IMG/VR virus record: IMGVR_UViG_3300046816_000301
Span: 1 to 55,164 of that record
Direction: 5' to 3' (one strand)
DNA length: 55,164 bases
DNA from: a virus
Taxonomy: Duplodnaviria > Caudoviricetes
Shown here: positions 1 to 55,164 of the stretch, piece by piece
How the letters are laid out: each line of letters starts with the position of its first letter
How positions within the stretch are numbered: position 1 is the first letter of the stretch
Program-made: the position numbers and the translations under genes
The notes under the pieces: model-generated
Told to the model about the DNA's origin: nothing
The model's database searches: none
Seen by the model: the letters and a program-made list of their open reading frames with translations, nothing else

Positions 1-892
1 GAGATATCTTGGTCCCGTCTAACCCTGGTGCCAGATCAAACCGCTCGGGGTGCGTCGCGTCGAACTCGGCCTGTTCTTTTGGACCCATGCTTTGGCCGCT
101 GCCTCCGGTCCGATAAACCAGAAAAGCATCGCGGTTGAGCTTAGCGTCGCTGTCGTGAAGTATCCATTTCCACTTCTCGTCGGGGGCGTGATACCACCCT
201 GTCGCCTGGAATATGGTCTGCGGATCTTTACCCTGTTTCTCCATCTGCTGCGCCGCATCAAGCGGCATGCCCGGGCCGAGGTCGCTGGAAAGACGAGATT
301 TATTAACTATGTCAGCGCGCACCGCACCATGCTCGCCGCCCATCATCGCTTGGGCCGGGTTACTGGCCAGCACCGCACCGGCGACGGCACCGGCACCGGC
401 GACGGCACCGCCGACGCCAGCCGCCGCGCCGGTTAAATTCGTCGGTGTCATGGAGCGTGCGACAGCGGGCGGCACGCTACTCTCAGCAAGGCTTTGAGTA
501 GCGTGCGCAGTGACCCTGCCGCGCGGGTCGGCAAGCAGCCATGACCCGCCCGGCTGCGACGGCGGCACCACGTTGTAACCCTTGCCTAGAGAATAGGGCT
601 GCGGCCCCGCAGGCTGCGCCGTGGGTGCGACGGGAGCGTAGTTGTAGGGTGACCACGCCGCCGGCGCGGCCCGCGCAAGCGCACGGGTGGGCGCAGGCGC
701 CGGCCGCGCCCCACCACGCCGCGTCATGACACCGGACGCCGTCATGCCGTAGCGCTGCGTCGGTGTCATCGCGGCGGGACGCTCGGTTGGATCGAGCGCG
801 GCCGCCGGATCAGTCGGGTCGAAGGCACGCGGCGGACCAGGCGCGTTGGGCGCGCTCAGCACGTCCTGCATACGCTCGAGCACGTCGGCCAT
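1..892 (-). CDS. Partial gene (runs off left edge); Pro/Ala-rich N-terminus followed by an LPD23-like large polyvalent protein domain
   Basis: Not in ORF track because there is no stop in the window. ATG at 892 overlaps the HNH stop (TGATG) and the frame is open to position 1. Hand translation contains AQQMEKQGKDPQTIFQATGWYHAPDEKWKWILHD, resembling the LPD23 signature (ME..G...I...TGW....DGKWR.EI.D). Confidence 0.7.
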   Translation of the reverse strand, partial: MADVLERMQDVLSAPNAPGPPRAFDPTDPAAALDPTERPAAMTPTQRYGMTASGVMTRRGGARPAPAPTRALARAAPAAWSPYNYAPVAPTAQPAGPQPYSLGKGYNVVPPSQPGGSWLLADPRGRVTAHATQSLAESSVPPAVARSMTPTNLTGAAAGVGGAVAGAGAVAGAVLASNPAQAMMGGEHGAVRADIVNKSRLSSDLGPGMPLDAAQQMEKQGKDPQTIFQATGWYHAPDEKWKWILHDSDAKLNRDAFLVYRTGGSGQSMGPKEQAEFDATHPERFDLAPGLDGTKIS

Positions 893-1401
893 CAGGCAGC
901 TCCTGCGTTGGCAAATTCGCCGAAGACCGTCTGAGCTGCGTTTACGTAAGCAAGATGCGCATCTCGCTCATTGTCGAAATACCCTAGGTGCCTAATCCGG
1001 CCGTGATCCCAGATCTGCGACTGCCACCTACTTGAGCGTTTGTGCCAGTAGGCCCCCTTTAGCCCGCCTCGACGTGCACCGGAATTCGCGACGTTCTGGC
1101 CATGGGTCGCAAGGCGTAAATTATCCCACCGGTTATCGGCCTTATTGCCGTTAATATGATCTACTTCTTGCTCCGGCCATTCACCAGTCATTATAAGCCA
1201 AGCAATACGATGAGCTAGGTACGGAATTCTATATGCCTTTACTACAACATACCCATGGCTTCCGACGCACCCAGCTTTAATCCCATGAACGACCCCACGT
1301 CGACCTTTGTAAAACAAAGCGCCGGCACTGAGATCGTACCAAAAAATGCCGCGCATATACTCAGCGGTGGGATTTGCTTTGATCGGAGCGCGCTTCATCA
1401 T
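892..1401 (-). CDS. HNH homing endonuclease with C-terminal AP2-like DNA-binding domain
   Basis: YLAHRIAW...EVDHINGNKADNRWDNLRLAT (HNH_3) followed by KGAYWHKRSSRWQSQI...HLGYFD...AY (AP2/IENR-like). Confidence 0.92.
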   Translation of the reverse strand: MMKRAPIKANPTAEYMRGIFWYDLSAGALFYKGRRGVVHGIKAGCVGSHGYVVVKAYRIPYLAHRIAWLIMTGEWPEQEVDHINGNKADNRWDNLRLATHGQNVANSGARRGGLKGAYWHKRSSRWQSQIWDHGRIRHLGYFDNERDAHLAYVNAAQTVFGEFANAGAA

Positions 1402-3677
1402 TCGACCCGCATGTACTTACCGGCACGCCCAGGCCGAGGATCTTGCACGTAGTGGTTGCCGTCGGGCGCCAGCCTCGCCCCCGGTAACGGGGGCGGGGGC
1501 GGGGGCGCCTGGTCTTGACCCTGGGCTGCAGGCGCGGGGCCGGGAGGAACCTGCCCCGCTTGTCCACCAGGCGCCCCACCCGAAGGGGCGCCCCCAGCGC
1601 GACCCCCCTGGGCTTTCGCCGCCGCAAGCCCAAGCTGCATCTGTTGGGCTGCAGCCTGGGTCTGCTTCTGCTGCGCCGCCTCCTGCTGCACCGTGTCGTC
1701 ATCCGGCACGACGTCGTCGCCGAGACCGAGACCGGTGGCAAGCGAGCGCAATACACGAGCGCGTCCGACCTCGCCGACGATCTGCGCGTCGATCGGGTTG
1801 CCGGTGATCTGCAGGAACTGTAGTTGTTTTTGCTGCTCAGTCTCTTTTTGCAGAGCGACGACGACACCGTTGACCTGAACCTGCTCGTCACCCGACAGGA
1901 TGCCGGTGTCGTCGGTCAGCATGATCATGTCGTAGAGACCGTCGAGCACGCCCTTCATGACATCGAGGTCGATATTGGCGGCGACGGTCTGCAGGACTTT
2001 CTGGGCGTTGCCCATCAGCATCGAAAGACCAGAGGCCGTGCGGCCGGCGCCGCCCTTGAGGCTCTCGCCGGTGGTGTAGCGCGGGATCGCGCTGATATCG
2101 TCGCCCATCCCGCTGACCGCCGAGTAGATCGCCATCAGCTCCTGGGCGTTGGACCCAGGCTGAAAAAAGGTCACCGGCTCGCGATTATTACCCAGCGGGT
2201 CGCTGACTACCTTCCACCGCTTCCACGGGTAGAGCTGATCCTCGTTAACTGTAGGATCTAAGAGTTCGGTGTTGATAACTACTTGAGGCCCACTGGCGAT
2301 CGAGATATTGTTGACTAGAGCGCGAAGAGTTGCGTTACCGATTTCTTGCAGATCCCCGAGGATATCGGGCAGGCCGTGGCCGGCTATAGTACCAGGCACC
2401 TTCTCGAACGAGCTGACAAAATACGGATGCCGCTTACGCGGGCTGGGGTTGATCTGGGTCTTGATGGTGTGCCGGCCGACGACCCAGGTCTGCACCATGT
2501 AGTCGCGGGTCGGATCGGGCACCTGATCCGGCCCCACGCCCTGGTCGAGCAGCATTGAGCCTTGAATACTCCCGTGATACTCAAGCCCGTCGATCAGGTG
2601 AGTCTCGTTGCGCTGCGGCGCCTCGCGCCCGGCGTTCAGCGCTTGCTGGGTGTCGGGGGCGTCCAACCAATCCCTGAGGCCGCTCGAGTAATCATCAAGC
2701 GCGCCACGTATAGCTTGATCATTAAATCCTGGTAATCCGAGCAGATCGTTCAGATCTGCTCTACTAAACTTCTTGCGCTCGATGCACTCGGCGTCCTCGA
2801 TGTAGGCCGAGCCGGGAGACCAGTAAAAGTTAAACGGGTCGACGCGCTCCCAGAACATCTGCGGCACGGTCTGCATCGTCGGCTGCTTGCCCTGCCAAAC
2901 AAGCTTAGGGACCATGCGCACCACTGGACCCTTGAGCACCGCGAAGGGGTAGAGCGCGATGTCCACCAGGAACTCGGCGAGCGCGTCGTAGAACTTTCCC
3001 GCTATCAAGATGTCGTCGATCTTGTCGGCCGCCGCCTCGGCCTGGGACTGCGCGATGCGCTTGGCCGCTGCCGTGGCCTGGCGCACCAAGCCGATATACC
3101 TGGCGTGGAGGTCGCTCGGCATCACCGCCTGCCCGGCGAGGCGCATCTGCTGTGCCTCGACCTGTATGGCCTGGACGATGGCCATCATCGCATCCGGGTC
3201 CACCGGCGGGTCAGGCTGCGGCTCGATCGACCACGGACGCTCCGCGCCGAGGTAAACGTCACGAAGCAACGATGTTGCTCCGCGACATTTAACAGCGACC
3301 ATACGGGAATAAACCTCAGACCCCCCGAAGCGTCTTATTTCTACTAGCTTAGCCGGGTCGTACTGCCCCTCGAACATGCGCTGGGCGCGCAGCAATCTTT
3401 CGTTCAACGGGTTCTGCCCACTGTTGCGGGCGTTTCTAAAGGCTTCCCAGCGCTGTCTGATATAGGCCCCGAGGTCGTCGGGGAGCGGCTGCGGGCGTGC
3501 TGCGGCCGAGGCCGCAGCGAGCTGCGCCGCCTCGTTGCTATTGAGGTCAGCCGGGCTGACCACGCGCAGAAACCCGGTCGCGCCTCTCCCTCCGCCTAAG
3601 GCGGAGAAAGCTGGTTGAGAACCAGGTTGCGAACCAGGTATCGGCAGCGCAGGCGGCAAGCCCCGACCCCCTACCAA
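1398..3677 (-). CDS. Portal protein (podovirus type)
   Basis: 759 aa, adjacent to terminase. Portal-like segments (ERVDPFNFYWSP, GHGLPDIL.DLQ..NA..RA..NN, GRTASGLSMLM) and a Q/P-rich tail. Confidence 0.85.
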   Translation of the reverse strand: MVGGRGLPPALPIPGSQPGSQPAFSALGGGRGATGFLRVVSPADLNSNEAAQLAAASAAARPQPLPDDLGAYIRQRWEAFRNARNSGQNPLNERLLRAQRMFEGQYDPAKLVEIRRFGGSEVYSRMVAVKCRGATSLLRDVYLGAERPWSIEPQPDPPVDPDAMMAIVQAIQVEAQQMRLAGQAVMPSDLHARYIGLVRQATAAAKRIAQSQAEAAADKIDDILIAGKFYDALAEFLVDIALYPFAVLKGPVVRMVPKLVWQGKQPTMQTVPQMFWERVDPFNFYWSPGSAYIEDAECIERKKFSRADLNDLLGLPGFNDQAIRGALDDYSSGLRDWLDAPDTQQALNAGREAPQRNETHLIDGLEYHGSIQGSMLLDQGVGPDQVPDPTRDYMVQTWVVGRHTIKTQINPSPRKRHPYFVSSFEKVPGTIAGHGLPDILGDLQEIGNATLRALVNNISIASGPQVVINTELLDPTVNEDQLYPWKRWKVVSDPLGNNREPVTFFQPGSNAQELMAIYSAVSGMGDDISAIPRYTTGESLKGGAGRTASGLSMLMGNAQKVLQTVAANIDLDVMKGVLDGLYDMIMLTDDTGILSGDEQVQVNGVVVALQKETEQQKQLQFLQITGNPIDAQIVGEVGRARVLRSLATGLGLGDDVVPDDDTVQQEAAQQKQTQAAAQQMQLGLAAAKAQGGRAGGAPSGGAPGGQAGQVPPGPAPAAQGQDQAPPPPPPLPGARLAPDGNHYVQDPRPGRAGKYMRVE

Positions 3678-3731
3678 ATATAGTTCCTATAGGATATACA
3701 CAGCTAACTCTACCCACGCAAGTTTATAGAT

Positions 3732-4334
3732 ATGAGCGTTGCAGACCAGGAAGCAGAGCTGGACGATATCATCGATCGCGTGCTCGTCCTCTCGGACAAC
3801 CCGGACGTCGAGGACGCGCTGATCCTGCGCCTGCAATACGACATCGCCGCGAAGATCCATCTCCCCGAGGAAATCGTCCGGCGCTACGGCCTGCCGGACC
3901 TGGATGCCTTGAAGGAATACCTGGTCCAGCACCCGCAAGTGGTGTTCGGCGCTAAAAAACTCCGGGCGCTGTTCGAGAGCGGTGAGGGCGTCGAAGCCCG
4001 CATGCGGGCCAAGTTTCAGTTCGCCACCGAGGACTGCATCCCGGTGATCAGCCAACTGGTGAACAACCCCTCGGTGCCGTTCGCGGCGAGGATAGATGGT
4101 TTCAAACAACTACAGAGAGGGGCGGGCGCCGACGGCGCCGGCCGCGCCGAGGGACGTGGGCCGCTCAGCAGCGGGCAGAGTTTTGTGTTGAATATTTTCC
4201 TAGACCCGAAGCACCGCACGACGATCTCGGGGACAACAGTAGATAACCCCGGAGACATTCCGGGGGCGTATGACCCGCCGAGATTAGCTCTCGGCGAGGA
4301 GGGCGAGGAACCCGACGAGGAAGCTGATGTGTGA
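3732..4334 (+). CDS. Putative terminase small subunit
   Basis: 200 aa, helical with acidic tail, directly upstream of TerL. Assignment is mainly positional. Confidence 0.6.
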   Translation: MSVADQEAELDDIIDRVLVLSDNPDVEDALILRLQYDIAAKIHLPEEIVRRYGLPDLDALKEYLVQHPQVVFGAKKLRALFESGEGVEARMRAKFQFATEDCIPVISQLVNNPSVPFAARIDGFKQLQRGAGADGAGRAEGRGPLSSGQSFVLNIFLDPKHRTTISGTTVDNPGDIPGAYDPPRLALGEEGEEPDEEADV

Positions 4335-4336
4335 GT

Positions 4337-4351
4337 TCCCTACCGTAGGGA
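4337..4351. repeat. Palindrome P copy (terS-terL junction)
   Basis: TCCCTACCGTAGGGA. Confidence 0.95.
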
Positions 4352-4354
4352 GAT

Positions 4355-4403
4355 GAGCGAAGTGCGCCGAGCAGTGCGCAGGCGCGCGGGAGCGAGTGGG
4401 AGA
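4355..4403 (+). repeat. Structured repeat S copy A
   Basis: GAGCGAAG-tgcgcc-GAGCAGTGCGCA-ggcgcg-CGGGAGCGAGTGGGAGA. Confidence 0.9.
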
Positions 4404-4406
4404 TAA

Positions 4407-5810
4407 ATGGACTACCACGCCCCGCCCACCGTCGCCGCGTTTATGCTGGATAGCAAGACGCGGATACGTACCCTTGTTGGCCCACTTGGAAGTGGGAAAA
4501 CAATGGGGTGTGTTATGGAGTTGCTAAAGCGCGGCTGCGAGCAGCAGCCCCATAACGGCGTGCGCTACACCAGGTTCGCGCTGATCAGGAATACTTTACA
4601 ACAGCTCCGTCAGACAGTGCTCGCAGATGCACTGCAGTACCTCGGTCCCTGCGCGCATTTCTACACCACGGACTCGACCTTGCAGGTCAGGCTCCGCCTG
4701 CCTGACGGGACGGGGGTGCACTCCGACTGGCCGTTGATCCCGCTGGACTCGAAGGAGGACGTGCGCAGGTTGCTGTCCATGCAGCTCACCGGCGCTTATG
4801 TGAATGAACTACGAGAAGTTCCTTTTGAGATTATCAGGCCGCTGCTGGGAAGATGCGGAAGATATCCAAGCAAAGCTCTTGGGGGAGCTACCTGGAGAGG
4901 AATAATTTGCGACACCAACCCGTGGGATACCGACAGCCCGTATCACGACCGGATGGTGCTCAACCCGAAGCCCACCTGGAAATTATATCACCAACCCTCG
5001 GGCATAAGCTCCGACGGGGAAAACACCGAGAACCTGCCCGACGGCTATTACGCAGACCTGATGGAAGACCACGACGTGGACTGGGCGTCGGTCCATGTCG
5101 AGAGCCAGTGGGGGACTTCCAACGCCGGGCAGGCGGTGTTCAGAAAAACCTTTCACGCACCCACCCACGTCAAGGATATGGGGGTGCTGGTCAACCCCAA
5201 TAAGCCAGTGATGATCGGCCTGGACTTTGGCAGAACCCCCTGTGCCATAATAGGTCAACATGACAACTTCGGCAGAGCAATAATAATGAAAGAAGTTGTT
5301 ACGGAAGGTATGGGTTTAATTCAGATGATCGAGGAGCATCTTAAGCCAGTACTCCTCGCGCCGCCCTTCGCCGGCAAGCGCGTGTTTGTGGTAGCAGACC
5401 CCGCCGGGGCGCAGCGCTCGCAGCTCAGCGAGGAGACGGCGTTTATGGTGCTTAAAGATCAAGGATTTTTAGCTTATCCTGCTTCTACTAATTCTATAGA
5501 TCTAAGGTTACTAGCAGTAGAAAAACTACTCCGCCAGCAAATATTAGGGGAACCTGCTCTACAGATTAGTAGAGCAGGTTGCCCAATACTTATTACGTCC
5601 CTCGGTAATAAGTACCGCTACCGGCGTCGTCGAGATGGCAATCTCGACGATATCCCCGAGAAGCTCCACCCGTGGAGCGATATCTCCGACGCCCTGCAGT
5701 ATTTTTGCCTAGGCACCCAGAGTAATTTAACCGGGCGGGTGCTCAACCGCGACCGCCCGAGGATCATGAACAATAATCAAACACTGGTGTCGGCGGCGGG
5801 GTGGACATGA
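4407..5810 (+). CDS. terL: Terminase large subunit
   Basis: Walker A GPLGSGKT, Walker B-like GAYVNELRE, coupling motif DTNP, nuclease motifs IGLDFG and DISDALQY. Confidence 0.93.
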   Translation: MDYHAPPTVAAFMLDSKTRIRTLVGPLGSGKTMGCVMELLKRGCEQQPHNGVRYTRFALIRNTLQQLRQTVLADALQYLGPCAHFYTTDSTLQVRLRLPDGTGVHSDWPLIPLDSKEDVRRLLSMQLTGAYVNELREVPFEIIRPLLGRCGRYPSKALGGATWRGIICDTNPWDTDSPYHDRMVLNPKPTWKLYHQPSGISSDGENTENLPDGYYADLMEDHDVDWASVHVESQWGTSNAGQAVFRKTFHAPTHVKDMGVLVNPNKPVMIGLDFGRTPCAIIGQHDNFGRAIIMKEVVTEGMGLIQMIEEHLKPVLLAPPFAGKRVFVVADPAGAQRSQLSEETAFMVLKDQGFLAYPASTNSIDLRLLAVEKLLRQQILGEPALQISRAGCPILITSLGNKYRYRRRRDGNLDDIPEKLHPWSDISDALQYFCLGTQSNLTGRVLNRDRPRIMNNNQTLVSAAGWT

Positions 5811-5854
5811 GCGAAGCTCGCGCGGATCAGCGCGCAGCGGGAGCGAATGGGAGA
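5809..5854 (+). repeat. Structured repeat S copy B (different loop)
   Basis: GAGCGAAG-ctcgcgc-GGATCA-gcgcgcag-CGGGAGCGAATGGGAGA. Confidence 0.8.
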
Positions 5855-6035
5855 TAGGAGTGATCTACACGACCACTGGGAGAGAGGCCCAGCCTTGTGG
5901 AGGGGCTGGACCCCGCTACTACCGACGAACTATGATGAGCTTGATCCTGACGGACCAAAGTACCATAATCCACGGCAGGAGCCGGCGATGGGTACGAGCC
6001 ATCGTTTTCTCTCCTGTGGTGCGGCGCCGGGCTAA
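5847..6035 (+). CDS. Hypothetical protein
   Basis: 62 aa ORF filling the gap after terL on the same strand. Confidence 0.4.
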   Translation: MGDRSDLHDHWERGPALWRGWTPLLPTNYDELDPDGPKYHNPRQEPAMGTSHRFLSCGAAPG

Positions 6036-6075
6036 TCCCCGGCGCCGTTTTCATTTATGGCACAGGGGATAAATA

Positions 6076-6306
6076 ATGGAAGTAATTAGAACTCCCAGCG
6101 TCACCGGCATCGTCGAGTATCTTGAGCGCCTGCTGAAGCAAGCCCACGCCGGCGAGCTGTCAACCGTGTTCGTCGTATCGTTCAAGGCCGGAGACAGCAC
6201 CTGGCTGTCGGTCGAGAAGGGCGTGCGCCTGGATCGGCTAAGAGCGATCGGGGTGCTCGAGTGCATGAAGCTCGACCTGATGCGCTCGATGGATACTGAG
6301 GAGTGA
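6076..6306 (+). CDS. Hypothetical protein
   Basis: 76 aa, AGGGGA RBS, coupled to the next gene (GTGA). Confidence 0.7.
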   Translation: MEVIRTPSVTGIVEYLERLLKQAHAGELSTVFVVSFKAGDSTWLSVEKGVRLDRLRAIGVLECMKLDLMRSMDTEE

Positions 6307-6584
6307 GCCACGACCGCCTGATCTGGGCGGCGTTTGCTGCGGTGGCCCTGCTGGTTGTGGTAACCGGCGCCCTGGTCTTTGGCGGCGTTTTCTTCGCCCC
6401 GGGCAGCGACAGCGTTATCAGGCAGATGATCGAGGGGCGGGTGCTCTCGCGCGGGATCGCCCTCTTCCTGATCATCCCGACGATTGCACTGCTATGCCTG
6501 CAAAACAAAATCCACGGCGACGCCGCGCTGGCCGCGCTCTCGGCGATCGCCGGCTACATCCTCGGCAGCACTTCCGGTCAGTGA
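6303..6584 (+). CDS. Small membrane protein (2-3 TM; holin-like possibility)
   Basis: Hydrophobic segments LIWAAFAAVALLVVVTGALVFGG, GIALFLIIPTIALLCL and AALAALSAIAGYILG. Confidence 0.6.
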   Translation: MSHDRLIWAAFAAVALLVVVTGALVFGGVFFAPGSDSVIRQMIEGRVLSRGIALFLIIPTIALLCLQNKIHGDAALAALSAIAGYILGSTSGQ

Positions 6585-6631
6585 CGAGCTGCGCTAGTAT
6601 CTATAGTAGTTATATTAGTAGGGGAGGTAAC

Positions 6632-6859
6632 ATGAGCAACCCACGGGCTTACGTGCGCTGCGACGGGCGGCGGATCGAGCTGAACCTCTACGACAACGCG
6701 ATCGTCAATCAAGTGACGATCGCGGCCGACGACGCGATCCTCCTGGCCAAGGAGCTGCTCACGCAGGCGCTGCGCATGAAAGACGTAGAGGCGAGGGATA
6801 AACGCGCCGACGCTTACGCGGCGGGGAACGCCAGGCACCCCTTACCTTTATCCCGATGA
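6632..6859 (+). CDS. Hypothetical protein
   Basis: Strong GGAGGT RBS before ATG 6632 (internal start of ORF 6494..6859). Confidence 0.65.
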   Translation: MSNPRAYVRCDGRRIELNLYDNAIVNQVTIAADDAILLAKELLTQALRMKDVEARDKRADAYAAGNARHPLPLSR

Positions 6860-7113
6860 AAAAACATCCCCCGCCCGGACCCGACGACCCCTTGGTCAAG
6901 GCCGCGCAGCCGTTCAGGGAGTGGCAGCGCCCCAAGGTGTGCGACTACCGCGAGGGATGCTGGGTCAACGACGGGCCGAGCGCGTGCAGCCACGTATCGG
7001 GCGGCGGGTCTTTTTGTAAAGCGTGCGACGGCGACATCCGTCACCAGAGCATGCGCCACTTCAAATGGAGTGAAGCGCTAAAACAAGCGGAAACATTAGT
7101 CACTGGGGATTAA
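6856..7113 (+). CDS. Hypothetical Cys-rich protein
   Basis: ATGA overlap with the previous gene; several Cys including CKAC. Confidence 0.6.
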   Translation: MKKHPPPGPDDPLVKAAQPFREWQRPKVCDYREGCWVNDGPSACSHVSGGGSFCKACDGDIRHQSMRHFKWSEALKQAETLVTGD

Positions 7114-7174
7114 AGGGAGTGACACTTGGACCAACCAAAGTGTCACTCCCGCTACCGGCTCGAAGCTAGGAGAT

Positions 7175-7200
7175 AACCCCACCGGCTGACGGGGGTTTTT
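7175..7200 (+). terminator. Probable intrinsic terminator of the terminase operon
   Basis: AACCCC-ACCGGCTGACG-GGGGTTTTT hairpin plus T run after the last + strand gene. Confidence 0.55.
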
Positions 7201-7268
7201 CCGGCGCACTCCCCGCCTTACCGCCCCGGAGGTAAATGAGTAAAACCCTCCGGTAGTTTAGTATCTTA

Positions 7269-7313
7269 CCATTCGCTCTCGCACCGCTCCGTACTACTCG
7301 CGGTGCTTCGCTC
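7269..7313 (-). repeat. Structured repeat S copy C
   Basis: GAGCGAAG-caccgc-GAGTAGTACGGA-gcggtg-CGAGAGCGAATGG. Confidence 0.85.
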
Positions 7314-7375
7314 TTCTTTTCGTTTGCCGCAGCCTGCTTCCTTCGGCAGAGGAACGCCGAGCATATAAACCATTT

Positions 7376-7677
7376 TCATCCGTTAAACAACTCGCCAGGG
7401 CGCACCCCTAAAGCTCGAGCGAGCTTTATGAGGTTATCCAAACCGATGTTGCGCTCGCCGCGCTCTACACTCCCGACGTAGGTCGGGTGGAGCTGCGCCG
7501 CCGCGAGAGGGCCGCCGAGGGAGCTTAGAGCTTCGTCGGGTAAAGAGCCGCTGGGGGCGGCTCCCCGACGCGCGACAGGGTTTAATACTTAGGCTCCTCC
7601 TGTGTCCAGCCGCGTGCCATACGCAGCTGGCGCACGCGCTGCCCGAGCCGCTCTCTGTCTGACCGCCCCACCGGCAT
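7376..7677 (-). pseudogene. XRE/Cro-C1 HTH regulator interrupted by an ~83-nt insert
   Basis: 5' half MPVGRSDRERLGQRVRQLRMARGWTQEE(P) stops at 7582. The 3' half, in another frame, reads LAAAQLHPTYVGSVERGERNIGLDNLIKLARALGVRPGELFNG* and ends at 7376. Removing 83 nt gives a 72-aa HTH_3 protein. Confidence 0.85.
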
Positions 7678-8099
7678 AGCGGTATTCCCGACGCCGGTAC
7701 AAAAATAAGTCCACAGACGATGGCGCGCTGGTCTCGACGATCCTCTGCCTCCGCTTGGTGAACCAAGCGGATCAGCTCCTCGCACGGCTCGATCATGCGG
7801 TGGCGCACGGTGGAGACCCGACGCCTGACATTCCCTTGAGTAAACTCAAGGCGAATGGAGATGTGCTTGGTGCCTTGACGCTGCGATAGAGCAGTGTCAA
7901 TGAGCGGTATCGACACGCCGAGATGTTGGGCAACATCCCGGCGCGGCGGGAACGGCTCGCCGGCGTCATGCAGTATAACGCAGAAGACCAGAAACTTCGC
8001 CGTCGCCACGGGCGGCCGCATGATCGGTTCCTCTTCCTGAAGCCAGGTCATGACGGCGCGCACCGCATGTTCCGAAGGGCGCGGCAGATCAACTCCCAA
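7434..8099 (-). CDS. Putative winged-HTH protein; the C-terminal ~90 aa overlap the XRE gene and may be non-functional read-through
   Basis: PFPPRRDVAQHLGVSIPLIDTAL is HTH-like; GAGGA RBS before TTG 8099. Confidence 0.55.
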   Translation of the reverse strand: MGVDLPRPSEHAVRAVMTWLQEEEPIMRPPVATAKFLVFCVILHDAGEPFPPRRDVAQHLGVSIPLIDTALSQRQGTKHISIRLEFTQGNVRRRVSTVRHRMIEPCEELIRLVHQAEAEDRRDQRAIVCGLIFVPASGIPLCRWGGQTESGSGSACASCVWHAAGHRRSLSIKPCRASGSRPQRLFTRRSSKLPRRPSRGGAAPPDLRRECRARRAQHRFG

Positions 8100-8380
8100 G
8101 TTTTCCTCCTCTGGAAATACGCGAGCCTTGTGCTCAGCGCAGAACCTGTGTTGTGCTCCACGTTAGTCCATAAGAGCTATATTTATATGACAGCGAGGGA
8201 CAGCAAGCTACAAAATACGTCGGAGCGTAATATGGGGGTAATTCGCTAATCCCTTACGAGCCAAGGGATTAGCGGTGGATATGCCTGTGGATAACTCTGT
8301 GAGTAACCCGACAAGTACAAACAAATACAGCCGCGTCATGACGCGGCTGTATTGTGTGGTGTTTAGGGTGTAGCGCGGCG

Positions 8381-8686
8381 CTACAAAACTTTGTCGTGTG
8401 CCGGGACGTACATAATGTCGCAGGGTTCGTAGTCGTCGCCGCCGGCGCCGCAGTCGCGGCACCCACCGACCGAGTCGTCGCTGTCGGTGCACCATTTCTG
8501 CTTCCTGATATTCCAGAAAGCGGAGGCGTCAACTATCTTGACGCGAGCGCTGCCACAGGTGCCGCAGACCGCGAGCATTATCTCCCGCTCGCTCCCGTGC
8601 GCCTGCGCACTGCTCAGCGCACTTCGCTCGTCGCCGTCCGGCGATGACGCCGGAGGCGGAAAGATATTGTCCTCCCTGTCGTCCAT
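8381..8686 (-). CDS. Small zinc-ribbon protein (alternative start 8578)
   Basis: CGTCGS...CRDCG. ATG 8578 is preceded by GGGAGA supplied by a repeat copy. Confidence 0.6.
   Translation of the reverse strand: MDDREDNIFPPPASSPDGDERSALSSAQAHGSEREIMLAVCGTCGSARVKIVDASAFWNIRKQKWCTDSDDSVGGCRDCGAGGDDYEPCDIMYVPAHDKVL
8581..8629 (-). repeat. Structured repeat S copy D
   Basis: GAGCGAAG-tgcgct-GAGCAGTGCGCA-ggcgca-CGGGAGCGAGCGGGAGA. Confidence 0.9.
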
Positions 8687-8987
8687 GCGTTTTTTCCTGC
8701 ATATAGGTTTTATAGATAGGTAGCTTAGCTTACGATGTTCCCTGTAGAATGCCAACGCAATAAGGCGTGAATTTAGGTTCGTAATATACATAAAATGCTA
8801 GTTATTACGAAATTTAATAACCTCGAATTTTAACCACGACGAAACGTAGCATTTTAGTGACTTCGGAAATTTATCATTCTCGTGGCGACGCGTTACGTGG
8901 GCGCCCGGCCTGGCCGGCCCCCCTTGGACAGCTACCCCCCGGGGGCCTGGCCGTGCCTTGGCCGGTGACAGAAAGCGGTGACAGAAA

Positions 8988-9002
8988 ACCCTACCGTAGG
9001 GA
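8988..9002. repeat. Palindrome P copy (upstream of gene 9070)
   Basis: ACCCTACCGTAGGGA. Confidence 0.95.
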
Positions 9003-9069
9003 ATTTGGGCAGAAACTATCGGATGACACAGTAGTGAGGGTTCCCCTCGTTTTCATAGGAGATACTAAA

Positions 9070-9867
9070 GTGAGTGAGAAGAAATTGACTGGAAAGCTGT
9101 TGGTCGCCGATATTGTCGGGAAGCAAATCGCAACTCTTGAAGACGTTTACGCTGACGTGAACGTTGCGACCGATGGTCTTAGTGTCGCCAACAAGGCAGC
9201 ATCCGCCGAGCGCCGCACCATAATGGATAACTGCGCTGCACTCGCACTTACGCACAACTTCACGGCTGAGGAAATAAAGCTTGGCGTAGAGGCAGCAATC
9301 ACCAGCTACAAGGGCAATGCGCTGGCACAAAAGACGCTCGACAACATCAAGAGCGAACTTAAGTCCGTAATGCATCCAAACGTTCGAGCCAAGCTGCCAG
9401 AACTACGCAAACTTGCGAAGAGCGTCATCGCCGATAAGACGCGGTATGCCGATCTTGCTGACGCATTTAGCGGCAGGGAAGATTTCATCGTGGCACGCGT
9501 TGCGGCTGACGCTGCCAAAGCGCGCCACGATTTGAAGGAACCGCCAGTCACAGTTGAGGGTCTACGGTCGCTTGTGACCAAACGTGACACGGCACGTTCG
9601 CAAAGCATCCCGCGCGTAAAGGGTAAGCTGAAGACGATGATAACCATCTGCAACGAGGCGGAAGCTATCCTTAAGCTGCCGCAGTTCGCCAAGATCCGAG
9701 TACTATGCGAAGCGTTGAACGATGACGCTACCCTAAAGGCGGCGCTCGCCAAATACATAACGGAAACGAAAAACGCCAGCAACCTGCGCGGCGCGAACGG
9801 CAAGGAAAAGGCCGCACCTGCGGAAGGCGCGAGTGATATGGATGACGTGCTAAACGACGCGGCCTAG
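9070..9867 (+). CDS. Hypothetical helical protein, monocistronic (likely GTG start 9070)
   Basis: AGGAGA RBS before GTG at 9070 within ORF 8857..9867; followed by two terminators. Confidence 0.75.
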   Translation: MSEKKLTGKLLVADIVGKQIATLEDVYADVNVATDGLSVANKAASAERRTIMDNCAALALTHNFTAEEIKLGVEAAITSYKGNALAQKTLDNIKSELKSVMHPNVRAKLPELRKLAKSVIADKTRYADLADAFSGREDFIVARVAADAAKARHDLKEPPVTVEGLRSLVTKRDTARSQSIPRVKGKLKTMITICNEAEAILKLPQFAKIRVLCEALNDDATLKAALAKYITETKNASNLRGANGKEKAAPAEGASDMDDVLNDAA

Positions 9868-9892
9868 CAAACCGCACTACCTACACCTACCC

Positions 9893-9921
9893 TGCCCCCA
9901 GTGAAAACTGGGGGCATTTTT
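9893..9921 (+). terminator. Intrinsic terminator
   Basis: TGCCCCCAGT-GAAA-ACTGGGGGCA-TTTTT. Confidence 0.9.
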
Positions 9922-9966
9922 GCGTTTAAAACGCAACGGTATCGTGGCGTTGATAAACCATCTAGG

Positions 9967-9995
9967 AAGGCCGCCAGTGCGGCCTTTTGTGTTTT
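9967..9995 (+). terminator. Second intrinsic terminator
   Basis: AAGGCCGC-CAGT-GCGGCCTT-TTGTGTTTT. Confidence 0.7.
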
Positions 9996-10095
9996 GGCTA
10001 GGGAGGTACCTGCGACACGCTAGACCCTACTCACGCGCCACGAGGCGCCGGCGCTGGCCTATTCTACGCGTGACCCATGCCCTACAAGTCCTATA

Positions 10096-10135
10096 GACGC
10101 CCTGCCGACGCCGTGCCGACGCCGTGCCGACACGG
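10096..10135. repeat. Short tandem repeat, 11-bp unit TGCCGACGCCG x3
   Basis: gacgccc-tgccgacgccg-tgccgacgccg-tgccgacacgg. Confidence 0.75.
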
Positions 10136-10635
10136 TGTAAGTAACACAGCGCAAGTGTCACTCCAAAAACCTACACTGTCACGTCGCAGTAGTTGGGAAA
10201 CTAGATAGTAATTCGCCACTACGAGGGTATAACATACTGATAACGCGTAATCTTACGCGTTCCGCCGAAACGCGAGCGATGGAAGAGAGCTGAATTAGTC
10301 CGCACGTTTTACGATAGGACGCGGCGCCGTACCCGACAATTTTATCCGTAAGACGCGAACTAGGGGCAAACACGGGGTATAAACCGCTGATATTTATATA
10401 TATTATTTTAAGACTATTATTATTATTATACTAACTCGGTTTGACGATACGTGGATTTAGTCGATTTCCTAATTGCTATGGTCGCCGTCGATGTCTCTTT
10501 ATGTACCCCTATCTTTCCGGTTTAGATTAATAGAGTAGGTACTAATAGAAAAACATTGTTTGTTATGAATGGTTTAAACCCCCGGCATTATTCTAGGATG
10601 CTGACATTGCGACGCTGAATTTGCTACCCACAAAA

Positions 10636-10650
10636 TCCCTACGGTAGGGA
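10636..10650. repeat. Palindrome P copy (abuts first iteron)
   Basis: TCCCTACGGTAGGGA. Confidence 0.95.
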
Positions 10651-10651
10651 A

Positions 10652-10899
10652 TGACCCCTATTTGGCGCTTAGCCGCTACCATAAAAATATTATTTCTATA
10701 AAGTGACCCCTATTTGGCGGATGCTATCGTCGAAAGTGACCCCTATTTGGCGGATGCGAGTGTGAAAGTGACCCCTATTTGGAGCGTGCGATGTCGAGTG
10801 TGACCCCTCAATCGTCGCGTATCAAGATCACTTTGACCCCTATTTTGGAGCGTAGGGTCCGCGACACGCAGATTGCAGCCGGAAATGTGACCCCTTTTT
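10652..10899 (+). repeat. Seven iteron-like direct repeats TGACCCCT(ATTTGG) beside an AT-rich tract; candidate origin or packaging site
   Basis: Cores start at 10652, 10704, 10737, 10769, 10801, 10834 and 10888; AT-rich DNA at ~10380-10620. Confidence 0.85.
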
Positions 10900-10974
10900 C
10901 GCGCTTCATCGTGCATCTGATCGAGCGCGGACTGGATCAGCTCGACGCGGAATTGATAGGAGAGGAGCAAACGG

Positions 10975-11169
10975 ATGAGCAAGAGGAAGCGTAAACGCAC
11001 CGTAAAAACATCCACCGTAGAAATAGGTATGTGGTCGAGACCGGGGTTCCGTCGAGTGGAACCCCTGTCTTCACCGCTCGCAGGTACCTTAGACTACGAT
11101 CAGCTCGGCCGTCACCGTCATACACTAAACGAACTACGTGACCGGAGGAAAGGTTATGTCACTTACTAA
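10975..11169 (+). CDS. Hypothetical basic protein
   Basis: GAGGAG RBS; 64 aa. Confidence 0.5.
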   Translation: MSKRKRKRTVKTSTVEIGMWSRPGFRRVEPLSSPLAGTLDYDQLGRHRHTLNELRDRRKGYVTY

Positions 11170-11413
11170 GCTGACCGTAATGCAAGAGGTCGTGTTACAC
11201 CGCGACGTGAGCCTAGCGCTGCGCTCGACGCTGCGCGACTGCGAGAACGGTATGCCGGAAGAGTTGGTAGTAAACTCGCTCGCGCTTAATAATGTCCCGG
11301 TCGAGATCACGCGCGGCGTGATCGCGTTGCTTCTTAATGCTGAGTGGATCGCCCGTCGAGATGGGCGCTTGTACTATGTGAGTTACGACGAAACAAAGGA
11401 TCAAAAACTATGA
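11156..11413 (+). CDS. Hypothetical small protein (wHTH-like pattern)
   Basis: GGAGGA RBS upstream of ATG 11156; ends in L...EWI.RRDGRLYY. Confidence 0.55.
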   Translation: MSLTKLTVMQEVVLHRDVSLALRSTLRDCENGMPEELVVNSLALNNVPVEITRGVIALLLNAEWIARRDGRLYYVSYDETKDQKL

Positions 11414-11449
11414 CCGATCAGAGGTATACTTGGTAAAACAAAGTAATAC

Positions 11450-11478
11450 TTGACATTTACAATAACGTGTGGTATAAT
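11450..11478 (+). promoter_or_regulatory. Consensus sigma70 early promoter
   Basis: TTGACA (11450-55), 17 bp, TATAAT (11473-78), with extended -10 TG and an AT-rich upstream element. Confidence 0.92.
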
Positions 11479-11505
11479 CAAAATAAAACCCAAGTAACCG
11501 CAAAT

Positions 11506-11520
11506 TCCCTACTGTAGGGA
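11506..11520. repeat. Palindrome P copy (downstream of sigma70 promoter)
   Basis: TCCCTACTGTAGGGA. Confidence 0.95.
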
Positions 11521-11776
11521 AAATCTTTAGGAGAGTAGAAATGGACGAGTTGAACATGACAGACTGTCGAGTTTGAGATGACCGACACAATGGAAAACTT
11601 CCTTGCCGATCTTCGTTTCATTCTGTCAACGCGCGGTGCTTTGCGGCATCAGCCGCTTGTGCGCAGCCATTTCTGGCGTCGGCTCGAAGAATTGCGCGGG
11701 CGAGCGGCTTTTCGATAAAACCGCAGTCGCGGCCAAGGTGGGCGCGCGCTGTAACCCTTAACCAAGGAGAGACTAA

Positions 11777-12073
11777 ATGACTGAGTATGTTTCCGAGTTC
11801 GGCAAACGGTGGGACGCTCGTGTCCCGCGAGGTGATATTCACTGGTACATGGGTCGCGTCCACGTCGCCACGTCCGACGAAGACGTCGCGGCCGATATCC
11901 GCAAGCGCTGTACCGCGCCGGGTTTCACCGAGACGCTTATCAAGGCGTCGATCAGGTATGCGCTCGTGTGTCACAAGCGCAATCGTCAGCTATACCACTA
12001 CGTCGCCCATCCGCGTGGCGACGCAGAGCTGCGCCACAACATGGACCGTTGGCAGAGGGAGCTAAAGCGGTGA
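11777..12073 (+). CDS. Hypothetical early protein
   Basis: AAGGAG RBS; 98 aa. Confidence 0.7.
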   Translation: MTEYVSEFGKRWDARVPRGDIHWYMGRVHVATSDEDVAADIRKRCTAPGFTETLIKASIRYALVCHKRNRQLYHYVAHPRGDAELRHNMDRWQRELKR

Positions 12074-12264
12074 AGAAACTGCACTGTGAAGCTCGCTCGG
12101 CTCCACTGGCTGAGCCTGTCGGGTTGTGTAAGCGCGGCAGCGTGTTTACGACGATCACCCGTCGCGCGTTCGACCGTGTCGTGCCGGCGCGAGCGTGCGC
12201 GAAGTGCAGCTACCAGCTGCGCAAGCTCAAGCGCGGTGCTACCGCGCCCACTTGGTACAGATAA
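12070..12264 (+). CDS. Hypothetical Cys-containing protein
   Basis: GTGA overlap with the previous gene; CAKC motif. Confidence 0.5.
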   Translation: MKKLHCEARSAPLAEPVGLCKRGSVFTTITRRAFDRVVPARACAKCSYQLRKLKRGATAPTWYR

Positions 12265-12278
12265 TATAGGAGTGATAG

Positions 12279-12500
12279 ATGTCTGAATTGTTCGTAGGTA
12301 TCATGTTCGTCGGGTCGTGGGTGTTCTTCGCGGCGATAACAGAACCGCCGTGGGTAGGCGTGTTCCTCATCGGGTTGGCATCGTGCGGCGGGCTGTACGG
12401 TCTCGCCAACCACGTCGACGCATCTGCTTGGCAAGCGTGGGGCGGCATCATGCTGCTCGGCGTCGTCATCCTGATCGGCCAATACAAATACGGCCGTTAA
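12279..12500 (+). CDS. Small membrane protein
   Basis: AGGAG RBS; three hydrophobic stretches. Confidence 0.65.
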   Translation: MSELFVGIMFVGSWVFFAAITEPPWVGVFLIGLASCGGLYGLANHVDASAWQAWGGIMLLGVVILIGQYKYGR

Positions 12501-12504
12501 ACCC

Positions 12505-12521
12505 GTCCCTACCGTAGGGAC
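12505..12521. repeat. Palindrome P copy (intergenic)
   Basis: GTCCCTACCGTAGGGAC followed by TTTTT. Confidence 0.95.
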
Positions 12522-12539
12522 TTTTTAGGAGCATGAAAA

Positions 12540-12719
12540 ATGGCACGTTATGAGGTTCGGGTTGTCTATCGCGGTCTGTCTAACTTCATCGTCGAGGCCG
12601 CGACGCCGGAAGAGGCCAAGGAGAAGGCACGGGAGATGTTCAACAACGGCGAGGAGGCGCCGGTGCTCGGCAACGAGTGGGAAGAGATCGACACCGTTCA
12701 CATGCCTATCCAGATCTAA
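12540..12719 (+). CDS. Hypothetical 59-aa protein (below ORF-track cutoff)
   Basis: Hand translation MARYEVRVVYRGLSNFIVEAATPEEAKEKAREMF...; AGGAG RBS; VEA..PEEA..KA pattern common in small phage proteins. Confidence 0.65.
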   Translation: MARYEVRVVYRGLSNFIVEAATPEEAKEKAREMFNNGEEAPVLGNEWEEIDTVHMPIQI

Positions 12720-12736
12720 ACTCAGGAGAACTTCAA

Positions 12737-13993
12737 ATGAACTTATCAGAAGCAAAACAGGTGATGCTGCGCACCCACATCGGCGCGATCGAGCATGAGC
12801 TGCGAGCGGTCTCCATCACGATGGAGAGCATGCCTGGCGTGGGTAAGAGCGAGGCGCTCTTCCAGTACGCGCAGATGCTCGCGCACCGCCTCAACGAACC
12901 CGTCGGGGTCGTTGTCTGCATGCTCGCGTCCATCAGCTCGGCCGATGTTCGCGGGTTCATGATCCCCATGCGTGGATCTCCACCCAAGAGCGTGTTCTCG
13001 CTCCCGCCGTGGTACCCCACCAACGACGAAGAGGAGGTGGACGGGGAGGTCACAACCAAATCGGTGAACTACTGGGTGATTGACCCGTCGGGTCAGTGGT
13101 ACCGCGAAAGCGGTTGGCACGACGCGATGCCCGAGACGGGGATCGTGTTCCTCGACGAGTGGGGCCAGGCCGAGGAGGACGTCAAGAAGCCCGCAGCTGA
13201 ACTCCAGCTTAATGGGAACGTCGGGACCCACCGGCTCCCCATCAAGTGGCGCGTCGTCGCCGCGCAGAACCGCACGAGCGACCGCTCGGGTGTCATGCGT
13301 GAGATGATGCACATTATTAATAGGAGGATGTTGTTAAAAATAGATAGCTCCGTCCCGACGTGGCTGCAGTGGACCGACGAGCAGGTGGGCTTTATGCGGC
13401 CACACTTTATGACCGTCGCGTTCGCGAGACAAAATCCCGATATTGTCTTCAGGGACTCAGTTCCTGATGGCACCGATCCCTACTGCACACCTAGAACACT
13501 GTGCATGATGGATCGCACGTTGAGGATGTTGGTGGAGTACGAGCCTCGCAGGCTCGATCCTTCGGGAAGCTCGGCGAGCAGTGCGCAGCCGAGCGGGAGC
13601 GAGTGGGAAAAAGAACTCCCCACTGATGATATAGCGAGGGAGTGCGCAGCGGGATTGATCGGCGGCGCGGCCGCCGGTCAGTTCATGACCTTCCTCAAGT
13701 ACTTCGACCTCCTGCCCACGATCGAGGAGATCATAGATGATCCGAGTGAGGCAAAACTCCCGTCGGGTCACGACGCCCAGATGGTCGCGGCGTTTATGCT
13801 AGCTCATCATATTGATGAGCAGAACGCCGATCCGTTCCTGAAGTACATTTTCAGGATGGTCCCCGAGATGCAGATACTCAGCGTGCAGATCGTCAACGCC
13901 GATCCCAAGCGGGCGCAGTTTTTGTATCCGCTGCCGGGGTTCCAGCGCTTCCTCACCCAGCACAAAGATCTGCTGGTCGGGAGTTACATGTGA
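12737..13993 (+). CDS. MoxR-like AAA+ ATPase
   Basis: Walker A SMPGVGKS, Walker B IVFLDEW, sensor VVAAQNR, TPRT; AGGAG RBS before ATG 12737. Confidence 0.88.
   Translation: MNLSEAKQVMLRTHIGAIEHELRAVSITMESMPGVGKSEALFQYAQMLAHRLNEPVGVVVCMLASISSADVRGFMIPMRGSPPKSVFSLPPWYPTNDEEEVDGEVTTKSVNYWVIDPSGQWYRESGWHDAMPETGIVFLDEWGQAEEDVKKPAAELQLNGNVGTHRLPIKWRVVAAQNRTSDRSGVMREMMHIINRRMLLKIDSSVPTWLQWTDEQVGFMRPHFMTVAFARQNPDIVFRDSVPDGTDPYCTPRTLCMMDRTLRMLVEYEPRRLDPSGSSASSAQPSGSEWEKELPTDDIARECAAGLIGGAAAGQFMTFLKYFDLLPTIEEIIDDPSEAKLPSGHDAQMVAAFMLAHHIDEQNADPFLKYIFRMVPEMQILSVQIVNADPKRAQFLYPLPGFQRFLTQHKDLLVGSYM
13563..13608 (+). repeat. Structured repeat S copy E (inside AAA+ gene)
   Basis: CGGGAAG-ctcggc-GAGCAGTGCGCA-gccgag-CGGGAGCGAGTGGGA. 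Confidence 0.9.
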
Positions 13994-14097
13994 TCGAGCA
14001 TCGATCGCATGTCCCGCCATGCGTTTCCCCGATCAGGGGATACGTTGATCGGAAGCTACATGTAGCTTAACGTGTATCAAATATAGGAGCTGTAGAA

Positions 14098-15012
14098 ATG
14101 AACGATTTAGATGTGACGACGGCCCTGCGTCAGGCAGGCATGCTCGCGGATGTGAGCATCAGTACGTGGGGAGGTACACGTACTGATAATGGGTTACTCA
14201 ACGAGGTCAAGCGCCAGCACAACGCCCACGGCGACGTGGGGCGCATGATGAAGAACCTACTGGCCGGGCACGATGCTAGATTAAAAGCCGCCAGGGGCGC
14301 CTACAACGCGGTCAGGCAGCGCTATTACGAGCTGACCCTGCCGTGGACCTCGGACCCTCATGCCTTGCGGCAAACAGGCCCGCGCCTGTTGACGTTCCCG
14401 CTCTTCGACAACTTCATGAAGGAGATGGCGGCAGCCAAGCGCGTCGCGTTCGACGCTAGAGATACGTTTGTCGAGCACTACGACGAGGACGCCGAGGCGG
14501 CGAGGGGTAATTTGGGTGGGTTGGTTCTCGAGACGGAATATCCGTCTCGAGACGAAGTCAGTGCTGCGTTCCGCATCCACTTCGACATTGAGCCTATCCC
14601 CGAAAGCTCTACCTTTCGGGGGCTTCCGGACCTCGCGCTGAACTCCCTTAAGAAAAACCTCGACAAGAAGCGCGAGGCACAGGTGAAGGCAGCCCAAAGC
14701 GCAGCTTGGGCTGAGTCACGGGAGCGCGTCGAGCATCTTATTAAGCGCCTCACCGAAGCGCCGGTGCCTACTGCACCGGACAAATCCCCGCGCTTTAAAA
14801 ACTCCACGGTCGAGAACGTGCGCGAGTTACTTGAACTTCTCCCTGGCTGGAACATTACCGACAATCCGCTGGTTGCGGATATCGTCGGCGATCTGAAGCA
14901 AATGCTTCAGAACGTGACGGCCGAGTCCCTACGTAGGGACGACGCGCTGCGCGCTGCTACTGCGCAGAATGCGCAGAGCGTGATTGATAAGATGAAGGGA
15001 TGGGGTATGTGA
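14098..15012 (+). CDS. Conserved helical phage protein (DUF3150-like) of the AAA/vWA cassette
   Basis: YELTLPW...GPRLL and YPSRDEVSAAF motifs; lies between the AAA+ and vWA genes. Confidence 0.6.
   Translation: MNDLDVTTALRQAGMLADVSISTWGGTRTDNGLLNEVKRQHNAHGDVGRMMKNLLAGHDARLKAARGAYNAVRQRYYELTLPWTSDPHALRQTGPRLLTFPLFDNFMKEMAAAKRVAFDARDTFVEHYDEDAEAARGNLGGLVLETEYPSRDEVSAAFRIHFDIEPIPESSTFRGLPDLALNSLKKNLDKKREAQVKAAQSAAWAESRERVEHLIKRLTEAPVPTAPDKSPRFKNSTVENVRELLELLPGWNITDNPLVADIVGDLKQMLQNVTAESLRRDDALRAATAQNAQSVIDKMKGWGM
14925..14940. repeat. Palindrome P copy, no spacer (in CDS)
   Basis: GTCCCTACGTAGGGAC, encodes SLRRD. Confidence 0.95.
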
Positions 15013-15401
15013 GAATAACATCGTCGAGTTACGCGATGCAGTGGTGGGAAACCTTAACCGAAGGAGGTTTACCAAGGTTCTACATCTTCTGCTCGAACCC
15101 TTCGACAATGTCGAAGGGTTACCGCGCCACGTACCAGCACATCAACGTGGTCGAGCTTAAACCTACCACCAAAGACCTCCCGCGCTCCGTCAGGAGCGCG
15201 GGGGTGAAGCAAGTACTATTACACACCGTGCCCCTGCATCTCGACACGCAGGGGCGGCGGGTGTGGGAGAGAGCTGAACGTGTCGTGAGTAAGCTAAACT
15301 CGATGACGCTCTCGGTGCTTGCACACGAGAACGAGCGCAAGGGTATAAGTGAGCTGTTCGCTCACTTATGGTCCGAGGATGTTGAGAACAACTCTTGTTA
15401 G
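15009..15401 (+). CDS. Hypothetical protein
   Basis: ORF filling the operon gap; GTGA overlap at 15009. Confidence 0.55.
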   Translation: MRITSSSYAMQWWETLTEGGLPRFYIFCSNPSTMSKGYRATYQHINVVELKPTTKDLPRSVRSAGVKQVLLHTVPLHLDTQGRRVWERAERVVSKLNSMTLSVLAHENERKGISELFAHLWSEDVENNSC

Positions 15402-15412
15402 GAGATAAATAA

Positions 15413-16693
15413 ATGAACCGCTTACCAAACAAGCTTGAGCTTACGGATGCTCAAGAACGTCAGATGACCGAGGCGCGCGTCGCGTTCATGCGGGCGTGCG
15501 CGTTCTTCGGGTACTACTATTGGGACAAGATGGTCGAGTGGCCCACCGACGAGGTGGCCACGGCGGCCACCGATGGCAAGAGGATTATGTTCAACCCCGC
15601 CTATTTGGCGGGGTTGAAACCTCAGGAGCGGTGCTTTGTGCTGGCGCACGAGGTGTATCACACGATCCTGCGGCATCCGCAGAGGATGGCCACGTACCGC
15701 AAGACAGGTAAGGTACGCGGGTTACCTTATGATGCGCAGCTGTTTAATATCGCCGCCGACTACGTGATCAACGACATGCTGGTAAAAAATCATATCGGGT
15801 TGTGTAACCCGAGCTGGCTGCACGATCCGCAGTATACCGAGCAGATGTCGGTCGAGGACGTCTACGAGAAGCTTTACAAGAAACTTCCACCACCTCCGGG
15901 CGGGGGCGGCGAAGCGGAGCGGGGAGATAAACCCAAGACGCGCGGCGAGACACATAGGGGAGGGAAACCTGATCCGCAAGCGCAGGAGGGCAGGTTCGAT
16001 ACGGTTCATGAACCCTACCAAGATCCCGCGACGGGGCGCGAGGATGCTCCGGGCGAGACCGAGTTCCGCGAGGCGATAGCCAAAGCGGTCGCGGCAGCGA
16101 AAGCCGTAGGGACGCTGCCCGGTTCGTTACAACGAACCGTGGACGAGATCATGGAGCCGCAAATTGATTGGAAGGAGCACATACGCATGGAGCTGACCGG
16201 CAAGCTGGGAGCCAGGCGCGAGACCTGGGACCGGCCCAACCGGCGCCGGCTGGTGCTTAATCCCATAATCTATCTTCCTGGGAAGAAAGGTTATGGGGTG
16301 GAGCTGGTGTGCGTTGCAATCGACAGCTCGGGTTCGATCGGCGAGGCGGAGTACTCGGCGTTCTTCGCCGAGACGGCAGCCGTCCTCAGTGACTGCCGGC
16401 CGCGCGAGGTTATGATGATATGGTGCGACGCGCGAGTTCAACGTGTTGAACGAGCACGCTCGCTCGACGAGCTAGAGGCAATACGGGTATCACCGACACC
16501 AGGCGGCGGGGGGACGAGCTTTATCCCACCCTTTGAATATCTTGCAGAGCAAGATGTGAGACCAGATACCCTCGTGTATCTTACCGACATGATGGGTCCG
16601 TTCCCGCAAGCTAAACCAAACTACCCGGTAATTTGGTGCAAGACCACGGACTACAAGGCGCCGTGGGGTGAGGAGGTGCGCATCACGATCTGA
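15413..16693 (+). CDS. Metallopeptidase-like (HExxH) plus vWA domain protein (DUF2201 type)
   Basis: TAATDG, LAHEVYH, NIAADYVIN; MIDAS-like IDSSGSI, GGGGTSF, YLTD. Confidence 0.9.
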   Translation: MNRLPNKLELTDAQERQMTEARVAFMRACAFFGYYYWDKMVEWPTDEVATAATDGKRIMFNPAYLAGLKPQERCFVLAHEVYHTILRHPQRMATYRKTGKVRGLPYDAQLFNIAADYVINDMLVKNHIGLCNPSWLHDPQYTEQMSVEDVYEKLYKKLPPPPGGGGEAERGDKPKTRGETHRGGKPDPQAQEGRFDTVHEPYQDPATGREDAPGETEFREAIAKAVAAAKAVGTLPGSLQRTVDEIMEPQIDWKEHIRMELTGKLGARRETWDRPNRRRLVLNPIIYLPGKKGYGVELVCVAIDSSGSIGEAEYSAFFAETAAVLSDCRPREVMMIWCDARVQRVERARSLDELEAIRVSPTPGGGGTSFIPPFEYLAEQDVRPDTLVYLTDMMGPFPQAKPNYPVIWCKTTDYKAPWGEEVRITI

Positions 16694-16741
16694 GGAGTTT
16701 GCGTCACGGCGGGCTTGACCTTGCCTATCGCGCAAATGCCA

Positions 16742-16771
16742 GCCGGGACGGTGGTGCACCACCGTCCCGGC
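16742..16771. repeat. Perfect 30-bp palindrome
   Basis: GCCGGGACGGTGGTG|CACCACCGTCCCGGC. Confidence 0.9.
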
Positions 16772-16815
16772 CCAAGCGCTTTAAGGTTCCCTCTACCCCC
16801 AGCAGGGAGAACCAC

Positions 16816-17109
16816 ATGCCAACGTTAGCACCTGGGGTCCACGACCCCAGCGAGGCACCGTGGTGGGAGTTCCACTGCGAAGACTGTGCCACCGTCGTGG
16901 CGCAGTGGATGAGCCACGCGGCGCGGGATATATCCCAGCAGGTGATCAACCGCGCCGCCGGTGGTTACGTTCATTCCGTCGAGGTTTTATTTACTTCGCT
17001 CGACGGGATGAGCGGCCACTACCGTTGTCGTGCCAAGCTGCACCCCGGGCGCTGGTGGTATTTCACCGTGAGCAGAGGTAATCAAGTGTCAGTACCGACA
17101 ACTCATTAA
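16816..17109 (+). CDS. Hypothetical protein
   Basis: GGGAGA RBS before ATG 16816; CEDC motif. Confidence 0.55.
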   Translation: MPTLAPGVHDPSEAPWWEFHCEDCATVVAQWMSHAARDISQQVINRAAGGYVHSVEVLFTSLDGMSGHYRCRAKLHPGRWWYFTVSRGNQVSVPTTH

Positions 17110-17222
17110 GGGAGAACTGCATGGTGTTGTTCTGGCAGGTGCTTAAATACACAGCGGTCAGCCTGTTCATCATCTTCATGTTGATGATGATCTACCATGC
17201 GCGGTTAGTTTGTTCGTAACCC

Positions 17223-17239
17223 ATCCCTACCGTAGGGAT
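17223..17239. repeat. Palindrome P copy (intergenic)
   Basis: ATCCCTACCGTAGGGAT. Confidence 0.95.
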
Positions 17240-17281
17240 TTGCCTCCACCCGAAACCTTTAAATTCATAGGAGAATTTAAG

Positions 17282-18103
17282 ATGTCCAACTACCAGTTCA
17301 GTCCAAATCAAAAACTCGATCTGATGAACTACGCGCGGCAGGCGTTCGATCGTCGCGCGCTGCTCATGGAGGGAAGCTTCCCGCTCACGCAACAACAAGT
17401 TATTGATGCGTGCTCCCCTGCGGAGGTGCGTAAAACTCTGCGCGAGCTGCACACCCAAGGGGTGCAGAGCATCAGGACCACCAACCATTTATTTGCCGAG
17501 GTGAGGGGCATACTGGACTACCCGGTATACCTCCGCTTCCAGACCGAGGCGAAGAGCTACTACGTCTACGAGGCGCAGATCAGCGATTACGAGGCGCAAG
17601 CGCTGCTCCGCACAACCGCCGGCATCGCGTCAAAGATAAATTTCGATATCACCTCGCTCGACGAGATTTCACTTGCGAACCTTCGCAAGTGGCTCACCGT
17701 CGCGGCGCGCGAGAAGCGCTTCGCCGCGCTGGCCAAGGATCTCGTCGCCAAGTTTGTTAACCTCTACTGTCCGTCGCTCTACCACCTCGCGGCGCGGTGG
17801 CCCGAGTTGAAAATTATTGTGGGCAAACTGGGTGATGCGTGGCCTAATAGGGTGGCCGAGCTGCCGTCGGAGTACCGGCTGCTTAGCTGGGGCTGGTCCG
17901 ACAACGAGGACGATCCCGGCGAGCAGTGGCGGGCGCGGAACCATGCGGCGCTGGCGATGGCCGGCGAGGTGCTGGTGTCGGCCGAGATGCTGCCGCAGCA
18001 CGGGCGTCACGGTGAACTCCGGTCCCACAGCATGACGCCCGCCGATCCGGTGAGTGCTATCGTCAAAGGGTGGCGGGTCAAGGACAAGTGGGCGCTTATC
18101 TAG
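17282..18103 (+). CDS. Hypothetical protein
   Basis: AGGAGA RBS before ATG 17282; GC3-rich coding pattern. Confidence 0.75.
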   Translation: MSNYQFSPNQKLDLMNYARQAFDRRALLMEGSFPLTQQQVIDACSPAEVRKTLRELHTQGVQSIRTTNHLFAEVRGILDYPVYLRFQTEAKSYYVYEAQISDYEAQALLRTTAGIASKINFDITSLDEISLANLRKWLTVAAREKRFAALAKDLVAKFVNLYCPSLYHLAARWPELKIIVGKLGDAWPNRVAELPSEYRLLSWGWSDNEDDPGEQWRARNHAALAMAGEVLVSAEMLPQHGRHGELRSHSMTPADPVSAIVKGWRVKDKWALI

Positions 18104-18142
18104 GGCGGGCAACTATAGGATCTATATCTATAGGAATGCTAG

Positions 18143-20062
18143 ATGATCGTTAGCATCGACTTCGAGACCTTCTACGACCGGGAGTACTCGCTCTCCAAGA
18201 TAAGCGAGGTCGAGTACGTCCTCGATCCTCGGTTCGAGACCATCATGTGCGCGGTCAAGATCAATAACAAACCGACAAATACCTACGTAGGGAAGCGAGC
18301 GGTAGCGTCGGCGCTATCCCAGATCAACTGGGAGAGTGCGGCGCTGCTCGCGCACAACAACCGCTTCGACGGTGCGATCCTGGCGTGGCACTACGGGCAC
18401 ATCCCTAAGCTCTATCTCGATACCCTAAGCATGGCGCGCGCGACCACGCACTGGAACATCGGTCGCTCGAGCTTGAAGGCAGTCTCCGACTACCTCGGGC
18501 TGCCGCCCAAGGGGGACGAGGTGGTGCGCGCTATCGGTAAGCGTCTGCGTGACTTCGCGCCTGACGAACTCGCTGCGTATCGCTCGTACTGCGAACGCGA
18601 CAACGAGAACTGCTACGACATTTTCCAGATCATGCGCCCGTGTTTTTCCAACGAAGAGCTGCAGCTCATCGACCTGGTGATGCGCATGTATATTTTACCC
18701 CAGGTGCAGCTCGATCGAGCTGCACTCAGCTTGTATCTCGACGAGCTACAAGCTGAGAAGGCGGCGATCATGGCCGAGATCGAGCAGCTCACCCTCGACC
18801 GCTCGGTGTTCAGCTCGAATATCAAGTTCGCGGATTTACTCCGCGAACTTGGCGTCGAGCTGCCGATGAAGGTATCTCCTACTACTGGTGAGGAGATACC
18901 TGCGCTCGCTAAGAACGACCGGGGCTTTAGAGATCTCTTACAGGACGAGAACCAGCCCACCATCGTGCAGTGCGTCCTCGCTGCCAGGATGGCAACCAAG
19001 TCCACCTTGGAAGAAACAAGGACGCGACGCTTGATAAACCTGGCGGAAACTACCTGGCCGGTGCAGGGCACAGGCTGGGGTCCGGTGCCGCTTAAATATT
19101 CTGGCGCGCGGACCCACAGATTTAGTGGGGATGATGGAACTAACTGGTTAAATTTTAGACGAGGATCAAAGATCAAAGCCGGTATCTGTGCACCGTCGGG
19201 TTACCGGGTGGTGCACAGAGACAGCTCGCAGATCGAGGCGCGCATGGTCGCGTGGCTCGCCAGGTGCAGCTACCTCGTCAATGCCTTCGCCGAAGGCATC
19301 GACGTGTACTGCCAGTTCGCCTCGGAGATCTATAACCGTGTCGTCACGCGCGACGACACGCTCGAGCGCTTCGTCGGCAAGACGGGGATTTTATCCCTCA
19401 ACTACGCGGCGGGGCCGGCGCGCTTCCGTCACATGCTGTTTGTTGGCAACGGTGGTGTTTCAGTGAACGTCACACTGGAACAGGCCGAGCGCATCGTCTA
19501 CCGCTACCGTGATCTCCTCCCCGAGATCCCGAACCTGTGGACCGCCGGCGAGCATCTGCTGCGCGACGTGACGCAGGTCTCCGGGAGACCTGCGAAGAAC
19601 GTCAGCCGCATAGTCCACGACAACCAGCTATACCCAAAGGCCGCTGGACCGGTCCAAGTAGGCTTCGACAGTTTATGGTTACCCAGCGGGCTGTGTATCA
19701 GCTACCCCGGCATCCACGCCGAGCGCACACCCGAGGGGGCGGAGCTGTTCTACGACGATCCCTACGGCGGGAAACGCAAGATCTACGGCGCCAAGTGCAT
19801 CGAGAATATTTCTCAGGCGCTGTCGCGCATCATCGTCACCAGCATCGCTGTCCGCGTCTACGCGGACACGGGCTACCATCCGTTCCTGTGCACCTACGAC
19901 AGCTTGGATTATGTCGTACCGCTTGATCAAGCGGCAGACATGGATGAGAGGCTCGAGCATGAGTTCAGCCAGGTGCCCTCGTGGGCGCAGGGCCTGCCCC
20001 TGGCCAGCGAGGGCGGGTGGGGTGTGAGCTTGCTTGAGGCGGAGAAGGGAGTGAACCAATGA
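18143..20062 (+). CDS. Family A DNA polymerase with 3'-5' exonuclease
   Basis: Exo I DFET, Exo II AHNNRFD, Exo III YCERD; motif A DSSQIEAR, motif B RFVGKTGILSLNY, motif C variant TYDS. Confidence 0.93.
   Translation: MIVSIDFETFYDREYSLSKISEVEYVLDPRFETIMCAVKINNKPTNTYVGKRAVASALSQINWESAALLAHNNRFDGAILAWHYGHIPKLYLDTLSMARATTHWNIGRSSLKAVSDYLGLPPKGDEVVRAIGKRLRDFAPDELAAYRSYCERDNENCYDIFQIMRPCFSNEELQLIDLVMRMYILPQVQLDRAALSLYLDELQAEKAAIMAEIEQLTLDRSVFSSNIKFADLLRELGVELPMKVSPTTGEEIPALAKNDRGFRDLLQDENQPTIVQCVLAARMATKSTLEETRTRRLINLAETTWPVQGTGWGPVPLKYSGARTHRFSGDDGTNWLNFRRGSKIKAGICAPSGYRVVHRDSSQIEARMVAWLARCSYLVNAFAEGIDVYCQFASEIYNRVVTRDDTLERFVGKTGILSLNYAAGPARFRHMLFVGNGGVSVNVTLEQAERIVYRYRDLLPEIPNLWTAGEHLLRDVTQVSGRPAKNVSRIVHDNQLYPKAAGPVQVGFDSLWLPSGLCISYPGIHAERTPEGAELFYDDPYGGKRKIYGAKCIENISQALSRIIVTSIAVRVYADTGYHPFLCTYDSLDYVVPLDQAADMDERLEHEFSQVPSWAQGLPLASEGGWGVSLLEAEKGVNQ
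18280..18293. repeat. Palindrome P variant (in polymerase gene)
   Basis: TACCTACGTAGGGA, one mismatch. Confidence 0.7.
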
Positions 20063-20331
20063 AGATGGCTGAGATCAGGACCGAGCTGCACCGCTTCGCC
20101 GGTACGCTGCCTAACCCCGACGACGCGGCGTGGGTGCACTTCCTCGCCGAGCAGACCCGTCGCCGGCGGCCGGTGCGCCGCGCGCCGAGGCAGCGCTACA
20201 ACAAAATCACCCAGCCGCAGGTGATTGACTTCTTTCGTAGTAACCCAAGAGCGGACTACATGACCTGCGCTTCGGTGCTTGGTTCCAACATCGGTCGGGT
20301 GTCCGAGAAGCTAACGGGGTATCGCACATGA
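20059..20331 (+). CDS. Small putative HTH protein
   Basis: C-terminal ASVLGSNIGRVSEKL is HTH-like. Confidence 0.55.
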   Translation: MKMAEIRTELHRFAGTLPNPDDAAWVHFLAEQTRRRRPVRRAPRQRYNKITQPQVIDFFRSNPRADYMTCASVLGSNIGRVSEKLTGYRT

Positions 20332-20987
20332 CATTCACTTGGAGCTACTCCGCATTAAAAAATTACGAGACCTGCCCGAAGCGTCACTACCACTACGACG
20401 TGGCCAAGGACATCAAGGACGAGACCTACCAGCAAGGTGAAGGACATCTCGCGCACAAGGCGTTCGAGGAGTTTGTCCGCAAGGGAAAATCCCTACCGTT
20501 GGGATTGGTTCAGCACCAGGAGATGCTTGAGAAGCTTACTAAATTACCGGGCGAGACCTATGCCGAGCAGAAGCTCGCTCTAACAAGCGAGTTTAAACCA
20601 ACCGGGTTCTTCGACAAGCGGGTGTGGTTCCGCACGGTGGTGGACTTCTGCAACGTGCAGGGATCAAACGCCGTGGTGATTGACTGGAAGACCGGGCGGC
20701 CGAGCGCCGACATGACGCAACTGCAACTCCTATCGGCGACCGTGTTTCACTATTTGAGCACGGTCAAGCGGGTAAAGGCGGCGCTGCTGTTTGTCAACCA
20801 CAACGGCGCGGAGCGCGCCGAGTTTGTGCGCGGTGACCTGCCCGAGATCTGGAACGAGATTTTACCTCGGGTGAAGCAGCTCGAGAAGGCCCGCCGGACG
20901 GAGGAATACCCTCCAACCCCGTCGGGTCTCTGCGTCAAGTACTGCGGCGTGGTGAGCTGCCCCTATCACGGGAGGGGGACGCGATGA
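20328..20987 (+). CDS. PD-(D/E)XK (RecB/Cas4-like) exonuclease
   Basis: WSYS.L..YETCP, VVD...VIDWKTG, QLQL, C-terminal LC.KYC...SCP cluster. Confidence 0.9.
   Translation: MTFTWSYSALKNYETCPKRHYHYDVAKDIKDETYQQGEGHLAHKAFEEFVRKGKSLPLGLVQHQEMLEKLTKLPGETYAEQKLALTSEFKPTGFFDKRVWFRTVVDFCNVQGSNAVVIDWKTGRPSADMTQLQLLSATVFHYLSTVKRVKAALLFVNHNGAERAEFVRGDLPEIWNEILPRVKQLEKARRTEEYPPTPSGLCVKYCGVVSCPYHGRGTR
20490..20504. repeat. Palindrome P variant (in exonuclease gene)
   Basis: TCCCTACCGTTGGGA, TAG replaced by TTG. Confidence 0.85.
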
Positions 20988-21253
20988 GTTACATCGAGCA
21001 GATGAGTACGTTCGTTGACCTGCAGGATACGGTGATGGAGCAGCTCCCCGAGGCGCTGCGGCCTAGGCTGCACGTGACTATCATCAAAGCTGATCCGTAT
21101 TTCCTGCGTGCCGAGGTGGCGTTCTACGACGTGACCGGGCCGCTGGAAAAACACATCCTCGACGTCAAGCTCGAGCGCGACCGGCTGCCCGGCATCGACC
21201 GGCAGGCGGCGTGGAAGCTGCCCGATACCGCGCTGGCATACCTATGTCTCTAA
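20984..21253 (+). CDS. Hypothetical protein
   Basis: ATGA-coupled ORF. Confidence 0.6.
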   Translation: MSYIEQMSTFVDLQDTVMEQLPEALRPRLHVTIIKADPYFLRAEVAFYDVTGPLEKHILDVKLERDRLPGIDRQAAWKLPDTALAYLCL

Positions 21254-21687
21254 TAAACTCCCCGTGGAACGGCGATCTGTGGAAGAGCCTGTTCGGAGAT
21301 CCGTCGATGGGTTCTGGGATACTAGCGCAACCGCCGCTTAGCGCATTCCAGATACAGCAGGCGCAGGCTTTGGCGGCGCAGCAGAACGCCGGTATCGGCA
21401 TAGGCGTGCCGGACAGCTACTGCGCACGCACCTCACCGGCTCACGTCAAGATACAGGAAGCAATCAACAAGGCTGTCGCGCAGCTACCCTTCCGCTTGGC
21501 GTTGAAGATCGACCACATCAAGTTTGGACCAGAAGTTGTCGGGTTCAACCAGCTCACCTTCGAGCACGAATACAAAGATTTAGGATTTGTGGTGAAGTAC
21601 ATCAGCGGTAAAGAGATTAAGTTCTACGACATAGACGAGTTCCCCACCGACGCCGACATTGCGCGGATTGCTTTGGAAGCTGGGTAA
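21244..21687 (+). CDS. Hypothetical protein
   Basis: Probable ATG 21244; ends in FPTDADIARIAL. Confidence 0.6.
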   Translation: MSLINSPWNGDLWKSLFGDPSMGSGILAQPPLSAFQIQQAQALAAQQNAGIGIGVPDSYCARTSPAHVKIQEAINKAVAQLPFRLALKIDHIKFGPEVVGFNQLTFEHEYKDLGFVVKYISGKEIKFYDIDEFPTDADIARIALEAG

Positions 21688-22004
21688 TGACGCCAGAAGG
21701 AAAGATAAAAAAACAAATACGTCACGTACTCGCTATATATAGCGAGTACGTCTACGAGTTCTGGCCGGTGCCGGGAGGATACGGGCGGTCCACGATAGAT
21801 TGCTTGGGTTTTGTTTGTGGCTTCGGGTTCGCGATCGAAGCCAAAGCACCGGGCGAGAAGCCCACCGACAGACAGGAGGTGATCATCGCGCGTATTAAGC
21901 AAGCACAGGTGAAGGTGTTTATCATCGACGGCCCCGATGGTCTGGCCGAGCTGGACCGTTGGTTATCAGCAGTAACTAAACCTTATAACAGATCCCTACC
22001 GTAG
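21687..22004 (+). CDS. VRR-NUC domain nuclease / resolvase
   Basis: MTPEGKIK...D...FAIEAKAPGEKPTDRQ. Confidence 0.88.
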   Translation: MTPEGKIKKQIRHVLAIYSEYVYEFWPVPGGYGRSTIDCLGFVCGFGFAIEAKAPGEKPTDRQEVIIARIKQAQVKVFIIDGPDGLAELDRWLSAVTKPYNRSLP

Positions 22005-22007
22005 GGA
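21993..22007. repeat. Palindrome P copy providing the VRR-NUC stop codon
   Basis: TCCCTACCGTAGGGA. Confidence 0.95.
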
Positions 22008-22021
22008 CGGAGAGAGTTGAA

Positions 22022-23575
22022 ATGTTCGTAACCCCAGACACTAAGCACATTGTCGTGCCGTGGCGCCCCGACCTGGCCCAGGTGATCCCGCACGCTCGCG
22101 AGTTCGCCTACCAGGGCGAGCGCATGTTATTATTACCCAACGACCACGCCGAGGCGAAGGTTGCGCGCAACCTCGGGGTGCCGGTGCCGGCGCCCATACT
22201 CACCCGCTACGACTGGCGCGGCGGCACACCGTGGGAGACCCAGAAGATTACCTCGGCGTTGCTCACCGAGAGTGAGCGCGCTTATGTTTTAAATGAATTT
22301 GGTACGGGTAAAACAAGAGCCGTGATCTGGGCGGCGGACTACCTGCGCCAAGCAGCACGCGCCGGTCGCGTGCTGATCACCGCGCCGCTGTCGACGCTTA
22401 CCCCGGTGTGGGAGCTAGAGCTGTTCAAGGTATTACCCCGGTCGCGGGTGCGCGTCCTGCACGGCGATCGGGCGAAGCGTCTCTCGCGCCTCGCCGAGGA
22501 CGCCGACTACTACGTGATCAACCATCACGGCCTCGTGATGCTGCAGGACGAGCTGACCCGGCGCGGCTTCTCGATCTTTGTCATCGACGAGCTGGCCACG
22601 TTCCGCAACCGCACCACCGGATTGTGGAAGGCGGCCAACGCGATCATCCAGAACTCGAAGAAGCTCGAGTATGTCTGGGGCCTGACCGGGTCGCCGACCC
22701 CTCGGGCGCCGACCGACGCCCACGCGCAGACCAGGTTACTGACACCCGACCGGGTGCCGCGCACCATGTCCCGCTTCAAGGACATGACGATGAAACAAAT
22801 ATCCGGCTTCAAGTGGGTCAAGCGCCCGCAGGCGCAGGACATCGTGCACCAGGCGATGCAGCCCAGCGTGAGATTTTCTTTATCTGATGTGGTCGAGCTG
22901 CCGCCAACTAACTACCGGGTGCAGACGGTTGACTTAAGCAAGGAGGCCAAGACCGCCTACAAGGTGATGTTCGACAAGATGGTGGTGATGACCAACCGGG
23001 GCGAGAGCATCACCGCTGTCAACGAGGGTGTGCTGCAGATGAAGCTGATGCAGGTCGCGCTCGGCTACATCTACACCGACAAGCATGGCGTGTATGAATT
23101 ACCCAACCAGCCCCGCCTGGATGCTCTAAGTGAGGTGGTCGAGCAGAACACGCGCAAGGTGATTGTCTTTGTGCCGTTTATTCACGCACTGGAAGGAGTG
23201 GCTAAGCATTTGCAGCAAACTGAAAGCATCGCCGTGGTGCATGGTCAGACACCCGTCGGCGCGCGCAACAAGATCTTCAAGAGTTTCCAAGAGGCGGCAG
23301 AGCCTAGAGTTCTTGTAGCTCATCCCGGTTGTATGTCACACGGGCTGACACTGACGGCAGCATCTACAATTGTGTGGTTTGGTCTGGTTAATAATTTCGA
23401 GACCTACGAACAGGCCAACGCCCGCATCATCCGGCCGGGGCAAACAGACAAGACGTTGATATTGCACCTTGTCGGGACACCGGTAGAGAAGCTAGCATAC
23501 CGGCGGCTGCAGGAACGTGGAAGCTTCCAGGGCATGCTGCTTGAGTTGTTTAGGCAACAGGAACTGGACTTCTGA
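22022..23575 (+). CDS. SNF2-family helicase
   Basis: GTGKT, VIDELA, GLTGSP, HGLTLTAA, YEQANARIIRPGQ. Confidence 0.92.
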   Translation: MFVTPDTKHIVVPWRPDLAQVIPHAREFAYQGERMLLLPNDHAEAKVARNLGVPVPAPILTRYDWRGGTPWETQKITSALLTESERAYVLNEFGTGKTRAVIWAADYLRQAARAGRVLITAPLSTLTPVWELELFKVLPRSRVRVLHGDRAKRLSRLAEDADYYVINHHGLVMLQDELTRRGFSIFVIDELATFRNRTTGLWKAANAIIQNSKKLEYVWGLTGSPTPRAPTDAHAQTRLLTPDRVPRTMSRFKDMTMKQISGFKWVKRPQAQDIVHQAMQPSVRFSLSDVVELPPTNYRVQTVDLSKEAKTAYKVMFDKMVVMTNRGESITAVNEGVLQMKLMQVALGYIYTDKHGVYELPNQPRLDALSEVVEQNTRKVIVFVPFIHALEGVAKHLQQTESIAVVHGQTPVGARNKIFKSFQEAAEPRVLVAHPGCMSHGLTLTAASTIVWFGLVNNFETYEQANARIIRPGQTDKTLILHLVGTPVEKLAYRRLQERGSFQGMLLELFRQQELDF

Positions 23576-23597
23576 ACAGGGGAGGAATTAATGAACG

Positions 23598-24056
23598 ATG
23601 CGACTCATAGTGCCGATGGGCTGCGGCGCTACCAAATTACTATTATCTCCAAGCTTCTCGATGCTGACCACTAGGATAGTTCCTCGGCGGCGCATCAAGC
23701 TGCGCCCCGTAGAACTGCCACCACCTCCTCGGAGCCGGCGCATCAAGAAATCCGAACAGCTGCGCATGGCGGGCATAACTTATGTCCCGCCTAAGTCTTA
23801 CAGTATTGGTGTACCAAACCGAGGCTTTGCCTGTTTACTCATGCAGTGGGCGCACGAGGCTGGGATCGAGATCCGATGGGTGAACCGGTTCGACGCCGTC
23901 TGGCACGACGACGCCGGCCCGATCGTCATCGCCTTTAAGAGTATCGAGGACCGCACCGCGTTGATGACGGTGGCGCGGCGCAAGATCGGCGCGCTCGATA
24001 GGTTTACCGCGAGGAACATCCTACGACAAAGGTTTGACGAGATAACCCCTACGTAG
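23598..24056 (+). CDS. Hypothetical protein (start uncertain)
   Basis: ORF in operon; its stop codon lies within a palindrome copy. Confidence 0.5.
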   Translation: MRLIVPMGCGATKLLLSPSFSMLTTRIVPRRRIKLRPVELPPPPRSRRIKKSEQLRMAGITYVPPKSYSIGVPNRGFACLLMQWAHEAGIEIRWVNRFDAVWHDDAGPIVIAFKSIEDRTALMTVARRKIGALDRFTARNILRQRFDEITPT

Positions 24057-24059
24057 GGA
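24046..24059. repeat. Palindrome P copy, no spacer, providing a stop codon
   Basis: CCCCTACGTAGGGA. Confidence 0.9.
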
Positions 24060-24061
24060 AA

Positions 24062-24367
24062 GTGACGATGTACCGCAAGTACCGTCGATCGAAGTCATCG
24101 GTAGTTGACTGGGTGCCCGACATGACCATCGCAGAAACGGACCTGTCCAAGCGGGCGAAGCGGGTACTGGCCGGCGCGCTCATAGTTACGTTCGAGGAGC
24201 TGCTCGAGCAATACAGGGACGAGCGTTACACTGGTCGGGTGAACCTCTTGCGGCTGCCGTACTGCGGCCCCAAGACGGCGGATGAGATTGAGAAATTTCT
24301 CAGGGAGGAGATCTATGACCCCGGCAGTAATGATCGAAAAATATCTCGAGCTGCGCCGCGCCGTTGA
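24062..24367 (+). CDS. RNA polymerase alpha-CTD-like protein
   Basis: IAETDLSKRAKRVLAGALIVTFEELL...NLLRLPYCGPKTADEIEKFL matches the alpha-CTD pattern L.LSVR..NCL....I....DL....LL..PN.G.KS..EI. Confidence 0.8.
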   Translation: MTMYRKYRRSKSSVVDWVPDMTIAETDLSKRAKRVLAGALIVTFEELLEQYRDERYTGRVNLLRLPYCGPKTADEIEKFLREEIYDPGSNDRKISRAAPRR

Positions 24368-24695
24368 TACGATCAAAGAGAAGCACAAGGTCGAGCTGGC
24401 GCCCTACGTCGAGGTGATGACGCAGCTCGAGAACGAGCTGCTCTCCCATCTTAACCAAGCTGGTGTGGACTCCACGAAATCCTCCAAGGGCACCGCGTAT
24501 AAGAGCACAGCGACGAGCGTGACGGTGGCCGACTGGCCCAAGACACTGGCCTATATCCGCGAGCATGAGCTGTGGGACTTGCTCGAAGCGCGCGTGGCTA
24601 AGAGCGCAGCGGTCGAGATCATCGAGGAAACCAAGCGGGCCATACCCGGGGTGCAGATTTCCCAAGCCGTGGTCTTGCGCGTCCGGGCGGGATGA
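24315..24695 (+). CDS. Conserved phage coiled-coil protein
   Basis: GGAGGAG RBS before ATG 24315; GTAY, DW...YI, LLE.RV, IPGV pattern typical of the gene preceding SSB in such phages. Confidence 0.75.
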   Translation: MTPAVMIEKYLELRRAVDTIKEKHKVELAPYVEVMTQLENELLSHLNQAGVDSTKSSKGTAYKSTATSVTVADWPKTLAYIREHELWDLLEARVAKSAAVEIIEETKRAIPGVQISQAVVLRVRAG

Positions 24696-24759
24696 GCAAC
24701 GATAGTTCCTGTAGACATCTCATCTCCCCTTGATGAGGTCATCCCCCAGGAGAAGCTCA

Positions 24760-25812
24760 ATGGCGAATAGCTTGGTCCCGTTAACGGGTGCGATCCCCCA
24801 ACGCTTTATGGGCCGCAAGCCCAGCGGCATGCTGCAGGCAGCCAAGGCCGGGATACAACCAAGCTTCGGTGTCGTCGGGTACAAGGGGCGCAACTGGTGG
24901 CTCAAGTGGCAGGGTGAGAACCTCCTCTTAAAAGACCCACAGACCGGCGCGCCCAACCAGTCGCTCGATGTGGTGATCGTCGGCGTCAGTGAAGCAATCT
25001 CCAAGATCTATTACTCCAAGCCCTATGTCGAAGGCGACGACGCGGCGCCGGACTGTGCTTCGACGCGCGGCATCACCCCCGATGCCGGCGTGCCGCACAA
25101 GCAGAGCGACGTGTGCGCGACCTGCCGCCACGCCCAGTGGGGCAGCCGCATCACCGACGCCGGCAAGAAGGCCAAGGTGTGCCAGGATAGTCGCCGCATC
25201 GCCGTGGTGCCGCTGACCGATATCATCAACGAAGCCTTCGGCGGTCCGATGCTGCTGCGCATCCCCGCGACCAGCATGCAGAACCTGTCGAAGTATTCCG
25301 ACTTCCTCACCACCAAGGGCGTCGACATGCCGTGGGTGGCGACCCGGCTGTCCTTCGACTACTCGGTGGCGTACCCCAAGCTGACCTTTGAAGCCCTCGG
25401 GTATCTCGACGACGGGCAGCTCGCCGACTCCGACGAGACCGCGCATCATCCGCTGATCGGTCAGCTCTTCGACACCACCGACACCGACGACATCGAGCCG
25501 CAGGCGACCGACGAACCTCGGGGCTTGCATGTGGTCGGCGGCACGCCGGAACCGGCCGAGCCTCCGGGTGAGGCTCCGCCCCCACCGCCGGAAGAAGAGG
25601 AAGAGGTCGAGGAGGCTCCGCCGCCCCCGCCGCCGGCAGCAGCGGCGAAGCCGGTCAATCCCTTTCAGGCCGCGACCAAGGCGGCCGGTGCAGCTCAAGC
25701 TGCCCCTGCTGCTAAGCCAGCGGCACGACGCGCCGCGTCAACCCCCGCGCCTACCCAGGCCCCGCCGGATCTGCTGACCGCGATCGACGAGCTTCTGGTA
25801 CAGCCTGCCTAA
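24760..25812 (+). CDS. Putative ssDNA-binding/annealing protein
   Basis: PDC.S..G..PD, CATC....WGS, K.C...RRIAV, LRIPATS; Pro/Glu-rich tail; located before the primase. Confidence 0.6.
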   Translation: MANSLVPLTGAIPQRFMGRKPSGMLQAAKAGIQPSFGVVGYKGRNWWLKWQGENLLLKDPQTGAPNQSLDVVIVGVSEAISKIYYSKPYVEGDDAAPDCASTRGITPDAGVPHKQSDVCATCRHAQWGSRITDAGKKAKVCQDSRRIAVVPLTDIINEAFGGPMLLRIPATSMQNLSKYSDFLTTKGVDMPWVATRLSFDYSVAYPKLTFEALGYLDDGQLADSDETAHHPLIGQLFDTTDTDDIEPQATDEPRGLHVVGGTPEPAEPPGEAPPPPPEEEEEVEEAPPPPPPAAAAKPVNPFQAATKAAGAAQAAPAAKPAARRAASTPAPTQAPPDLLTAIDELLVQPA

Positions 25813-25821
25813 ATAAAAAAC

Positions 25822-25875
25822 CGGCGAGACTCAGGTGCCAGCCTGGTCTCGCCGCGCTCTTACTTTGCCTTTTAC
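25822..25875 (+). terminator. Hairpin / possible terminator
   Basis: CGGCGAGAC(T)CAGG-TGCCAG-CCTG-GTCTCGCCG with a preceding A run and a following T-rich tract. Confidence 0.55.
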
Positions 25876-25896
25876 CCTTGCTTCAAGGCCAACCAG

Positions 25897-28836
25897 ATGG
25901 ACTTGGAAGCGTTCCTTGATCGGGTAGTATCACCAGGAAATTTTCTGGCGCTAGCCTATAAGATGCCCGGCAGGGGCATGGTCCCCCGGTTTTTTCGCCG
26001 CACCGATATTCACGGCGCCGCCGGGTTTGCGCGCTGGGTGTCGGGTAAAGGCGGTGACGTGTGGCACGCACTCGCATCCTATACAGATGCTGCGTTAAAG
26101 CGCGATGACAAGACTGGCAACGAGCACTACACCGGCGCCCGCACCCAGGCCAACGCACAGTCGCTGCGCTGCTTCTGGTTCGACGCCGACATCAAGCGCG
26201 ACGGTGACGGCAAGGACCCGAGCAAAGTCTTCGCCGATCTGCCCGAGCTAGTAAGCTGGGTCGCGTCGTTTAGAAACTCCACCGGTATCCCGCTGCCAAA
26301 CCTGTGGGTCCGCAGCGGCTACGGGATGCACCTCTACTGGATCGTCGAGGACGCGCTCGACAAGGCGGCGTGGCAGCCGCACGCCGAGGCGTTGAAGGCG
26401 GCGCTCATCGGCAACGGCGCTAAAGGCGACTTCGCGGTGGTCGCCGACGCGGCGCGCATCCTGCGCCCGGTGGATACCTTCAACTACAAAATCCCGGCGC
26501 AGCCGGCGCCGTGTTATGTCTTCATGGAAGACAAGCTGTGCCTGCCCGACTATCCCAACACGGTCTTTCTCGGCACAATCCCTACCGTAGGGCAGTCCTC
26601 CCCTGCAAGCGGGGGAGGGGGTCTGCACGGCCCGCCGCCCCGGCGCGGCGCCACCCCGGTCGCTGCCGCTGCGCGACAGGGCACCGGTGCTCAACCGCGC
26701 GACTTCGCCCTCATCGCCAACGAGTGCGGCCAGGTTTCTCGTTCATTGAACGAGAATGGGGCCAACGACGGGCGGCAGATGTGGCACGCCCTCGTGACCC
26801 TTGCCTGGTTCTGCGAGGCTGGCCGCCACTGGGCGCACCAGGTGGGCGACCAGCATCCGCAGTACACCCCAGCTGGCACCGACCACGAGTTCGACCAGAT
26901 CGATGCTGAGCACAGACGCAAGCCCTTCGGACCGCCGCTGTGCCGGACGCTCGACGCTGAGCGCGGCGGAGTCTGCGCGCTCTGCCCGCACTGGGGAGCG
27001 GTGACTTCGCCTTATCAGCTAGGACTGCTCACCAACACCGACGACCTCCCGACGGGCTACCAGCGCAACAACGGCTGGATCGAGCATCAGGTCAGGGTTA
27101 AGGACGATTTCGAGTGGCGGCGGCTGATCGTTGGAGACATGACTGGGCCGCTGCTCGAACAGGTTGGGGGACACTTCCGGCTACGCTTCGTCTACACCTA
27201 CGGTCGCTTTTCCGGCGAGATTGCGATCGAAGAATTTGACGTTATACCGGAAGTGACGCGCTTCAAGACTAACATGGCGATGCAAGGGCTGACCCTCAAT
27301 TTCGATAACACGCGTGGCGTGGGACAGATGCTCATGGCATGGATTGAGAAGCTGCGCGGCAGCGCGTTGCATCGCTCCTTACCCGCCTTTGGCTGGGCCA
27401 AGGACGGTAAGGACCAGATACTCGGGTTCGCCACGGGCGGTACCTGCTACCGCTCGACCGGCGAGGTCGAGCGGGCGCGAGGTGACGACGAGATGATCCT
27501 GCGCTACACGCCGCGCGGCACCCTCGCCGGCTGGCAGTCGGCGGTCGAGTATGTAATCAAGGATCAGCCGCTGCTGCAGATCGTCGTTGCCGGTGCCTTC
27601 GCCGCGCCGTTGATCGAGTTCTCCAATGCCTACGGGATATGCCTCTCCATCTGGTCGATGCGCAGCGGCACCGGCAAGACCAGCGCCTTCCGCCTTGGCG
27701 CCAGTGTGTGGGGCAACCCGCGCCACAACATCTTCACCCTCGACGACACACCCAACTCGATCATGCACAACATCAGCGAAGCTCGCATGCTTCCGGCTTA
27801 CTGGGACGAGGGGGCGCTGGTCGACGACCGCAAGGACGCGGTCAAAAACTTCATCTTCAAGCTGAGCCACGGCCGCGATAAGTTTCGCATGTCGGCTGAT
27901 ATCAAGGTGCGCGCACCCGGCGAGTGGAACACGCTGCTGGTGATCTCCGCCAACCGCTCGATCCGCAGCCTGCTCAGCCAGGACGTATCGACCGACGCCA
28001 CCGCGCTGCGCGTGATGGAGCTGCAACATACCCGCGCACCCATGCCGTACTCGCCGGCAGCGGCGGGCGCCATCGCCAAGCTCGACGAGAATTACGGCCT
28101 GGCGGGTGTCGAGTACGCGCGGTTCATCGCCACCCATGTCGATCAGGTGCGCTCTCTGATTACTAGATCAGAGAGCGCACTGCAGGCGCAGACCAGCGCG
28201 TCGAGTGAGGAGCGCTTCTATGTCTCGGGCGCGGCGTGCATCCTCGCCGGCGCCGGCATCGCCAAGCGCCTCGGCCTCATCGACTTCGACATCAACGCCA
28301 TATTCGCCGAACTATGCACCGTCATTACCGGCTCACGCATCGAGCGCATGGAGACCGATGAGGCGCCGATCTACGACGCCGAGGACCGCGCCGCCTACAT
28401 CATCAACGAGTTCTGCAACCACCACCGGCGCGAGCGAGTAGTGACCCGGCGCTTCAAACCCAGCGGGCCGATCGACAAGGCGGAGCAGTTGCTCGCTGCG
28501 CCGCTCGAACTCAACCCGAGGCTGGCGACACCGGCCTACCAGATTGCGATCGTCGAGAAGCGGCTGCGCATCGACCGTCGGGCATTCGCCGACTTCTGCC
28601 GGCATCGTAACTATCACCCGTACAAAGTTGCCAACGACGCCAGGTATTACTTTATCGACCGGCTAGTGCTGCTGCACGGCCCGGTGCAGGGTCCGATTGG
28701 CGCCGGTACGCTCTACATGACGCCGAGGGTTAACCTTCTCGAGGTCTCACTCGAGCACCCCAAACTGAAATACCTACTCGCTGAGTTCGCCGCCCCCGCC
28801 GTCGGGAACAACATCATTCCGTTGCGCCCTCGTTAG
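25897..28836 (+). CDS. Primase-helicase (AEP/RepB-like primase, PriCT-like region, DUF927 plus P-loop)
   Basis: WFDAD, SGYGMHLYW, D.ARILRP; C...CALCPHW; FGW, G.L.GW, SGTGKTS, WDE. Confidence 0.85.
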   Translation: MDLEAFLDRVVSPGNFLALAYKMPGRGMVPRFFRRTDIHGAAGFARWVSGKGGDVWHALASYTDAALKRDDKTGNEHYTGARTQANAQSLRCFWFDADIKRDGDGKDPSKVFADLPELVSWVASFRNSTGIPLPNLWVRSGYGMHLYWIVEDALDKAAWQPHAEALKAALIGNGAKGDFAVVADAARILRPVDTFNYKIPAQPAPCYVFMEDKLCLPDYPNTVFLGTIPTVGQSSPASGGGGLHGPPPRRGATPVAAAARQGTGAQPRDFALIANECGQVSRSLNENGANDGRQMWHALVTLAWFCEAGRHWAHQVGDQHPQYTPAGTDHEFDQIDAEHRRKPFGPPLCRTLDAERGGVCALCPHWGAVTSPYQLGLLTNTDDLPTGYQRNNGWIEHQVRVKDDFEWRRLIVGDMTGPLLEQVGGHFRLRFVYTYGRFSGEIAIEEFDVIPEVTRFKTNMAMQGLTLNFDNTRGVGQMLMAWIEKLRGSALHRSLPAFGWAKDGKDQILGFATGGTCYRSTGEVERARGDDEMILRYTPRGTLAGWQSAVEYVIKDQPLLQIVVAGAFAAPLIEFSNAYGICLSIWSMRSGTGKTSAFRLGASVWGNPRHNIFTLDDTPNSIMHNISEARMLPAYWDEGALVDDRKDAVKNFIFKLSHGRDKFRMSADIKVRAPGEWNTLLVISANRSIRSLLSQDVSTDATALRVMELQHTRAPMPYSPAAAGAIAKLDENYGLAGVEYARFIATHVDQVRSLITRSESALQAQTSASSEERFYVSGAACILAGAGIAKRLGLIDFDINAIFAELCTVITGSRIERMETDEAPIYDAEDRAAYIINEFCNHHRRERVVTRRFKPSGPIDKAEQLLAAPLELNPRLATPAYQIAIVEKRLRIDRRAFADFCRHRNYHPYKVANDARYYFIDRLVLLHGPVQGPIGAGTLYMTPRVNLLEVSLEHPKLKYLLAEFAAPAVGNNIIPLRPR
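26579..26593. repeat. Palindrome P copy (primase linker)
   Basis: TCCCTACCGTAGGGC, encodes IPTVG. Confidence 0.9.
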
Positions 28837-29018
28837 TTACCCAGTCTGTCGATAAACTCCTGCGGCGGCGTCGTGATTAATCTTGTATGCCCGACCCGCA
28901 CCGAGCGGATCTTTTCCTCGGCGATCATCTTATGGGTGTAGGACACCGAGAGGCTGACCTGCTCAGCCCATTCCTTGACCTTCCACGCAACCTTGGTGGG
29001 AGCCTTCGCATCGTCCAT
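28833..29018 (-). CDS. Excisionase-like HTH protein
   Basis: WKVKEWAEQVSLSVSYTHKMIAEEKIRSVRVGHTRLI (HTH_17/AlpA-like); near the integrase. Confidence 0.8.
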   Translation of the reverse strand: MDDAKAPTKVAWKVKEWAEQVSLSVSYTHKMIAEEKIRSVRVGHTRLITTPPQEFIDRLGN

Positions 29019-29103
29019 GTATAGCTCCTGTAGTTGCTGGCGTCATTCAACGCCAATTGAGGAGCGGCGGCAACGATAAAAAAGGCCCGCTGCCTGTCTG
29101 CGA

Positions 29104-29403
29104 TCAGCGGGACTCAAAGCCGCAGATCGCGCAACGCTTTAACGACTCGTCTGGCTGGCACGCGTCGCCGCTGGCGAGCGCCGACAAGCAGGGCGTTTGA
29201 TGACCCTCCCTATCAGCCACCGCTCGGGCGGCGAAGGCGTCGATCTTGCGAATATGCGAGGAATACTCGATCGCGTTGGCAAACCAACCGATCATCCATC
29301 CTTCGTCGATATCGTGCCCAAGGTCGCGGGCAATCTTGCAAAACTCGGCCGCCCATTTGGCCGCATCATCGCCCATGTAGGCGAGCAATTCCCCGTCCGT
29401 CAT
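29104..29403 (-). CDS. Hypothetical protein
   Basis: GGAGG RBS; DAAKWAAEF...MIGWFANAI. Confidence 0.7.
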   Translation of the reverse strand: MTDGELLAYMGDDAAKWAAEFCKIARDLGHDIDEGWMIGWFANAIEYSSHIRKIDAFAARAVADREGHQTPCLSALASGDACQPDESLKRCAICGFESR

Positions 29404-29439
29404 ATGAACCTCCTGTGGTAAGCTCTCCCTAGCTCTCCT

Positions 29440-29619
29440 TCATGCACCGAACAACACACGCCCTAGCGCGATGCCGGCGCCGACCGCCGCCGCTATGGCG
29501 ATGATGGTTTGGAGCATGACCTTACGGCCTTCCCATTTAAGCTCGCTGCGCAGCTTTTGAATGTTAACGGTCATTTGCTCGATCCTCAGATCCTGTTCTT
29601 CAAGGTCGCGCTCGGTCAT
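29440..29619 (-). CDS. Small coiled-coil plus TM protein (59 aa, below cutoff)
   Basis: Hand translation MTERDLEEQDLRIEQMTVNIQKLRSELKWEGRKVMLQTIIAIAAAVGAGIALGRVLFGA. Confidence 0.6.
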   Translation of the reverse strand: MTERDLEEQDLRIEQMTVNIQKLRSELKWEGRKVMLQTIIAIAAAVGAGIALGRVLFGA

Positions 29620-29625
29620 ATGTGG

Positions 29626-30855
29626 CTACGCTTTTAGCGGCACCACGACGCCGCTGGTTGTCGAGCCGCAGACCCGGCCCCAGTGTTCGAGAAACTCCCG
29701 CCGTCGCTCAATCATCTCAGCCCGATCATAGGCTGCCTGGACCCGGTCCCTGATCTTGTGCGCCAGCACGACGTTGACGAGGTCGTCGTCGTAGCCCTCG
29801 ACCTTCATCTTGGTTCCCTCCCTGACCCACTCCCACATCGTCGCGCGGAAGCCGTGCAGTGTGATCTCAGCGCGCACCTCCTGCACCGCGCGCAAGATCG
29901 CCCCCTCGTGCAGCGGCCCGTGCAGGCCGGGGAAGACCCACTGGTTCTGCCGGATCGCCGCCATTTGAGTAAGCACGGCCAAGGCGGCGCTGCTCAGCGG
30001 CACGACGTGCTGCTTGCGCGTCTTCATCCGGCTCGCCGGGATCGTCCACATTCCGCGTTCTAGATCGAACTCCTGCCACGAAGCCTCGCGTACCTCGTCG
30101 CGGCGCAGCCCGGTTAGCACGACCATCTCGGCTGCCCGGTAGGCGATACCATCGAGGTCGCGCAGCTCGTCCATGAAGGAGCCAATCTCGCGCCACGATA
30201 GGGAAGGGCGGTGAGTTGTCGCGTGCGAGAACTCCGGCAGTAGGAATTTAAGCACGCCCCACTCTGCCGGGTTGTCGTCGCGATACCCCTGCGCCTTGGC
30301 CCAGTTGCAGACCACGGATAATCGTTTCACCGCCTCGCGCGTCACGACGCCGCCCCAGATCGGGCGGAACACATCCGCGATCTCCTTGGAGGTGATCGTC
30401 GCGATGTCCCGTTGCCCCAGCGTCGGGTAGACGCGAGCGGCAATCGAGGTCTCCCACGTCGCGCGATAGCGCGGCGTCTTCCCCTGAAGATGATCCTTCA
30501 CGTAGGCGCGGACGCACTGCTCGACCGTGTGCCTGTGCACCGGCTGAAGCGCTGCGCGCTGCTCCCTGCGCGCGGCAAGCGGATCGACGCCGTCTTGAAG
30601 GTCGGCGTGCAGCGCCCGTACCTTGCTGCGCGCCTTCGCGAGCGGGACGTGGAGAACGGAGCCAAGCCCCATGTCATGACGCTTACCGGCGAAGTGATAG
30701 CGGAAGACCCAGGACTTCGATGACTCACCGACGGCCAGGTACAGCCCGAGGCCGTCGCAGTAGTATCCGGGGCGCGCCTCGGTCTCGACGCGCCGGACAG
30801 TTAACCTGTTTTGAATGAGCTTTGGCATGCGGCTCCCTACTGCCTGCGTTACCAT
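29626..30855 (-). CDS. int: P4-type tyrosine integrase
   Basis: Arm-binding N-terminus DGLGLYL..KSWVFRY..MGLG; catalytic R (GLRRDE), K (RMKT), HGFR, LAH and Y (AAYDR) all present. Confidence 0.95.
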   Translation of the reverse strand: MVTQAVGSRMPKLIQNRLTVRRVETEARPGYYCDGLGLYLAVGESSKSWVFRYHFAGKRHDMGLGSVLHVPLAKARSKVRALHADLQDGVDPLAARREQRAALQPVHRHTVEQCVRAYVKDHLQGKTPRYRATWETSIAARVYPTLGQRDIATITSKEIADVFRPIWGGVVTREAVKRLSVVCNWAKAQGYRDDNPAEWGVLKFLLPEFSHATTHRPSLSWREIGSFMDELRDLDGIAYRAAEMVVLTGLRRDEVREASWQEFDLERGMWTIPASRMKTRKQHVVPLSSAALAVLTQMAAIRQNQWVFPGLHGPLHEGAILRAVQEVRAEITLHGFRATMWEWVREGTKMKVEGYDDDLVNVVLAHKIRDRVQAAYDRAEMIERRREFLEHWGRVCGSTTSGVVVPLKA

Positions 30856-31074
30856 CTATCGGATGGAGTACGCCAGTATGCCACATAGATCAGTGTGGAG
30901 GAACTATAATTTGTATTTGGCCAATATCAATGGCTTAGAAGCGTATCGTGGACGATAGTAAATATAGGAACTGTGTTTGAAGCAAGTAAGATAAATGATT
31001 TTATATCAATATGTTACGAAGATTAATTTTTATGTTACTGTCGTCCGTCCCTCCTGCGGATCTACTCAAACTTT

Positions 31075-31143
31075 TCCCTACCGTAGGGAGTAAGCATTAG
31101 ACTCAGCCCTAACGATCGATCAAGTTTTTCCCTACCGTAGGGA
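31075..31143. repeat. Two palindrome P copies 54 bp apart, upstream of int
   Basis: TTTTCCCTACCGTAGGGAGT twice (cores 31075-31089 and 31129-31143). Confidence 0.95.
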
Positions 31144-31211
31144 GTTATGCACACCATATTATGAGCGCCAGCAGGGCTACCCAAAGCACTACATTCCCTA
31201 TGATATAAAAC

Positions 31212-31235
31212 AAAAAACCCCAATTCAGTCGGGGC
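31212..31235 (-). terminator. Probable terminator of the leftward late transcript
   Basis: Minus strand GCCCCGA-CTGAA-TTGGGGT-TTTTT. Confidence 0.55.
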
Positions 31236-31298
31236 TTGCGGCGTTGATTAATTTCGACGAGGTGGAGGTATAGGCGGCTCACGGGGGCACCTCCACGT

Positions 31299-31463
31299 TC
31301 AGCGCTGGCGTGGTATAGGAGCTATATTTGTGCTCCCAAGCATCCCCTTTTGCAACTTGAAAAAATTGACCGGGTCAATCTCCCATTCCAGCATGCGCCG
31401 CTGCAGCTCCTCGCAGTAGCGGCGCTCCTCGTCGCGAAATCTTTCCTCGTCTTTGTCGGTCAT
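31299..31463 (-). CDS. Hypothetical 54-aa protein
   Basis: Hand translation [30 protein letters not shown]...; ATGA-coupled to the upstream gene. Confidence 0.45.
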
Positions 31464-31594
31464 TTCTTTCCGGGTTTCTTGCGAGCCGTGCTAAGCGCGA
31501 TCGCAACAGCTTGCTTCTGCGGCCTGCCGGCGGCGATCTCGGTCTTGATATTCTGACTGATCGTCGCGCGCGACGTGCCCTTCTTTAGTGGCAT
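31460..31594 (-). CDS. Small basic phage protein (44 aa)
   Basis: [40 protein letters not shown], a pattern recurrent in phage late regions. Confidence 0.75.
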
Positions 31595-31595
31595 C

Positions 31596-31757
31596 TTATC
31601 CTCTCAGCCCGGGCAGGAAGATAAACAACCCCAATAGTAACACGGCGGTGAACGCGAGGAAGGCCCGGCCCTGCGCATAAGGCGCGAGTGGGGGGAACGG
31701 GATCAGCGTCATGAACCATAGGAACATGGTCACGACGAAGAGGATCTCGAGGATCAT
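31596..31757 (-). CDS. Small two-TM membrane protein (53 aa)
   Basis: [23 protein letters not shown]...[22 protein letters not shown]. Confidence 0.6.
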
Positions 31758-31886
31758 CTACTTACCCTTCTTTTTCATGTTCTCGGCCTTCTCTTCCTTG
31801 ACCGTAGGGATCTTGCCCAGCTTGCGCTCGGCCTTGTCCTCCTTGTCGGGGTAGGTCCGCGCTGCGAAGAGTTTTGATTTAGCCAT
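31758..31886 (-). CDS. Small Lys-rich protein (42 aa)
   Basis: MAKSKLFAARTYPDKEDKAERKLGKIPTVKEEKAENMKKKGK; GGGAG RBS. Confidence 0.5.
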   Translation of the reverse strand: MAKSKLFAARTYPDKEDKAERKLGKIPTVKEEKAENMKKKGK

Positions 31887-31888
31887 TG

Positions 31889-32113
31889 CTATGCTCCCAC
31901 CGTAGTGCGTTTGTCGTAGACCGAGACGCCGCCGTCGAGCGCCTGGATCACCTTACCCAGACGCATCGACGCGTCCTCGAGGTGGCGATACGCAAGCATG
32001 ACGTTGGCGATGGCTTCGCTGTTGGTCATGCCGCTCCTGAGCGCAAGCACAGCGGCGGCAGTGGCCTTGAGTTGTGCTCGTTGCTCATTTGCTTCATCGA
32101 TATGCGAGGTCAT
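31889..32113 (-). CDS. Hypothetical protein
   Basis: AGGAG RBS before ATG 32113; LAYRHLEDASMRLGKVIQALDGGVSVYDK. Confidence 0.7.
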   Translation of the reverse strand: MTSHIDEANEQRAQLKATAAAVLALRSGMTNSEAIANVMLAYRHLEDASMRLGKVIQALDGGVSVYDKRTTVGA

Positions 32114-32238
32114 TGCCGTAGCTCCTACGATAGTTGTAGACTTCAAACGTGGTCCTGATCGGGGGTCACACTCTCCACGTATAACTTGGCTCTCATCCCC
32201 CTCACAGGGAGCCACTTTCTTGCCCAATAGGACTCGTC

Positions 32239-35200
32239 CTATTGCGGCAGGTAGCGGGTCTGTTGCCGCACCTGCTGCAGCTGCTTCGGCGATACGGTCA
32301 GCCCGTAGGTACCCGGCGCATTCTTACGTGCTTCCTGTTGTGCTTTAACAAGCGAGTCGTAGGTGATCGGGTTCCCCGGATAGTTCCGGTTGAACTCCGA
32401 CACTGCCTTCCCGACCGCGCCAAGTCCGTCGATCACCGCCCGGTTAAAGATCTGCGAGCGCTCGTCTTTTTCCTCGGCCATAAAGTCGTTGATCGCCTTG
32501 CGGCCAGCGTAAAAATCACTGATGTCCATCGGGTTAAAGCCGATCGCCTTAGCGATCACGTCACCCGTCGAGATTTGCGACGAGGGGAGGATCACCCGGC
32601 CGCGCGAGTCCTTTACCCCGACCCGGCTGTACTCTTCAGCAGTTACCATATCGCGCAGGATACGCGCCGGAACCATCTTGATTAGCCCTGCTGGGTTGCC
32701 GCGAAACAGGTCGTAGACACCCTGTGCCAACGACGCTACGTCGCCACCCGAGACGCCAAAGAGTTGGTTCGCCACCGTCTTCGACATCTCCTGCGGGCTG
32801 AGATCGCGGAAGTCGGGGAGCATGAGTAAATTATTCAGCCCGAGGCTCGAGCTGACGTCGACCCCGGCGAGCGACGGCAACCCCTTGGTCGCCACCATCG
32901 CCATCGTCGGCCCGATCTGATCGGCAAGCGCCGTCCGGATAATGCGGTCAAAGTCGCGCGGCTGCTTGCGGCCGGTGATCCAGTCGTAGGCGCCGAGCAG
33001 GCCCTTAGCGACTTCTTCGGCGATCGGGATCGACGCGCCGCCAACCAGAGCGTGGTACGCGACGATGCCGCCGAGTTGCTTGAGGGCGATCGCGCGCTCT
33101 CCTGCGTCCCCGCCCCGATAAGCCTCGCGGGTGAGGTTGGCGTAGAGGCCGAACTGGTGCAGCGCGAAGTTGCGGAACTGGAATAAAGGTTTCGCCAGCG
33201 CACCCAGCGGGCCGCGCTGCGAAGCCAGCCACGGCGCGTTGTAGGCGTTCCAGTTGGGTGTGACGACACGGGCATGCTCCATCGCCTTGTCGAGCGCCGC
33301 ATCCAGGTTACCACCGTTCTTTGCCAGCTCCAGATCCACCGCAGCCTTGGCGAAGGTCATGCGGCCCATCGTCTCGACCGCGTTGTCCATCTGCGACATG
33401 GCGCCAAGGGTGCGCTCCTGCAGACTGGCGAGCTTGTTCCAGCTCGAGCCGGGTCGCCCCATCTCCGCCGCCACCGAGGCATGGCTGATGTCGATCATAT
33501 TGGCCGCCACCATGCGGTCGTAGAGCTTGTTCGCCAGTTCAGGGTTGACCCCGTTGGCGATCATCCGGTCGCGGATCAGCGCGCCGTTTTCCCAGTTCAC
33601 CTTCTTGAGGTTGCCCCCCATCTGGGAGAGCATGTTGTTCATTCCCAACCGTAGGGATTTCCCGAACCCGACCTCGCCCTGTGCTTTGGCGGTGGCACGC
33701 AGCGCCGCTGCCTGGCCGTAGCGCCCGCCCAGCAGGGACTGGTTCATCGCGTGCATCCCGACCAACTCGATGGGCATTCGGGCCGGGCGCAGCAGCGACG
33801 AGATAAAGCCGAAATTGGTCAGGAGCTTCGCCGCGCCGTTGACGAACCCCTGGCTCTCGTCGAGGTTCGGCATCCGCTTGCGCATCTGGTTGACGTAATC
33901 CTGCGCCGTGATGCCCTCACCGGGTTTGCCGGACCGCCCCAGATAGTCCGCCCTAGCCTGCATCCGGTTGAGCGTTTCCTCGCGGCCGACATGGCTGGCG
34001 AGGAACCCCATGCGCTGGGCATGGGTATCGTAGGCGTCGCGGTCGACCCGGTTCATATCCTCCGACGCACCGAGCACGCCCTTGCGCGCGCCCATGCGCC
34101 GCGCCGACGCCTCAGTGGCGCGTTTTAAAAAGATCGAGGTGAAGACGTCGTGCACACTCGCAGCCGACTGGTCGGACCAGCCTCTGCGGCGCAACTCCTC
34201 ATCGAGCGCGCTCATCAGCTCGCTCGGCACCTGCTGGCGTCGCGCATACTCAGCCTTGGTCTGCACCTGGCTCGGCTCGAGCTTATCGGCGGCGAACTGC
34301 GCCCGCGCCCGCTCCGCGTCGTAGCGGCTCTCGAACATGTGGACGCCGTAACCCGGTGTGCCCTGGTCGCCGTAAGTGACCATGTAGTCGCCAAAGCGGC
34401 GCAGCGGGAAGTAATCCCCCTGCACCCGGTTCATGTCGTTAAACCGCGCGACCATATCTACCAGCTTGCGGCTGTTCTGGTAACGCTCGCCCATCGTCAT
34501 CGCCAGTGGGCTGGCGTCGGGGTTGGCGAGGAACTCCTGAGTGCCGGCGCGGGTGTAGAACTGCTGCTGCGCCGCCGCGCGATCGGCGGGGGTCGAGTCG
34601 GGTGCGGCGAAGCGCATCATCGAGTCGAGATCGCCGGCGCGTTCACGCTCGTAGAGCTTCTGGTGAAACTCCTGACGGTCCTGGTAGATCCGCTTCGAGG
34701 TGTCGGGCAGGTCATTCCAGTTTGCCTGTAACCGTTGCAGCTCCTTCAGCTGCTCGCTGCTGGTGAGGTGCGCGTTAGCGGTGGGGTCGCTGGTTCCCAT
34801 CTTGGCGTTGAGGTACCCGACATCGTTGGTGAACTGCGCCAGCGCGGTGCGGTCGCGCTCGCCGAGGCGGCCAATGTCCTCGTTGAGTTTCTGCTGAGTG
34901 TCCTTGAATAATTTGCGCTCAGCGCGGCTCACCTCGGCGCCGCGCTCGGTCTCTGCCCGGTGATCGGCGAAATGGTTAGCGCCGGTGTCGGGGTCGCGGA
35001 AGAGGTTACCACTGGCACGGATCATCGCGTCGACGTTTGACCCGTTCATCTCGCCCCTACGTAGGGACTCACCCAGGCGGCTGCCGCCTCGCGCCACCTG
35101 CTCGGTCACCATGTCGCGTGCCCGCTCGGACAGCGGCGGGGCGCTGAGCACATGACCGCCCAGCTCGACGGCGCTTCGTAGTCTAGCATCCTGGATGCCA

Positions 35201-38200
35201 CGCAGGATCGCCGGGTCGCGGCGGTAACGCGCACCGGCGTCGGCCACGTCGCCGAGCGCCCGCATCGCGTGGCCCAGCACATTGTCGGTGCTCGACGTGA
35301 GGCCAAAGGCCCGGCGCAGAAACCCACGGAACGCCGACCACGGTGTAGCGCGTTCCTCCTTGTTGTAACCCAGCCGCTCCATCGTGCGCTGGAACTCAGA
35401 GCTGGGGGTGCTGCGTGCTAGAACATTTTGAGCATGGGCGCTAGTAAGCAACGTCGCCGTTAACTCATGAAAGTCCGTAGTCGCATAAAGTGAGTGCGCC
35501 ATCTCCATGTCGGTCATGGCCGAGTCGCGCATCATGATATCCGCGACTTCCTTGCGGATCGCTTCGAGCGCGTCGAGGTGACGGATCTGCTCGGGCGTTG
35601 CCCGCCCTTCGCTTCGCGCCTTAACGGCTGCGTTGATATAATGCGCCGTCGCCGCATGCACAGCTTCGTGCAGCGCCGTCTCGACGCCACCACCGCCGTA
35701 CCTCCCGACGATGACAGTGTCTGTAGCAGGGTCGTAATAGGACGGGCCGTCTATAGACCGTTCGAGACCAAAGAGGTGCGCCGCGTCCTCGTGGATCACC
35801 CGCGTCGACGCTGGTATTATCTTCTTCAAAATCGCCGCGAGTGCACGAGCGTGGTGCAGCCCCGCCGTGCTGAGCTTGGAGTTGTCGGTGATCGCGTCGA
35901 GTACCTCGTGCAGACTTGTACTTGCCTGCTCTCGCGTCGCCCCCTCGGCTGTACCGCTCGCCTCGATGCGATTGTAGATCGCTTCCAGTGGTTCGTTGAC
36001 GCCGGGGGTACCGAAGCGGTTCGCCACCTGGCGATCGGGTGACGGCGGGGCGTTGTGGGTCTGATCCTTAGCTGCCTTGATGCGCGCCAGCTCGGCGTCG
36101 AGTTCATCCTCGGCTGATTTGAGCGCAGCGGCGCCTTCGGGGCGCGGCTCCAGCGACTCGCCGATCTGTTGCTGGATTTCAGCCTGGTGCTCGCGGAGGT
36201 CCTTGTAAAACTGGATGTCGTCCTCGATCCGCCCCCTCGCCTCGGGGGTACGAGCACGTTCTTGCTTAGCTTGGAGATCGGGGATGGTGTTGTCGTCGCG
36301 CGCCTTAACCAATTCGTCGTGGAGATATTTTACAAAGCTTGGACGCTGCGGACCGCGCGTGCCGGCTTGTGGTAGCTCACGCATTACCTGGTCGACAAAG
36401 TTGGTCCCGCCGGCGATCTCCTTGGCGCGGCTGCGGTAGACCGATTTGTAGTCCGACGAAGGAGCTTCCTTCTTGCCGGTGCTCTCGTCGGGAATATCAC
36501 GGGCGCGGCCGGCCGGCTCCGCCGTGCGCGCCGCGCGCACCTCCTGCGCCATACGCGACTGGCGCTTGGGAGCAACATTACCTTCCTCGACGGTCTTAAA
36601 CTCGGGAGCTTCGCCCTCGGCGACCGCGACAGAACCACGTTCTGGCGTGATACCTAGCTTCTTGCGCAGCTGCTCGCGGGTTACCAACGCGACGCCGACC
36701 GGCTCACCCCTCGCCTTGGCCGCTGCCGTTGCTTCCCGTGCCGTCGGCGCCGGAGTAGGAGCTGGCGCCTGCTCGGCAGGCTTCTCTAATACCGCGACCT
36801 CGCCCGCCGGCGCTGCTTCGGTTGCCGTTCCCGCCTTACCCTCGGCAATAATTTGATCCCGACCTTCGTTTAACCGTCGGGTCTGCTCCGCTAATGATGC
36901 AGCTCGCGCTGCCGGTTCCGCCTCACTCCCTACCGTAGGGAGTTCACCTCGTGCCGTCGCCCGATCGGCGCGGTCGCGCGCGGCCTGCATCGCCTCCTCG
37001 GGCGAGCTGCCCACCGACAAGACGTCCTTGCCGTGCTTGACGACATACTGTCCTGGTGTCTGGTCGTCCGGCTCGACGCGCCATCCGGTCTGATCGGCGA
37101 GCTTAAAAGGTAAACCTTGCTGCTCTTCGAGCGGCAACCCGGGCTGCTCGCCCGCACGCCCCTCCGGCCCGCCTAGAGGCGGCTGACGTAGAGGAAGCTC
37201 GCCTTGAGGCGGTGCAGGCTCGACGCCGGGAAGCTCACCCTGGCGTGCCTCTGGCGGCACACCTTCGACAGGGCGCGGCGGCGCCTCGGCCGGCGTGATG
37301 GGTTGTTCAGGAACAGCGCGGCCAAACGGCAGCTGTGGCTGGTCGCCCAGCGGCAAGCCGGGACCACCACCACCACCACCACCACCGTCGGGTGGTCCCC
37401 CGCCGGGTGCCTGTGGCGGCAGTCTTGAGCCTGGCTGCAAGGGCAGCTCGGGTTGCACCGGCGGTGGCTCGACACCGGGCAAGCCAGCCTGTGTCGCCCC
37501 TGGCATACCGGGCTGCTCCGGTATTTGTCGCGCGCCCAGCGGTGGAGGAGGGGGCGGAGGTGGCGCCGACGGCGCTGGCCCTGCGGCACCGGGTATCACA
37601 TCACCCTCGGTGCCGGCAGCCTGCTGGCGTGCCTGCTCGACGGTGGCTGCCTGTGCTGCCAGATCGGCCGGGCCGCGCACCAACGGCGCGCCGGGGGGCG
37701 GTGGCGGCGGTGGCGGCTGCCCGATACCGCGAGCGGCGGCGGTTGCCGGCAGGCCGGGCAGGGTAGGGTTAAGCGCCATCGCCGGTGGCGCTGCGCCGGC
37801 GGTAGGCGGAGGTTGGACGTTCCCTTGCTCGACCGTACGAAAGGTATCCGAGGTCGTGCTCGGCTGATTGGGATTGATCGCTTGGTTGAGCGCCGCCTGC
37901 TGGTCGACATCGGCGGGGTTGCCGGGCACTACTTTAGTAACATCACGCGTCGGTTTAACTTCACCGGGGTGCAGGTAGGTACCCGCGCCGCCGATCAGCA
38001 CGCCTTGCACGGCACCGGTAGCAGCTCCCTCGACCAGCTGCTTCCAGTCCATATCCCCCATCTTATCGAGGAAGTCCCCGAACGATTTAGCCTGGGCGAT
38101 CGCCTGGGGCGTCTGGTTCTGCACCGCGCCGGCGGCACCAAGGATTGCGTTGATCCCGCCCGCTGTCGCGATGTTGCGGATGAGACCCTTGCCGGCGGTG

Positions 38201-39288
38201 GTTGCCAGCAGTGCCGGAGCGCCGCCCATCAGCACCGAGTTGGCGAGCATGCTCTCGGCGATCGCGTTATTATCGCCGTTGGTTTCGCGTCTTGCCTTGT
38301 CAAAACCGTAAAGCGCGCCGACCGCCGCGAATGGCAGCGAGGCGGCGAGCGCGCCCTGCCCGGCGCCAGGTGCCGCAGCAAAGACTGCAAGCTGCGGCGC
38401 CATCTCCGTAAGGCGCTCGGCAACATAAGTCAGCGCGTCACCACCCGACTTGATGTCTGCATAACTTTTGATCGTCGGCGGTAGCTGCTGATTGACCCAC
38501 TCGCCAACTTCGTTCGCCTTATTGGTAACCGCGCTGTAGACGTTCTTCTCGACCTCGGCAACCTTCGACGGCCCGGTTGGCGTCACCTGCTGACCCTCGG
38601 CGCCAAAGGGCATCGAGGGATCGAGGAAGCGGCTCGGGCTATTCGGATCGGTCTGCGTGCCAGCCCCGCCAATCCCCTGCTCGACCGCCGTCGCGGGACC
38701 TCCGACGACGCTCGACACCGTCTGCGTGACATACGGCACAATCGACTGCACCGCGCTGGCGATACCACGTCCTAGCGCCTTACCCTCGGTCGCCCAGAAC
38801 CCGGACTTATCTTCCGGCTCGGGGATGTTGGGCTGGCCCTGCGCCGCCGTCTCCTCGGGCGACATTTGATAGGCCGTGTCGACGCCGGGAATGTTTGTCA
38901 CCGTGCCTACGGCGCCGGGCGGTGGTTGTTGCGGCTGCATAAAGGCCGGCGCCGACAGCGGCGGCGGTGGAGTCGTCGCCAGCGCCCGGTAGGGCTGCAC
39001 GCGCGACCCCGAAAGCGCCTGTGTCGGCGACGCTCCTGGCACCGGAGCTTGGTACGAGTACTGCGGCAGCTGCGCCGGTGGTTGGTAGGGCGCGGCGGGG
39101 ATCGGTGAAGGTTGTGGCGCAGGCTGTGCGTAAGGTGAAGGTGCCGGCGCCTGCTCGGTGCTGGCCTGCTGCGGCCAGCCGGCGCTGAGCATCTGGTCGA
39201 TCTGCATCTGCGTCGAGTCGTAGCCACCCGACGATTGTTGTTCTTCCAGTTGGTCCTGGAGTTCTTCACTAGAAGTGTCGATGGCCAT
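32239..39288 (-). CDS. Giant internal virion / ejection protein (2349 aa) with zincin-like HExxH and PLxRFG motifs
   Basis: YYDPATDTVIV...ALHEAVHAAT...HELTA; YFPLRRFGDY; last of the ejection-protein cluster. Confidence 0.8.
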   Translation of the reverse strand: MAIDTSSEELQDQLEEQQSSGGYDSTQMQIDQMLSAGWPQQASTEQAPAPSPYAQPAPQPSPIPAAPYQPPAQLPQYSYQAPVPGASPTQALSGSRVQPYRALATTPPPPLSAPAFMQPQQPPPGAVGTVTNIPGVDTAYQMSPEETAAQGQPNIPEPEDKSGFWATEGKALGRGIASAVQSIVPYVTQTVSSVVGGPATAVEQGIGGAGTQTDPNSPSRFLDPSMPFGAEGQQVTPTGPSKVAEVEKNVYSAVTNKANEVGEWVNQQLPPTIKSYADIKSGGDALTYVAERLTEMAPQLAVFAAAPGAGQGALAASLPFAAVGALYGFDKARRETNGDNNAIAESMLANSVLMGGAPALLATTAGKGLIRNIATAGGINAILGAAGAVQNQTPQAIAQAKSFGDFLDKMGDMDWKQLVEGAATGAVQGVLIGGAGTYLHPGEVKPTRDVTKVVPGNPADVDQQAALNQAINPNQPSTTSDTFRTVEQGNVQPPPTAGAAPPAMALNPTLPGLPATAAARGIGQPPPPPPPPGAPLVRGPADLAAQAATVEQARQQAAGTEGDVIPGAAGPAPSAPPPPPPPPLGARQIPEQPGMPGATQAGLPGVEPPPVQPELPLQPGSRLPPQAPGGGPPDGGGGGGGGPGLPLGDQPQLPFGRAVPEQPITPAEAPPRPVEGVPPEARQGELPGVEPAPPQGELPLRQPPLGGPEGRAGEQPGLPLEEQQGLPFKLADQTGWRVEPDDQTPGQYVVKHGKDVLSVGSSPEEAMQAARDRADRATARGELPTVGSEAEPAARAASLAEQTRRLNEGRDQIIAEGKAGTATEAAPAGEVAVLEKPAEQAPAPTPAPTAREATAAAKARGEPVGVALVTREQLRKKLGITPERGSVAVAEGEAPEFKTVEEGNVAPKRQSRMAQEVRAARTAEPAGRARDIPDESTGKKEAPSSDYKSVYRSRAKEIAGGTNFVDQVMRELPQAGTRGPQRPSFVKYLHDELVKARDDNTIPDLQAKQERARTPEARGRIEDDIQFYKDLREHQAEIQQQIGESLEPRPEGAAALKSAEDELDAELARIKAAKDQTHNAPPSPDRQVANRFGTPGVNEPLEAIYNRIEASGTAEGATREQASTSLHEVLDAITDNSKLSTAGLHHARALAAILKKIIPASTRVIHEDAAHLFGLERSIDGPSYYDPATDTVIVGRYGGGGVETALHEAVHAATAHYINAAVKARSEGRATPEQIRHLDALEAIRKEVADIMMRDSAMTDMEMAHSLYATTDFHELTATLLTSAHAQNVLARSTPSSEFQRTMERLGYNKEERATPWSAFRGFLRRAFGLTSSTDNVLGHAMRALGDVADAGARYRRDPAILRGIQDARLRSAVELGGHVLSAPPLSERARDMVTEQVARGGSRLGESLRRGEMNGSNVDAMIRASGNLFRDPDTGANHFADHRAETERGAEVSRAERKLFKDTQQKLNEDIGRLGERDRTALAQFTNDVGYLNAKMGTSDPTANAHLTSSEQLKELQRLQANWNDLPDTSKRIYQDRQEFHQKLYERERAGDLDSMMRFAAPDSTPADRAAAQQQFYTRAGTQEFLANPDASPLAMTMGERYQNSRKLVDMVARFNDMNRVQGDYFPLRRFGDYMVTYGDQGTPGYGVHMFESRYDAERARAQFAADKLEPSQVQTKAEYARRQQVPSELMSALDEELRRRGWSDQSAASVHDVFTSIFLKRATEASARRMGARKGVLGASEDMNRVDRDAYDTHAQRMGFLASHVGREETLNRMQARADYLGRSGKPGEGITAQDYVNQMRKRMPNLDESQGFVNGAAKLLTNFGFISSLLRPARMPIELVGMHAMNQSLLGGRYGQAAALRATAKAQGEVGFGKSLRLGMNNMLSQMGGNLKKVNWENGALIRDRMIANGVNPELANKLYDRMVAANMIDISHASVAAEMGRPGSSWNKLASLQERTLGAMSQMDNAVETMGRMTFAKAAVDLELAKNGGNLDAALDKAMEHARVVTPNWNAYNAPWLASQRGPLGALAKPLFQFRNFALHQFGLYANLTREAYRGGDAGERAIALKQLGGIVAYHALVGGASIPIAEEVAKGLLGAYDWITGRKQPRDFDRIIRTALADQIGPTMAMVATKGLPSLAGVDVSSSLGLNNLLMLPDFRDLSPQEMSKTVANQLFGVSGGDVASLAQGVYDLFRGNPAGLIKMVPARILRDMVTAEEYSRVGVKDSRGRVILPSSQISTGDVIAKAIGFNPMDISDFYAGRKAINDFMAEEKDERSQIFNRAVIDGLGAVGKAVSEFNRNYPGNPITYDSLVKAQQEARKNAPGTYGLTVSPKQLQQVRQQTRYLPQ
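33643..33657. repeat. Palindrome P variant (giant gene)
   Basis: TCCCAACCGTAGGGA; coding strand TCC CTA CGG TTG GGA. Confidence 0.85.
35054..35068. repeat. Palindrome P copy, no spacer (giant gene)
   Basis: CCCCTACGTAGGGAC, encodes SLRRG on the - strand. Confidence 0.9.
36925..36943. repeat. Palindrome P copy, 9-bp arms (giant gene)
   Basis: ACTCCCTACCGTAGGGAGT, encodes LPTVGS. Confidence 0.95.
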
Positions 39289-39300
39289 CGCGCACTCCCC

Positions 39301-41976
39301 CTAGAACGACGGCGAGGCGAAGTTAGCGCCGGGAAGTGCCGGCCTGCCCAGCGGCGGCGCAGGTGCGACGCGGTTAGCTGGACCACTCGGCGGCGCGATC
39401 GGCTTGCCCGGGTCGTTGGGGTTCGCCATGTTGCGAGTCCACAACCCGGCCTGCTGCATGACATTAACCGGGAGATAGGTCAGCGCCGTCTGGCCGCCCT
39501 TAGCGGTGAGCGGCACGATCCAGTCGGGCTTCTGCGCCGTGCCCCGGTTAACCGGTGCGCTAGGCACAATGTTGCCCCCAAGCAGACCCTGCGCGTAATA
39601 AAAAGCCTGCTGCGGCGCGACACTTGCGTCGCGCGTCAGCATGTTATTCATGATCCCGCTGATCGCCTGCTTCTGGAACGCAGTCAACGTCGCGTCCGAA
39701 CCCGAACCGTTCAACAGCCCGTCGATCAACGGCGCGATGATCTTCTCGCGATCAATCGCGTGGCCAGCAGCGGCGGCTTGCGCTGCCTGCATGTTTTGCT
39801 GAAGCTTCAAATCAAAATCGCGTAGCTGGATTTGTTGTTGTTGCGCGGCGATGTCGCGGCGGGTCTTGTCGGCCTCGGCCGCCTGCGCCGCCTGGTTGGA
39901 ATAGTGGTCGGCCATGTCCTTGTAGTGGTCAGCGACCGACTGGTAGTGCAGCCGCTCGGCGTCGGTCTTCTGCATCTGGTCGAGAGTTTTGAGGTAGGTT
40001 TGCGGGTTCGAGGTGATGTTCAGCATGTTTCTGACCATCTGCGGGTTGACCTGAAACGGCTCGCCGATGCGATCGCCGGTGTGCGGGTCGAACCGCTCAC
40101 CCCAGATGTTTTGCTGCCCCGGTGCGCCGGTCACCCGAAACCTGGTGTTCTCGCCATTGGGAAAATACTTGTAAGCCTGTGCGTACTCGTTGGCGGCGCC
40201 CTGCGCGTCACCGACGCTCTGCATCTCAAAGCCACGCTTCAGATGTTGGAACGTGCCCTGCTGGGCAAACATGGTGACAAATTCCTGACCCTGCTCCATC
40301 GCCGCCGGCCCGAGGTGCATCGTCCACGCGAGCATCGAGTTCTGCGCCGTACGCAACAAATCATCCGAGGTCATCCCCCGAGGGTTAGAATTTTGTAAGT
40401 AAGTCATCCCGGCGTCGGGGCCGCCTTGCGAGACGTTAGACACCAGGGTTCTGAAATCGGTCTGGCTGCCGGGGGTCAGCGGTTGCGGAGATTTAGCGTT
40501 GACGTTGACCTGGGGGAGCGGCAACGCGGTCGATGCGCCACCCGGCGCAGGAGCGGCGGACGCTACCTGGCTACCAGTCGGGCCGCCGGTTGCGTTGGCG
40601 CCGTCGGTGATCTGTGTCTGATCGCGCGACCCTGGCTGATTAGATACCGCCAGAGTGCTAGGCGCGCTCCCAGGAACCTGAAAATTCTTAGTGTCACCAG
40701 CCGACGCCGCCGTCATGCCGATGCGGTTGGGCTGACCGGGTTGTTGTGTCAGGCCGTGGTCGGCAAGGGTCTGTGCCATCTCCGGCGTAATGCCGTCGAT
40801 GGTTACCCCAGTCGCGTCGCCACCACTAGCCTTTACCTGCGCGCGCTGTTCCGGCGTAAGAGCAGCAAGCCAGTCAGCGACCCTTGACTGAACAAGAGCC
40901 TGAGCGTTAGCCGGCGACGTGCTGGCGCCCCGGTGATCATCCACCGTGCCGGCGCCGGGGCGCACCACACCGTTGAGCTTGTCCTGCGCGATCTGCTGCG
41001 GGTAATCCAGGACGTGCGGAAACTGCTTGCGCTGATCATCCGGTGATAACCTAGCGATGGCGTCAACCCCACCCGGCCCGGCAAAATACGCGGCGTAGGC
41101 CGAGGCCGTACCTTGGCCGTATTTAGCAAACATCTTATTGAGGTACATCGACCCGAGGATCAGATTATCGTGCGCGTTGTAACGGTCCAGCCTACCAGTA
41201 GGATCAACGTCAGCCGCCGCTGCCGGGGTCACCTGCATCAACCCGACCGCGTGCTTGGAGTTCTCCGGCTCGTTGACGTTCCACCGGCTCTCCAGATACG
41301 CCACGTTGGCGACGGCCACGGGGTCGACGCCGGTCAGTATCCCAGCTTGATTTATATTTTCCCACAGCGTCGGGTCGCTCTTTTGTAATTCAGTGTAGCG
41401 GTACATCGACGGCTTAATCTGCGGTGTCGGCGGCACGGGTTGTTGGTCTGTCTGGGGGGCAGCGCTAGGCAGCGCTGTCTCTGGCGGGCCGGGGTTGGCC
41501 TGCGGCTTGGGCGGGTCCTTGAATAAATCCTTGGGCGGCTTCTCCGCACCCTCTTGAGTATCGGGCGGAACCTGCGGCGCCGGCGATGCCGCTGTAGCCG
41601 GGTCCATGCCGCCGCCTTGCACAGGTGGTAGCGCGGGAGCGAGCGCCGCAGTTGCTGTCTGCGACGGAGTCGTCGTAGTCCCAGCGGGAACAGCAGGCGC
41701 CGACGGCGCCGTGGTTCCGGGCGGCGGGATCGTCCCAGTGGCGTAGGGCTGACCCGGCGTAACACCGGCGGGGGGTGTGTTCGGGTCGAGCGCCTGCGTA
41801 GGTGCGGCCGCCACAGGAGCAGCGGCGACCGCCGGTGCGGGCGCCGCACCCGACAACGCTTGGGTCGGCGGATACCCATTCGCCAGCATCTTGTCAGACG
41901 CCGCGTTGGCGGCGTCTGCAGCGGGGTTTGGCGCGTAAGGGTCGGGTCCCTCGTCGGGATCAGGCACACCAGCCAT
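39301..41976 (-). CDS. Internal virion protein with lytic transglycosylase (SLT) domain
   Basis: LESRWN...AVGLMQV...NLILGSMYL...AAYFAGPG. Confidence 0.85.
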   Translation of the reverse strand: MAGVPDPDEGPDPYAPNPAADAANAASDKMLANGYPPTQALSGAAPAPAVAAAPVAAAPTQALDPNTPPAGVTPGQPYATGTIPPPGTTAPSAPAVPAGTTTTPSQTATAALAPALPPVQGGGMDPATAASPAPQVPPDTQEGAEKPPKDLFKDPPKPQANPGPPETALPSAAPQTDQQPVPPTPQIKPSMYRYTELQKSDPTLWENINQAGILTGVDPVAVANVAYLESRWNVNEPENSKHAVGLMQVTPAAAADVDPTGRLDRYNAHDNLILGSMYLNKMFAKYGQGTASAYAAYFAGPGGVDAIARLSPDDQRKQFPHVLDYPQQIAQDKLNGVVRPGAGTVDDHRGASTSPANAQALVQSRVADWLAALTPEQRAQVKASGGDATGVTIDGITPEMAQTLADHGLTQQPGQPNRIGMTAASAGDTKNFQVPGSAPSTLAVSNQPGSRDQTQITDGANATGGPTGSQVASAAPAPGGASTALPLPQVNVNAKSPQPLTPGSQTDFRTLVSNVSQGGPDAGMTYLQNSNPRGMTSDDLLRTAQNSMLAWTMHLGPAAMEQGQEFVTMFAQQGTFQHLKRGFEMQSVGDAQGAANEYAQAYKYFPNGENTRFRVTGAPGQQNIWGERFDPHTGDRIGEPFQVNPQMVRNMLNITSNPQTYLKTLDQMQKTDAERLHYQSVADHYKDMADHYSNQAAQAAEADKTRRDIAAQQQQIQLRDFDLKLQQNMQAAQAAAAGHAIDREKIIAPLIDGLLNGSGSDATLTAFQKQAISGIMNNMLTRDASVAPQQAFYYAQGLLGGNIVPSAPVNRGTAQKPDWIVPLTAKGGQTALTYLPVNVMQQAGLWTRNMANPNDPGKPIAPPSGPANRVAPAPPLGRPALPGANFASPSF

Positions 41977-41977
41977 C

Positions 41978-42649
41978 TCAGGCCCTCCCTACGGTAGGGA
42001 AATTAGCGCCGGCCAGCGCCGTCACCTGCGACGGCGGAGCGCGCTGTTGAGTTGCTTGTGCCTGGCTTCGCGTCTGCGCCGAGAACTGCCCTGGCGGCAG
42101 ATAAACCAGCGGCGCATCCGACGTATAATTCTTCCCTCCCGACGCATCTGCGGTCTGGGTCTGACCAGCACTAGTATACGCCGTGCCGCCGAGCGCACTC
42201 GTCTTAGCTGGCGCAGCCGGCGCGGGAGCCGCCGGCACAGCAGGTGCAGGCGTCGCCGCCGTAGCCGGGTCATAACCACCAGCCTGTGGCGTGATAGGTG
42301 CCGGCACCGTTGTCGCCGGCGCAGGCGTCGGCGCTTGCACGGTTGGGGTCGTCGTAGACGGTACTTGGGGGCTGCCAGCCGGGCTAAGCGGCACCGCAGT
42401 CGAGACATCCGGCGCTGGTAGTGGTTCCGTTGTCACGGGGGTCACTGGCGCACTGGGCAGCGCCGTCGCCGGTTGCGTTGGCTGTGTTCCCTGGGGCTGG
42501 TTCGTAGCGATGGCGTTACGATATGCCTGAGCGCGGTCTTGGAACGTCGCCTCGTTCTCCTTGTACTTCTGAACCTCACCCATCAGCTGGATGGTGTTCT
42601 GCGCACCGGAGAACAGGCCATCGGTGAAACTACCAAGAGGGAAAGACAT
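41978..42649 (-). CDS. Pro/Ala/Thr-rich putative internal virion protein
   Basis: Position in the ejection cluster; N-terminal LGSFTDGLFSG. Confidence 0.6.
   Translation of the reverse strand: MSFPLGSFTDGLFSGAQNTIQLMGEVQKYKENEATFQDRAQAYRNAIATNQPQGTQPTQPATALPSAPVTPVTTEPLPAPDVSTAVPLSPAGSPQVPSTTTPTVQAPTPAPATTVPAPITPQAGGYDPATAATPAPAVPAAPAPAAPAKTSALGGTAYTSAGQTQTADASGGKNYTSDAPLVYLPPGQFSAQTRSQAQATQQRAPPSQVTALAGANFPTVGRA
41986..42000. repeat. Palindrome P copy (gene 3' end)
   Basis: TCCCTACGGTAGGGA, encodes FPTVGR just before the stop. Confidence 0.95.
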
Positions 42650-42664
42650 CTGTAGTTCCTATAT

Positions 42665-43792
42665 TTATGCCCTGCCGCCAATATTAGCGCCGGTCAGCGC
42701 ACCCGCCGGCCCGCCAAGCGCAAAGCCAAGACCGCCACCCACCAACGAACCGATGCCCTTCACCGTGTTCTGCAACGCCGCCTCGTTGGCGTTGTACTCG
42801 CTCATCTGGTTCTGGAACCCGGTGTTCAGTATGTTAGCTGACTGACCGATCGCAGCGGTGCCCTGGCCAAAAAAGTTCGCGCTGGTGTTGGCCAGGCTCG
42901 AGCCGCTCGAGCCGAACGGCCCAAGCGCGTTGATGTAGGGGTTGAGCGCAAGACCACCGAGGCTGGCCGCCGGCGAGAGCGAACTCTGCGTCGAGGTAGC
43001 GCTGAGACCCGCGTTGACCCCGGCGACCCCGCTGGTATTAGCGGCGTTGAACCCCGCAGTCCCAACTGGTCCAGTCAAGGCCAAGGCTTGCGCAACCTGC
43101 CCCGGCGCACCTGTAGCCATGTCGTTGACCGCGCCGAGCAGGGACAGCCCTCGCGTCGTAGACTGGATACGCGACTGCGTGCCGGCGGCCGAGGCCGCTG
43201 CGTGCTCAGCAACCAGCTGCGCCCGGTTGAGTCCCTCCGATCGTCCCTGACTAGGATCGATGCCATAAGATCGAAGCTGTTGATCGGCATTGACCCGCGC
43301 CGCGTCCATCGACGTATAGACGTCCGCCTTGGCCGCTGCCGCCTGCTGGTCGGCGTAAGCGTTACCAGCGGGTGTCCCCGGCGCCTGCGACTTCGCATAG
43401 TCGATCAGCTGGTTCTGCACCGGCACCAATTGATTAGTGTAGCGGTCCCATAGGTACTTAGACTGATCGGCGGCCTGGTTGGCGTTGGCGATCTGCGTGT
43501 CGAGATAAGTACCGGCCTTTTGCGAAGTATCCAGCTGCGACTGCATCTCGGCTTTTACGGTAGGCATGACGTCAGACAGGTATTGCTGGTTCTGATCCTG
43601 CTGCTTTTGATAAGCAGCGAAATACTCAGCGCCTTGGCTCGCCGCCGTGTCGTACGCCTGCTTCTGAACATCGAGCTGCTGCCGGGCGATATCCGCCGAC
43701 TCTTGGGACGCCTGCGTCGCGGCCTGGGTTTGCGCCAGCGATGCCGCAGCAAGTGGCGCATAATTTGGAGGTGAGGGAGCTTTCCCGCCCAT
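42665..43792 (-). CDS. Putative ejection / pilot protein
   Basis: MGGKAPSPPNY start, A/Q/G-rich, C-terminal GSLVGGGLG. Confidence 0.7.
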   Translation of the reverse strand: MGGKAPSPPNYAPLAAASLAQTQAATQASQESADIARQQLDVQKQAYDTAASQGAEYFAAYQKQQDQNQQYLSDVMPTVKAEMQSQLDTSQKAGTYLDTQIANANQAADQSKYLWDRYTNQLVPVQNQLIDYAKSQAPGTPAGNAYADQQAAAAKADVYTSMDAARVNADQQLRSYGIDPSQGRSEGLNRAQLVAEHAAASAAGTQSRIQSTTRGLSLLGAVNDMATGAPGQVAQALALTGPVGTAGFNAANTSGVAGVNAGLSATSTQSSLSPAASLGGLALNPYINALGPFGSSGSSLANTSANFFGQGTAAIGQSANILNTGFQNQMSEYNANEAALQNTVKGIGSLVGGGLGFALGGPAGALTGANIGGRA

Positions 43793-44239
43793 TTACGCCG
43801 CCTTCCTGACCAGTACCCGAGGCTGGTGATTAAGCCAGGGGCAAGCGTCCTTGGTCATCGCCAGGACGACCATGTGGGTACCGGGGGCGTAGATATCCTT
43901 TAGCACAGCCTCGACCTGCCAGCCAGCTCTTGTATCGAGCGCCAGCGCCACGGTGTTGTCGGAGCGCACCGGGGCCAGCATCTTGTTACATTTACAGTGG
44001 TTAAAGCCGTAGTCGAAGACGAACCATAAAAGATCACGCGAGCACCAAAACTTATCCTCGCCGGCCATGTGCACGGTTATCGAGTTGCCGAAATAGTCGC
44101 ACAGCACAAAACCGCCAAGGATCTCGCCGTCGCGATGCGTCGTGAACGAGTGATCGTGCCCGGGCGTGAAATAGCCCTGCACCCGGCTCATCACCCACTC
44201 ACCGGCCCCCGGCGCATCAAAAAAGATCTCGCGACTCAT
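43793..44239 (-). CDS. GNAT-fold acetyltransferase-like protein
   Basis: VFDYGFNH...V.SDN..ALAL..RAGW..E..L; usual position before ejection proteins in podoviruses. Confidence 0.75.
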   Translation of the reverse strand: MSREIFFDAPGAGEWVMSRVQGYFTPGHDHSFTTHRDGEILGGFVLCDYFGNSITVHMAGEDKFWCSRDLLWFVFDYGFNHCKCNKMLAPVRSDNTVALALDTRAGWQVEAVLKDIYAPGTHMVVLAMTKDACPWLNHQPRVLVRKAA

Positions 44240-44529
44240 GTCACTCCAAGCGCGTTCAACTCGGCAGTAATTGCGCTGTCGCGCGCCGCCAGTTGCGCAC
44301 GCACCGCCGTCAATGTTTCCTTGGACGTATCGACGGAGGCGATCGAGACCGACATCCGCGTCGCCTGCATCGGTGAGCGCATCATCGGCGCGTCCTCAGG
44401 CGGTGGTGCCGGCGCAACCGTCAAGGACGATACGGTGCCACCATCGTCGAGCATCTCAATCGCCGACTGCACCGTCTGCTGCTCGGCGTAAAGCGCATTG
44501 ACCTGCGGCACGTCACTATATTTGGTCAT
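44236..44529 (-). CDS. Hypothetical protein
   Basis: Coupled ORF downstream of the tail fibre. Confidence 0.65.
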   Translation of the reverse strand: MTKYSDVPQVNALYAEQQTVQSAIEMLDDGGTVSSLTVAPAPPPEDAPMMRSPMQATRMSVSIASVDTSKETLTAVRAQLAARDSAITAELNALGVT

Positions 44530-44740
44530 GGGCCGGCTCCTGGAAGGTAGAGTGCCTATCGAGGCCGTTAGCGACCGAAGCCTGCGACTGAAGCTGCGAC
44601 TGAAGCTGCTCCGTCATAACTTGCCACAGCGACAGCGCATCCTTCAGCTTCAGCTCGGCCACCCCAGCCATGACGACATTCCATTGCTGAGCTTCGAGTT
44701 TCACTACCAGTAGTGCGTCGGGTGCTAAAACCCCATTCAT
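44516..44740 (-). CDS. Hypothetical protein (possible fibre-associated chaperone)
   Basis: L..QQWNVVMAGVAEL pattern; ATGA-coupled to the fibre gene. Confidence 0.6.
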   Translation of the reverse strand: MNGVLAPDALLVVKLEAQQWNVVMAGVAELKLKDALSLWQVMTEQLQSQLQSQASVANGLDRHSTFQEPAHDQI

Positions 44741-47700
44741 GCTACAGCTCCTTCGAGTATCTCAATACGCGCCATCGCTTCCTGCAGCGCGCGAGCCAGG
44801 GCGGCGACAACCGTCGATAGATTAGGGGATTGGATGCAGTTAGGCGCGTCCTTATAACCGTTCGCGGCGCTCTGGATCAGCGTCTCCTGCAACTCGTGCG
44901 CGACAAAGCCCCAGCGTTCCAGCGGGTCCGCGACTGTCTTGAGTTCTGCGTTGCCCCTGATCGTGTAGGATATCGGGCGCAGCGCCTTGACCATCTCCCA
45001 AGTCGACGGCAGCTCGACGACATTCTCCTTGATCCGATAATCCGAGCTGACGGTGATCACTCCCGTATCGACCGTATCCACCCACAGGTGAAAGGCCGCG
45101 CCGGTCCACTGCAGGTTAAAGGCGTTGCCCTGAGCCGGCCCGCTAAATCCCGACCGTGATTGAAAACCCGGCGCGCCAAAAACACCATTATTAGCGATAG
45201 CTACTGTCGTACCGCCTATGGCGAACTGGATTTGACCCGTGCCACCATGTTGCAGTGTCGTATTGGCGTTGGCACCGGCTAGCCGAATAATCCTAAAATC
45301 AAGGCTGTTTGTCGTATTAGTTTTGAAGTCTAGATAAACATTTCCATTAGCAGTCCTAGCATTACTACCGAGCTGCAACTGAACATCACCCGCACCGATC
45401 TCGTTGACGCGAGCATTGGCTCCGTTCACCACCAGCGTACCGCCGAGCGTCGTGGAGCCGCCGACGCCCAGCGATCCGGTAAAATTCGCCAAGCCGTCGC
45501 CGCGCACCGTGAAACCCGCCGTGCCCGGTGCATTCTGTCCGTAGATCATCCAGTCCGATGCGTTCGTACCGGCTGACACATACAACCCATCCGAGCTGCC
45601 AGCAGTGTTAGGGCTGGTGACGGCCACAGAAAACCCACCCGCCGTGCCGTTGACCGTGAGGTCCCCAGACAGCGTGCCGCCGGCCAGGGGCAAGTAATTC
45701 CCAAGCTGCGCCACCGTCGCGTAGCTCTGATTGACCGCCGCCGTCACCAGACCCTTGGCGTTGACGGTGAGGCCCTGGAACGTGCCGACGTTAGCATTGA
45801 CTGTCGCGAGGGTATTAACCGTTCCGCCAGCCGCGCTGGTCACGTCCCCCGTATAGGCCGGCACAGCCGTCAGGTAAGCAACGTTGGAGCCGGCAGTAGC
45901 CAGCCCCTTAGCATTGATCGTGATGTTATTCCAAGTGCCGATATTCGAGTTCACAACTGGCAGCGTGTTGACCGTCGAGCCGGCGGGGCTGGTGACATCG
46001 CCAGTGTAGGCGGGCATAAAGCTCGCGGCCAATGAGGCGGTTGACGATGTGATTGTTGTCGCGCTCGCAGCGATCGGGAGCTGCCCGGCGACCATCCCAG
46101 AAAGCCCGCTGCTGCCGGTGATGACCGGCACATTGTTGACAAAAAGCCCTGTCGCGTTAAGCGTGCCGGCACCCTTATTACCGCCAGTCGGCGCGCCGAG
46201 GACGACCCCACCCACGCCGCTCACCGAGAACCCGTTGGAGACAAACGCCGTCGTCAGCGTCGCATGGCTGAGATCGATACCCGTCGCGTAAGTAAACGCC
46301 CCGGTGTTAAATAAAGTGCCGGTTGGCTTAACCCCGCCGGCCCCGCCGTTCGCCGCCGGGAACGAGCCGATCTTGATGCCGTCCTGAAACCCGACAGATG
46401 ACGGCCCCGGTGTCGCCGAGCTGTTTTCGATACACAACCCGACATCGCGAAACGAACCCACCCCGGTCGAACCACCGATATCGACGATCTGTACGCCAAT
46501 CTTCTCAACTACATTGGCGTGAAGCAGAATGTCGGCTTCGATCACGCACGCTGCAGTCGACGCGCTGACCGCGCTCGCATTGATCGTAACAGTCGGGTTA
46601 GCCCCTTCAAAATACCCCGAACCTCCGTTGCATATCGCGTTGGGTTGTACGCCTACGTAGAACTGATTGGGCTGACCATACCCGGTCTGCATGTTGATAT
46701 CGAGGGCGAGTCGACAGCCAGTGCCGCCCGAGTTCATCGTCTCCTGTATCAGCGTCCCGACGTAGAAATTATTGGTCGCGAGCGGGACAGCATCAGCCGC
46801 CGAAAACATGTAAGCCCCAAACCCAGTCGTGCTGGGGCCACCAGTGACGCTTACGTCAGACCTGACCCCCCATTTAGGTGTTGAAAATGTAATAGCCTGA
46901 GTAGCTGCTCCGCTGCCGTCGATGGATATACCCTTAGTGACAAACGCGTTATTAGTGAAGGTCGCACTCCCCAGGTCGATACCGGAGCCAAACGTATTCG
47001 CCGCCGTCGTAAACAACGTACCCGTCGTCTTGACACCGTGGCTCCCGCCGCCGCTGCCGATCAGAATACCGGTAAGATACCCTACGGCACTCGTGTCGCT
47101 GTCGATCACCAGCGCCGCGTCGGCAGCGGAGCCGATCCCGATAGATCCCGGCACATCGGCGATCTTAATGCCGATCTTGTTTGCTACCGACGATCTCTGG
47201 ATCAGCGTGTCAACTTCCAGTCCTGCCGCCAGCACCGTAGACGCCGCGCTCGCGCCGATCGTCACCGTCGGGTTCGCGCCGATAAACGCCCCGCTACCGC
47301 CGGTACACACCGCGTTGGTTTGCAGCGGCACGTAAAAATGGTTAACCCCGCCAAACCCCGTAGTCATGTCGACATCGAGTGTCACACGATGCCCGGTCCC
47401 GCCCGAGTTCATCTGATCGGCGTAATGCGCCATCGTGTAAAAATTAGATCCGGTCTGAAACGTCTCACCAACCGAATAGATGTAAGTACTTGGAGGCGTG
47501 CTAGACCCGGAACCGGTGACGTTCGAGACAATCGCACTCGACGACGTAACCGACATCGTCTGTCCGAGCGTACCCGTCAAAACACCGCCGGCGAGTGGAA
47601 GAAACGGTACGCCGCTAGAGCCGCCACCGCCGCCAGCACCGGGGGCCGATCCGCTGGGGCTTTGCACCGCCGCCGGGCTGAGTACCCCAAAACCTATGAG

Positions 47701-47907
47701 ATCGCGAAACGTCACTGCCCGGTTAGATGCGTCGCCGCGCTGTCCGATCAGGCTCTCAGTGGATGCCTTGAGCGCCTCGACGCAAGCACGCAGGTTATTT
47801 ACGTCGGTCGTCGGCGCGGGAATTGGCGGCGTAAACGGATTGTTGTTGGGACGCGTCGAGACCCGCCGGGGCAGCTGCGAGCCAATAGGCGGTGCAACGC
47901 CGGCCAT
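44737..47907 (-). CDS. Tail fibre/spike 1 with C-terminal intramolecular chaperone (peptidase S74)
   Basis: G/S/T-rich beta repeats, YLPLAGGTLSG, SDYRIKENV...LRPISY...GFVAHELQE. Confidence 0.88.
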   Translation of the reverse strand: MAGVAPPIGSQLPRRVSTRPNNNPFTPPIPAPTTDVNNLRACVEALKASTESLIGQRGDASNRAVTFRDLIGFGVLSPAAVQSPSGSAPGAGGGGGSSGVPFLPLAGGVLTGTLGQTMSVTSSSAIVSNVTGSGSSTPPSTYIYSVGETFQTGSNFYTMAHYADQMNSGGTGHRVTLDVDMTTGFGGVNHFYVPLQTNAVCTGGSGAFIGANPTVTIGASAASTVLAAGLEVDTLIQRSSVANKIGIKIADVPGSIGIGSAADAALVIDSDTSAVGYLTGILIGSGGGSHGVKTTGTLFTTAANTFGSGIDLGSATFTNNAFVTKGISIDGSGAATQAITFSTPKWGVRSDVSVTGGPSTTGFGAYMFSAADAVPLATNNFYVGTLIQETMNSGGTGCRLALDINMQTGYGQPNQFYVGVQPNAICNGGSGYFEGANPTVTINASAVSASTAACVIEADILLHANVVEKIGVQIVDIGGSTGVGSFRDVGLCIENSSATPGPSSVGFQDGIKIGSFPAANGGAGGVKPTGTLFNTGAFTYATGIDLSHATLTTAFVSNGFSVSGVGGVVLGAPTGGNKGAGTLNATGLFVNNVPVITGSSGLSGMVAGQLPIAASATTITSSTASLAASFMPAYTGDVTSPAGSTVNTLPVVNSNIGTWNNITINAKGLATAGSNVAYLTAVPAYTGDVTSAAGGTVNTLATVNANVGTFQGLTVNAKGLVTAAVNQSYATVAQLGNYLPLAGGTLSGDLTVNGTAGGFSVAVTSPNTAGSSDGLYVSAGTNASDWMIYGQNAPGTAGFTVRGDGLANFTGSLGVGGSTTLGGTLVVNGANARVNEIGAGDVQLQLGSNARTANGNVYLDFKTNTTNSLDFRIIRLAGANANTTLQHGGTGQIQFAIGGTTVAIANNGVFGAPGFQSRSGFSGPAQGNAFNLQWTGAAFHLWVDTVDTGVITVSSDYRIKENVVELPSTWEMVKALRPISYTIRGNAELKTVADPLERWGFVAHELQETLIQSAANGYKDAPNCIQSPNLSTVVAALARALQEAMARIEILEGAVA

Positions 47908-49655
47908 CAGACGCCCTTCAGCTCCGCCAACGTCGTCGAAAGTTGGATCGACGATATAGGCACCCGCGCGACGATTTCAGCTTGGTGATCAAACGCCTTA
48001 AATCCCTTAGGCAGTCGGAAGATTTCCATCTGCTTCGTGAGGTCGCGGGTCATAATGAGAACAAGCTTAGGCCCGGCATAGTAACGAAACTGCGCGTTTA
48101 TGCCGGCCGGCAGCTGCATCGTCGGATCGCCGTTATCAAGCGGGATCGGATCGCTCGGCGGCGTATCAAGGACCTGCGGATCAAGCTCGACCTGCGCGGC
48201 TCCCAGGTTGATCGGCATCGGCGAGAAGAACTGCTTCGACCGCCAGCGATAAATCAACGGAGCAGAAGTCGGGCAGTCCCATTCATAAATCTTACCGCCC
48301 GAACACACCAACGTGTCACCGGTATACTCATCGTTCCAGATGCACACCACATTATTAAGCGTGCTCAGATCCTCGACGCCGAGCCGCTGCGGCTCGGAGT
48401 AGTCAATGATAAACCCAAGGGGTGTTTGGTTTATGGCGATGTATTGCGACCGATGCCGCGCCGAGATCAAACTATCGGCGTGATACCTCGTCAGCCAGTT
48501 ATTCTTGGACAGGAGCTGCTCGGTGATGTTCTGCACACCATACCCGGTCAGCTCGATCAGACCGTTATGTGATGCGTAATACACCCCTGTCGTGTCAACC
48601 ACCACCGACCCCCGGGCGATGCACGGCTCAGCCACCTGGGTCTGTGTAATAACGATGTTGGACGGCATATTGCCGGACCCCGTCGAGGGGTAACCCTGCG
48701 TCAGCACCATAAGGTACTGCTGCCATACCGCTAGCGCGACGACGGTGTAGTGAGCACTCTGATCGTAGACGCTAGGCCAAGTGTGCGGCCGGTCCGGCTC
48801 GGTGAAGTGCACGGTGTTGGTGGTGAAGCCGCAGAGAAACCCACCCGGCATCGCCACCAACCCGTCGAGACCAGTCGGCGGGTTTTCCCAAGTAGAAGAC
48901 TCAAGTATTAAATTACTGACAATCTCCCCATCAAGGTGGGTATCGACAAAGACGTCACTACCCTGCGGCAGAACGATGTCGCCTACTTCATAAAACTGCG
49001 CCCCGGTCGTCGTGCTGGTGATCGTCCGATAGATCCTATATTTAATTATCGCCGGATAAGTAACCCCAGGCGGGTTAGCAGGGGCAGCTGTCGGAAACCC
49101 CGAGACCGTCCATGTCGCATCAGGCAAGCCTGCCACGACGTCGCTCGCCGCAGAGGGCGCGCTCTCCTCGCCAAACTCATTGATGTAGGTGTAGAGGTAG
49201 CTACGCTCAATCTCATCCACCCCCGTCGTACCGCCAGTCACGCTGACGATAACCGGCGCCGGCCCCGACGGCTGGACAATCCCGAGATTATACGGCGGCT
49301 GACTGGCCGCAATCCGTGCCCGCGTATTAAACCACGGCACCGGATCACCGGGGTTGGTCCAGTAGATCCGCTGCTGTGTGTCGTTGGCTAGCGGCGAGCG
49401 CACTACGCAGCTGTAGCGCGAGGGGAGGGGTAGCCAGACTTCTGGCCCAGTGCTGTCAGCCGGGAAGCGGTAAGCCCGCTCCACGACCGGCAGCGCGCCG
49501 GAGAGGTCAATCTCAAATTCGACCTGGGGCAGCCCCTGGAGCTGCCCCCCAGTCAGGTCGCAGTTCACCGCCTCGACCGCCATGTTGTCGCCGATCAGAC
49601 GGTTGTCGGTGCGGGGGATCATGCCCCCCATACCTTTGATCTCCCAGGCGACCAA
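47907..49655 (-). CDS. Tail nozzle / packaged-DNA stabilisation protein
   Basis: 582 aa beta-rich; Y.YTY...GEESAPS, F.EP..PH.WP, Y.WRSK.F. Confidence 0.75.
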   Translation of the reverse strand: MVAWEIKGMGGMIPRTDNRLIGDNMAVEAVNCDLTGGQLQGLPQVEFEIDLSGALPVVERAYRFPADSTGPEVWLPLPSRYSCVVRSPLANDTQQRIYWTNPGDPVPWFNTRARIAASQPPYNLGIVQPSGPAPVIVSVTGGTTGVDEIERSYLYTYINEFGEESAPSAASDVVAGLPDATWTVSGFPTAAPANPPGVTYPAIIKYRIYRTITSTTTGAQFYEVGDIVLPQGSDVFVDTHLDGEIVSNLILESSTWENPPTGLDGLVAMPGGFLCGFTTNTVHFTEPDRPHTWPSVYDQSAHYTVVALAVWQQYLMVLTQGYPSTGSGNMPSNIVITQTQVAEPCIARGSVVVDTTGVYYASHNGLIELTGYGVQNITEQLLSKNNWLTRYHADSLISARHRSQYIAINQTPLGFIIDYSEPQRLGVEDLSTLNNVVCIWNDEYTGDTLVCSGGKIYEWDCPTSAPLIYRWRSKQFFSPMPINLGAAQVELDPQVLDTPPSDPIPLDNGDPTMQLPAGINAQFRYYAGPKLVLIMTRDLTKQMEIFRLPKGFKAFDHQAEIVARVPISSIQLSTTLAELKGV

Positions 49656-49661
49656 GAGAAA

Positions 49662-50315
49662 CTACTCCCTGCGATGCCTGCCACGATGATTATCGTGCTC
49701 TTCGGGTTCCTGCCGTGGCACCGATCGTGCCGGTTCAGACGCCGCCGGTGCAGCTGCGACGACAGCAGCGGCGATCGCCACCGCGTTGGACGGCGGAGCA
49801 TCGGTCGCGCCGTAATCGTTAGTCGCGGTCACGACACTGGTCAGGCTGTGCCCCGCGTCGCCAGGCTGGATCGTGTAAAAAGTCCCCGCCGCGATCTGGG
49901 TCTCGCCGTCGCTCATCCAGACGCTGGAATAGAGCTTTGGCTCGCCCTCCCAGTTACCCATCGTACACGAAAGCTCGTCGCCGACGGCAGCCGAGGCTGG
50001 CATCACCGCCGGCACGTCGACGTTCTTAGGCGGCAATCCTGGCACGGGATTACCCCCCGCGTCAGGCGGGATCGAGTCGAGCATCGTCCCATAAGGCACC
50101 GTATCCGGCGGCACGACGAGCGTAACTCCACCCTGTTCCGGGTGTAGGTAGGGGTCCGGGACATTAGCTGCGTCGGCAGCCGCCCAGGCCACGTACGCGT
50201 CCCACTCGGCGCTGTTAGCCTCGCAGGCAACCCAGGTACCATCGGCTTTGATCACCCCCGAATAGGGTGGGCAATCCGGGACGTAATCGGAAGCGTGCTG
50301 ATAAGCTGCGGCCAT
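49662..50315 (-). CDS. Virion protein with C-terminal Ig-like domain
   Basis: VGDELSCTMGNW.GEP..Y...W...YTIQPGDAGHSLTSVVTATN; GAGGAGG RBS before ATG 50315. Confidence 0.7.
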   Translation of the reverse strand: MAAAYQHASDYVPDCPPYSGVIKADGTWVACEANSAEWDAYVAWAAADAANVPDPYLHPEQGGVTLVVPPDTVPYGTMLDSIPPDAGGNPVPGLPPKNVDVPAVMPASAAVGDELSCTMGNWEGEPKLYSSVWMSDGETQIAAGTFYTIQPGDAGHSLTSVVTATNDYGATDAPPSNAVAIAAAVVAAAPAASEPARSVPRQEPEEHDNHRGRHRRE

Positions 50316-50329
50316 GATGTTCCTCCTCT

Positions 50330-50343
50330 TCCCTACGTAGGGA
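50330..50343. repeat. Palindrome P copy, no spacer (intergenic, between stop and RBS)
   Basis: TCCCTACGTAGGGA. Confidence 0.95.
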
Positions 50344-50592
50344 CTAAACGCTCCCCGCGCCGGTGGTGTTGCGGTTGGGCAAAGCCGGCCCGCCAAGGGA
50401 GCCGCTCTTCTTCGCCAGCGCCCGCTTCAGCGAGACCGGGCCGCCAGTCGATGCCGGCCCCGGGATCGGCCGCTGCGGCACGGAGTGCCCCCAAGTACCG
50501 CCCGAATTATTAACGTTGTTGTCGTCGCCGGTGTCGTTAGTGCCGCCGCCCTTGCCTTTGTAATAAGGCCCACCAATTTGCCCGTGCATCAT
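50344..50592 (-). CDS. Small Gly-rich protein
   Basis: AGGAGG RBS before ATG 50592/50589 (internal start of ORF 50344..50811). Confidence 0.5.
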   Translation of the reverse strand: MMHGQIGGPYYKGKGGGTNDTGDDNNVNNSGGTWGHSVPQRPIPGPASTGGPVSLKRALAKKSGSLGGPALPNRNTTGAGSV

Positions 50593-52244
50593 AGTCCTCC
50601 TGCGTCGAGACGATCCGCGATCTGCTGGATCGCGCGGATAATCGCGTCGAGACGATCCGCGATCTGCTGGATCGCGCGGATAATATAGGGGGTGAGGTTC
50701 TGGTTGTTGATGTACATCGGCTCGTCGGCAAAAGGCGCGGTACCTGTCGCAACCGGTATTGTCTCCTCGAGTTCCTGCGCGACGAGACCGCATTCCACCG
50801 GGCTGGCCCAAGGCATAAGCTCGCGCCCCTTAGCGTTCCACTCAAACGCGCGTACCGGAGTTTGGCGAAGTATCTCCAGAGCATCCACGTCGGTATCGCG
50901 GATATTATCCTTGAGACGGACATCCGAATACGAGCTGTCACTATTAAAAATAAAACCGCTGGTTCCGCCGTCTGGGCTAACGCTCAAATGGCCGGTAGTC
51001 ATACCAAACTGCATGCTATCCCAATCACCGGCCCAGCACTCGACCCTGGCACCTTTTGAACCACCTATAGTCCGGCGAAAAACACCTTGGGCAGCAATAT
51101 CGTTAGTTACATTCATGTTACGACCTGCAGTGACATCACGGCCGGCAATGAGATCCAGTTGCGTACCGATATTCTGACCCGAGCTGATGGGCGTGTTAGA
51201 CGCGAGGACGGCACTCGTCCATTGCCCGAGGGGCGTGGCGGCGTTCGTCTCAAAAACATGCGTATCGGCACGGTACATATTCGTGTTATTCGCCGTGCTC
51301 CCGAGCAAGAGGCACTGACGCTGCGAGGCGTCGTAGACCACATTGTAGTTGGCGTCGCCACTAAGAACTGTTTTTCCGTTCAGGGCCAAAATACCTACCC
51401 CGCTAACAAAAAACCGTTCAAAACCACTATGGTCGTGAACCGCAAAACCGGCGTTGTTAACACCTAGTTGTATCTGAACATAATTAGCATCGCCAAAAAG
51501 AAACGGACCACCAACAGAGTTGACGTTACCATTTGAACTGTTGAGATAAAGGTAATTTCCGCAAGTAATATTTCCGCTGGCGAAACTAACAAGCGCAGTA
51601 GGCGTACCCGAGCTGCTCGTAATAATCAATGATCCATTACCAGATCCTGGACGCAGCGACATATTTGTCCCGTCAGCCGATATATTCGGCCCTGCCGAAG
51701 ACGCGCCGAAGAAAAACGCTGACTGTCCTGAAAGATATAGTGAGCCGCTAGCAGTAAGATTACCGGATACGCTAAAACCGGTATTAGTAAGACTCGCCAT
51801 TGTAGTTACGTTCTGATCAAACCAGAGATACGCGCCGCCGCTGGGACCGAGCCTAAAAGCAAAATTCGTATCAGCCTGGATGTTTGGTCCTGCACTGATC
51901 GAACCATTGAAATGAATAGACGGACCACCAAGATAAAGATTGCCCGTCGTCGTCAGGTCGCCGTTCCAACCGCCCTGAAAGCTAAAAGTATTTCCCGCAA
52001 TATTAAGCGTGCCCAGCGTCGCCCATTCAGACGCCACGTAGCTCCCCGCTGTCGCCCGGGCTGCCGTCGCCATGCGCAGCGACGGTCCGGGCGGCGGGCC
52101 GCCGGTCGCCATCCACAACTTGAACTGACCCGCCCCGCCGCCCGCGCCGCTCGGCGGAACTGTACCGGAAGACAGCTCAAGATCGTTGTCGAGGCGCAGG
52201 CCGACCAGGCGGTCACCTTGGAGATAGGGATAGTTACGCGGCAT
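50589..52244 (-). CDS. Tail fibre/spike 2 with C-terminal intramolecular chaperone (peptidase S74)
   Basis: G/S/N-rich body, SDVRLKDNI...F.W...GLVAQELE; lower GC than neighbouring genes. Confidence 0.85.
   Translation of the reverse strand: MPRNYPYLQGDRLVGLRLDNDLELSSGTVPPSGAGGGAGQFKLWMATGGPPPGPSLRMATAARATAGSYVASEWATLGTLNIAGNTFSFQGGWNGDLTTTGNLYLGGPSIHFNGSISAGPNIQADTNFAFRLGPSGGAYLWFDQNVTTMASLTNTGFSVSGNLTASGSLYLSGQSAFFFGASSAGPNISADGTNMSLRPGSGNGSLIITSSSGTPTALVSFASGNITCGNYLYLNSSNGNVNSVGGPFLFGDANYVQIQLGVNNAGFAVHDHSGFERFFVSGVGILALNGKTVLSGDANYNVVYDASQRQCLLLGSTANNTNMYRADTHVFETNAATPLGQWTSAVLASNTPISSGQNIGTQLDLIAGRDVTAGRNMNVTNDIAAQGVFRRTIGGSKGARVECWAGDWDSMQFGMTTGHLSVSPDGGTSGFIFNSDSSYSDVRLKDNIRDTDVDALEILRQTPVRAFEWNAKGRELMPWASPVECGLVAQELEETIPVATGTAPFADEPMYINNQNLTPYIIRAIQQIADRLDAIIRAIQQIADRLDAGGL
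50602..50684. repeat. Exact tandem duplication, 42-bp period, at the end of tail fibre 2
   Basis: Encodes IIRAIQQIADRLDA twice. Confidence 0.92.
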
Positions 52245-52252
52245 TGCTCACC

Positions 52253-53038
52253 TCACCCGAGGAATGCGTATCGCGACGCCAGCACGATCCAGTGTGCGCC
52301 GGTCCACTCGAAAATCAAATCGTCATAGTTGATATCGCTGACAAAACTAGAGGCGGCGTAAATCGTATTACCGGGCGCGCCCTGGTAAGTAATCGGAAAA
52401 GCCCCGGCGTTGCCGGTAATATCCACCGGCGCGACCCGCTGTAGCTGGGTCGGGGTTATCGGCAAGGTGACGATGATCGGCGCACCGCTGGTGTTCTGTA
52501 CGTAAACCCGGCCGTTGTAACCCATCGGGATTGTCGTAGAGCCGTTGACGATGATCGGCTGGCCCCCGGCGGACGGGTCAGGCGTTGCCGCCGCGACCAT
52601 GTTCAGGTTGAGTGGCTTTTCAATCGTCACAAGACAGTCGACCTGCTTGCGCCGAGGCTGCGCCTCCGACGAGGTGGCAATTACGCTAACCACGTAATTC
52701 AAGCCTGGCGTCCCAGCCGAGACGCGAACCTGGACCTGAGATGCCGACAAGGTAATCGCCGCCGACTGGATCATCAGTGGGTAGGTATCCGCAGGGGGTT
52801 GAGTGACGGACGTATTATCCAGCGGATAGTCGTTCTGCCAAGGCGGAACCGGCACCGCGCCCTCAAGCTGCACCGCCGGCTGCGCAATCGCGCCGATCGT
52901 CTCGCCTGCATTGAGCCAACAGGTAAAGTCGAATACCAACAAGGTAACGTCGAGGTTTTCCTTGGTCACCGGCCCAAACGGCTGAACCGTGTAAGGCATC
53001 ACACTAAAAAAATAATCGCCGCCGCTGCCACCGTCCAT
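52253..53038 (-). CDS. Structural protein (fibre adaptor-like)
   Basis: FDFTCWL..GETI...VSAGT.G..Y.V N-domain and a short beta-rich C-domain. Confidence 0.6.
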   Translation of the reverse strand: MDGGSGGDYFFSVMPYTVQPFGPVTKENLDVTLLVFDFTCWLNAGETIGAIAQPAVQLEGAVPVPPWQNDYPLDNTSVTQPPADTYPLMIQSAAITLSASQVQVRVSAGTPGLNYVVSVIATSSEAQPRRKQVDCLVTIEKPLNLNMVAAATPDPSAGGQPIIVNGSTTIPMGYNGRVYVQNTSGAPIIVTLPITPTQLQRVAPVDITGNAGAFPITYQGAPGNTIYAASSFVSDINYDDLIFEWTGAHWIVLASRYAFLG

Positions 53039-53049
53039 CGGCGTTCTCC

Positions 53050-53712
53050 TTACCAGCGACCGGGAAAGTGGCCGCCGCCACGCCCGCTCGGATACCCACC
53101 CGCCGCAAAGTACGGGAAGCTCCAGCTCGACCCCTCACGGACGTGCGCCGCTTGCGCCTCGGCGCGGGCGCCTGCGACGCCCTTGCGGTACATAGAGGTG
53201 CAAAGCTGCGCTGCTTTCATATCGCCGTAAGGCTTCGCCGGCTGCATGTAGAGCCGTGCCAACGCACCGTTGTAGAGCGCATCGAAGTAAGTCGTCCACA
53301 CATCGTATGGCAGGCAGGTATTGATGCTCCTAGGCTTGAGCGACAGCAGGACCTCGCCGTTGCGCGTCGTGGTAGGCGGTGGCGAGGTCAGATCACGGAT
53401 GCGCCCCGGCGGCTCGAACTTAACCCGATCGAGACCACTAAACCCAAGAAAGCGTGACACGCGCCAGTCCTGATCGTAGGGGTCAAAACTTATGGTCAAA
53501 ACACCGGGGTCCAGACGCCAGTAGACATGTTCCCGACGATAGGTGCTCGTCATGTAAAAATCCTCGATGGTGTTCCAGATCACCATCGACAGGACTTCGG
53601 TCGTCAGCCCGGGAATGATCGCCCCGATATTGTCAAACAACCGGTCAACGTTCGGCTCCGGCGACAGGTAGCCAGGCAGCTCGCAGATCGGGGTCGAGGA
53701 GGGACCGCTCAT
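53050..53712 (-). CDS. Putative head-tail adaptor
   Basis: IPG....L...I.DF, L..GALARLYMQPAKPY; downstream of the capsid gene. Confidence 0.65.
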   Translation of the reverse strand: MSGPSSTPICELPGYLSPEPNVDRLFDNIGAIIPGLTTEVLSMVIWNTIEDFYMTSTYRREHVYWRLDPGVLTISFDPYDQDWRVSRFLGFSGLDRVKFEPPGRIRDLTSPPPTTTRNGEVLLSLKPRSINTCLPYDVWTTYFDALYNGALARLYMQPAKPYGDMKAAQLCTSMYRKGVAGARAEAQAAHVREGSSWSFPYFAAGGYPSGRGGGHFPGRW

Positions 53713-54074
53713 GATTGCACCGAGAGAATTTGTGCGACGAACTTATTCATCAACGACACCGCGCGGCCGTCGGTGCTAAAAGTGTCCTCGGTCAACTCCG
53801 AGCGCCCGACGACATAAAACAGGCACGGCGCATAAAACAAAATGTCACTTACCGGAAACGGCGTATCGGCGTCGGTCGGCATCACGTATTGCGGCACTGA
53901 CAGGCGCAGCCCAAAGCCGAGCCACGCATCCGGGCGCTTGTTGCGAAGCTGGTACAACGCGTCGTTGAGCGCGTGTACCAGATCGCTGTCCTCAAAGCGC
54001 GGGGCGCCCGAGATCGGAACGGTGTCGTTCAATATCTCGCGCGCCTCGCCAAGCAAGTCACCAACGGTCTTCAT
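53709..54074 (-). CDS. Putative head-closure/adaptor protein
   Basis: AREILND...R...DL...LNDAL......RPD motif. Confidence 0.65.
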   Translation of the reverse strand: MKTVGDLLGEAREILNDTVPISGAPRFEDSDLVHALNDALYQLRNKRPDAWLGFGLRLSVPQYVMPTDADTPFPVSDILFYAPCLFYVVGRSELTEDTFSTDGRAVSLMNKFVAQILSVQS

Positions 54075-54102
54075 CTGCGCCTCCGTAGGGAGGGTTATAC
54101 TC

Positions 54103-54117
54103 TCCCTACCGTAGGGA
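54103..54117. repeat. Palindrome P copy (after capsid gene)
   Basis: TCCCTACCGTAGGGA, with an extra half-site CCGTAGGGA at 54083-54091. Confidence 0.95.
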
Positions 54118-54144
54118 ACGGTCTACAGAACCTGTAGATACCGA

Positions 54145-55098
54145 TTACGACGGAGCCGCGTACAACTCAACCAGGGTCGTCCCGTCGATGACCTTGTAGC
54201 CATAGACCTGCAGGCCGCGCAGCAGCGTGCCGAAAGTGCTCTCGGAACGCAGCGTCTCCATCTCGCTGATCTGCGAGGCGAAGGTGAGGCCGGCCGGGTG
54301 CCCGCCAAAGACGCGGGTCACGGTATGCGTCGTGTCGGTCACCGTCGGCAGCAGGTTCGAGCTGTAGAGGGTGAACCGATCAATCATACCGAGCCGCCCG
54401 TTACGCACCAGCGAGACGCCGTCACCCGAAATCGAGGCGTTGCGCAGGTCCGACTTCTTAATCAGCGAGCCGATCCAGGGCGGGATGACCAGCCATCTCC
54501 CGGTCTCCGGGATGTTCTGCTCGTCGAGGCACTGACCCATATTGACGATCGAGTCGAGGATCGTCGTACCGGTCGGGATCACCGGCGCGCCGGTGGCGCC
54601 AAGGTTGACGTTGCCGCTGACCTTGCCCGCCGTCACGCCCTTATTCTTGACGTCGACACCGGCGTCGATACCTAACAGAACAGCGGCGTCGATGGTGATC
54701 TTGAGCTGCTCCGACGCGTCGTCCGCCCACATCGACAACAAATTCATGTCGCTTTGCCGCTCCATGATGTCGTCGAGCACCAGGTTAAAGTACTTAGCAT
54801 AATCAATCGTCAGCTCTACCGCCGTTGAGCTAGGCCGGTCGACGGTCAGCACCTGGTCGAGCTGGTAGTCGCGGATGGTGATCGTCGGCTTAGTGCGGAT
54901 CTTCACCTTATCGCCGAAGTTCCTGATCTCACCCTCGTAGTCGGTGTTGCTGATAGCAGCAAGCACCGTCGCGGCGTAGAACTTCTCGATGAGCTTACCA
55001 GACCAGATTTCCGGGATGAACACGCCACCAGCCGGCGCCCCGCTATAGGCGGGGTTCGCGGCCGATCCCAGATATGGCGTACCTTGTGCAATAGGCAT
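54145..55098 (-). CDS. Major capsid protein
   Basis: FIPEIWSGKL..KFY, NTDYEGEI...GD.V.I, LDEQNIPE.GRW, RGLQVYG.KV. Confidence 0.92.
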   Translation of the reverse strand: MPIAQGTPYLGSAANPAYSGAPAGGVFIPEIWSGKLIEKFYAATVLAAISNTDYEGEIRNFGDKVKIRTKPTITIRDYQLDQVLTVDRPSSTAVELTIDYAKYFNLVLDDIMERQSDMNLLSMWADDASEQLKITIDAAVLLGIDAGVDVKNKGVTAGKVSGNVNLGATGAPVIPTGTTILDSIVNMGQCLDEQNIPETGRWLVIPPWIGSLIKKSDLRNASISGDGVSLVRNGRLGMIDRFTLYSSNLLPTVTDTTHTVTRVFGGHPAGLTFASQISEMETLRSESTFGTLLRGLQVYGYKVIDGTTLVELYAAPS

Positions 55099-55118
55099 TG
55101 ACGGCCTCCGAGATTAGA

Positions 55119-55164
55119 TCATTGACGGATGCGCCCTTCGGCCGATGCCGCAAAGATGTCGGTC
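55119..55164 (-). CDS. 3' end of probable scaffolding protein (partial)
   Basis: ...TDIFAASAEGRIRQ* directly upstream of the capsid gene. Confidence 0.6.
   Translation of the reverse strand, partial: TDIFAASAEGRIRQ

Follow-up and report, generated by a model that had tools for sequence, protein, structure and literature searches.

What function could a short palindrome serve when it recurs throughout the genome of a phage? The question is raised by the window (the whole 55,164-nucleotide stretch analysed here), which is the whole genome, about 90% complete, of a podophage of soil origin. The window encodes an integrase (PHROG match, E = 1.6e-39) and, judged by its gene content, the phage is temperate. 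It is related to Rhizobium phage RHph_TM3_14A, a complete isolate genome in which our integrase search gave no match; the replication and structural core is common to all relatives, with or without a detected integrase. The hosts of podophages of this type are soil bacteria, probably Alphaproteobacteria. Our comparisons draw on four near-complete genomes from the closer clade (G006, G007, G414 and the window itself) and, for the palindromes, on four near-complete relatives (G006, G007, G414 and RHph_TM3_14A). Computed directly are the statistics of the repeats, their orthologous positions, their symmetry through the centre, and the presence, evolution and predicted fold of a winged-helix protein.

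The palindrome family in the window

The window holds 17 exact and three one-mismatch copies of (T)CCCTAC-N0/1-GTAGGG(A), which confirms the roughly 20 copies counted in a sequence-only reading, whose coordinates are one base lower because the flanking T was included. That reading was also correct in placing sites in all modules and on both arms. A motif scan against background, which it had called for, found no exact CCCTAC-N0/1-GTAGGG in 100 dinucleotide-preserving shuffles, against 17 in the window; with up to one mismatch allowed, the shuffle means are 0.11 (13-mer) and 0.06 (12-mer). The copies are listed below, together with one promoter; the core starts at the first coordinate unless given in brackets, and a strand is stated only where one applies.

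4337..4351 (core 4338): TCCCTAC-C-GTAGGGA, 2 nt past the putative TerS stop, 56 nt ahead of the TerL start
8989..9001: palindrome in the divergent spacer that separates the leftward Cys-rich and winged-helix genes from the first early gene read rightward (GTG 9070)
10637..10649: palindrome, centre G, directly adjoining the iteron array
11450..11478, plus strand: sigma-70-type promoter TTGACA-N17-TATAAT, 12 of 12 matches, just 5' of copy 11507
11506..11520 (core 11507): palindrome, centre T, 27 nt downstream of this perfect promoter; an RBS and ATG follow
12506..12520 (core 12507): palindrome between co-directional genes, 6 nt past a stop, 20 nt ahead of an ATG
14927..14938: palindrome without centre, within the 3' part of gene 14098-15012
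17224..17238 (core 17225): palindrome in the spacer upstream of gene 17282-18103
18281..18292: one-mismatch copy ACCTACGTAGGG, within the DNA polymerase gene
20491..20503: one-mismatch copy CCCTACCGTTGGG, within the exonuclease gene
21994..22006: palindrome containing the VRR-NUC stop TAG, 15 nt ahead of the SNF2 helicase ATG
24047..24058: palindrome without centre that overlaps gene 23598-24056 at its stop codon
26580..26592: palindrome near residue 230 of the 979-residue primase, in a linker
31076..31088: palindrome, first of a pair, 54 bp from the second, intergenic, with the late-operon terminator on one side and the integrase gene on the other
31130..31142: palindrome, second of the pair, same intergenic region, ahead of the integrase gene
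33644..33656: one-mismatch copy CCCAACCGTAGGG, within the gene of a 2349-aa virion protein
35055..35066: palindrome without centre, within the 2349-aa gene
36928..36940: palindrome within the 2349-aa gene
41987..41999: palindrome in the last codons of gene 41978-42649 (minus strand), 10 nt ahead of the ATG of gene 39301-41976 (minus strand)
50331..50342: palindrome without centre, 1 nt past the stop of gene 50344-50592 (minus strand), 15 nt ahead of the ATG at 50315 (minus strand)
54103..54117 (core 54104): palindrome separating the major capsid gene from the one that follows

Thirteen of the exact copies have a 1-nt centre and four have none; read on the plus strand, the centre base is C in ten, G in two and T in one, and most copies are flanked by T and A. 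Lone half-sites occur at about the level of chance (GTAGGG 32 times in total and CCCTAC 27 times, 17 of each within palindromes). The whole site spans 14-18 bp with A/T-rich flanks, and this is the usual site size for dimeric HTH proteins. Under our own crude gene model, 13 of the 20 sites fall between genes or no more than 30 nt from a gene end, where 3.0 would be expected (p = 5e-7). Most lie in transcribed spacers just past stop codons, 3-60 nt ahead of the next start, and the early/replication arm, with 11 sites in 17.6 kb, is denser than the structural arm.

Different palindromes at shared positions

The relatives carry palindromes of their own, TTAGTAC-N2-GTACTAA, CACTAC-N1/2-GTAGTG, ACTAC-N1/2-GTAGT and, in RHph_TM3_14A, TTACC-N5/6-GGTAA; there are 20 copies in G006, 20 in G007, 21 in G414 and 34 in RHph_TM3_14A. 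Partial contigs add the arm variants TCCCGAC, GCCCAAC and TTACTCC. Palindromes differ even between close relatives whose TerL is 74-79% identical and which come from the same kind of soil samples.

The places, by contrast, are largely the same. All five genomes compared have their lineage's own palindrome at the p121/MCP junction, and all four of the closer clade (window, G006, G007, G414) have theirs at the end of TerS and again where VRR-NUC ends and SNF2 starts. Intragenic sites behave similarly: in the primase alignment a palindrome falls at about residues 230-239 in four of five genomes and at residue 197 in the fifth, the position but not the sequence being kept in G006, G007 and G414 and the site lying nearby in RHph_TM3_14A, while a palindrome occupies residues 184-198 of the vWA gene in three of four genomes. 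In G007 the homologue of window gene 17282-18103 is likewise preceded, at 17 nt, by that phage's own palindrome. In the near-identical relative G003, all five sites of the shared stretch are kept, with no presence or absence differences. Since the same places are filled with lineage-specific sequence, a trans-acting reader of changing specificity would be needed.

An identical 15-mer links three very distant phages, namely the window (GC 60%), G001 (66%) and G004 (37%). The 43.7-kb G001 contig has all seven of its copies in the early region, within the first 8 kb, two of them 32-33 nt past TTGACA-N17 promoters, and the arms there lengthen to 9-12 bp. Both G004 copies lie upstream of TTGACA-like hexamers and have the flank GGGAAAA(A)CTT in common with copy 31130. 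A marine relative, CRP-1, has a related palindrome in only four copies, three of them in the early region.

The winged-helix protein as candidate reader

Which protein could read such sites? The sequence-only reading had proposed three. For the HTH protein at 20059-20331, Pfam gave no match and the relatives no homologue. For the proposed split XRE, a scan of 70 window proteins and ORFs with PHROGs or Pfam turned up no XRE gene. The best of the three is the following.

7434..8099, minus strand: MarR-like winged-helix protein, candidate binder; conserved residues 1-129 (7713-8099)

Its gene keeps a syntenic place downstream of TerL in 12 loci, and none of the four near-complete closer-clade genomes lacks it; this record shows a rearranged 3' end, and in close relatives the protein has 137-140 aa. 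Sequence comparison indicates that it is fast-evolving, with 27-57% identity between lineages where TerL has 61-87%, and its family is small and phage-only (145 cluster representatives). MarR proteins are dimers on palindromic DNA. The candidate resembles them in its AlphaFold2 model (mean pLDDT 96.3), where the predicted order helix-helix-HTH-beta wing-helix is that of MarR proteins, and in its best PDB matches, which are MepR and other MarR proteins such as MexR and ZitR. It differs in that a Pfam search gave no MarR match, the structural similarity is weak (E = 3e-3, TM about 0.5) and the family is confined to phages.

In a check suggested by the sequence-only reading, the motif proved to vary together with this DNA-binding gene in related phages: the recognition helix (P/A)LID(T/M)ALSQR accompanies the TCCCTAC motif class, PM(L/H)DV(V/I)MSQR accompanies CCACTAC, and PTVD.VL accompanies arms that start with TTA. 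This co-variation tracks phylogeny and is thus not independent evidence. The main counter-evidence to the candidate is RHph_TM3_14A, which has sites and lacks a winged-helix homologue by hmmsearch (E < 0.1) and by hhalign (best probability 3.8%); either its sites are read by a different protein or some further shared protein is the reader. Among incomplete contigs, L172, L174 and L182 have CACTAC-NN-GTAGTG sites and no winged-helix gene at the syntenic place, and G001 and G004 have the window's TCCCTAC palindrome with no winged-helix homologue detected. The region upstream of the window's winged-helix gene (8100-8380) holds no copy of the palindrome.

A proposed dimeric regulator and the alternatives

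With slightly less than even confidence, we propose that the palindromes may be duplex-DNA sites of a phage-encoded dimeric regulator, operator- or stoperator-like, for which the winged-helix protein is the best candidate binder. From the patterns above we infer protein binding to the sites, the winged-helix protein as the binder, and an effect on transcription. A two-fold symmetric dimer would bind the palindromes sequence-specifically. Promoter-adjacent sites would then be ordinary operators (11507, the 31076/31130 pair preceding integrase, and 8989 within the divergent region of early control), while at sites in spacers and in tolerant linkers of long genes the bound protein would obstruct or modulate RNA polymerase during elongation, in the manner of stoperators. 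Site sequence and protein specificity would drift jointly, leaving each lineage with its own palindrome at the same places; if true, this joint drift sets immunity or regulatory specificity. Arm spacing that differs inside single genomes (0/1 in the window, 1/2 in G007, 5/6 in RHph_TM3_14A) is unusual for a rigid dimer and counts against such a regulator. Moreover, since RHph_TM3_14A has the same kind of sites with neither a winged-helix homologue nor an integrase detected, a pure lysogeny-repressor reading is insecure.

Could the palindromes act as RNA instead? They would then be mRNA stem-loops, or the equivalent in single-stranded DNA, read by a phage protein that binds or cuts RNA sequence-specifically and so affects cistron processing, stability or translation. 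We consider this rather unlikely. Most sites do lie in transcribed spacers right past stops, either strand of the window copies folds at -5 to -12 kcal/mol and the extended form in G001 at -18.7 kcal/mol, the centre is loop-like in varying in both sequence and length (0-3 nt; 5-6 in RHph_TM3_14A), and sites persist in a phage without a detected integrase or winged-helix homologue. However, the would-be loop positions keep complementarity, the 0-2 nt centres being mostly self-complementary CG (two-nt centres in G006 are self-complementary in 16 of 19 cases, CG in 15 and GC in one; G007 has CG in 10 of 12), and the G006 core folds as RNA at only -1.9 kcal/mol. A dimer on duplex DNA would fit these centres and this weak fold better than a hairpin, and the earlier suggestion of hairpin or cruciform recognition is weakened by both. 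The mismatches at 20491 and 33644 break mid-stem (T-T / A-A) rather than forming G-U pairs, and at the seventh arm position in RHph_TM3_14A the sense strand shows T-G and C-A about equally often, without a bias towards wobble pairs. Nor is the distance from site to start codon fixed; the G004 copies precede promoter-like hexamers, a simple scan of 3500-23000 found only three terminator-like copies, an Rfam search gave no family match, and no candidate RNA-binding protein was found.

A DNA signal outside transcription is, in our judgement, quite improbable. The palindromes would serve as both-strand sites recognised by some conserved protein of replication or packaging, for instance in sequence-specific priming by the 979-aa primase-helicase, or in genome organisation or condensation, and would cluster at gene boundaries merely because coding sequence tolerates them poorly. 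Plasmid and phage primases with sequence-specific initiation are known, the palindrome reads identically on both strands, about 20 copies per 55-63 kb are spread genome-wide, relatives with and without a detected integrase share both the sites and the replication and structural core, and boundary enrichment alone does not separate a DNA-level from a transcriptional role. Yet a function of number and spread does not predict that exact positions, even intragenic ones, are kept across lineages, and the early confinement of the seven G001 copies, the four mostly early copies of CRP-1 and the denser early/replication arm of the window also speak against it. Self-marking and staged ejection or packaging, as proposed in the sequence-only reading, gained no support. 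The 15-mer common to the window, G001 and G004 might suggest host-protein sites or a borrowed host REP/BIME-type repeat, with lineage differences reflecting host differences, and in one uncultured-bacterium MAG and Haemophilus paracuniculus the core does centre a longer REP-like element (18 of 120 listed loci inspected), where CTAC-N-GTAG joins head-to-head REP-like units as in GTAG-foot, RAYT-associated REP/BIME elements. This we regard as very unlikely: the core occurs in 9 of 401 sampled genomes from one bacterial class, once in each, and is rarer there than a reversed-pattern control; phage copies lack the flanking hairpins, no transposase was seen, and relatives close in TerL, from similar soil samples, differ in their palindromes. 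The claim of a phage-specific, genome-wide signal rather than a host REP is upheld by the same survey. Scarcely credible, finally, is a mini-palindrome that is selfish or homogenises itself, spreading through transposition or gene conversion with no trans-acting reader. It would account for copies that are near-identical within a genome and that enter coding linkers, but the same positions are occupied despite different palindromes, so that sites must have changed in place rather than been re-inserted; the sites shared with G003 show no gains or losses, 14-15 bp is very short for either process, and no transposase-like gene appeared among 40 window proteins scanned against PHROGs.

For a dimeric regulator with dispersed sites there are parallels. 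The temperate Streptomyces phage phiC31 reportedly has highly conserved palindromic operators, the CIRs, in many intergenic regions, bound by its repressor; phage, host and repressor family all differ from ours. The closest precedents are the Cluster A stoperators and the 17-bp dyad repeats of Cluster O. In Cluster A (the L5 gp71 system), 20-30 repressor sites are dispersed over a genome of about 50 kb and their consensus co-varies with the repressor; mostly non-promoter sites, lineage-specific consensus, a fast-evolving protein and temperate phages would be common to both systems (PMC6550527). Stoperators, however, are asymmetric 13-bp sites oriented with transcription, with binding and function shown experimentally (PMC6550527), whereas our palindromes have no orientation and are predicted binding sites. 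Our candidate is MarR-like and not a relative of L5 gp71, and RHph_TM3_14A, unlike Cluster A, has sites without a detected integrase or homologue of the candidate. The stoperator likeness proposed earlier thus holds for copy number, dispersal and co-variation and fails for the asymmetry and orientation that define stoperators.

The repeat TGTTCGG-N3-CCGAACA of Corndog and the other Cluster O mycobacteriophages occurs 34 times in Corndog itself; its function is described as unexplained, and a dimeric protein was predicted to bind it (PMC4351075). About one third of these repeats lie within coding regions, many are intergenic and most are away from promoters. As here, seven-base inverted arms are invariant within a genome, tens of copies are dispersed, and the central bases do not reflect the direction of transcription in any meaningful way; like RHph_TM3_14A, these phages give no obvious sign of being temperate (PMC4351075). 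In contrast to our soil podophages they are siphoviruses of Mycobacterium, the repeat sequences are unrelated, and the spacer is fixed at 3 bp rather than variable (0-3, or 5-6). The five Cluster O genomes are, on that account, too similar to reveal lineage-specific variants at orthologous positions (PMC4351075), such as are seen here.

The palindrome family in the window

Our analysis bears out the dispersed palindrome that the sequence-only reading had counted by eye, and extends the observation. The window contains 17 exact copies of CCCTAC-N0/1-GTAGGG, where 100 dinucleotide-preserving shuffles contain none, and three copies with one mismatch bring the family to 20 in 55 kb (shuffle means at one mismatch or fewer, 0.11 and 0.06 matches). 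The majority of copies extend to TCCCTAC-N-GTAGGGA, with arms of 7 bp when the T/A flank is included; outside the palindrome the flanks are neither conserved nor self-complementary, and lone half-sites occur at about chance frequency in the window. Thirteen exact copies have a one-base centre, which on the + strand is C in 10, G in 2 and T in 1, and four have no centre. The centre is C in both near 13-mer copies as well, irrespective of gene direction, and the resulting 12 C against 2 G corresponds to an estimated two-sided binomial p of about 0.013; no such bias is seen in the other genomes.

With our own crude codon-usage gene caller, from which we deleted five calls by hand before the boundary count (starts 7758, 7923, 17063, 23588 and 23841) and to which we added four ORFs (7434-8099, 16699-17109, 23598-24056 and 24062-24367), 13 of the 20 sites fall between genes or no more than 30 nt from a gene end, where 3.0 would be expected (p = 5e-7), and the other seven lie deep within coding sequence. 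The copies at 4338, 12507, 17225, 21994, 24047 and 50331 (core starts) begin 1-6 nt past a stop codon or contain the stop, and the next start codon follows 3-56 nt after their end. The window, a whole IMG/VR virus record of 55,164 bp, is estimated to be about 90% complete, and its genes are laid out as in a podophage.

Genes of the window, from PHROG scans of 40 proteins
3732-4334, + arm: putative TerS
4407-5810, + arm: TerL
Remaining + arm: small early genes, ATPase, vWA/peptidase-like protein, DNA polymerase A, exonuclease, VRR-NUC, SNF2 helicase, 979-aa primase-helicase
29626-30855, minus arm: tyrosine integrase (PHROG, E = 1.6e-39)
54145-55098, minus arm: major capsid protein
1398-3677, minus arm: portal
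Remaining minus arm: 2349-aa virion protein, internal virion proteins, tail proteins

The nearest isolated phages are the Rhizobium phages RHph_TM3_14A, TM27A, TM27B and TM29, with a portal 52.7% identical, and marine HMO-2011-type phages are far more distant. No close DNA relative was found among isolated phages; DNA of the window phage is present in soil and rhizosphere metagenomes. The gene of the 2349-aa virion-module protein (32239-39288), which has a weak DarB-like match (PHROG 10089, E = 1.2e-17), is conserved and giant in all relatives, and in the window holds three palindrome copies. Between the portal and capsid modules lies an HNH endonuclease gene (892-1401) that has no homologue in RHph_TM3_14A or in the near-complete relatives G006 and G007, while on the related contig L174 a homologue adjoins TerL; it is probably a mobile gene of the homing type.

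Some copies have other repeats beside them. An iteron-like array at 10650-10900, directly after the 10637 palindrome, contains five or more direct copies of GTGACCCCT(ATTTGG) with a period of about 32 bp. The array extends into a small ORF (10779-10994), the product of which is ribbon-helix-helix-like by eye; the repeats also occur in the near-identical relative G003, and the array is a possible origin or set of sites for a second regulator. Directly upstream of the 8989 palindrome, at 8963-8988, stand two copies of a direct repeat, GGTGACAGAAA.

Palindromes of the relatives and their positions

Scanning viral contigs for the 15-mer form gave 31 stretches, and those contigs with several copies turned out to be relatives of the window phage. 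Further relatives came through TerL (19 loci) and through a winged-helix protein (L183/G006), and every relative found by these two routes has a palindrome of its own.

Palindromes of the relatives
G007, G009, L169-171, L173: CCACTAC-N1-3-GTAGTGG
L172, L174, L182: CACTAC-NN-GTAGTG
L176, L177: TTACTCC-N1/2-GGAGTAA
L179: GCCCAAC-N-GTTGGGC
G005: TCCCGAC-N-GTCGGGA, plus two TCCCTAC copies
G006: TTAGTAC-NN-GTACTAA
G414: ACTAC-N1/2-GTAGT
RHph_TM3_14A: TTACC-N5/6-GGTAA, 34 copies, mostly GTTACC-N6-GGTAAC (looser definitions give higher counts)

Copy numbers in the near-complete genomes are strikingly similar: 20 in the window, 20 in G006 (100% complete), 20 in G007 (99%) and 21 in G414 (99%), the last count resting on 5-nt arms. 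Enrichment at gene boundaries appears in every genome tested, under the same kind of crude gene model: 14 of 20 sites in G006, 10 of 20 in G007, 18 of 34 in TM3_14A and 6 of 7 in the contig G001, all with p <= 2e-4. Contigs G001 and G004 carry the same TCCCTAC palindrome as the window, with shared proteins only 22-38% identical. In the marine relative CRP-1 the palindrome GTCCAA-NN-TTGGAC is present four times, with three copies in the early region. This suggests an older state with a small set of operators in the early region, which would then have expanded genome-wide in the soil clade.

We mapped each site onto the homologues of the window genes. The junction after the capsid gene holds the lineage's own palindrome in 5 of 5 genomes, and so do the end of TerS and the VRR-NUC end/SNF2 start in 4 of 4 each, primase residues 230-239 in 4 of 5 (TM3_14A has its site at residue 197) and vWA residues 184-198 in 3 of 4; two further places, shortly before the ATPase gene and between it and the next gene, have a palindrome in 3 of 4 genomes each. 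In the primase alignment the sites of the different lineages share one poorly conserved linker and one reading frame; depending on the lineage they code for IPTVG, VSTGT or TTTRS. Orthologous positions with lineage-specific sequence imply that the sites are old, have been kept in place and have changed together within each genome. Such concerted change in place would need a sequence-specific reader, by which we mean a hypothetical factor recognising the palindromes, whose specificity shifts, and it speaks against a mobile unit having inserted repeatedly.

At the capsid junction a second, different palindrome, TCTACAG-AAC-CTGTAGA (54122-54138), is flanked by the stop of the capsid gene and the copy at 54104; small palindromes analogous to it occupy the same place in G006 and G007, and TM3_14A has instead a classic terminator after the site.

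Attempts to add lineages gave little. A search for relatives of G001 returned the G001 contig only; an extended 19-mer scan of metagenomes gave 12 stretches, of which one is G001 and the other 11 are single-copy stretches that lack the winged-helix gene; and single-protein searches (P0010, P0013, P0011) found no relative. Ten more contigs carry CCACTACCGGTAGTGG, with the winged-helix gene in G414 only, the other nine being 9-54% complete.

What may recognise the palindromes

The sequence-only reading had proposed that a phage protein binds these sites and had named a winged-helix product among its candidates. As judged from comparative sequence data, binding sites of a phage regulator are still the best available reading, one that we hold tentatively when it is taken as a whole, and the winged-helix protein is the leading yet contested candidate. 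Its ORF (7434-8099, minus strand) has a TTG start behind GAGGAGG, and only about its first 130 residues are conserved. Close relatives have a protein of 137-140 aa; the 221 aa in the window result from a rearrangement of about 230 bp at the 3' end of the ORF (window 7492-7721 against 3847-4073 of locus L166), which comprises the inversion of a 100-bp piece and a swap of order and could be real or an artefact of assembly. The protein matches no Pfam or PHROG family; of 1.8 billion cluster representatives, 145 are related to it. In an AlphaFold2 model built from 66 sequences (mean pLDDT 96.3) the helices and wing follow the MarR order, and the model's best PDB matches in Foldseek are MepR and other MarR proteins, all weak (E = 3e-3, TM about 0.5).

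How well does this protein follow the sites? Homologues lie downstream of TerL, in the same place, in 12 loci, and the gene is present in 4 of 4 near-complete genomes of the closer clade. Between lineages the protein is 27-57% identical and TerL 61-87%. The recognition helix is alike within motif classes and different between them, with seven lineages in which helix and arm changes match; because the motif classes are clades, this match is consistent with the regulator reading and is not independent proof of it. Against the candidate, arm spacing varies within one genome and the gene's own upstream region has no palindrome site. TM3_14A has sites, several at orthologous places, yet no winged-helix homologue and no integrase hit; sites are likewise present in L174-type contigs, where the winged-helix gene is missing from its syntenic place, and in G001 and G004, where the sequence at hand holds no homologue. 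All genomes and contigs with sites that lack the gene are incomplete except TM3_14A. For TM3_14A, L172/L174/L182, G001 and G004, hmmsearch at E < 0.1 found none, and the best hhalign probability over 599 ORFs of 90-260 aa was 3.8%. Against the phage records, tblastn with the winged-helix protein gave no match at E <= 1.

If the regulator reading is wrong, the sites point to another, shared reader, since TM3_14A has them without the protein. In that alternative, which we regard as unlikely taken as one proposal, the palindromes would be a conserved "address code" of soil podophages, some 20-35 fixed positions read by a shared factor other than the winged-helix protein; members with and without a detected integrase would be alike in this, the specificity of the factor would have been repeatedly reset with all sites following, the winged-helix protein would be a lineage-specific add-on only, and the code would serve a lytic-cycle process new to phages, such as RNA punctuation or multi-site DNA priming. 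The early-region ORFs of L174 have nothing in common with TM3_14A. Pfam searches of 30 candidate proteins and ORFs gave no DNA-binding family, their matches being weak and sub-threshold, or unrelated (XhlA, Rv2175c_wHTH at E = 0.039, DUF6378, BNR_4); a PDB sequence search with three conserved proteins of no assigned function gave nothing useful, and in the ESM Atlas the conserved proteins at 24760-25812 and 24315-24695 fall in viral hypothetical clusters only, a minority of whose members carry DUF7307 and Pam3_Gp34.

Whatever the reader, we judge recognition of duplex DNA to be about twice as likely, on the evidence of the sites themselves, as recognition of a hairpin in RNA or single-stranded DNA. 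A centre variable in length and sequence would suit a hairpin, as would the folding of the window copies at -5 to -12 kcal/mol and the extension of the G001 arms to 9-12 bp (-18.7 kcal/mol). However, complementarity extends into positions that cannot pair in a hairpin: two-base centres are overwhelmingly CG, which is self-complementary (in G006, 16 of the 19 centres are self-complementary; in G007, 10 of the 12 are CG). Moreover, the A/T-rich G006 core folds at only -1.9 kcal/mol, the near copies 20491 and 33644 have T-T or A-A in mid-stem, and both G004 copies lie upstream of TTGACA-like hexamers. Rfam 15 gave no match at gathering score over the whole window. Intrinsic terminators can be set aside, since within 3500-23000 only three copies (12507 on the + strand, 10637 and 8989 on the minus strand) fit a simple rule, and after the others comes A or a purine-rich stretch and not a T-run (by eye for the arm outside 3500-23000). 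A translational operator is rejected because the distance from copy end to next start codon is not fixed, varying from 3 to about 60 nt, and a Shine-Dalgarno overlap because GTAGTGGAG, frequent in the CACTAC clade, is not general.

Nor do the sites look like promoter elements, since by eye no -10-like element follows them at a fixed distance. The copy at 11507 lies 27 nt past a sigma-70 promoter matching at 12 of 12 positions, the only copy in 3500-23000 with a strong promoter of this type; of the seven G001 copies, two stand 32-33 nt past TTGACA-N17 promoters and four others follow stop codons. The pair at 31076 and 31130, 54 bp apart, is placed between the integrase start and a terminator-like hairpin at the end of the late operon, and one of the two abuts a possible -35 hexamer (weak, by eye). 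Most sites have no promoter close by, and for these the target would have to be elongating polymerase or something else.

A host repeat is another explanation. A core scan over one genome per species gave at least 120 loci, mostly single hits, and among the 18 that we inspected the core centres a longer REP-like element in a MAG (CAVWAL01...) and in Haemophilus paracuniculus. The phage copies, however, lack the flanking hairpins of such REP/BIME (RAYT-associated) elements. The core occurs in 9 of 401 sampled genomes of one bacterial class, once in each and in fewer genomes than a reversed control pattern, the class being that of one REP-carrying genome. We therefore reject the REP/BIME assignment and regard a host repeat or host-derived element as a weakened explanation.

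In the bacterial elements (L052-L122 in the MAG; L056, L100 and L101 in H. paracuniculus) two hairpin units meet head to head at CCCTAC-N-GTAGGG, within a REP/BIME-like repeat of about 70 nt spread over many contigs. Another of the 18 inspected loci, on a bacterial MAG contig (L055, DAIDIT010000110.1, GC 71%), has at 3164-3328 an intergenic array of 7.9 tandem 21-bp units, each with a TCCCTACCGTAGGGA-like palindrome, which looks like protein-binding sites on one helix face. Upstream of the winged-helix gene, at 8245-8273, lies an inverted repeat, GCTAATCCCTT-N7-AAGGGATTAGC, whose arms resemble the palindrome half-site (ATCCCT) across a gap of 7 nt.

Relation to known dispersed repeats

Dispersed dyad repeats have been reported in a few actinobacteriophage groups. 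Cluster A mycobacteriophages are described as having 20-30 repressor sites through the genome, mostly off promoters, asymmetric and oriented with transcription, with a lineage-specific consensus that co-varies with the repressor (PMC6550527). Like these stoperators, the window sites are tens of near-identical, dispersed sites in a genome of about 50 kb, mostly off promoters; in contrast to the asymmetric 13-bp sites in one orientation, they are perfect palindromes that have no orientation, and their centre base, C on the + strand in each of the arms, does not track gene direction. For Cluster O mycobacteriophages the published account gives 34 copies of a 17-bp dyad repeat with invariant 7-bp arms, a third in coding sequence and most off promoters; it leaves the function unexplained, predicts a dimeric DNA-binding protein and describes the phages as not obviously temperate (PMC4351075). 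The likeness extends to the invariant 7-bp arms, the coding fraction of about one third (7 of 20 in the window) and the copy number (20 in the window, 34 in TM3_14A), but the Cluster O spacer is fixed at 3 bp (TGTTCGG-N3-CCGAACA), whereas that of the window is 0 or 1. Given the unrelated sequence and spacer, the window family is an analogue and not a homologue of the Cluster O repeat, its nearest, in an unrelated phage group; new by comparison, as read from the genomes, are the orthologous sites, the concerted switching between lineages and the flexible spacer.

The Cluster O repeat has been unexplained since 2015, and the same kind of repeat is now found in podophages of Gram-negative soil bacteria, where some 20 sites and one candidate protein of 130 aa per genome make co-evolution testable. 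If the regulator reading is true, this would be, to our knowledge, the first stoperator-like global control reported outside actinobacteriophages, and the lineages would supply naturally occurring protein-operator pairs that are orthogonal to one another. Seven or more natural variants of specificity are at hand, and one relative that can be cultivated, RHph_TM3_14A (host Rhizobium etli), gives experimental access; our literature search found no paper on this phage. In its record (MN988472.1, our loci L036/L045) the attL and attR features fall inside genes, and the product annotated as "putative integrase protein" (42239-45322) aligns over 980 residues with the window primase-helicase and not with the window integrase.

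What the first reader, a model, noticed from the sequence alone, without database searches (positions are those of the whole stretch)
4355..13608. Dispersed ~47-nt element with a covarying stem (five copies): unrecognised structured RNA or ssDNA motif
Seen: consensus GAGCGAAG-[6-nt arm]-GAGYAGTRCGSA-[complementary arm]-CGRGAGCGARYGG. Flanks and loop are conserved while the arms differ yet keep pairing: tgcgcc/ggcgcg (4355+), tgcgct/ggcgca (8629-), caccgc/gcggtg (7313-), ctcggc/gccgag (13563+), and ctcgcgc/gcgcgcag with another loop (5809+). G.T wobbles favour the stated strand. Copies on + lie in rightward units and copies on - in leftward ones. All are clustered in 4-14 kb around the control/origin region. 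Established: d(GCGAAGC)-type cGNAg mini-hairpins are very stable in ssDNA and occur in phage origins and promoters, and ColE1-type primosome assembly sites have similar purine-rich GAGCG/GAAGC words. Inference: a protein-binding RNA hairpin (translational or antitermination control), an ssDNA priming signal, or a tiny mobile element.
Basis: partly seen in the sequence, partly recalled or inferred. Interest (0 to 1): 0.85.

Follow-up and report, generated by a model that had tools for sequence, protein, structure and literature searches.

The report
Movable hairpin cassettes between phage genes
A soil phage carries five copies of a roughly 55-base hairpin element with fixed flanks and a changeable but always-paired stem, which sits between genes (once inside a gene) and comes and goes between near-identical phages, so it looks like a small structured RNA signal that spreads as a cassette.

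Summary
The window is a ~90% complete temperate podophage record from IMG/VR. It holds exactly five copies of a ~55-nt element: GAGCGAAG, a 7-bp stem, a loop, then CGGGAGCGARYGG(GAGATAA). Eight distinct copies (window plus near-identical fragments) show 53 of 53 stem cells paired, and 4 of 7 pairs have changes on both sides. All six sites are sense to the local genes. New points:

- Copy c5 is an in-frame insertion in a MoxR-like ATPase gene. It is absent from 18 of 19 aligned homologues.
- Copy c1 is missing, and a sixth copy (c6) is present, in near-identical genomes and in 3 of 4 soil or rhizosphere runs.
- c1≈c4 and L005-c3≈c5 are near-identical pairs, which points to recent copying between sites.
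- The distal GGAG is kept only where a start codon follows.
- There is no Rfam match. No real copy was found in GTDB genomes, the metagenome sample, or relatives with 77–87% terL identity.

Best reading (0.45): a lineage-restricted, cassette-like intercistronic RNA hairpin with a Shine-Dalgarno tail, gained and lost by copying or recombination. The main rival is purely selfish miniature DNA (0.25). The ssDNA-priming and GCGAAGC mini-hairpin ideas are not supported. Novelty: a new variant of a known kind, with moderate interest.

The parts
4352..4406 (+). Copy c1, between the terS-like stop (4332-4334) and the terL ATG (4407). Stem TGCGCC/GGCGCG, loop GAGCAGTGCGCA. Its 3' end GGGAGATAA abuts the start codon.
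   Evidence: 80.1 bits. It is absent, replaced by 9 nt, in L006 and in contigs of runs X3, X4 and X5. It is 89% identical to c4 over 64 nt (I1).
5806..5857 (+). Copy c2. Its 5' ATGA contains the terL stop codon (5808-5810). It has a longer stem with one bulge and a 6-nt loop. It is followed by GTG 5860, whose coding status is doubtful.
   Evidence: 58.1 bits. GC3 of 5860-6072 is not coding-like. A diverged version with the same 3' box lies at the same site in L018, whose terL is 79% identical.
7262..7316 (-). Copy c3, about 60 nt downstream of the stop (7376-7378) of an XRE-type gene on the - strand. Stem CACCGC/GCGGTG, loop GAGTAGTACGGA. The distal GGAG is lost.
   Evidence: (70.9 bits). The orthologous copy in L005/L006/L007 has stem CTCAGC/GCTGAG and the c5-type loop. 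X3 and X5 contigs carry the c5-like allele.
8578..8632 (-). Copy c4, in the leader of a small leftward unit. GGGAGATA precedes ATG 8578-8576 of a 65-aa Cys-rich ORF (8381-8578). A terminator-like hairpin follows at 8353-8324.
   Evidence: GC3 0.80 for 8381-8578 against 0.61 upstream; 75.3 bits.
13541..13613 (+). Copy c5, inside the MoxR-like ATPase gene and in frame (…SGSSASSAQPSGSEWEK…). In the window its 5' box is split by a 21-nt insert (13545-13565).
   Evidence: phrog_1297 spans residues 24-434; the insertion is absent in 18 of 19 aligned homologues; 69.8 bits.
6838..6857 (+). Empty site for a sixth copy (c6). The window has an ATGA stop/start overlap between genes 6632-6859 and 6856-7113. 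L005/L006/L007 carry a 64-nt copy here: a stop sits in its 5' ATGA, and GGAGAAGATAA-GTG forms the new start.
   Evidence: 38.2 bits; alignment; 93 letters between in X5; loose ends in X3 and X4.
4407..5810 (+). Large terminase gene, flanked by c1 and c2.
   Evidence: phrog_2, E 2.3e-18.
12764..13993 (+). MoxR-like ATPase gene (409-aa product P0001) that hosts c5. It is followed by a DUF2201 metallopeptidase/VWA gene at 15413-16693.

Best explanation
The element is a lineage-restricted family of small structured cassettes that are transcribed as part of phage mRNAs. They are always in the sense orientation.

**Anatomy.** Each unit folds into a hairpin with a 7-bp stem of free sequence. The stem brings two fixed purine-rich boxes together: 5' GAGCGAAG and 3' CGGGAGCGARYGG.

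**3' tail.** Where a cistron follows, the tail (GGGAGATAA) serves as its Shine-Dalgarno region.

**5' end.** The ATGA at the 5' end can supply the stop codon of the upstream cistron.

**Proposed role.** I propose that the hairpin plus boxes acts after transcription. It could be a binding or processing site that sets mRNA stability or translation of the neighbouring cistron. The terminase, a small Cys-rich protein, and the leader and trailer of the leftward units are the candidates.

**How it spreads.** Whole units are copied between sites, or swapped by recombination. A unit is tolerated because it brings its own stop, SD and start signals, or stays in frame inside a gene.

**Shown here:** the copies, the paired covarying stem, the sense orientation, the presence/absence polymorphism, the in-frame insertion, and the SD-context correlation.

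**Inferred:** that the active form is RNA, that a factor binds it, and how it is copied.
For: 1. **Structure.** 53 of 53 stem cells are paired in 8 distinct copies. 4 of 7 pairs change on both sides. 0 of 500 shuffles reach this, and slid controls give at most 47.5%. The orthologous c3 copies differ by two compensatory pairs.
2. **Strand and RNA.** 6 of 6 sites are sense to local genes. The G.U pairs fall only on that strand. RNA folds give -17.8 to -25.8 kcal/mol with the covarying stem in the minimum-energy fold for 6 of 7 copies. DNA folds give -8.7 to -12.2 and miss it for c1 and c4.
3. **Constraint.** The boxes are nearly invariant while the stems differ. In copies with no start codon behind them, 1 of 63 core columns departs from what c1, c2 and c4 show, against 12 of 21 distal columns. 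GGAG is kept in c1, c2, c4 and c6 and lost in c3, L005-c3 and c5 (the copies are not all independent).
4. **Older site.** The c2 site in L018 (terL 79% identical) keeps GAGCGAATGGGAGATAG exactly, with a different hairpin.
5. **Cassette behaviour.** c1 is absent in L006 and in X3-X5, and c6 is present there. c5 is an 18-aa insertion in the window and 11 aa in L005. c1 and c4 are 89% identical over 64 nt.
6. **Not a terminator or promoter.** None of the 18 terminator-like sites and none of the 12 promoter-like sites coincides with a copy.
Against: - There are no expression data: no RNA run holds the stretch.
- No binding protein or nuclease has been identified.
- The outer helix and internal-loop motifs are only weakly supported: 87.5% paired, with no change on both sides.
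- There are only 8 distinct sequences, and some are related pairs. The alignment used for the pair counts was fitted to the model.
- The apical loop is replaced in c2 and c6, so it cannot be essential.
- c5 sits inside a gene and c1 is dispensable in natural relatives. A selfish element would explain both without any function.
- Fold z-scores are modest, from -0.03 to -3.09.
- Box conservation could partly reflect recent copying or gene conversion rather than selection.
Confidence: 0.45

Rival explanations
1. A purely selfish miniature mobile DNA, in the manner of REP, RPE or mitochondrial GC clusters. The hairpin and boxes would be recognition signals for a trans-acting enzyme, or for a template-switching copy process, on single-stranded DNA. 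The stop and SD features would merely be what lets insertions survive at gene junctions. On this reading the element has no function for the phage.
For: - c1 and c6 are present or absent between near-identical genomes and in 3 of 4 laid runs.
- c5 is inserted in frame in an ATPase gene whose 18 of 19 aligned homologues lack it.
- c1≈c4 and L005-c3≈c5 are near-identical pairs at different sites.
- The family is absent from relatives with 77-87% terL identity.
- c2 and c6 are flanked by TGA…TGA.
Against: - The unit has no terminal inverted repeats. Its ends are direct GAGCGA repeats instead.
- The TGA duplication is seen at only 2 of 7 sites.
- No transposase, HUH or RAYT-like gene appeared among the ORFs I scanned (not every ORF was scanned).
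- No real copy was found in GTDB species genomes with the strict pattern. The 9 hits all scored 20.2 bits or less.
- The stems differ widely while the boxes stay fixed, which plain decay of dead copies does not predict.
- Patches of synonymous divergence around c6 and c1 point to recombination rather than fresh insertion.
Confidence: 0.25
2. A DNA-level signal. The repeated GAGCGA words (two or three per unit) would be binding sites for a phage or host DNA-binding protein. Alternatively, the conserved boxes would act as short boundary homologies that promote module exchange between phages.
For: - GAGCGA recurs in the 5' box, the loop (GAGCAG/GAGCGA) and the 3' box.
- The copies sit at mosaic joints. 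Sequence around c1, c3 and c6 is locally diverged in genomes that are otherwise about 99% identical.
- The junction after terL differs among relatives.
Against: - A duplex binding site needs neither a covarying stem nor G.T pairs confined to one strand.
- Strict sense orientation is not required for recombination linkers.
- No solo boxes exist elsewhere in the window.
Confidence: 0.1
3. A processive antitermination site of the nut/put type. Conserved linear boxes plus a hairpin in the nascent RNA would modify RNA polymerase.
For: - The layout is box-hairpin-box, with a free stem sequence and a sense orientation.
- c4 lies in the leader of a leftward unit, next to a divergent intergenic region.
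Against: - c1, c2, c5 and c6 lie deep inside or at the ends of operons, not after promoters.
- c5 is inside a coding region.
- No Rfam hit was found.
- No N-like protein was identified.
- c1 is dispensable in relatives.
Confidence: 0.07
4. A single-strand DNA priming or primosome-assembly signal, or a d(GCGAAGC)-type mini-hairpin.
For: - Purine-rich GAGCG/GAAGC words are present.
- The phage has its own primase-helicase.
- 4 of 8 distinct copies contain GCGAAGC.
Against: - The heptamer is missing in c1, c4, window c5 and c6, and it would compete with the covarying stem.
- DNA-parameter folds are weak.
- If replication starts at the iteron-like repeats (10648-10908), only 3 of 6 sites lie on the lagging-strand template (inference).
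- One copy is inside a gene, and copies are optional between relatives.
Confidence: 0.03

Closest known systems
Start-associated sequences and extended SAS (SAS/ESAS) of Cluster K mycobacteriophages (PMC3203893; passages read)
   Same: - Both are phage-lineage-specific dispersed repeats in one orientation.
- Both lie a few bases upstream of start codons and contain an SD-like core.
- In both, the stop of the upstream gene can lie inside the repeat.
- ESAS adds upstream inverted repeats with a variable spacer.
- The function of SAS/ESAS is unknown, and translation initiation is suspected.
   Different: - The sequences are unrelated (GGGATAGGAGCCC against GGGAGCGAGTGGGAGATAA).
- SAS has 11-19 copies, all at starts. 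Here there are 5-6 copies, and two sites have no start codon behind them.
- The authors report that departures in the ESAS arms do not support RNA pairing. Here 53 of 53 cells pair, with compensatory changes.
- Solo 3' boxes do not occur here.
REP/REPIN elements mobilised by RAYT transposases (PMC3733652 and PMC3116915; abstracts seen in the listing)
   Same: Both are short GC-rich hairpin-forming repeats, mostly between genes and transcribed with them. REPs have been proposed to stabilise mRNA, and they are non-autonomous.
   Different: - REPs are high-copy chromosomal elements with a GTAG or CGTC tag at one end, and their stems are conserved among copies.
- Here there is no such tag, the stems differ between copies, no RAYT was found, and the copies are in a phage only.
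Rickettsia palindromic elements (review PMC10969869; passages read)
   Same: Both are palindromic repeats that insert in frame into unrelated protein genes and add a peptide segment.
   Different: RPEs are about 150 bp, belong to Rickettsia chromosomes and are mostly intragenic. Here the unit is about 55 nt, mostly intercistronic, and carries stop and SD signals.
Lambda nut sites (boxA-boxB) and T7 intercistronic RNase III sites
   Same: Both are sense-oriented RNA hairpins in phage operons, with conserved recognition features and free stem sequence. The T7 sites lie between cistrons in several copies.
   Different: - nut sites follow early promoters and have a 5-bp stem with a pentaloop.
- T7 RNase III sites are about two helical turns long. 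Here the stem is 7 bp, with purine-rich internal loops.
- No Rfam family matches.

Membership tests
Any Rfam 15 family | Score at or above the family gathering threshold | tested here: not met
   There were 0 matches at gathering thresholds over the whole window. With E up to 5 over 4-14 kb, no hit overlapped a copy. On c1 alone with E up to 10, the only hit was a 10.2-bit noise match.
REP / REPIN | GTAG or CGTC tetranucleotide tag at one end of the palindrome (PMC3733652, abstract) | tested here: not met
   The stems are flanked by GAAG on the 5' side and CGGG on the 3' side in all 8 distinct copies.
REP / REPIN | High copy number in a bacterial chromosome, with an associated RAYT gene | tested here: inconclusive
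   - The strict-pattern scan of GTDB species genomes gave 9 hits, all 20.2 bits or less and without a stem.
- 0 of 151 genomes of one alphaproteobacterial order matched, but few candidates were scored.
- The host is unknown.
- No RAYT-like hit appeared among the phage ORFs I scanned.
MITE | Terminal inverted repeats | tested here: not met
   The ends GATGAGCGAAG… and …GGGAGATAA are not complementary. The only inverted repeat is the internal stem.
MITE | Target-site duplication | tested here: inconclusive
   TGA…TGA flanks c2 and c6 only, which is 2 of 7 sites. The empty c1 site shows a 9-nt replacement rather than a clean duplication.
SAS/ESAS (Cluster K mycobacteriophages) | 13-bp motif GGGATAGGAGCCC 3-7 bp upstream of start codons | tested here: not met
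   The sequence is different. The position is similar at c1, c4 and c6 and possibly at c2, but not at c3 or c5.
Lambda-type nut site | Promoter-proximal position in early operons; boxA plus a 5-bp boxB hairpin; a cognate N protein | tested here: not met
   Only c4 is in a leader. The others are between late genes, in a trailer or inside a gene. The stem is 7 bp with a 12-nt loop. The boxA/boxB consensus is recalled from memory and was not scanned.
ssi / primosome assembly site; d(GCGAAGC) mini-hairpin | Strand-specific priming on ssDNA; the GCGAAGC heptamer | tested here: inconclusive
   The heptamer is present in 4 of 8 distinct copies and overlaps the covarying stem. DNA folds are weak. Priming activity cannot be tested with these tools.
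Intrinsic terminator | GC-rich hairpin followed by a T run | tested here: not met
   None of the 18 terminator-like sites in 3400-14200 coincides with a copy. CGGGAGCGA follows the stems.

The most novel reading that the evidence does not exclude
The unit is a new kind of junction-seeking mobile cassette. It would be a transposase-less, hairpin-centred element of about 55 nt that copies itself into stop/start overlaps (ATGA) between phage cistrons. It would bring its own stop codon, RNA hairpin and Shine-Dalgarno/start, so that operon expression is rewired rather than broken. It could also land in frame inside genes. Together the copies would form a small regulon read by one RNA-binding factor.
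Probability: 0.15. Interest if true: 0.8.

Novelty: new variant of a known kind. Interest (0 to 1): 0.5.

Why it matters
Dispersed start-associated repeats in phages, such as SAS/ESAS, have been known for over a decade without a mechanism. This family differs from them in four useful ways:

- It has a stem with clear compensatory changes.
- Natural near-isogenic phages exist with and without single copies (c1, c6).
- One copy sits in frame inside a gene.
- The Shine-Dalgarno tail is kept only where a cistron follows.

That makes it a tractable case. It could show whether such repeats act as RNA, what reads them, and how small structured cassettes spread and rewire operons in phage populations. 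If the element is only selfish DNA, it still documents a very small non-autonomous element in a virus that has no inverted termini.

Tried and rejected
- **Near-identical DNA in cultured phages.** None was found. The closest terL is 39.7% identical, in Rhizobium phages.
- **RNA evidence.** No RNA holder is listed for window 4000-9000.
- **Metagenome scans.**
  - The strict pattern found 0 stretches.
  - The covariance model was run on 100 of the 120 (L048-L147), with a best score of 26.1 bits.
  - The other 20 were inspected only as printed matches.
- **Loose viral scans.**
  - One scan gave 12 stretches: 3 already known, and 9 others at 23.3 bits or less.
  - The other gave 40 stretches: L005, L006, L007 and L018, plus 36 that had no 5' box or hairpin by eye.
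- **Host search.** 0 of 151 genomes of one order matched the model, with low sensitivity. terL-like prophages were found in 11 of 401 genomes of the class, at 42% identity or less. The host is not identified.
- **Extended outer helix.** It is plausible in folds but only weakly supported by counts. I do not claim it.
- **Small ORFs within c1 and c2 (16-17 codons).** Rejected, because the frame is closed in the L005 copy of c3 (sequence).
- **Solo 3' boxes.** None were found.
- **tRNA or tmRNA.** None were found.
- **K-turn, loop E or IRE-like readings of the boxes or loop.** I considered these from memory. None fits, and none was tested.
- **A possible further insertion site near 6606 in run X4.** It rests on a 28-letter side of one contig, so I did not count it.
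- **Supplementary files of the papers.** These were not opened. The SAS/ESAS alignments in the supplements of PMC3203893 might refine that comparison.

Full report
**What the window is.** The window is a complete IMG/VR virus record of 55,164 bases, classed as linear, with about 90% estimated completeness. It encodes the following:

- an SU10-type portal (1398-3677, - strand), a terS-like gene (3732-4334) and terL (4407-5810);
- a MoxR-like ATPase (12764-13993) and a DUF2201 metallopeptidase/VWA protein;
- DNA polymerase, helicase, primase-helicase, an integrase and a block of structural genes on the - strand.

It is therefore a temperate podophage-like genome. The nearest cultured terL is 39.7% identical, from Rhizobium phages. 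The DNA occurs in many soil and rhizosphere runs.

- The 37-nt degenerate pattern gives four exact matches, against 0.00 expected.
- The 3' box finds all five copies.
- A covariance model built from seven copies (A3, R1) finds exactly five in the window with filters off, at 58.1-80.1 bits.

The unit is about 55 nt. It reads (G/C)A-x-GAGCGAAG, then a 7-bp stem whose outer G-C pair is invariant, then a 12-nt loop GAGYAGTRCGSA, then the second arm, then CGGGAGCGARYGG, and finally GGAGATAA. In c2 the loop is 6 nt with a longer bulged stem, and in a sixth copy it is 16 nt. The window's c5 has 21 extra bases inside its 5' box, whereas the orthologous copy in L005 is intact.

**Structure.**

- On the eight distinct copies, 53 of 53 stem cells form standard pairs.
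- 4 of 7 pairs show changes on both sides (9 cells).
- 0 of 500 column shuffles reach the observed pairing or covariation score.
- Sliding the 3' partners drops pairing to 47.5% or less. That alignment was fitted to the model, which favours the structure somewhat.
- Independently of the model, the orthologous c3 copies in the window and in L005 differ by two compensatory pairs: CACCGC/GCGGTG against CTCAGC/GCTGAG.
- The two G.U cells (c1, c4) would be A.C on the opposite strand.
- With RNA parameters the covarying stem is in the minimum-energy fold for 6 of 7 copies, at -17.8 to -25.8 kcal/mol. For c4 it is in the centroid only, and z-scores run from -0.03 to -3.09.
- With DNA parameters the energies are -8.7 to -12.2 kcal/mol, and the stem is not in the minimum-energy fold for c1 or c4.
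- A further outer helix and G.A-rich internal loops appear in the folds but are only weakly supported by counts.

**Context.** Every copy is sense to its local genes.

- **c1** lies between terS and terL and ends directly at the terL ATG.
- **c2** begins in the terL stop codon. About 215 nt that do not look coding follow it, and then a strong terminator-like hairpin at 6021-6048.
- **c4** lies in the leader of a small leftward unit, with GGGAGATA directly before ATG 8578. GC3 is 0.80 downstream of that ATG against 0.61 upstream. A terminator-like hairpin follows at 8353-8324.
- **c3** lies about 60 nt after the stop of an XRE-type gene on the - strand.
- **c5** lies inside the ATPase gene, in frame.

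None of the 18 terminator-like sites and none of the 12 promoter-like sites coincides with a copy.

**c5 is an insertion in a gene.** The PHROG ATPase profile spans residues 24-434 of the ORF in one stretch. The homologue search returned 282 proteins with E of 0.001 or better. I aligned 19 of them, taking the top hits and hits from long contigs. In 18 of the 19, including the closest at 72% and 71% identity, the 18 residues PSGSSASSAQPSGSEWEK have no counterpart. The remaining one (P0024) has an unrelated insertion in the same loop. L005 carries the element there as a net 11-aa insertion.

**Copies come and go.** A pattern scan of viral contigs found three fragments of a near-identical phage: L005, L006 and L007. 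Their terL is 100% identical at the protein level.

- **c1 is missing there.** The junction reads CCCTACCGTAGGGA-TCTAGCTCC-TGGAC, with nine bases in place of 56.
- **A sixth copy, c6, is present there** between genes 6632-6859 and 6856-7113. The window has a plain ATGA stop/start overlap at that spot. In the filled allele the upstream gene stops in the element's ATGA, and the downstream gene starts at GTG after GGAGAAGATAA.
- **Soil and rhizosphere contigs agree.** Runs X3, X4 and X5 show the c1-less junction with the same nine letters, show the c6 allele, and (X3, X5) show a c5-like allele at the c3 site. X2 matches the window.
- **The codons next to c6 differ synonymously** in otherwise identical sequence. 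At least some of these differences therefore arose by recombination with a diverged relative rather than by fresh insertion.
- **Two pairs of copies are near-identical.** c1 and c4 are 89% identical over 64 nt, including 9 nt upstream of the unit. L005-c3 and c5 differ by one compensatory pair. These pairs point to recent copying or conversion between sites.

**Distribution.** The family is narrow.

- Whole records of five relatives with 77-87% terL identity, one of them 99% complete, have no real copy. The best score there is 20.2 bits.
- At the c2 site, L018 (terL 79% identical) keeps GAGCGA…GAGCGAATGGGAGATAG around a different hairpin. That site is therefore older than the window's lineage.
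- The scan of GTDB species genomes gave 9 chance-like hits.
- The metagenome scans gave nothing of this family within their limits.
- Rfam has no match.
- My full-text searches for phage intergenic hairpin repeats found no description of this element. Those searches cover only the held library.

**Constraint.** The boxes are nearly invariant while the stems fall into about five types.

- In the copies with no start codon behind them (c3, L005-c3, L005-c5), 1 of 63 core columns departs from what c1, c2 and c4 show, against 12 of 21 distal columns.
- GGAG is kept in c1, c2, c4 and c6 and lost in c3, L005-c3 and c5.
- The copies are not independent and the comparison is ungapped, so the P value is nominal only.

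I read this as follows: the tail serves as a Shine-Dalgarno sequence where one is needed, and the core is held for another reason.

**Interpretation.** The best fit is a sense-strand RNA element. It would be a hairpin clamp presenting two purine-rich boxes, acting on mRNA stability or translation at cistron boundaries. It would be gained and lost as a cassette that carries its own stop, SD and start signals (confidence 0.45).

- A purely selfish miniature DNA explains the gain and loss and the in-frame insertion equally well. It explains the fixed boxes with free stems less well, and I found no inverted termini, no consistent duplication and no transposase (0.25).
- DNA-binding or recombination-linker readings (0.10), nut-like antitermination (0.07) and ssDNA priming or mini-hairpin readings (0.03) fit worse, for the reasons given under rival explanations.

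**Comparison and novelty.** The closest described analogue is the SAS/ESAS system of Cluster K mycobacteriophages. It shares the position, the orientation and the SD-like core. It has no sequence relation to this element, and by its authors' account no compensatory pairing. REP/REPIN, MITE, RPE, nut and terminator definitions each fail on at least one tested feature (see the membership tests). I therefore rate this a new variant of a known kind, namely dispersed structured intergenic repeats of phages and bacteria, with moderate interest.

Noticed in passing
window 4337, 8988, 10636, 11498, 12506, 17224, 20490, 21993, 26579, 31075, 31129, 33643, 36927, 41986, 54103 (approximate starts): A second and more abundant repeat: the 15-nt near-palindrome TCCCTAC-C-GTAGGGA, with about 15 copies. 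Most are between genes and several are followed by T runs. One directly abuts c1. The same palindrome precedes terL in relatives L006, L010 and L011. It may be a regulator site or a bidirectional terminator.
   Followed up: partly
window 10648-10908 and 11450-11478: Five direct repeats of a 25-mer (AAAGTGACCCCTATTTGGCGGATGC and variants) at 32-119-nt spacing, which look like iterons or operators. About 550 nt to the right lies a perfect TTGACA-17-TATAAT promoter-like site with a TG extension.
   Followed up: no
window 7184-7258 (-): A sub-threshold match to Rfam Proteo-phage-1 RNA (RF03044): 26.5 bits against a gathering score of 42, over the full model length. It lies immediately downstream of c3 on the same strand.
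   Followed up: partly
window 7494-7592: The XRE-type helix-turn-helix gene on the - strand is interrupted in the window by a 99-nt segment. Contigs of runs X3-X5 have 16 nt there, which gives an uninterrupted reading. In L006 a near-identical segment lies elsewhere in the opposite orientation. This could be a rearrangement, another small mobile segment, or an assembly artefact.
   Followed up: partly
window 5860-6075: About 215 nt between c2 and the next gene show no coding-like GC3 pattern. The stretch contains hairpins and ends in a strong terminator-like stem (6021-6048). It is identical in L006. It may be a small RNA.
   Followed up: no
L006 3060-3075 (terS-terL junction): In the c1-less allele, the conserved terL start ATG GAC TAC reads CTG GAC TAC, and an in-frame TAG lies two codons upstream. 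terL there would need a CTG start or a later start.
   Followed up: no
L010 4800-4896: In a relative whose terL is 99% identical, a small ORF of about 25 codons occupies the terS-terL junction instead of c1. It is preceded by GGGAGCGGGGGGAAATAAATG, which resembles the element's 3' box.
   Followed up: no
window 50602-50684: Two perfect tandem copies of a 41-nt unit, 42 nt apart, inside or next to the tail-fibre-like gene 50589-52244 (D15).
   Followed up: no
L159 10450-11000 and about 27 other metagenome loci (L048, L051, L057 and others): An unrelated abundant repeat in soil metagenome contigs, with a 163-nt tandem unit in L159. It happens to contain both GAGCGAAG and CGGGAGCGAGCGG. There, GAGCGAAG sits in the loop of a long hairpin, so the architecture differs from the phage element.
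   Followed up: partly
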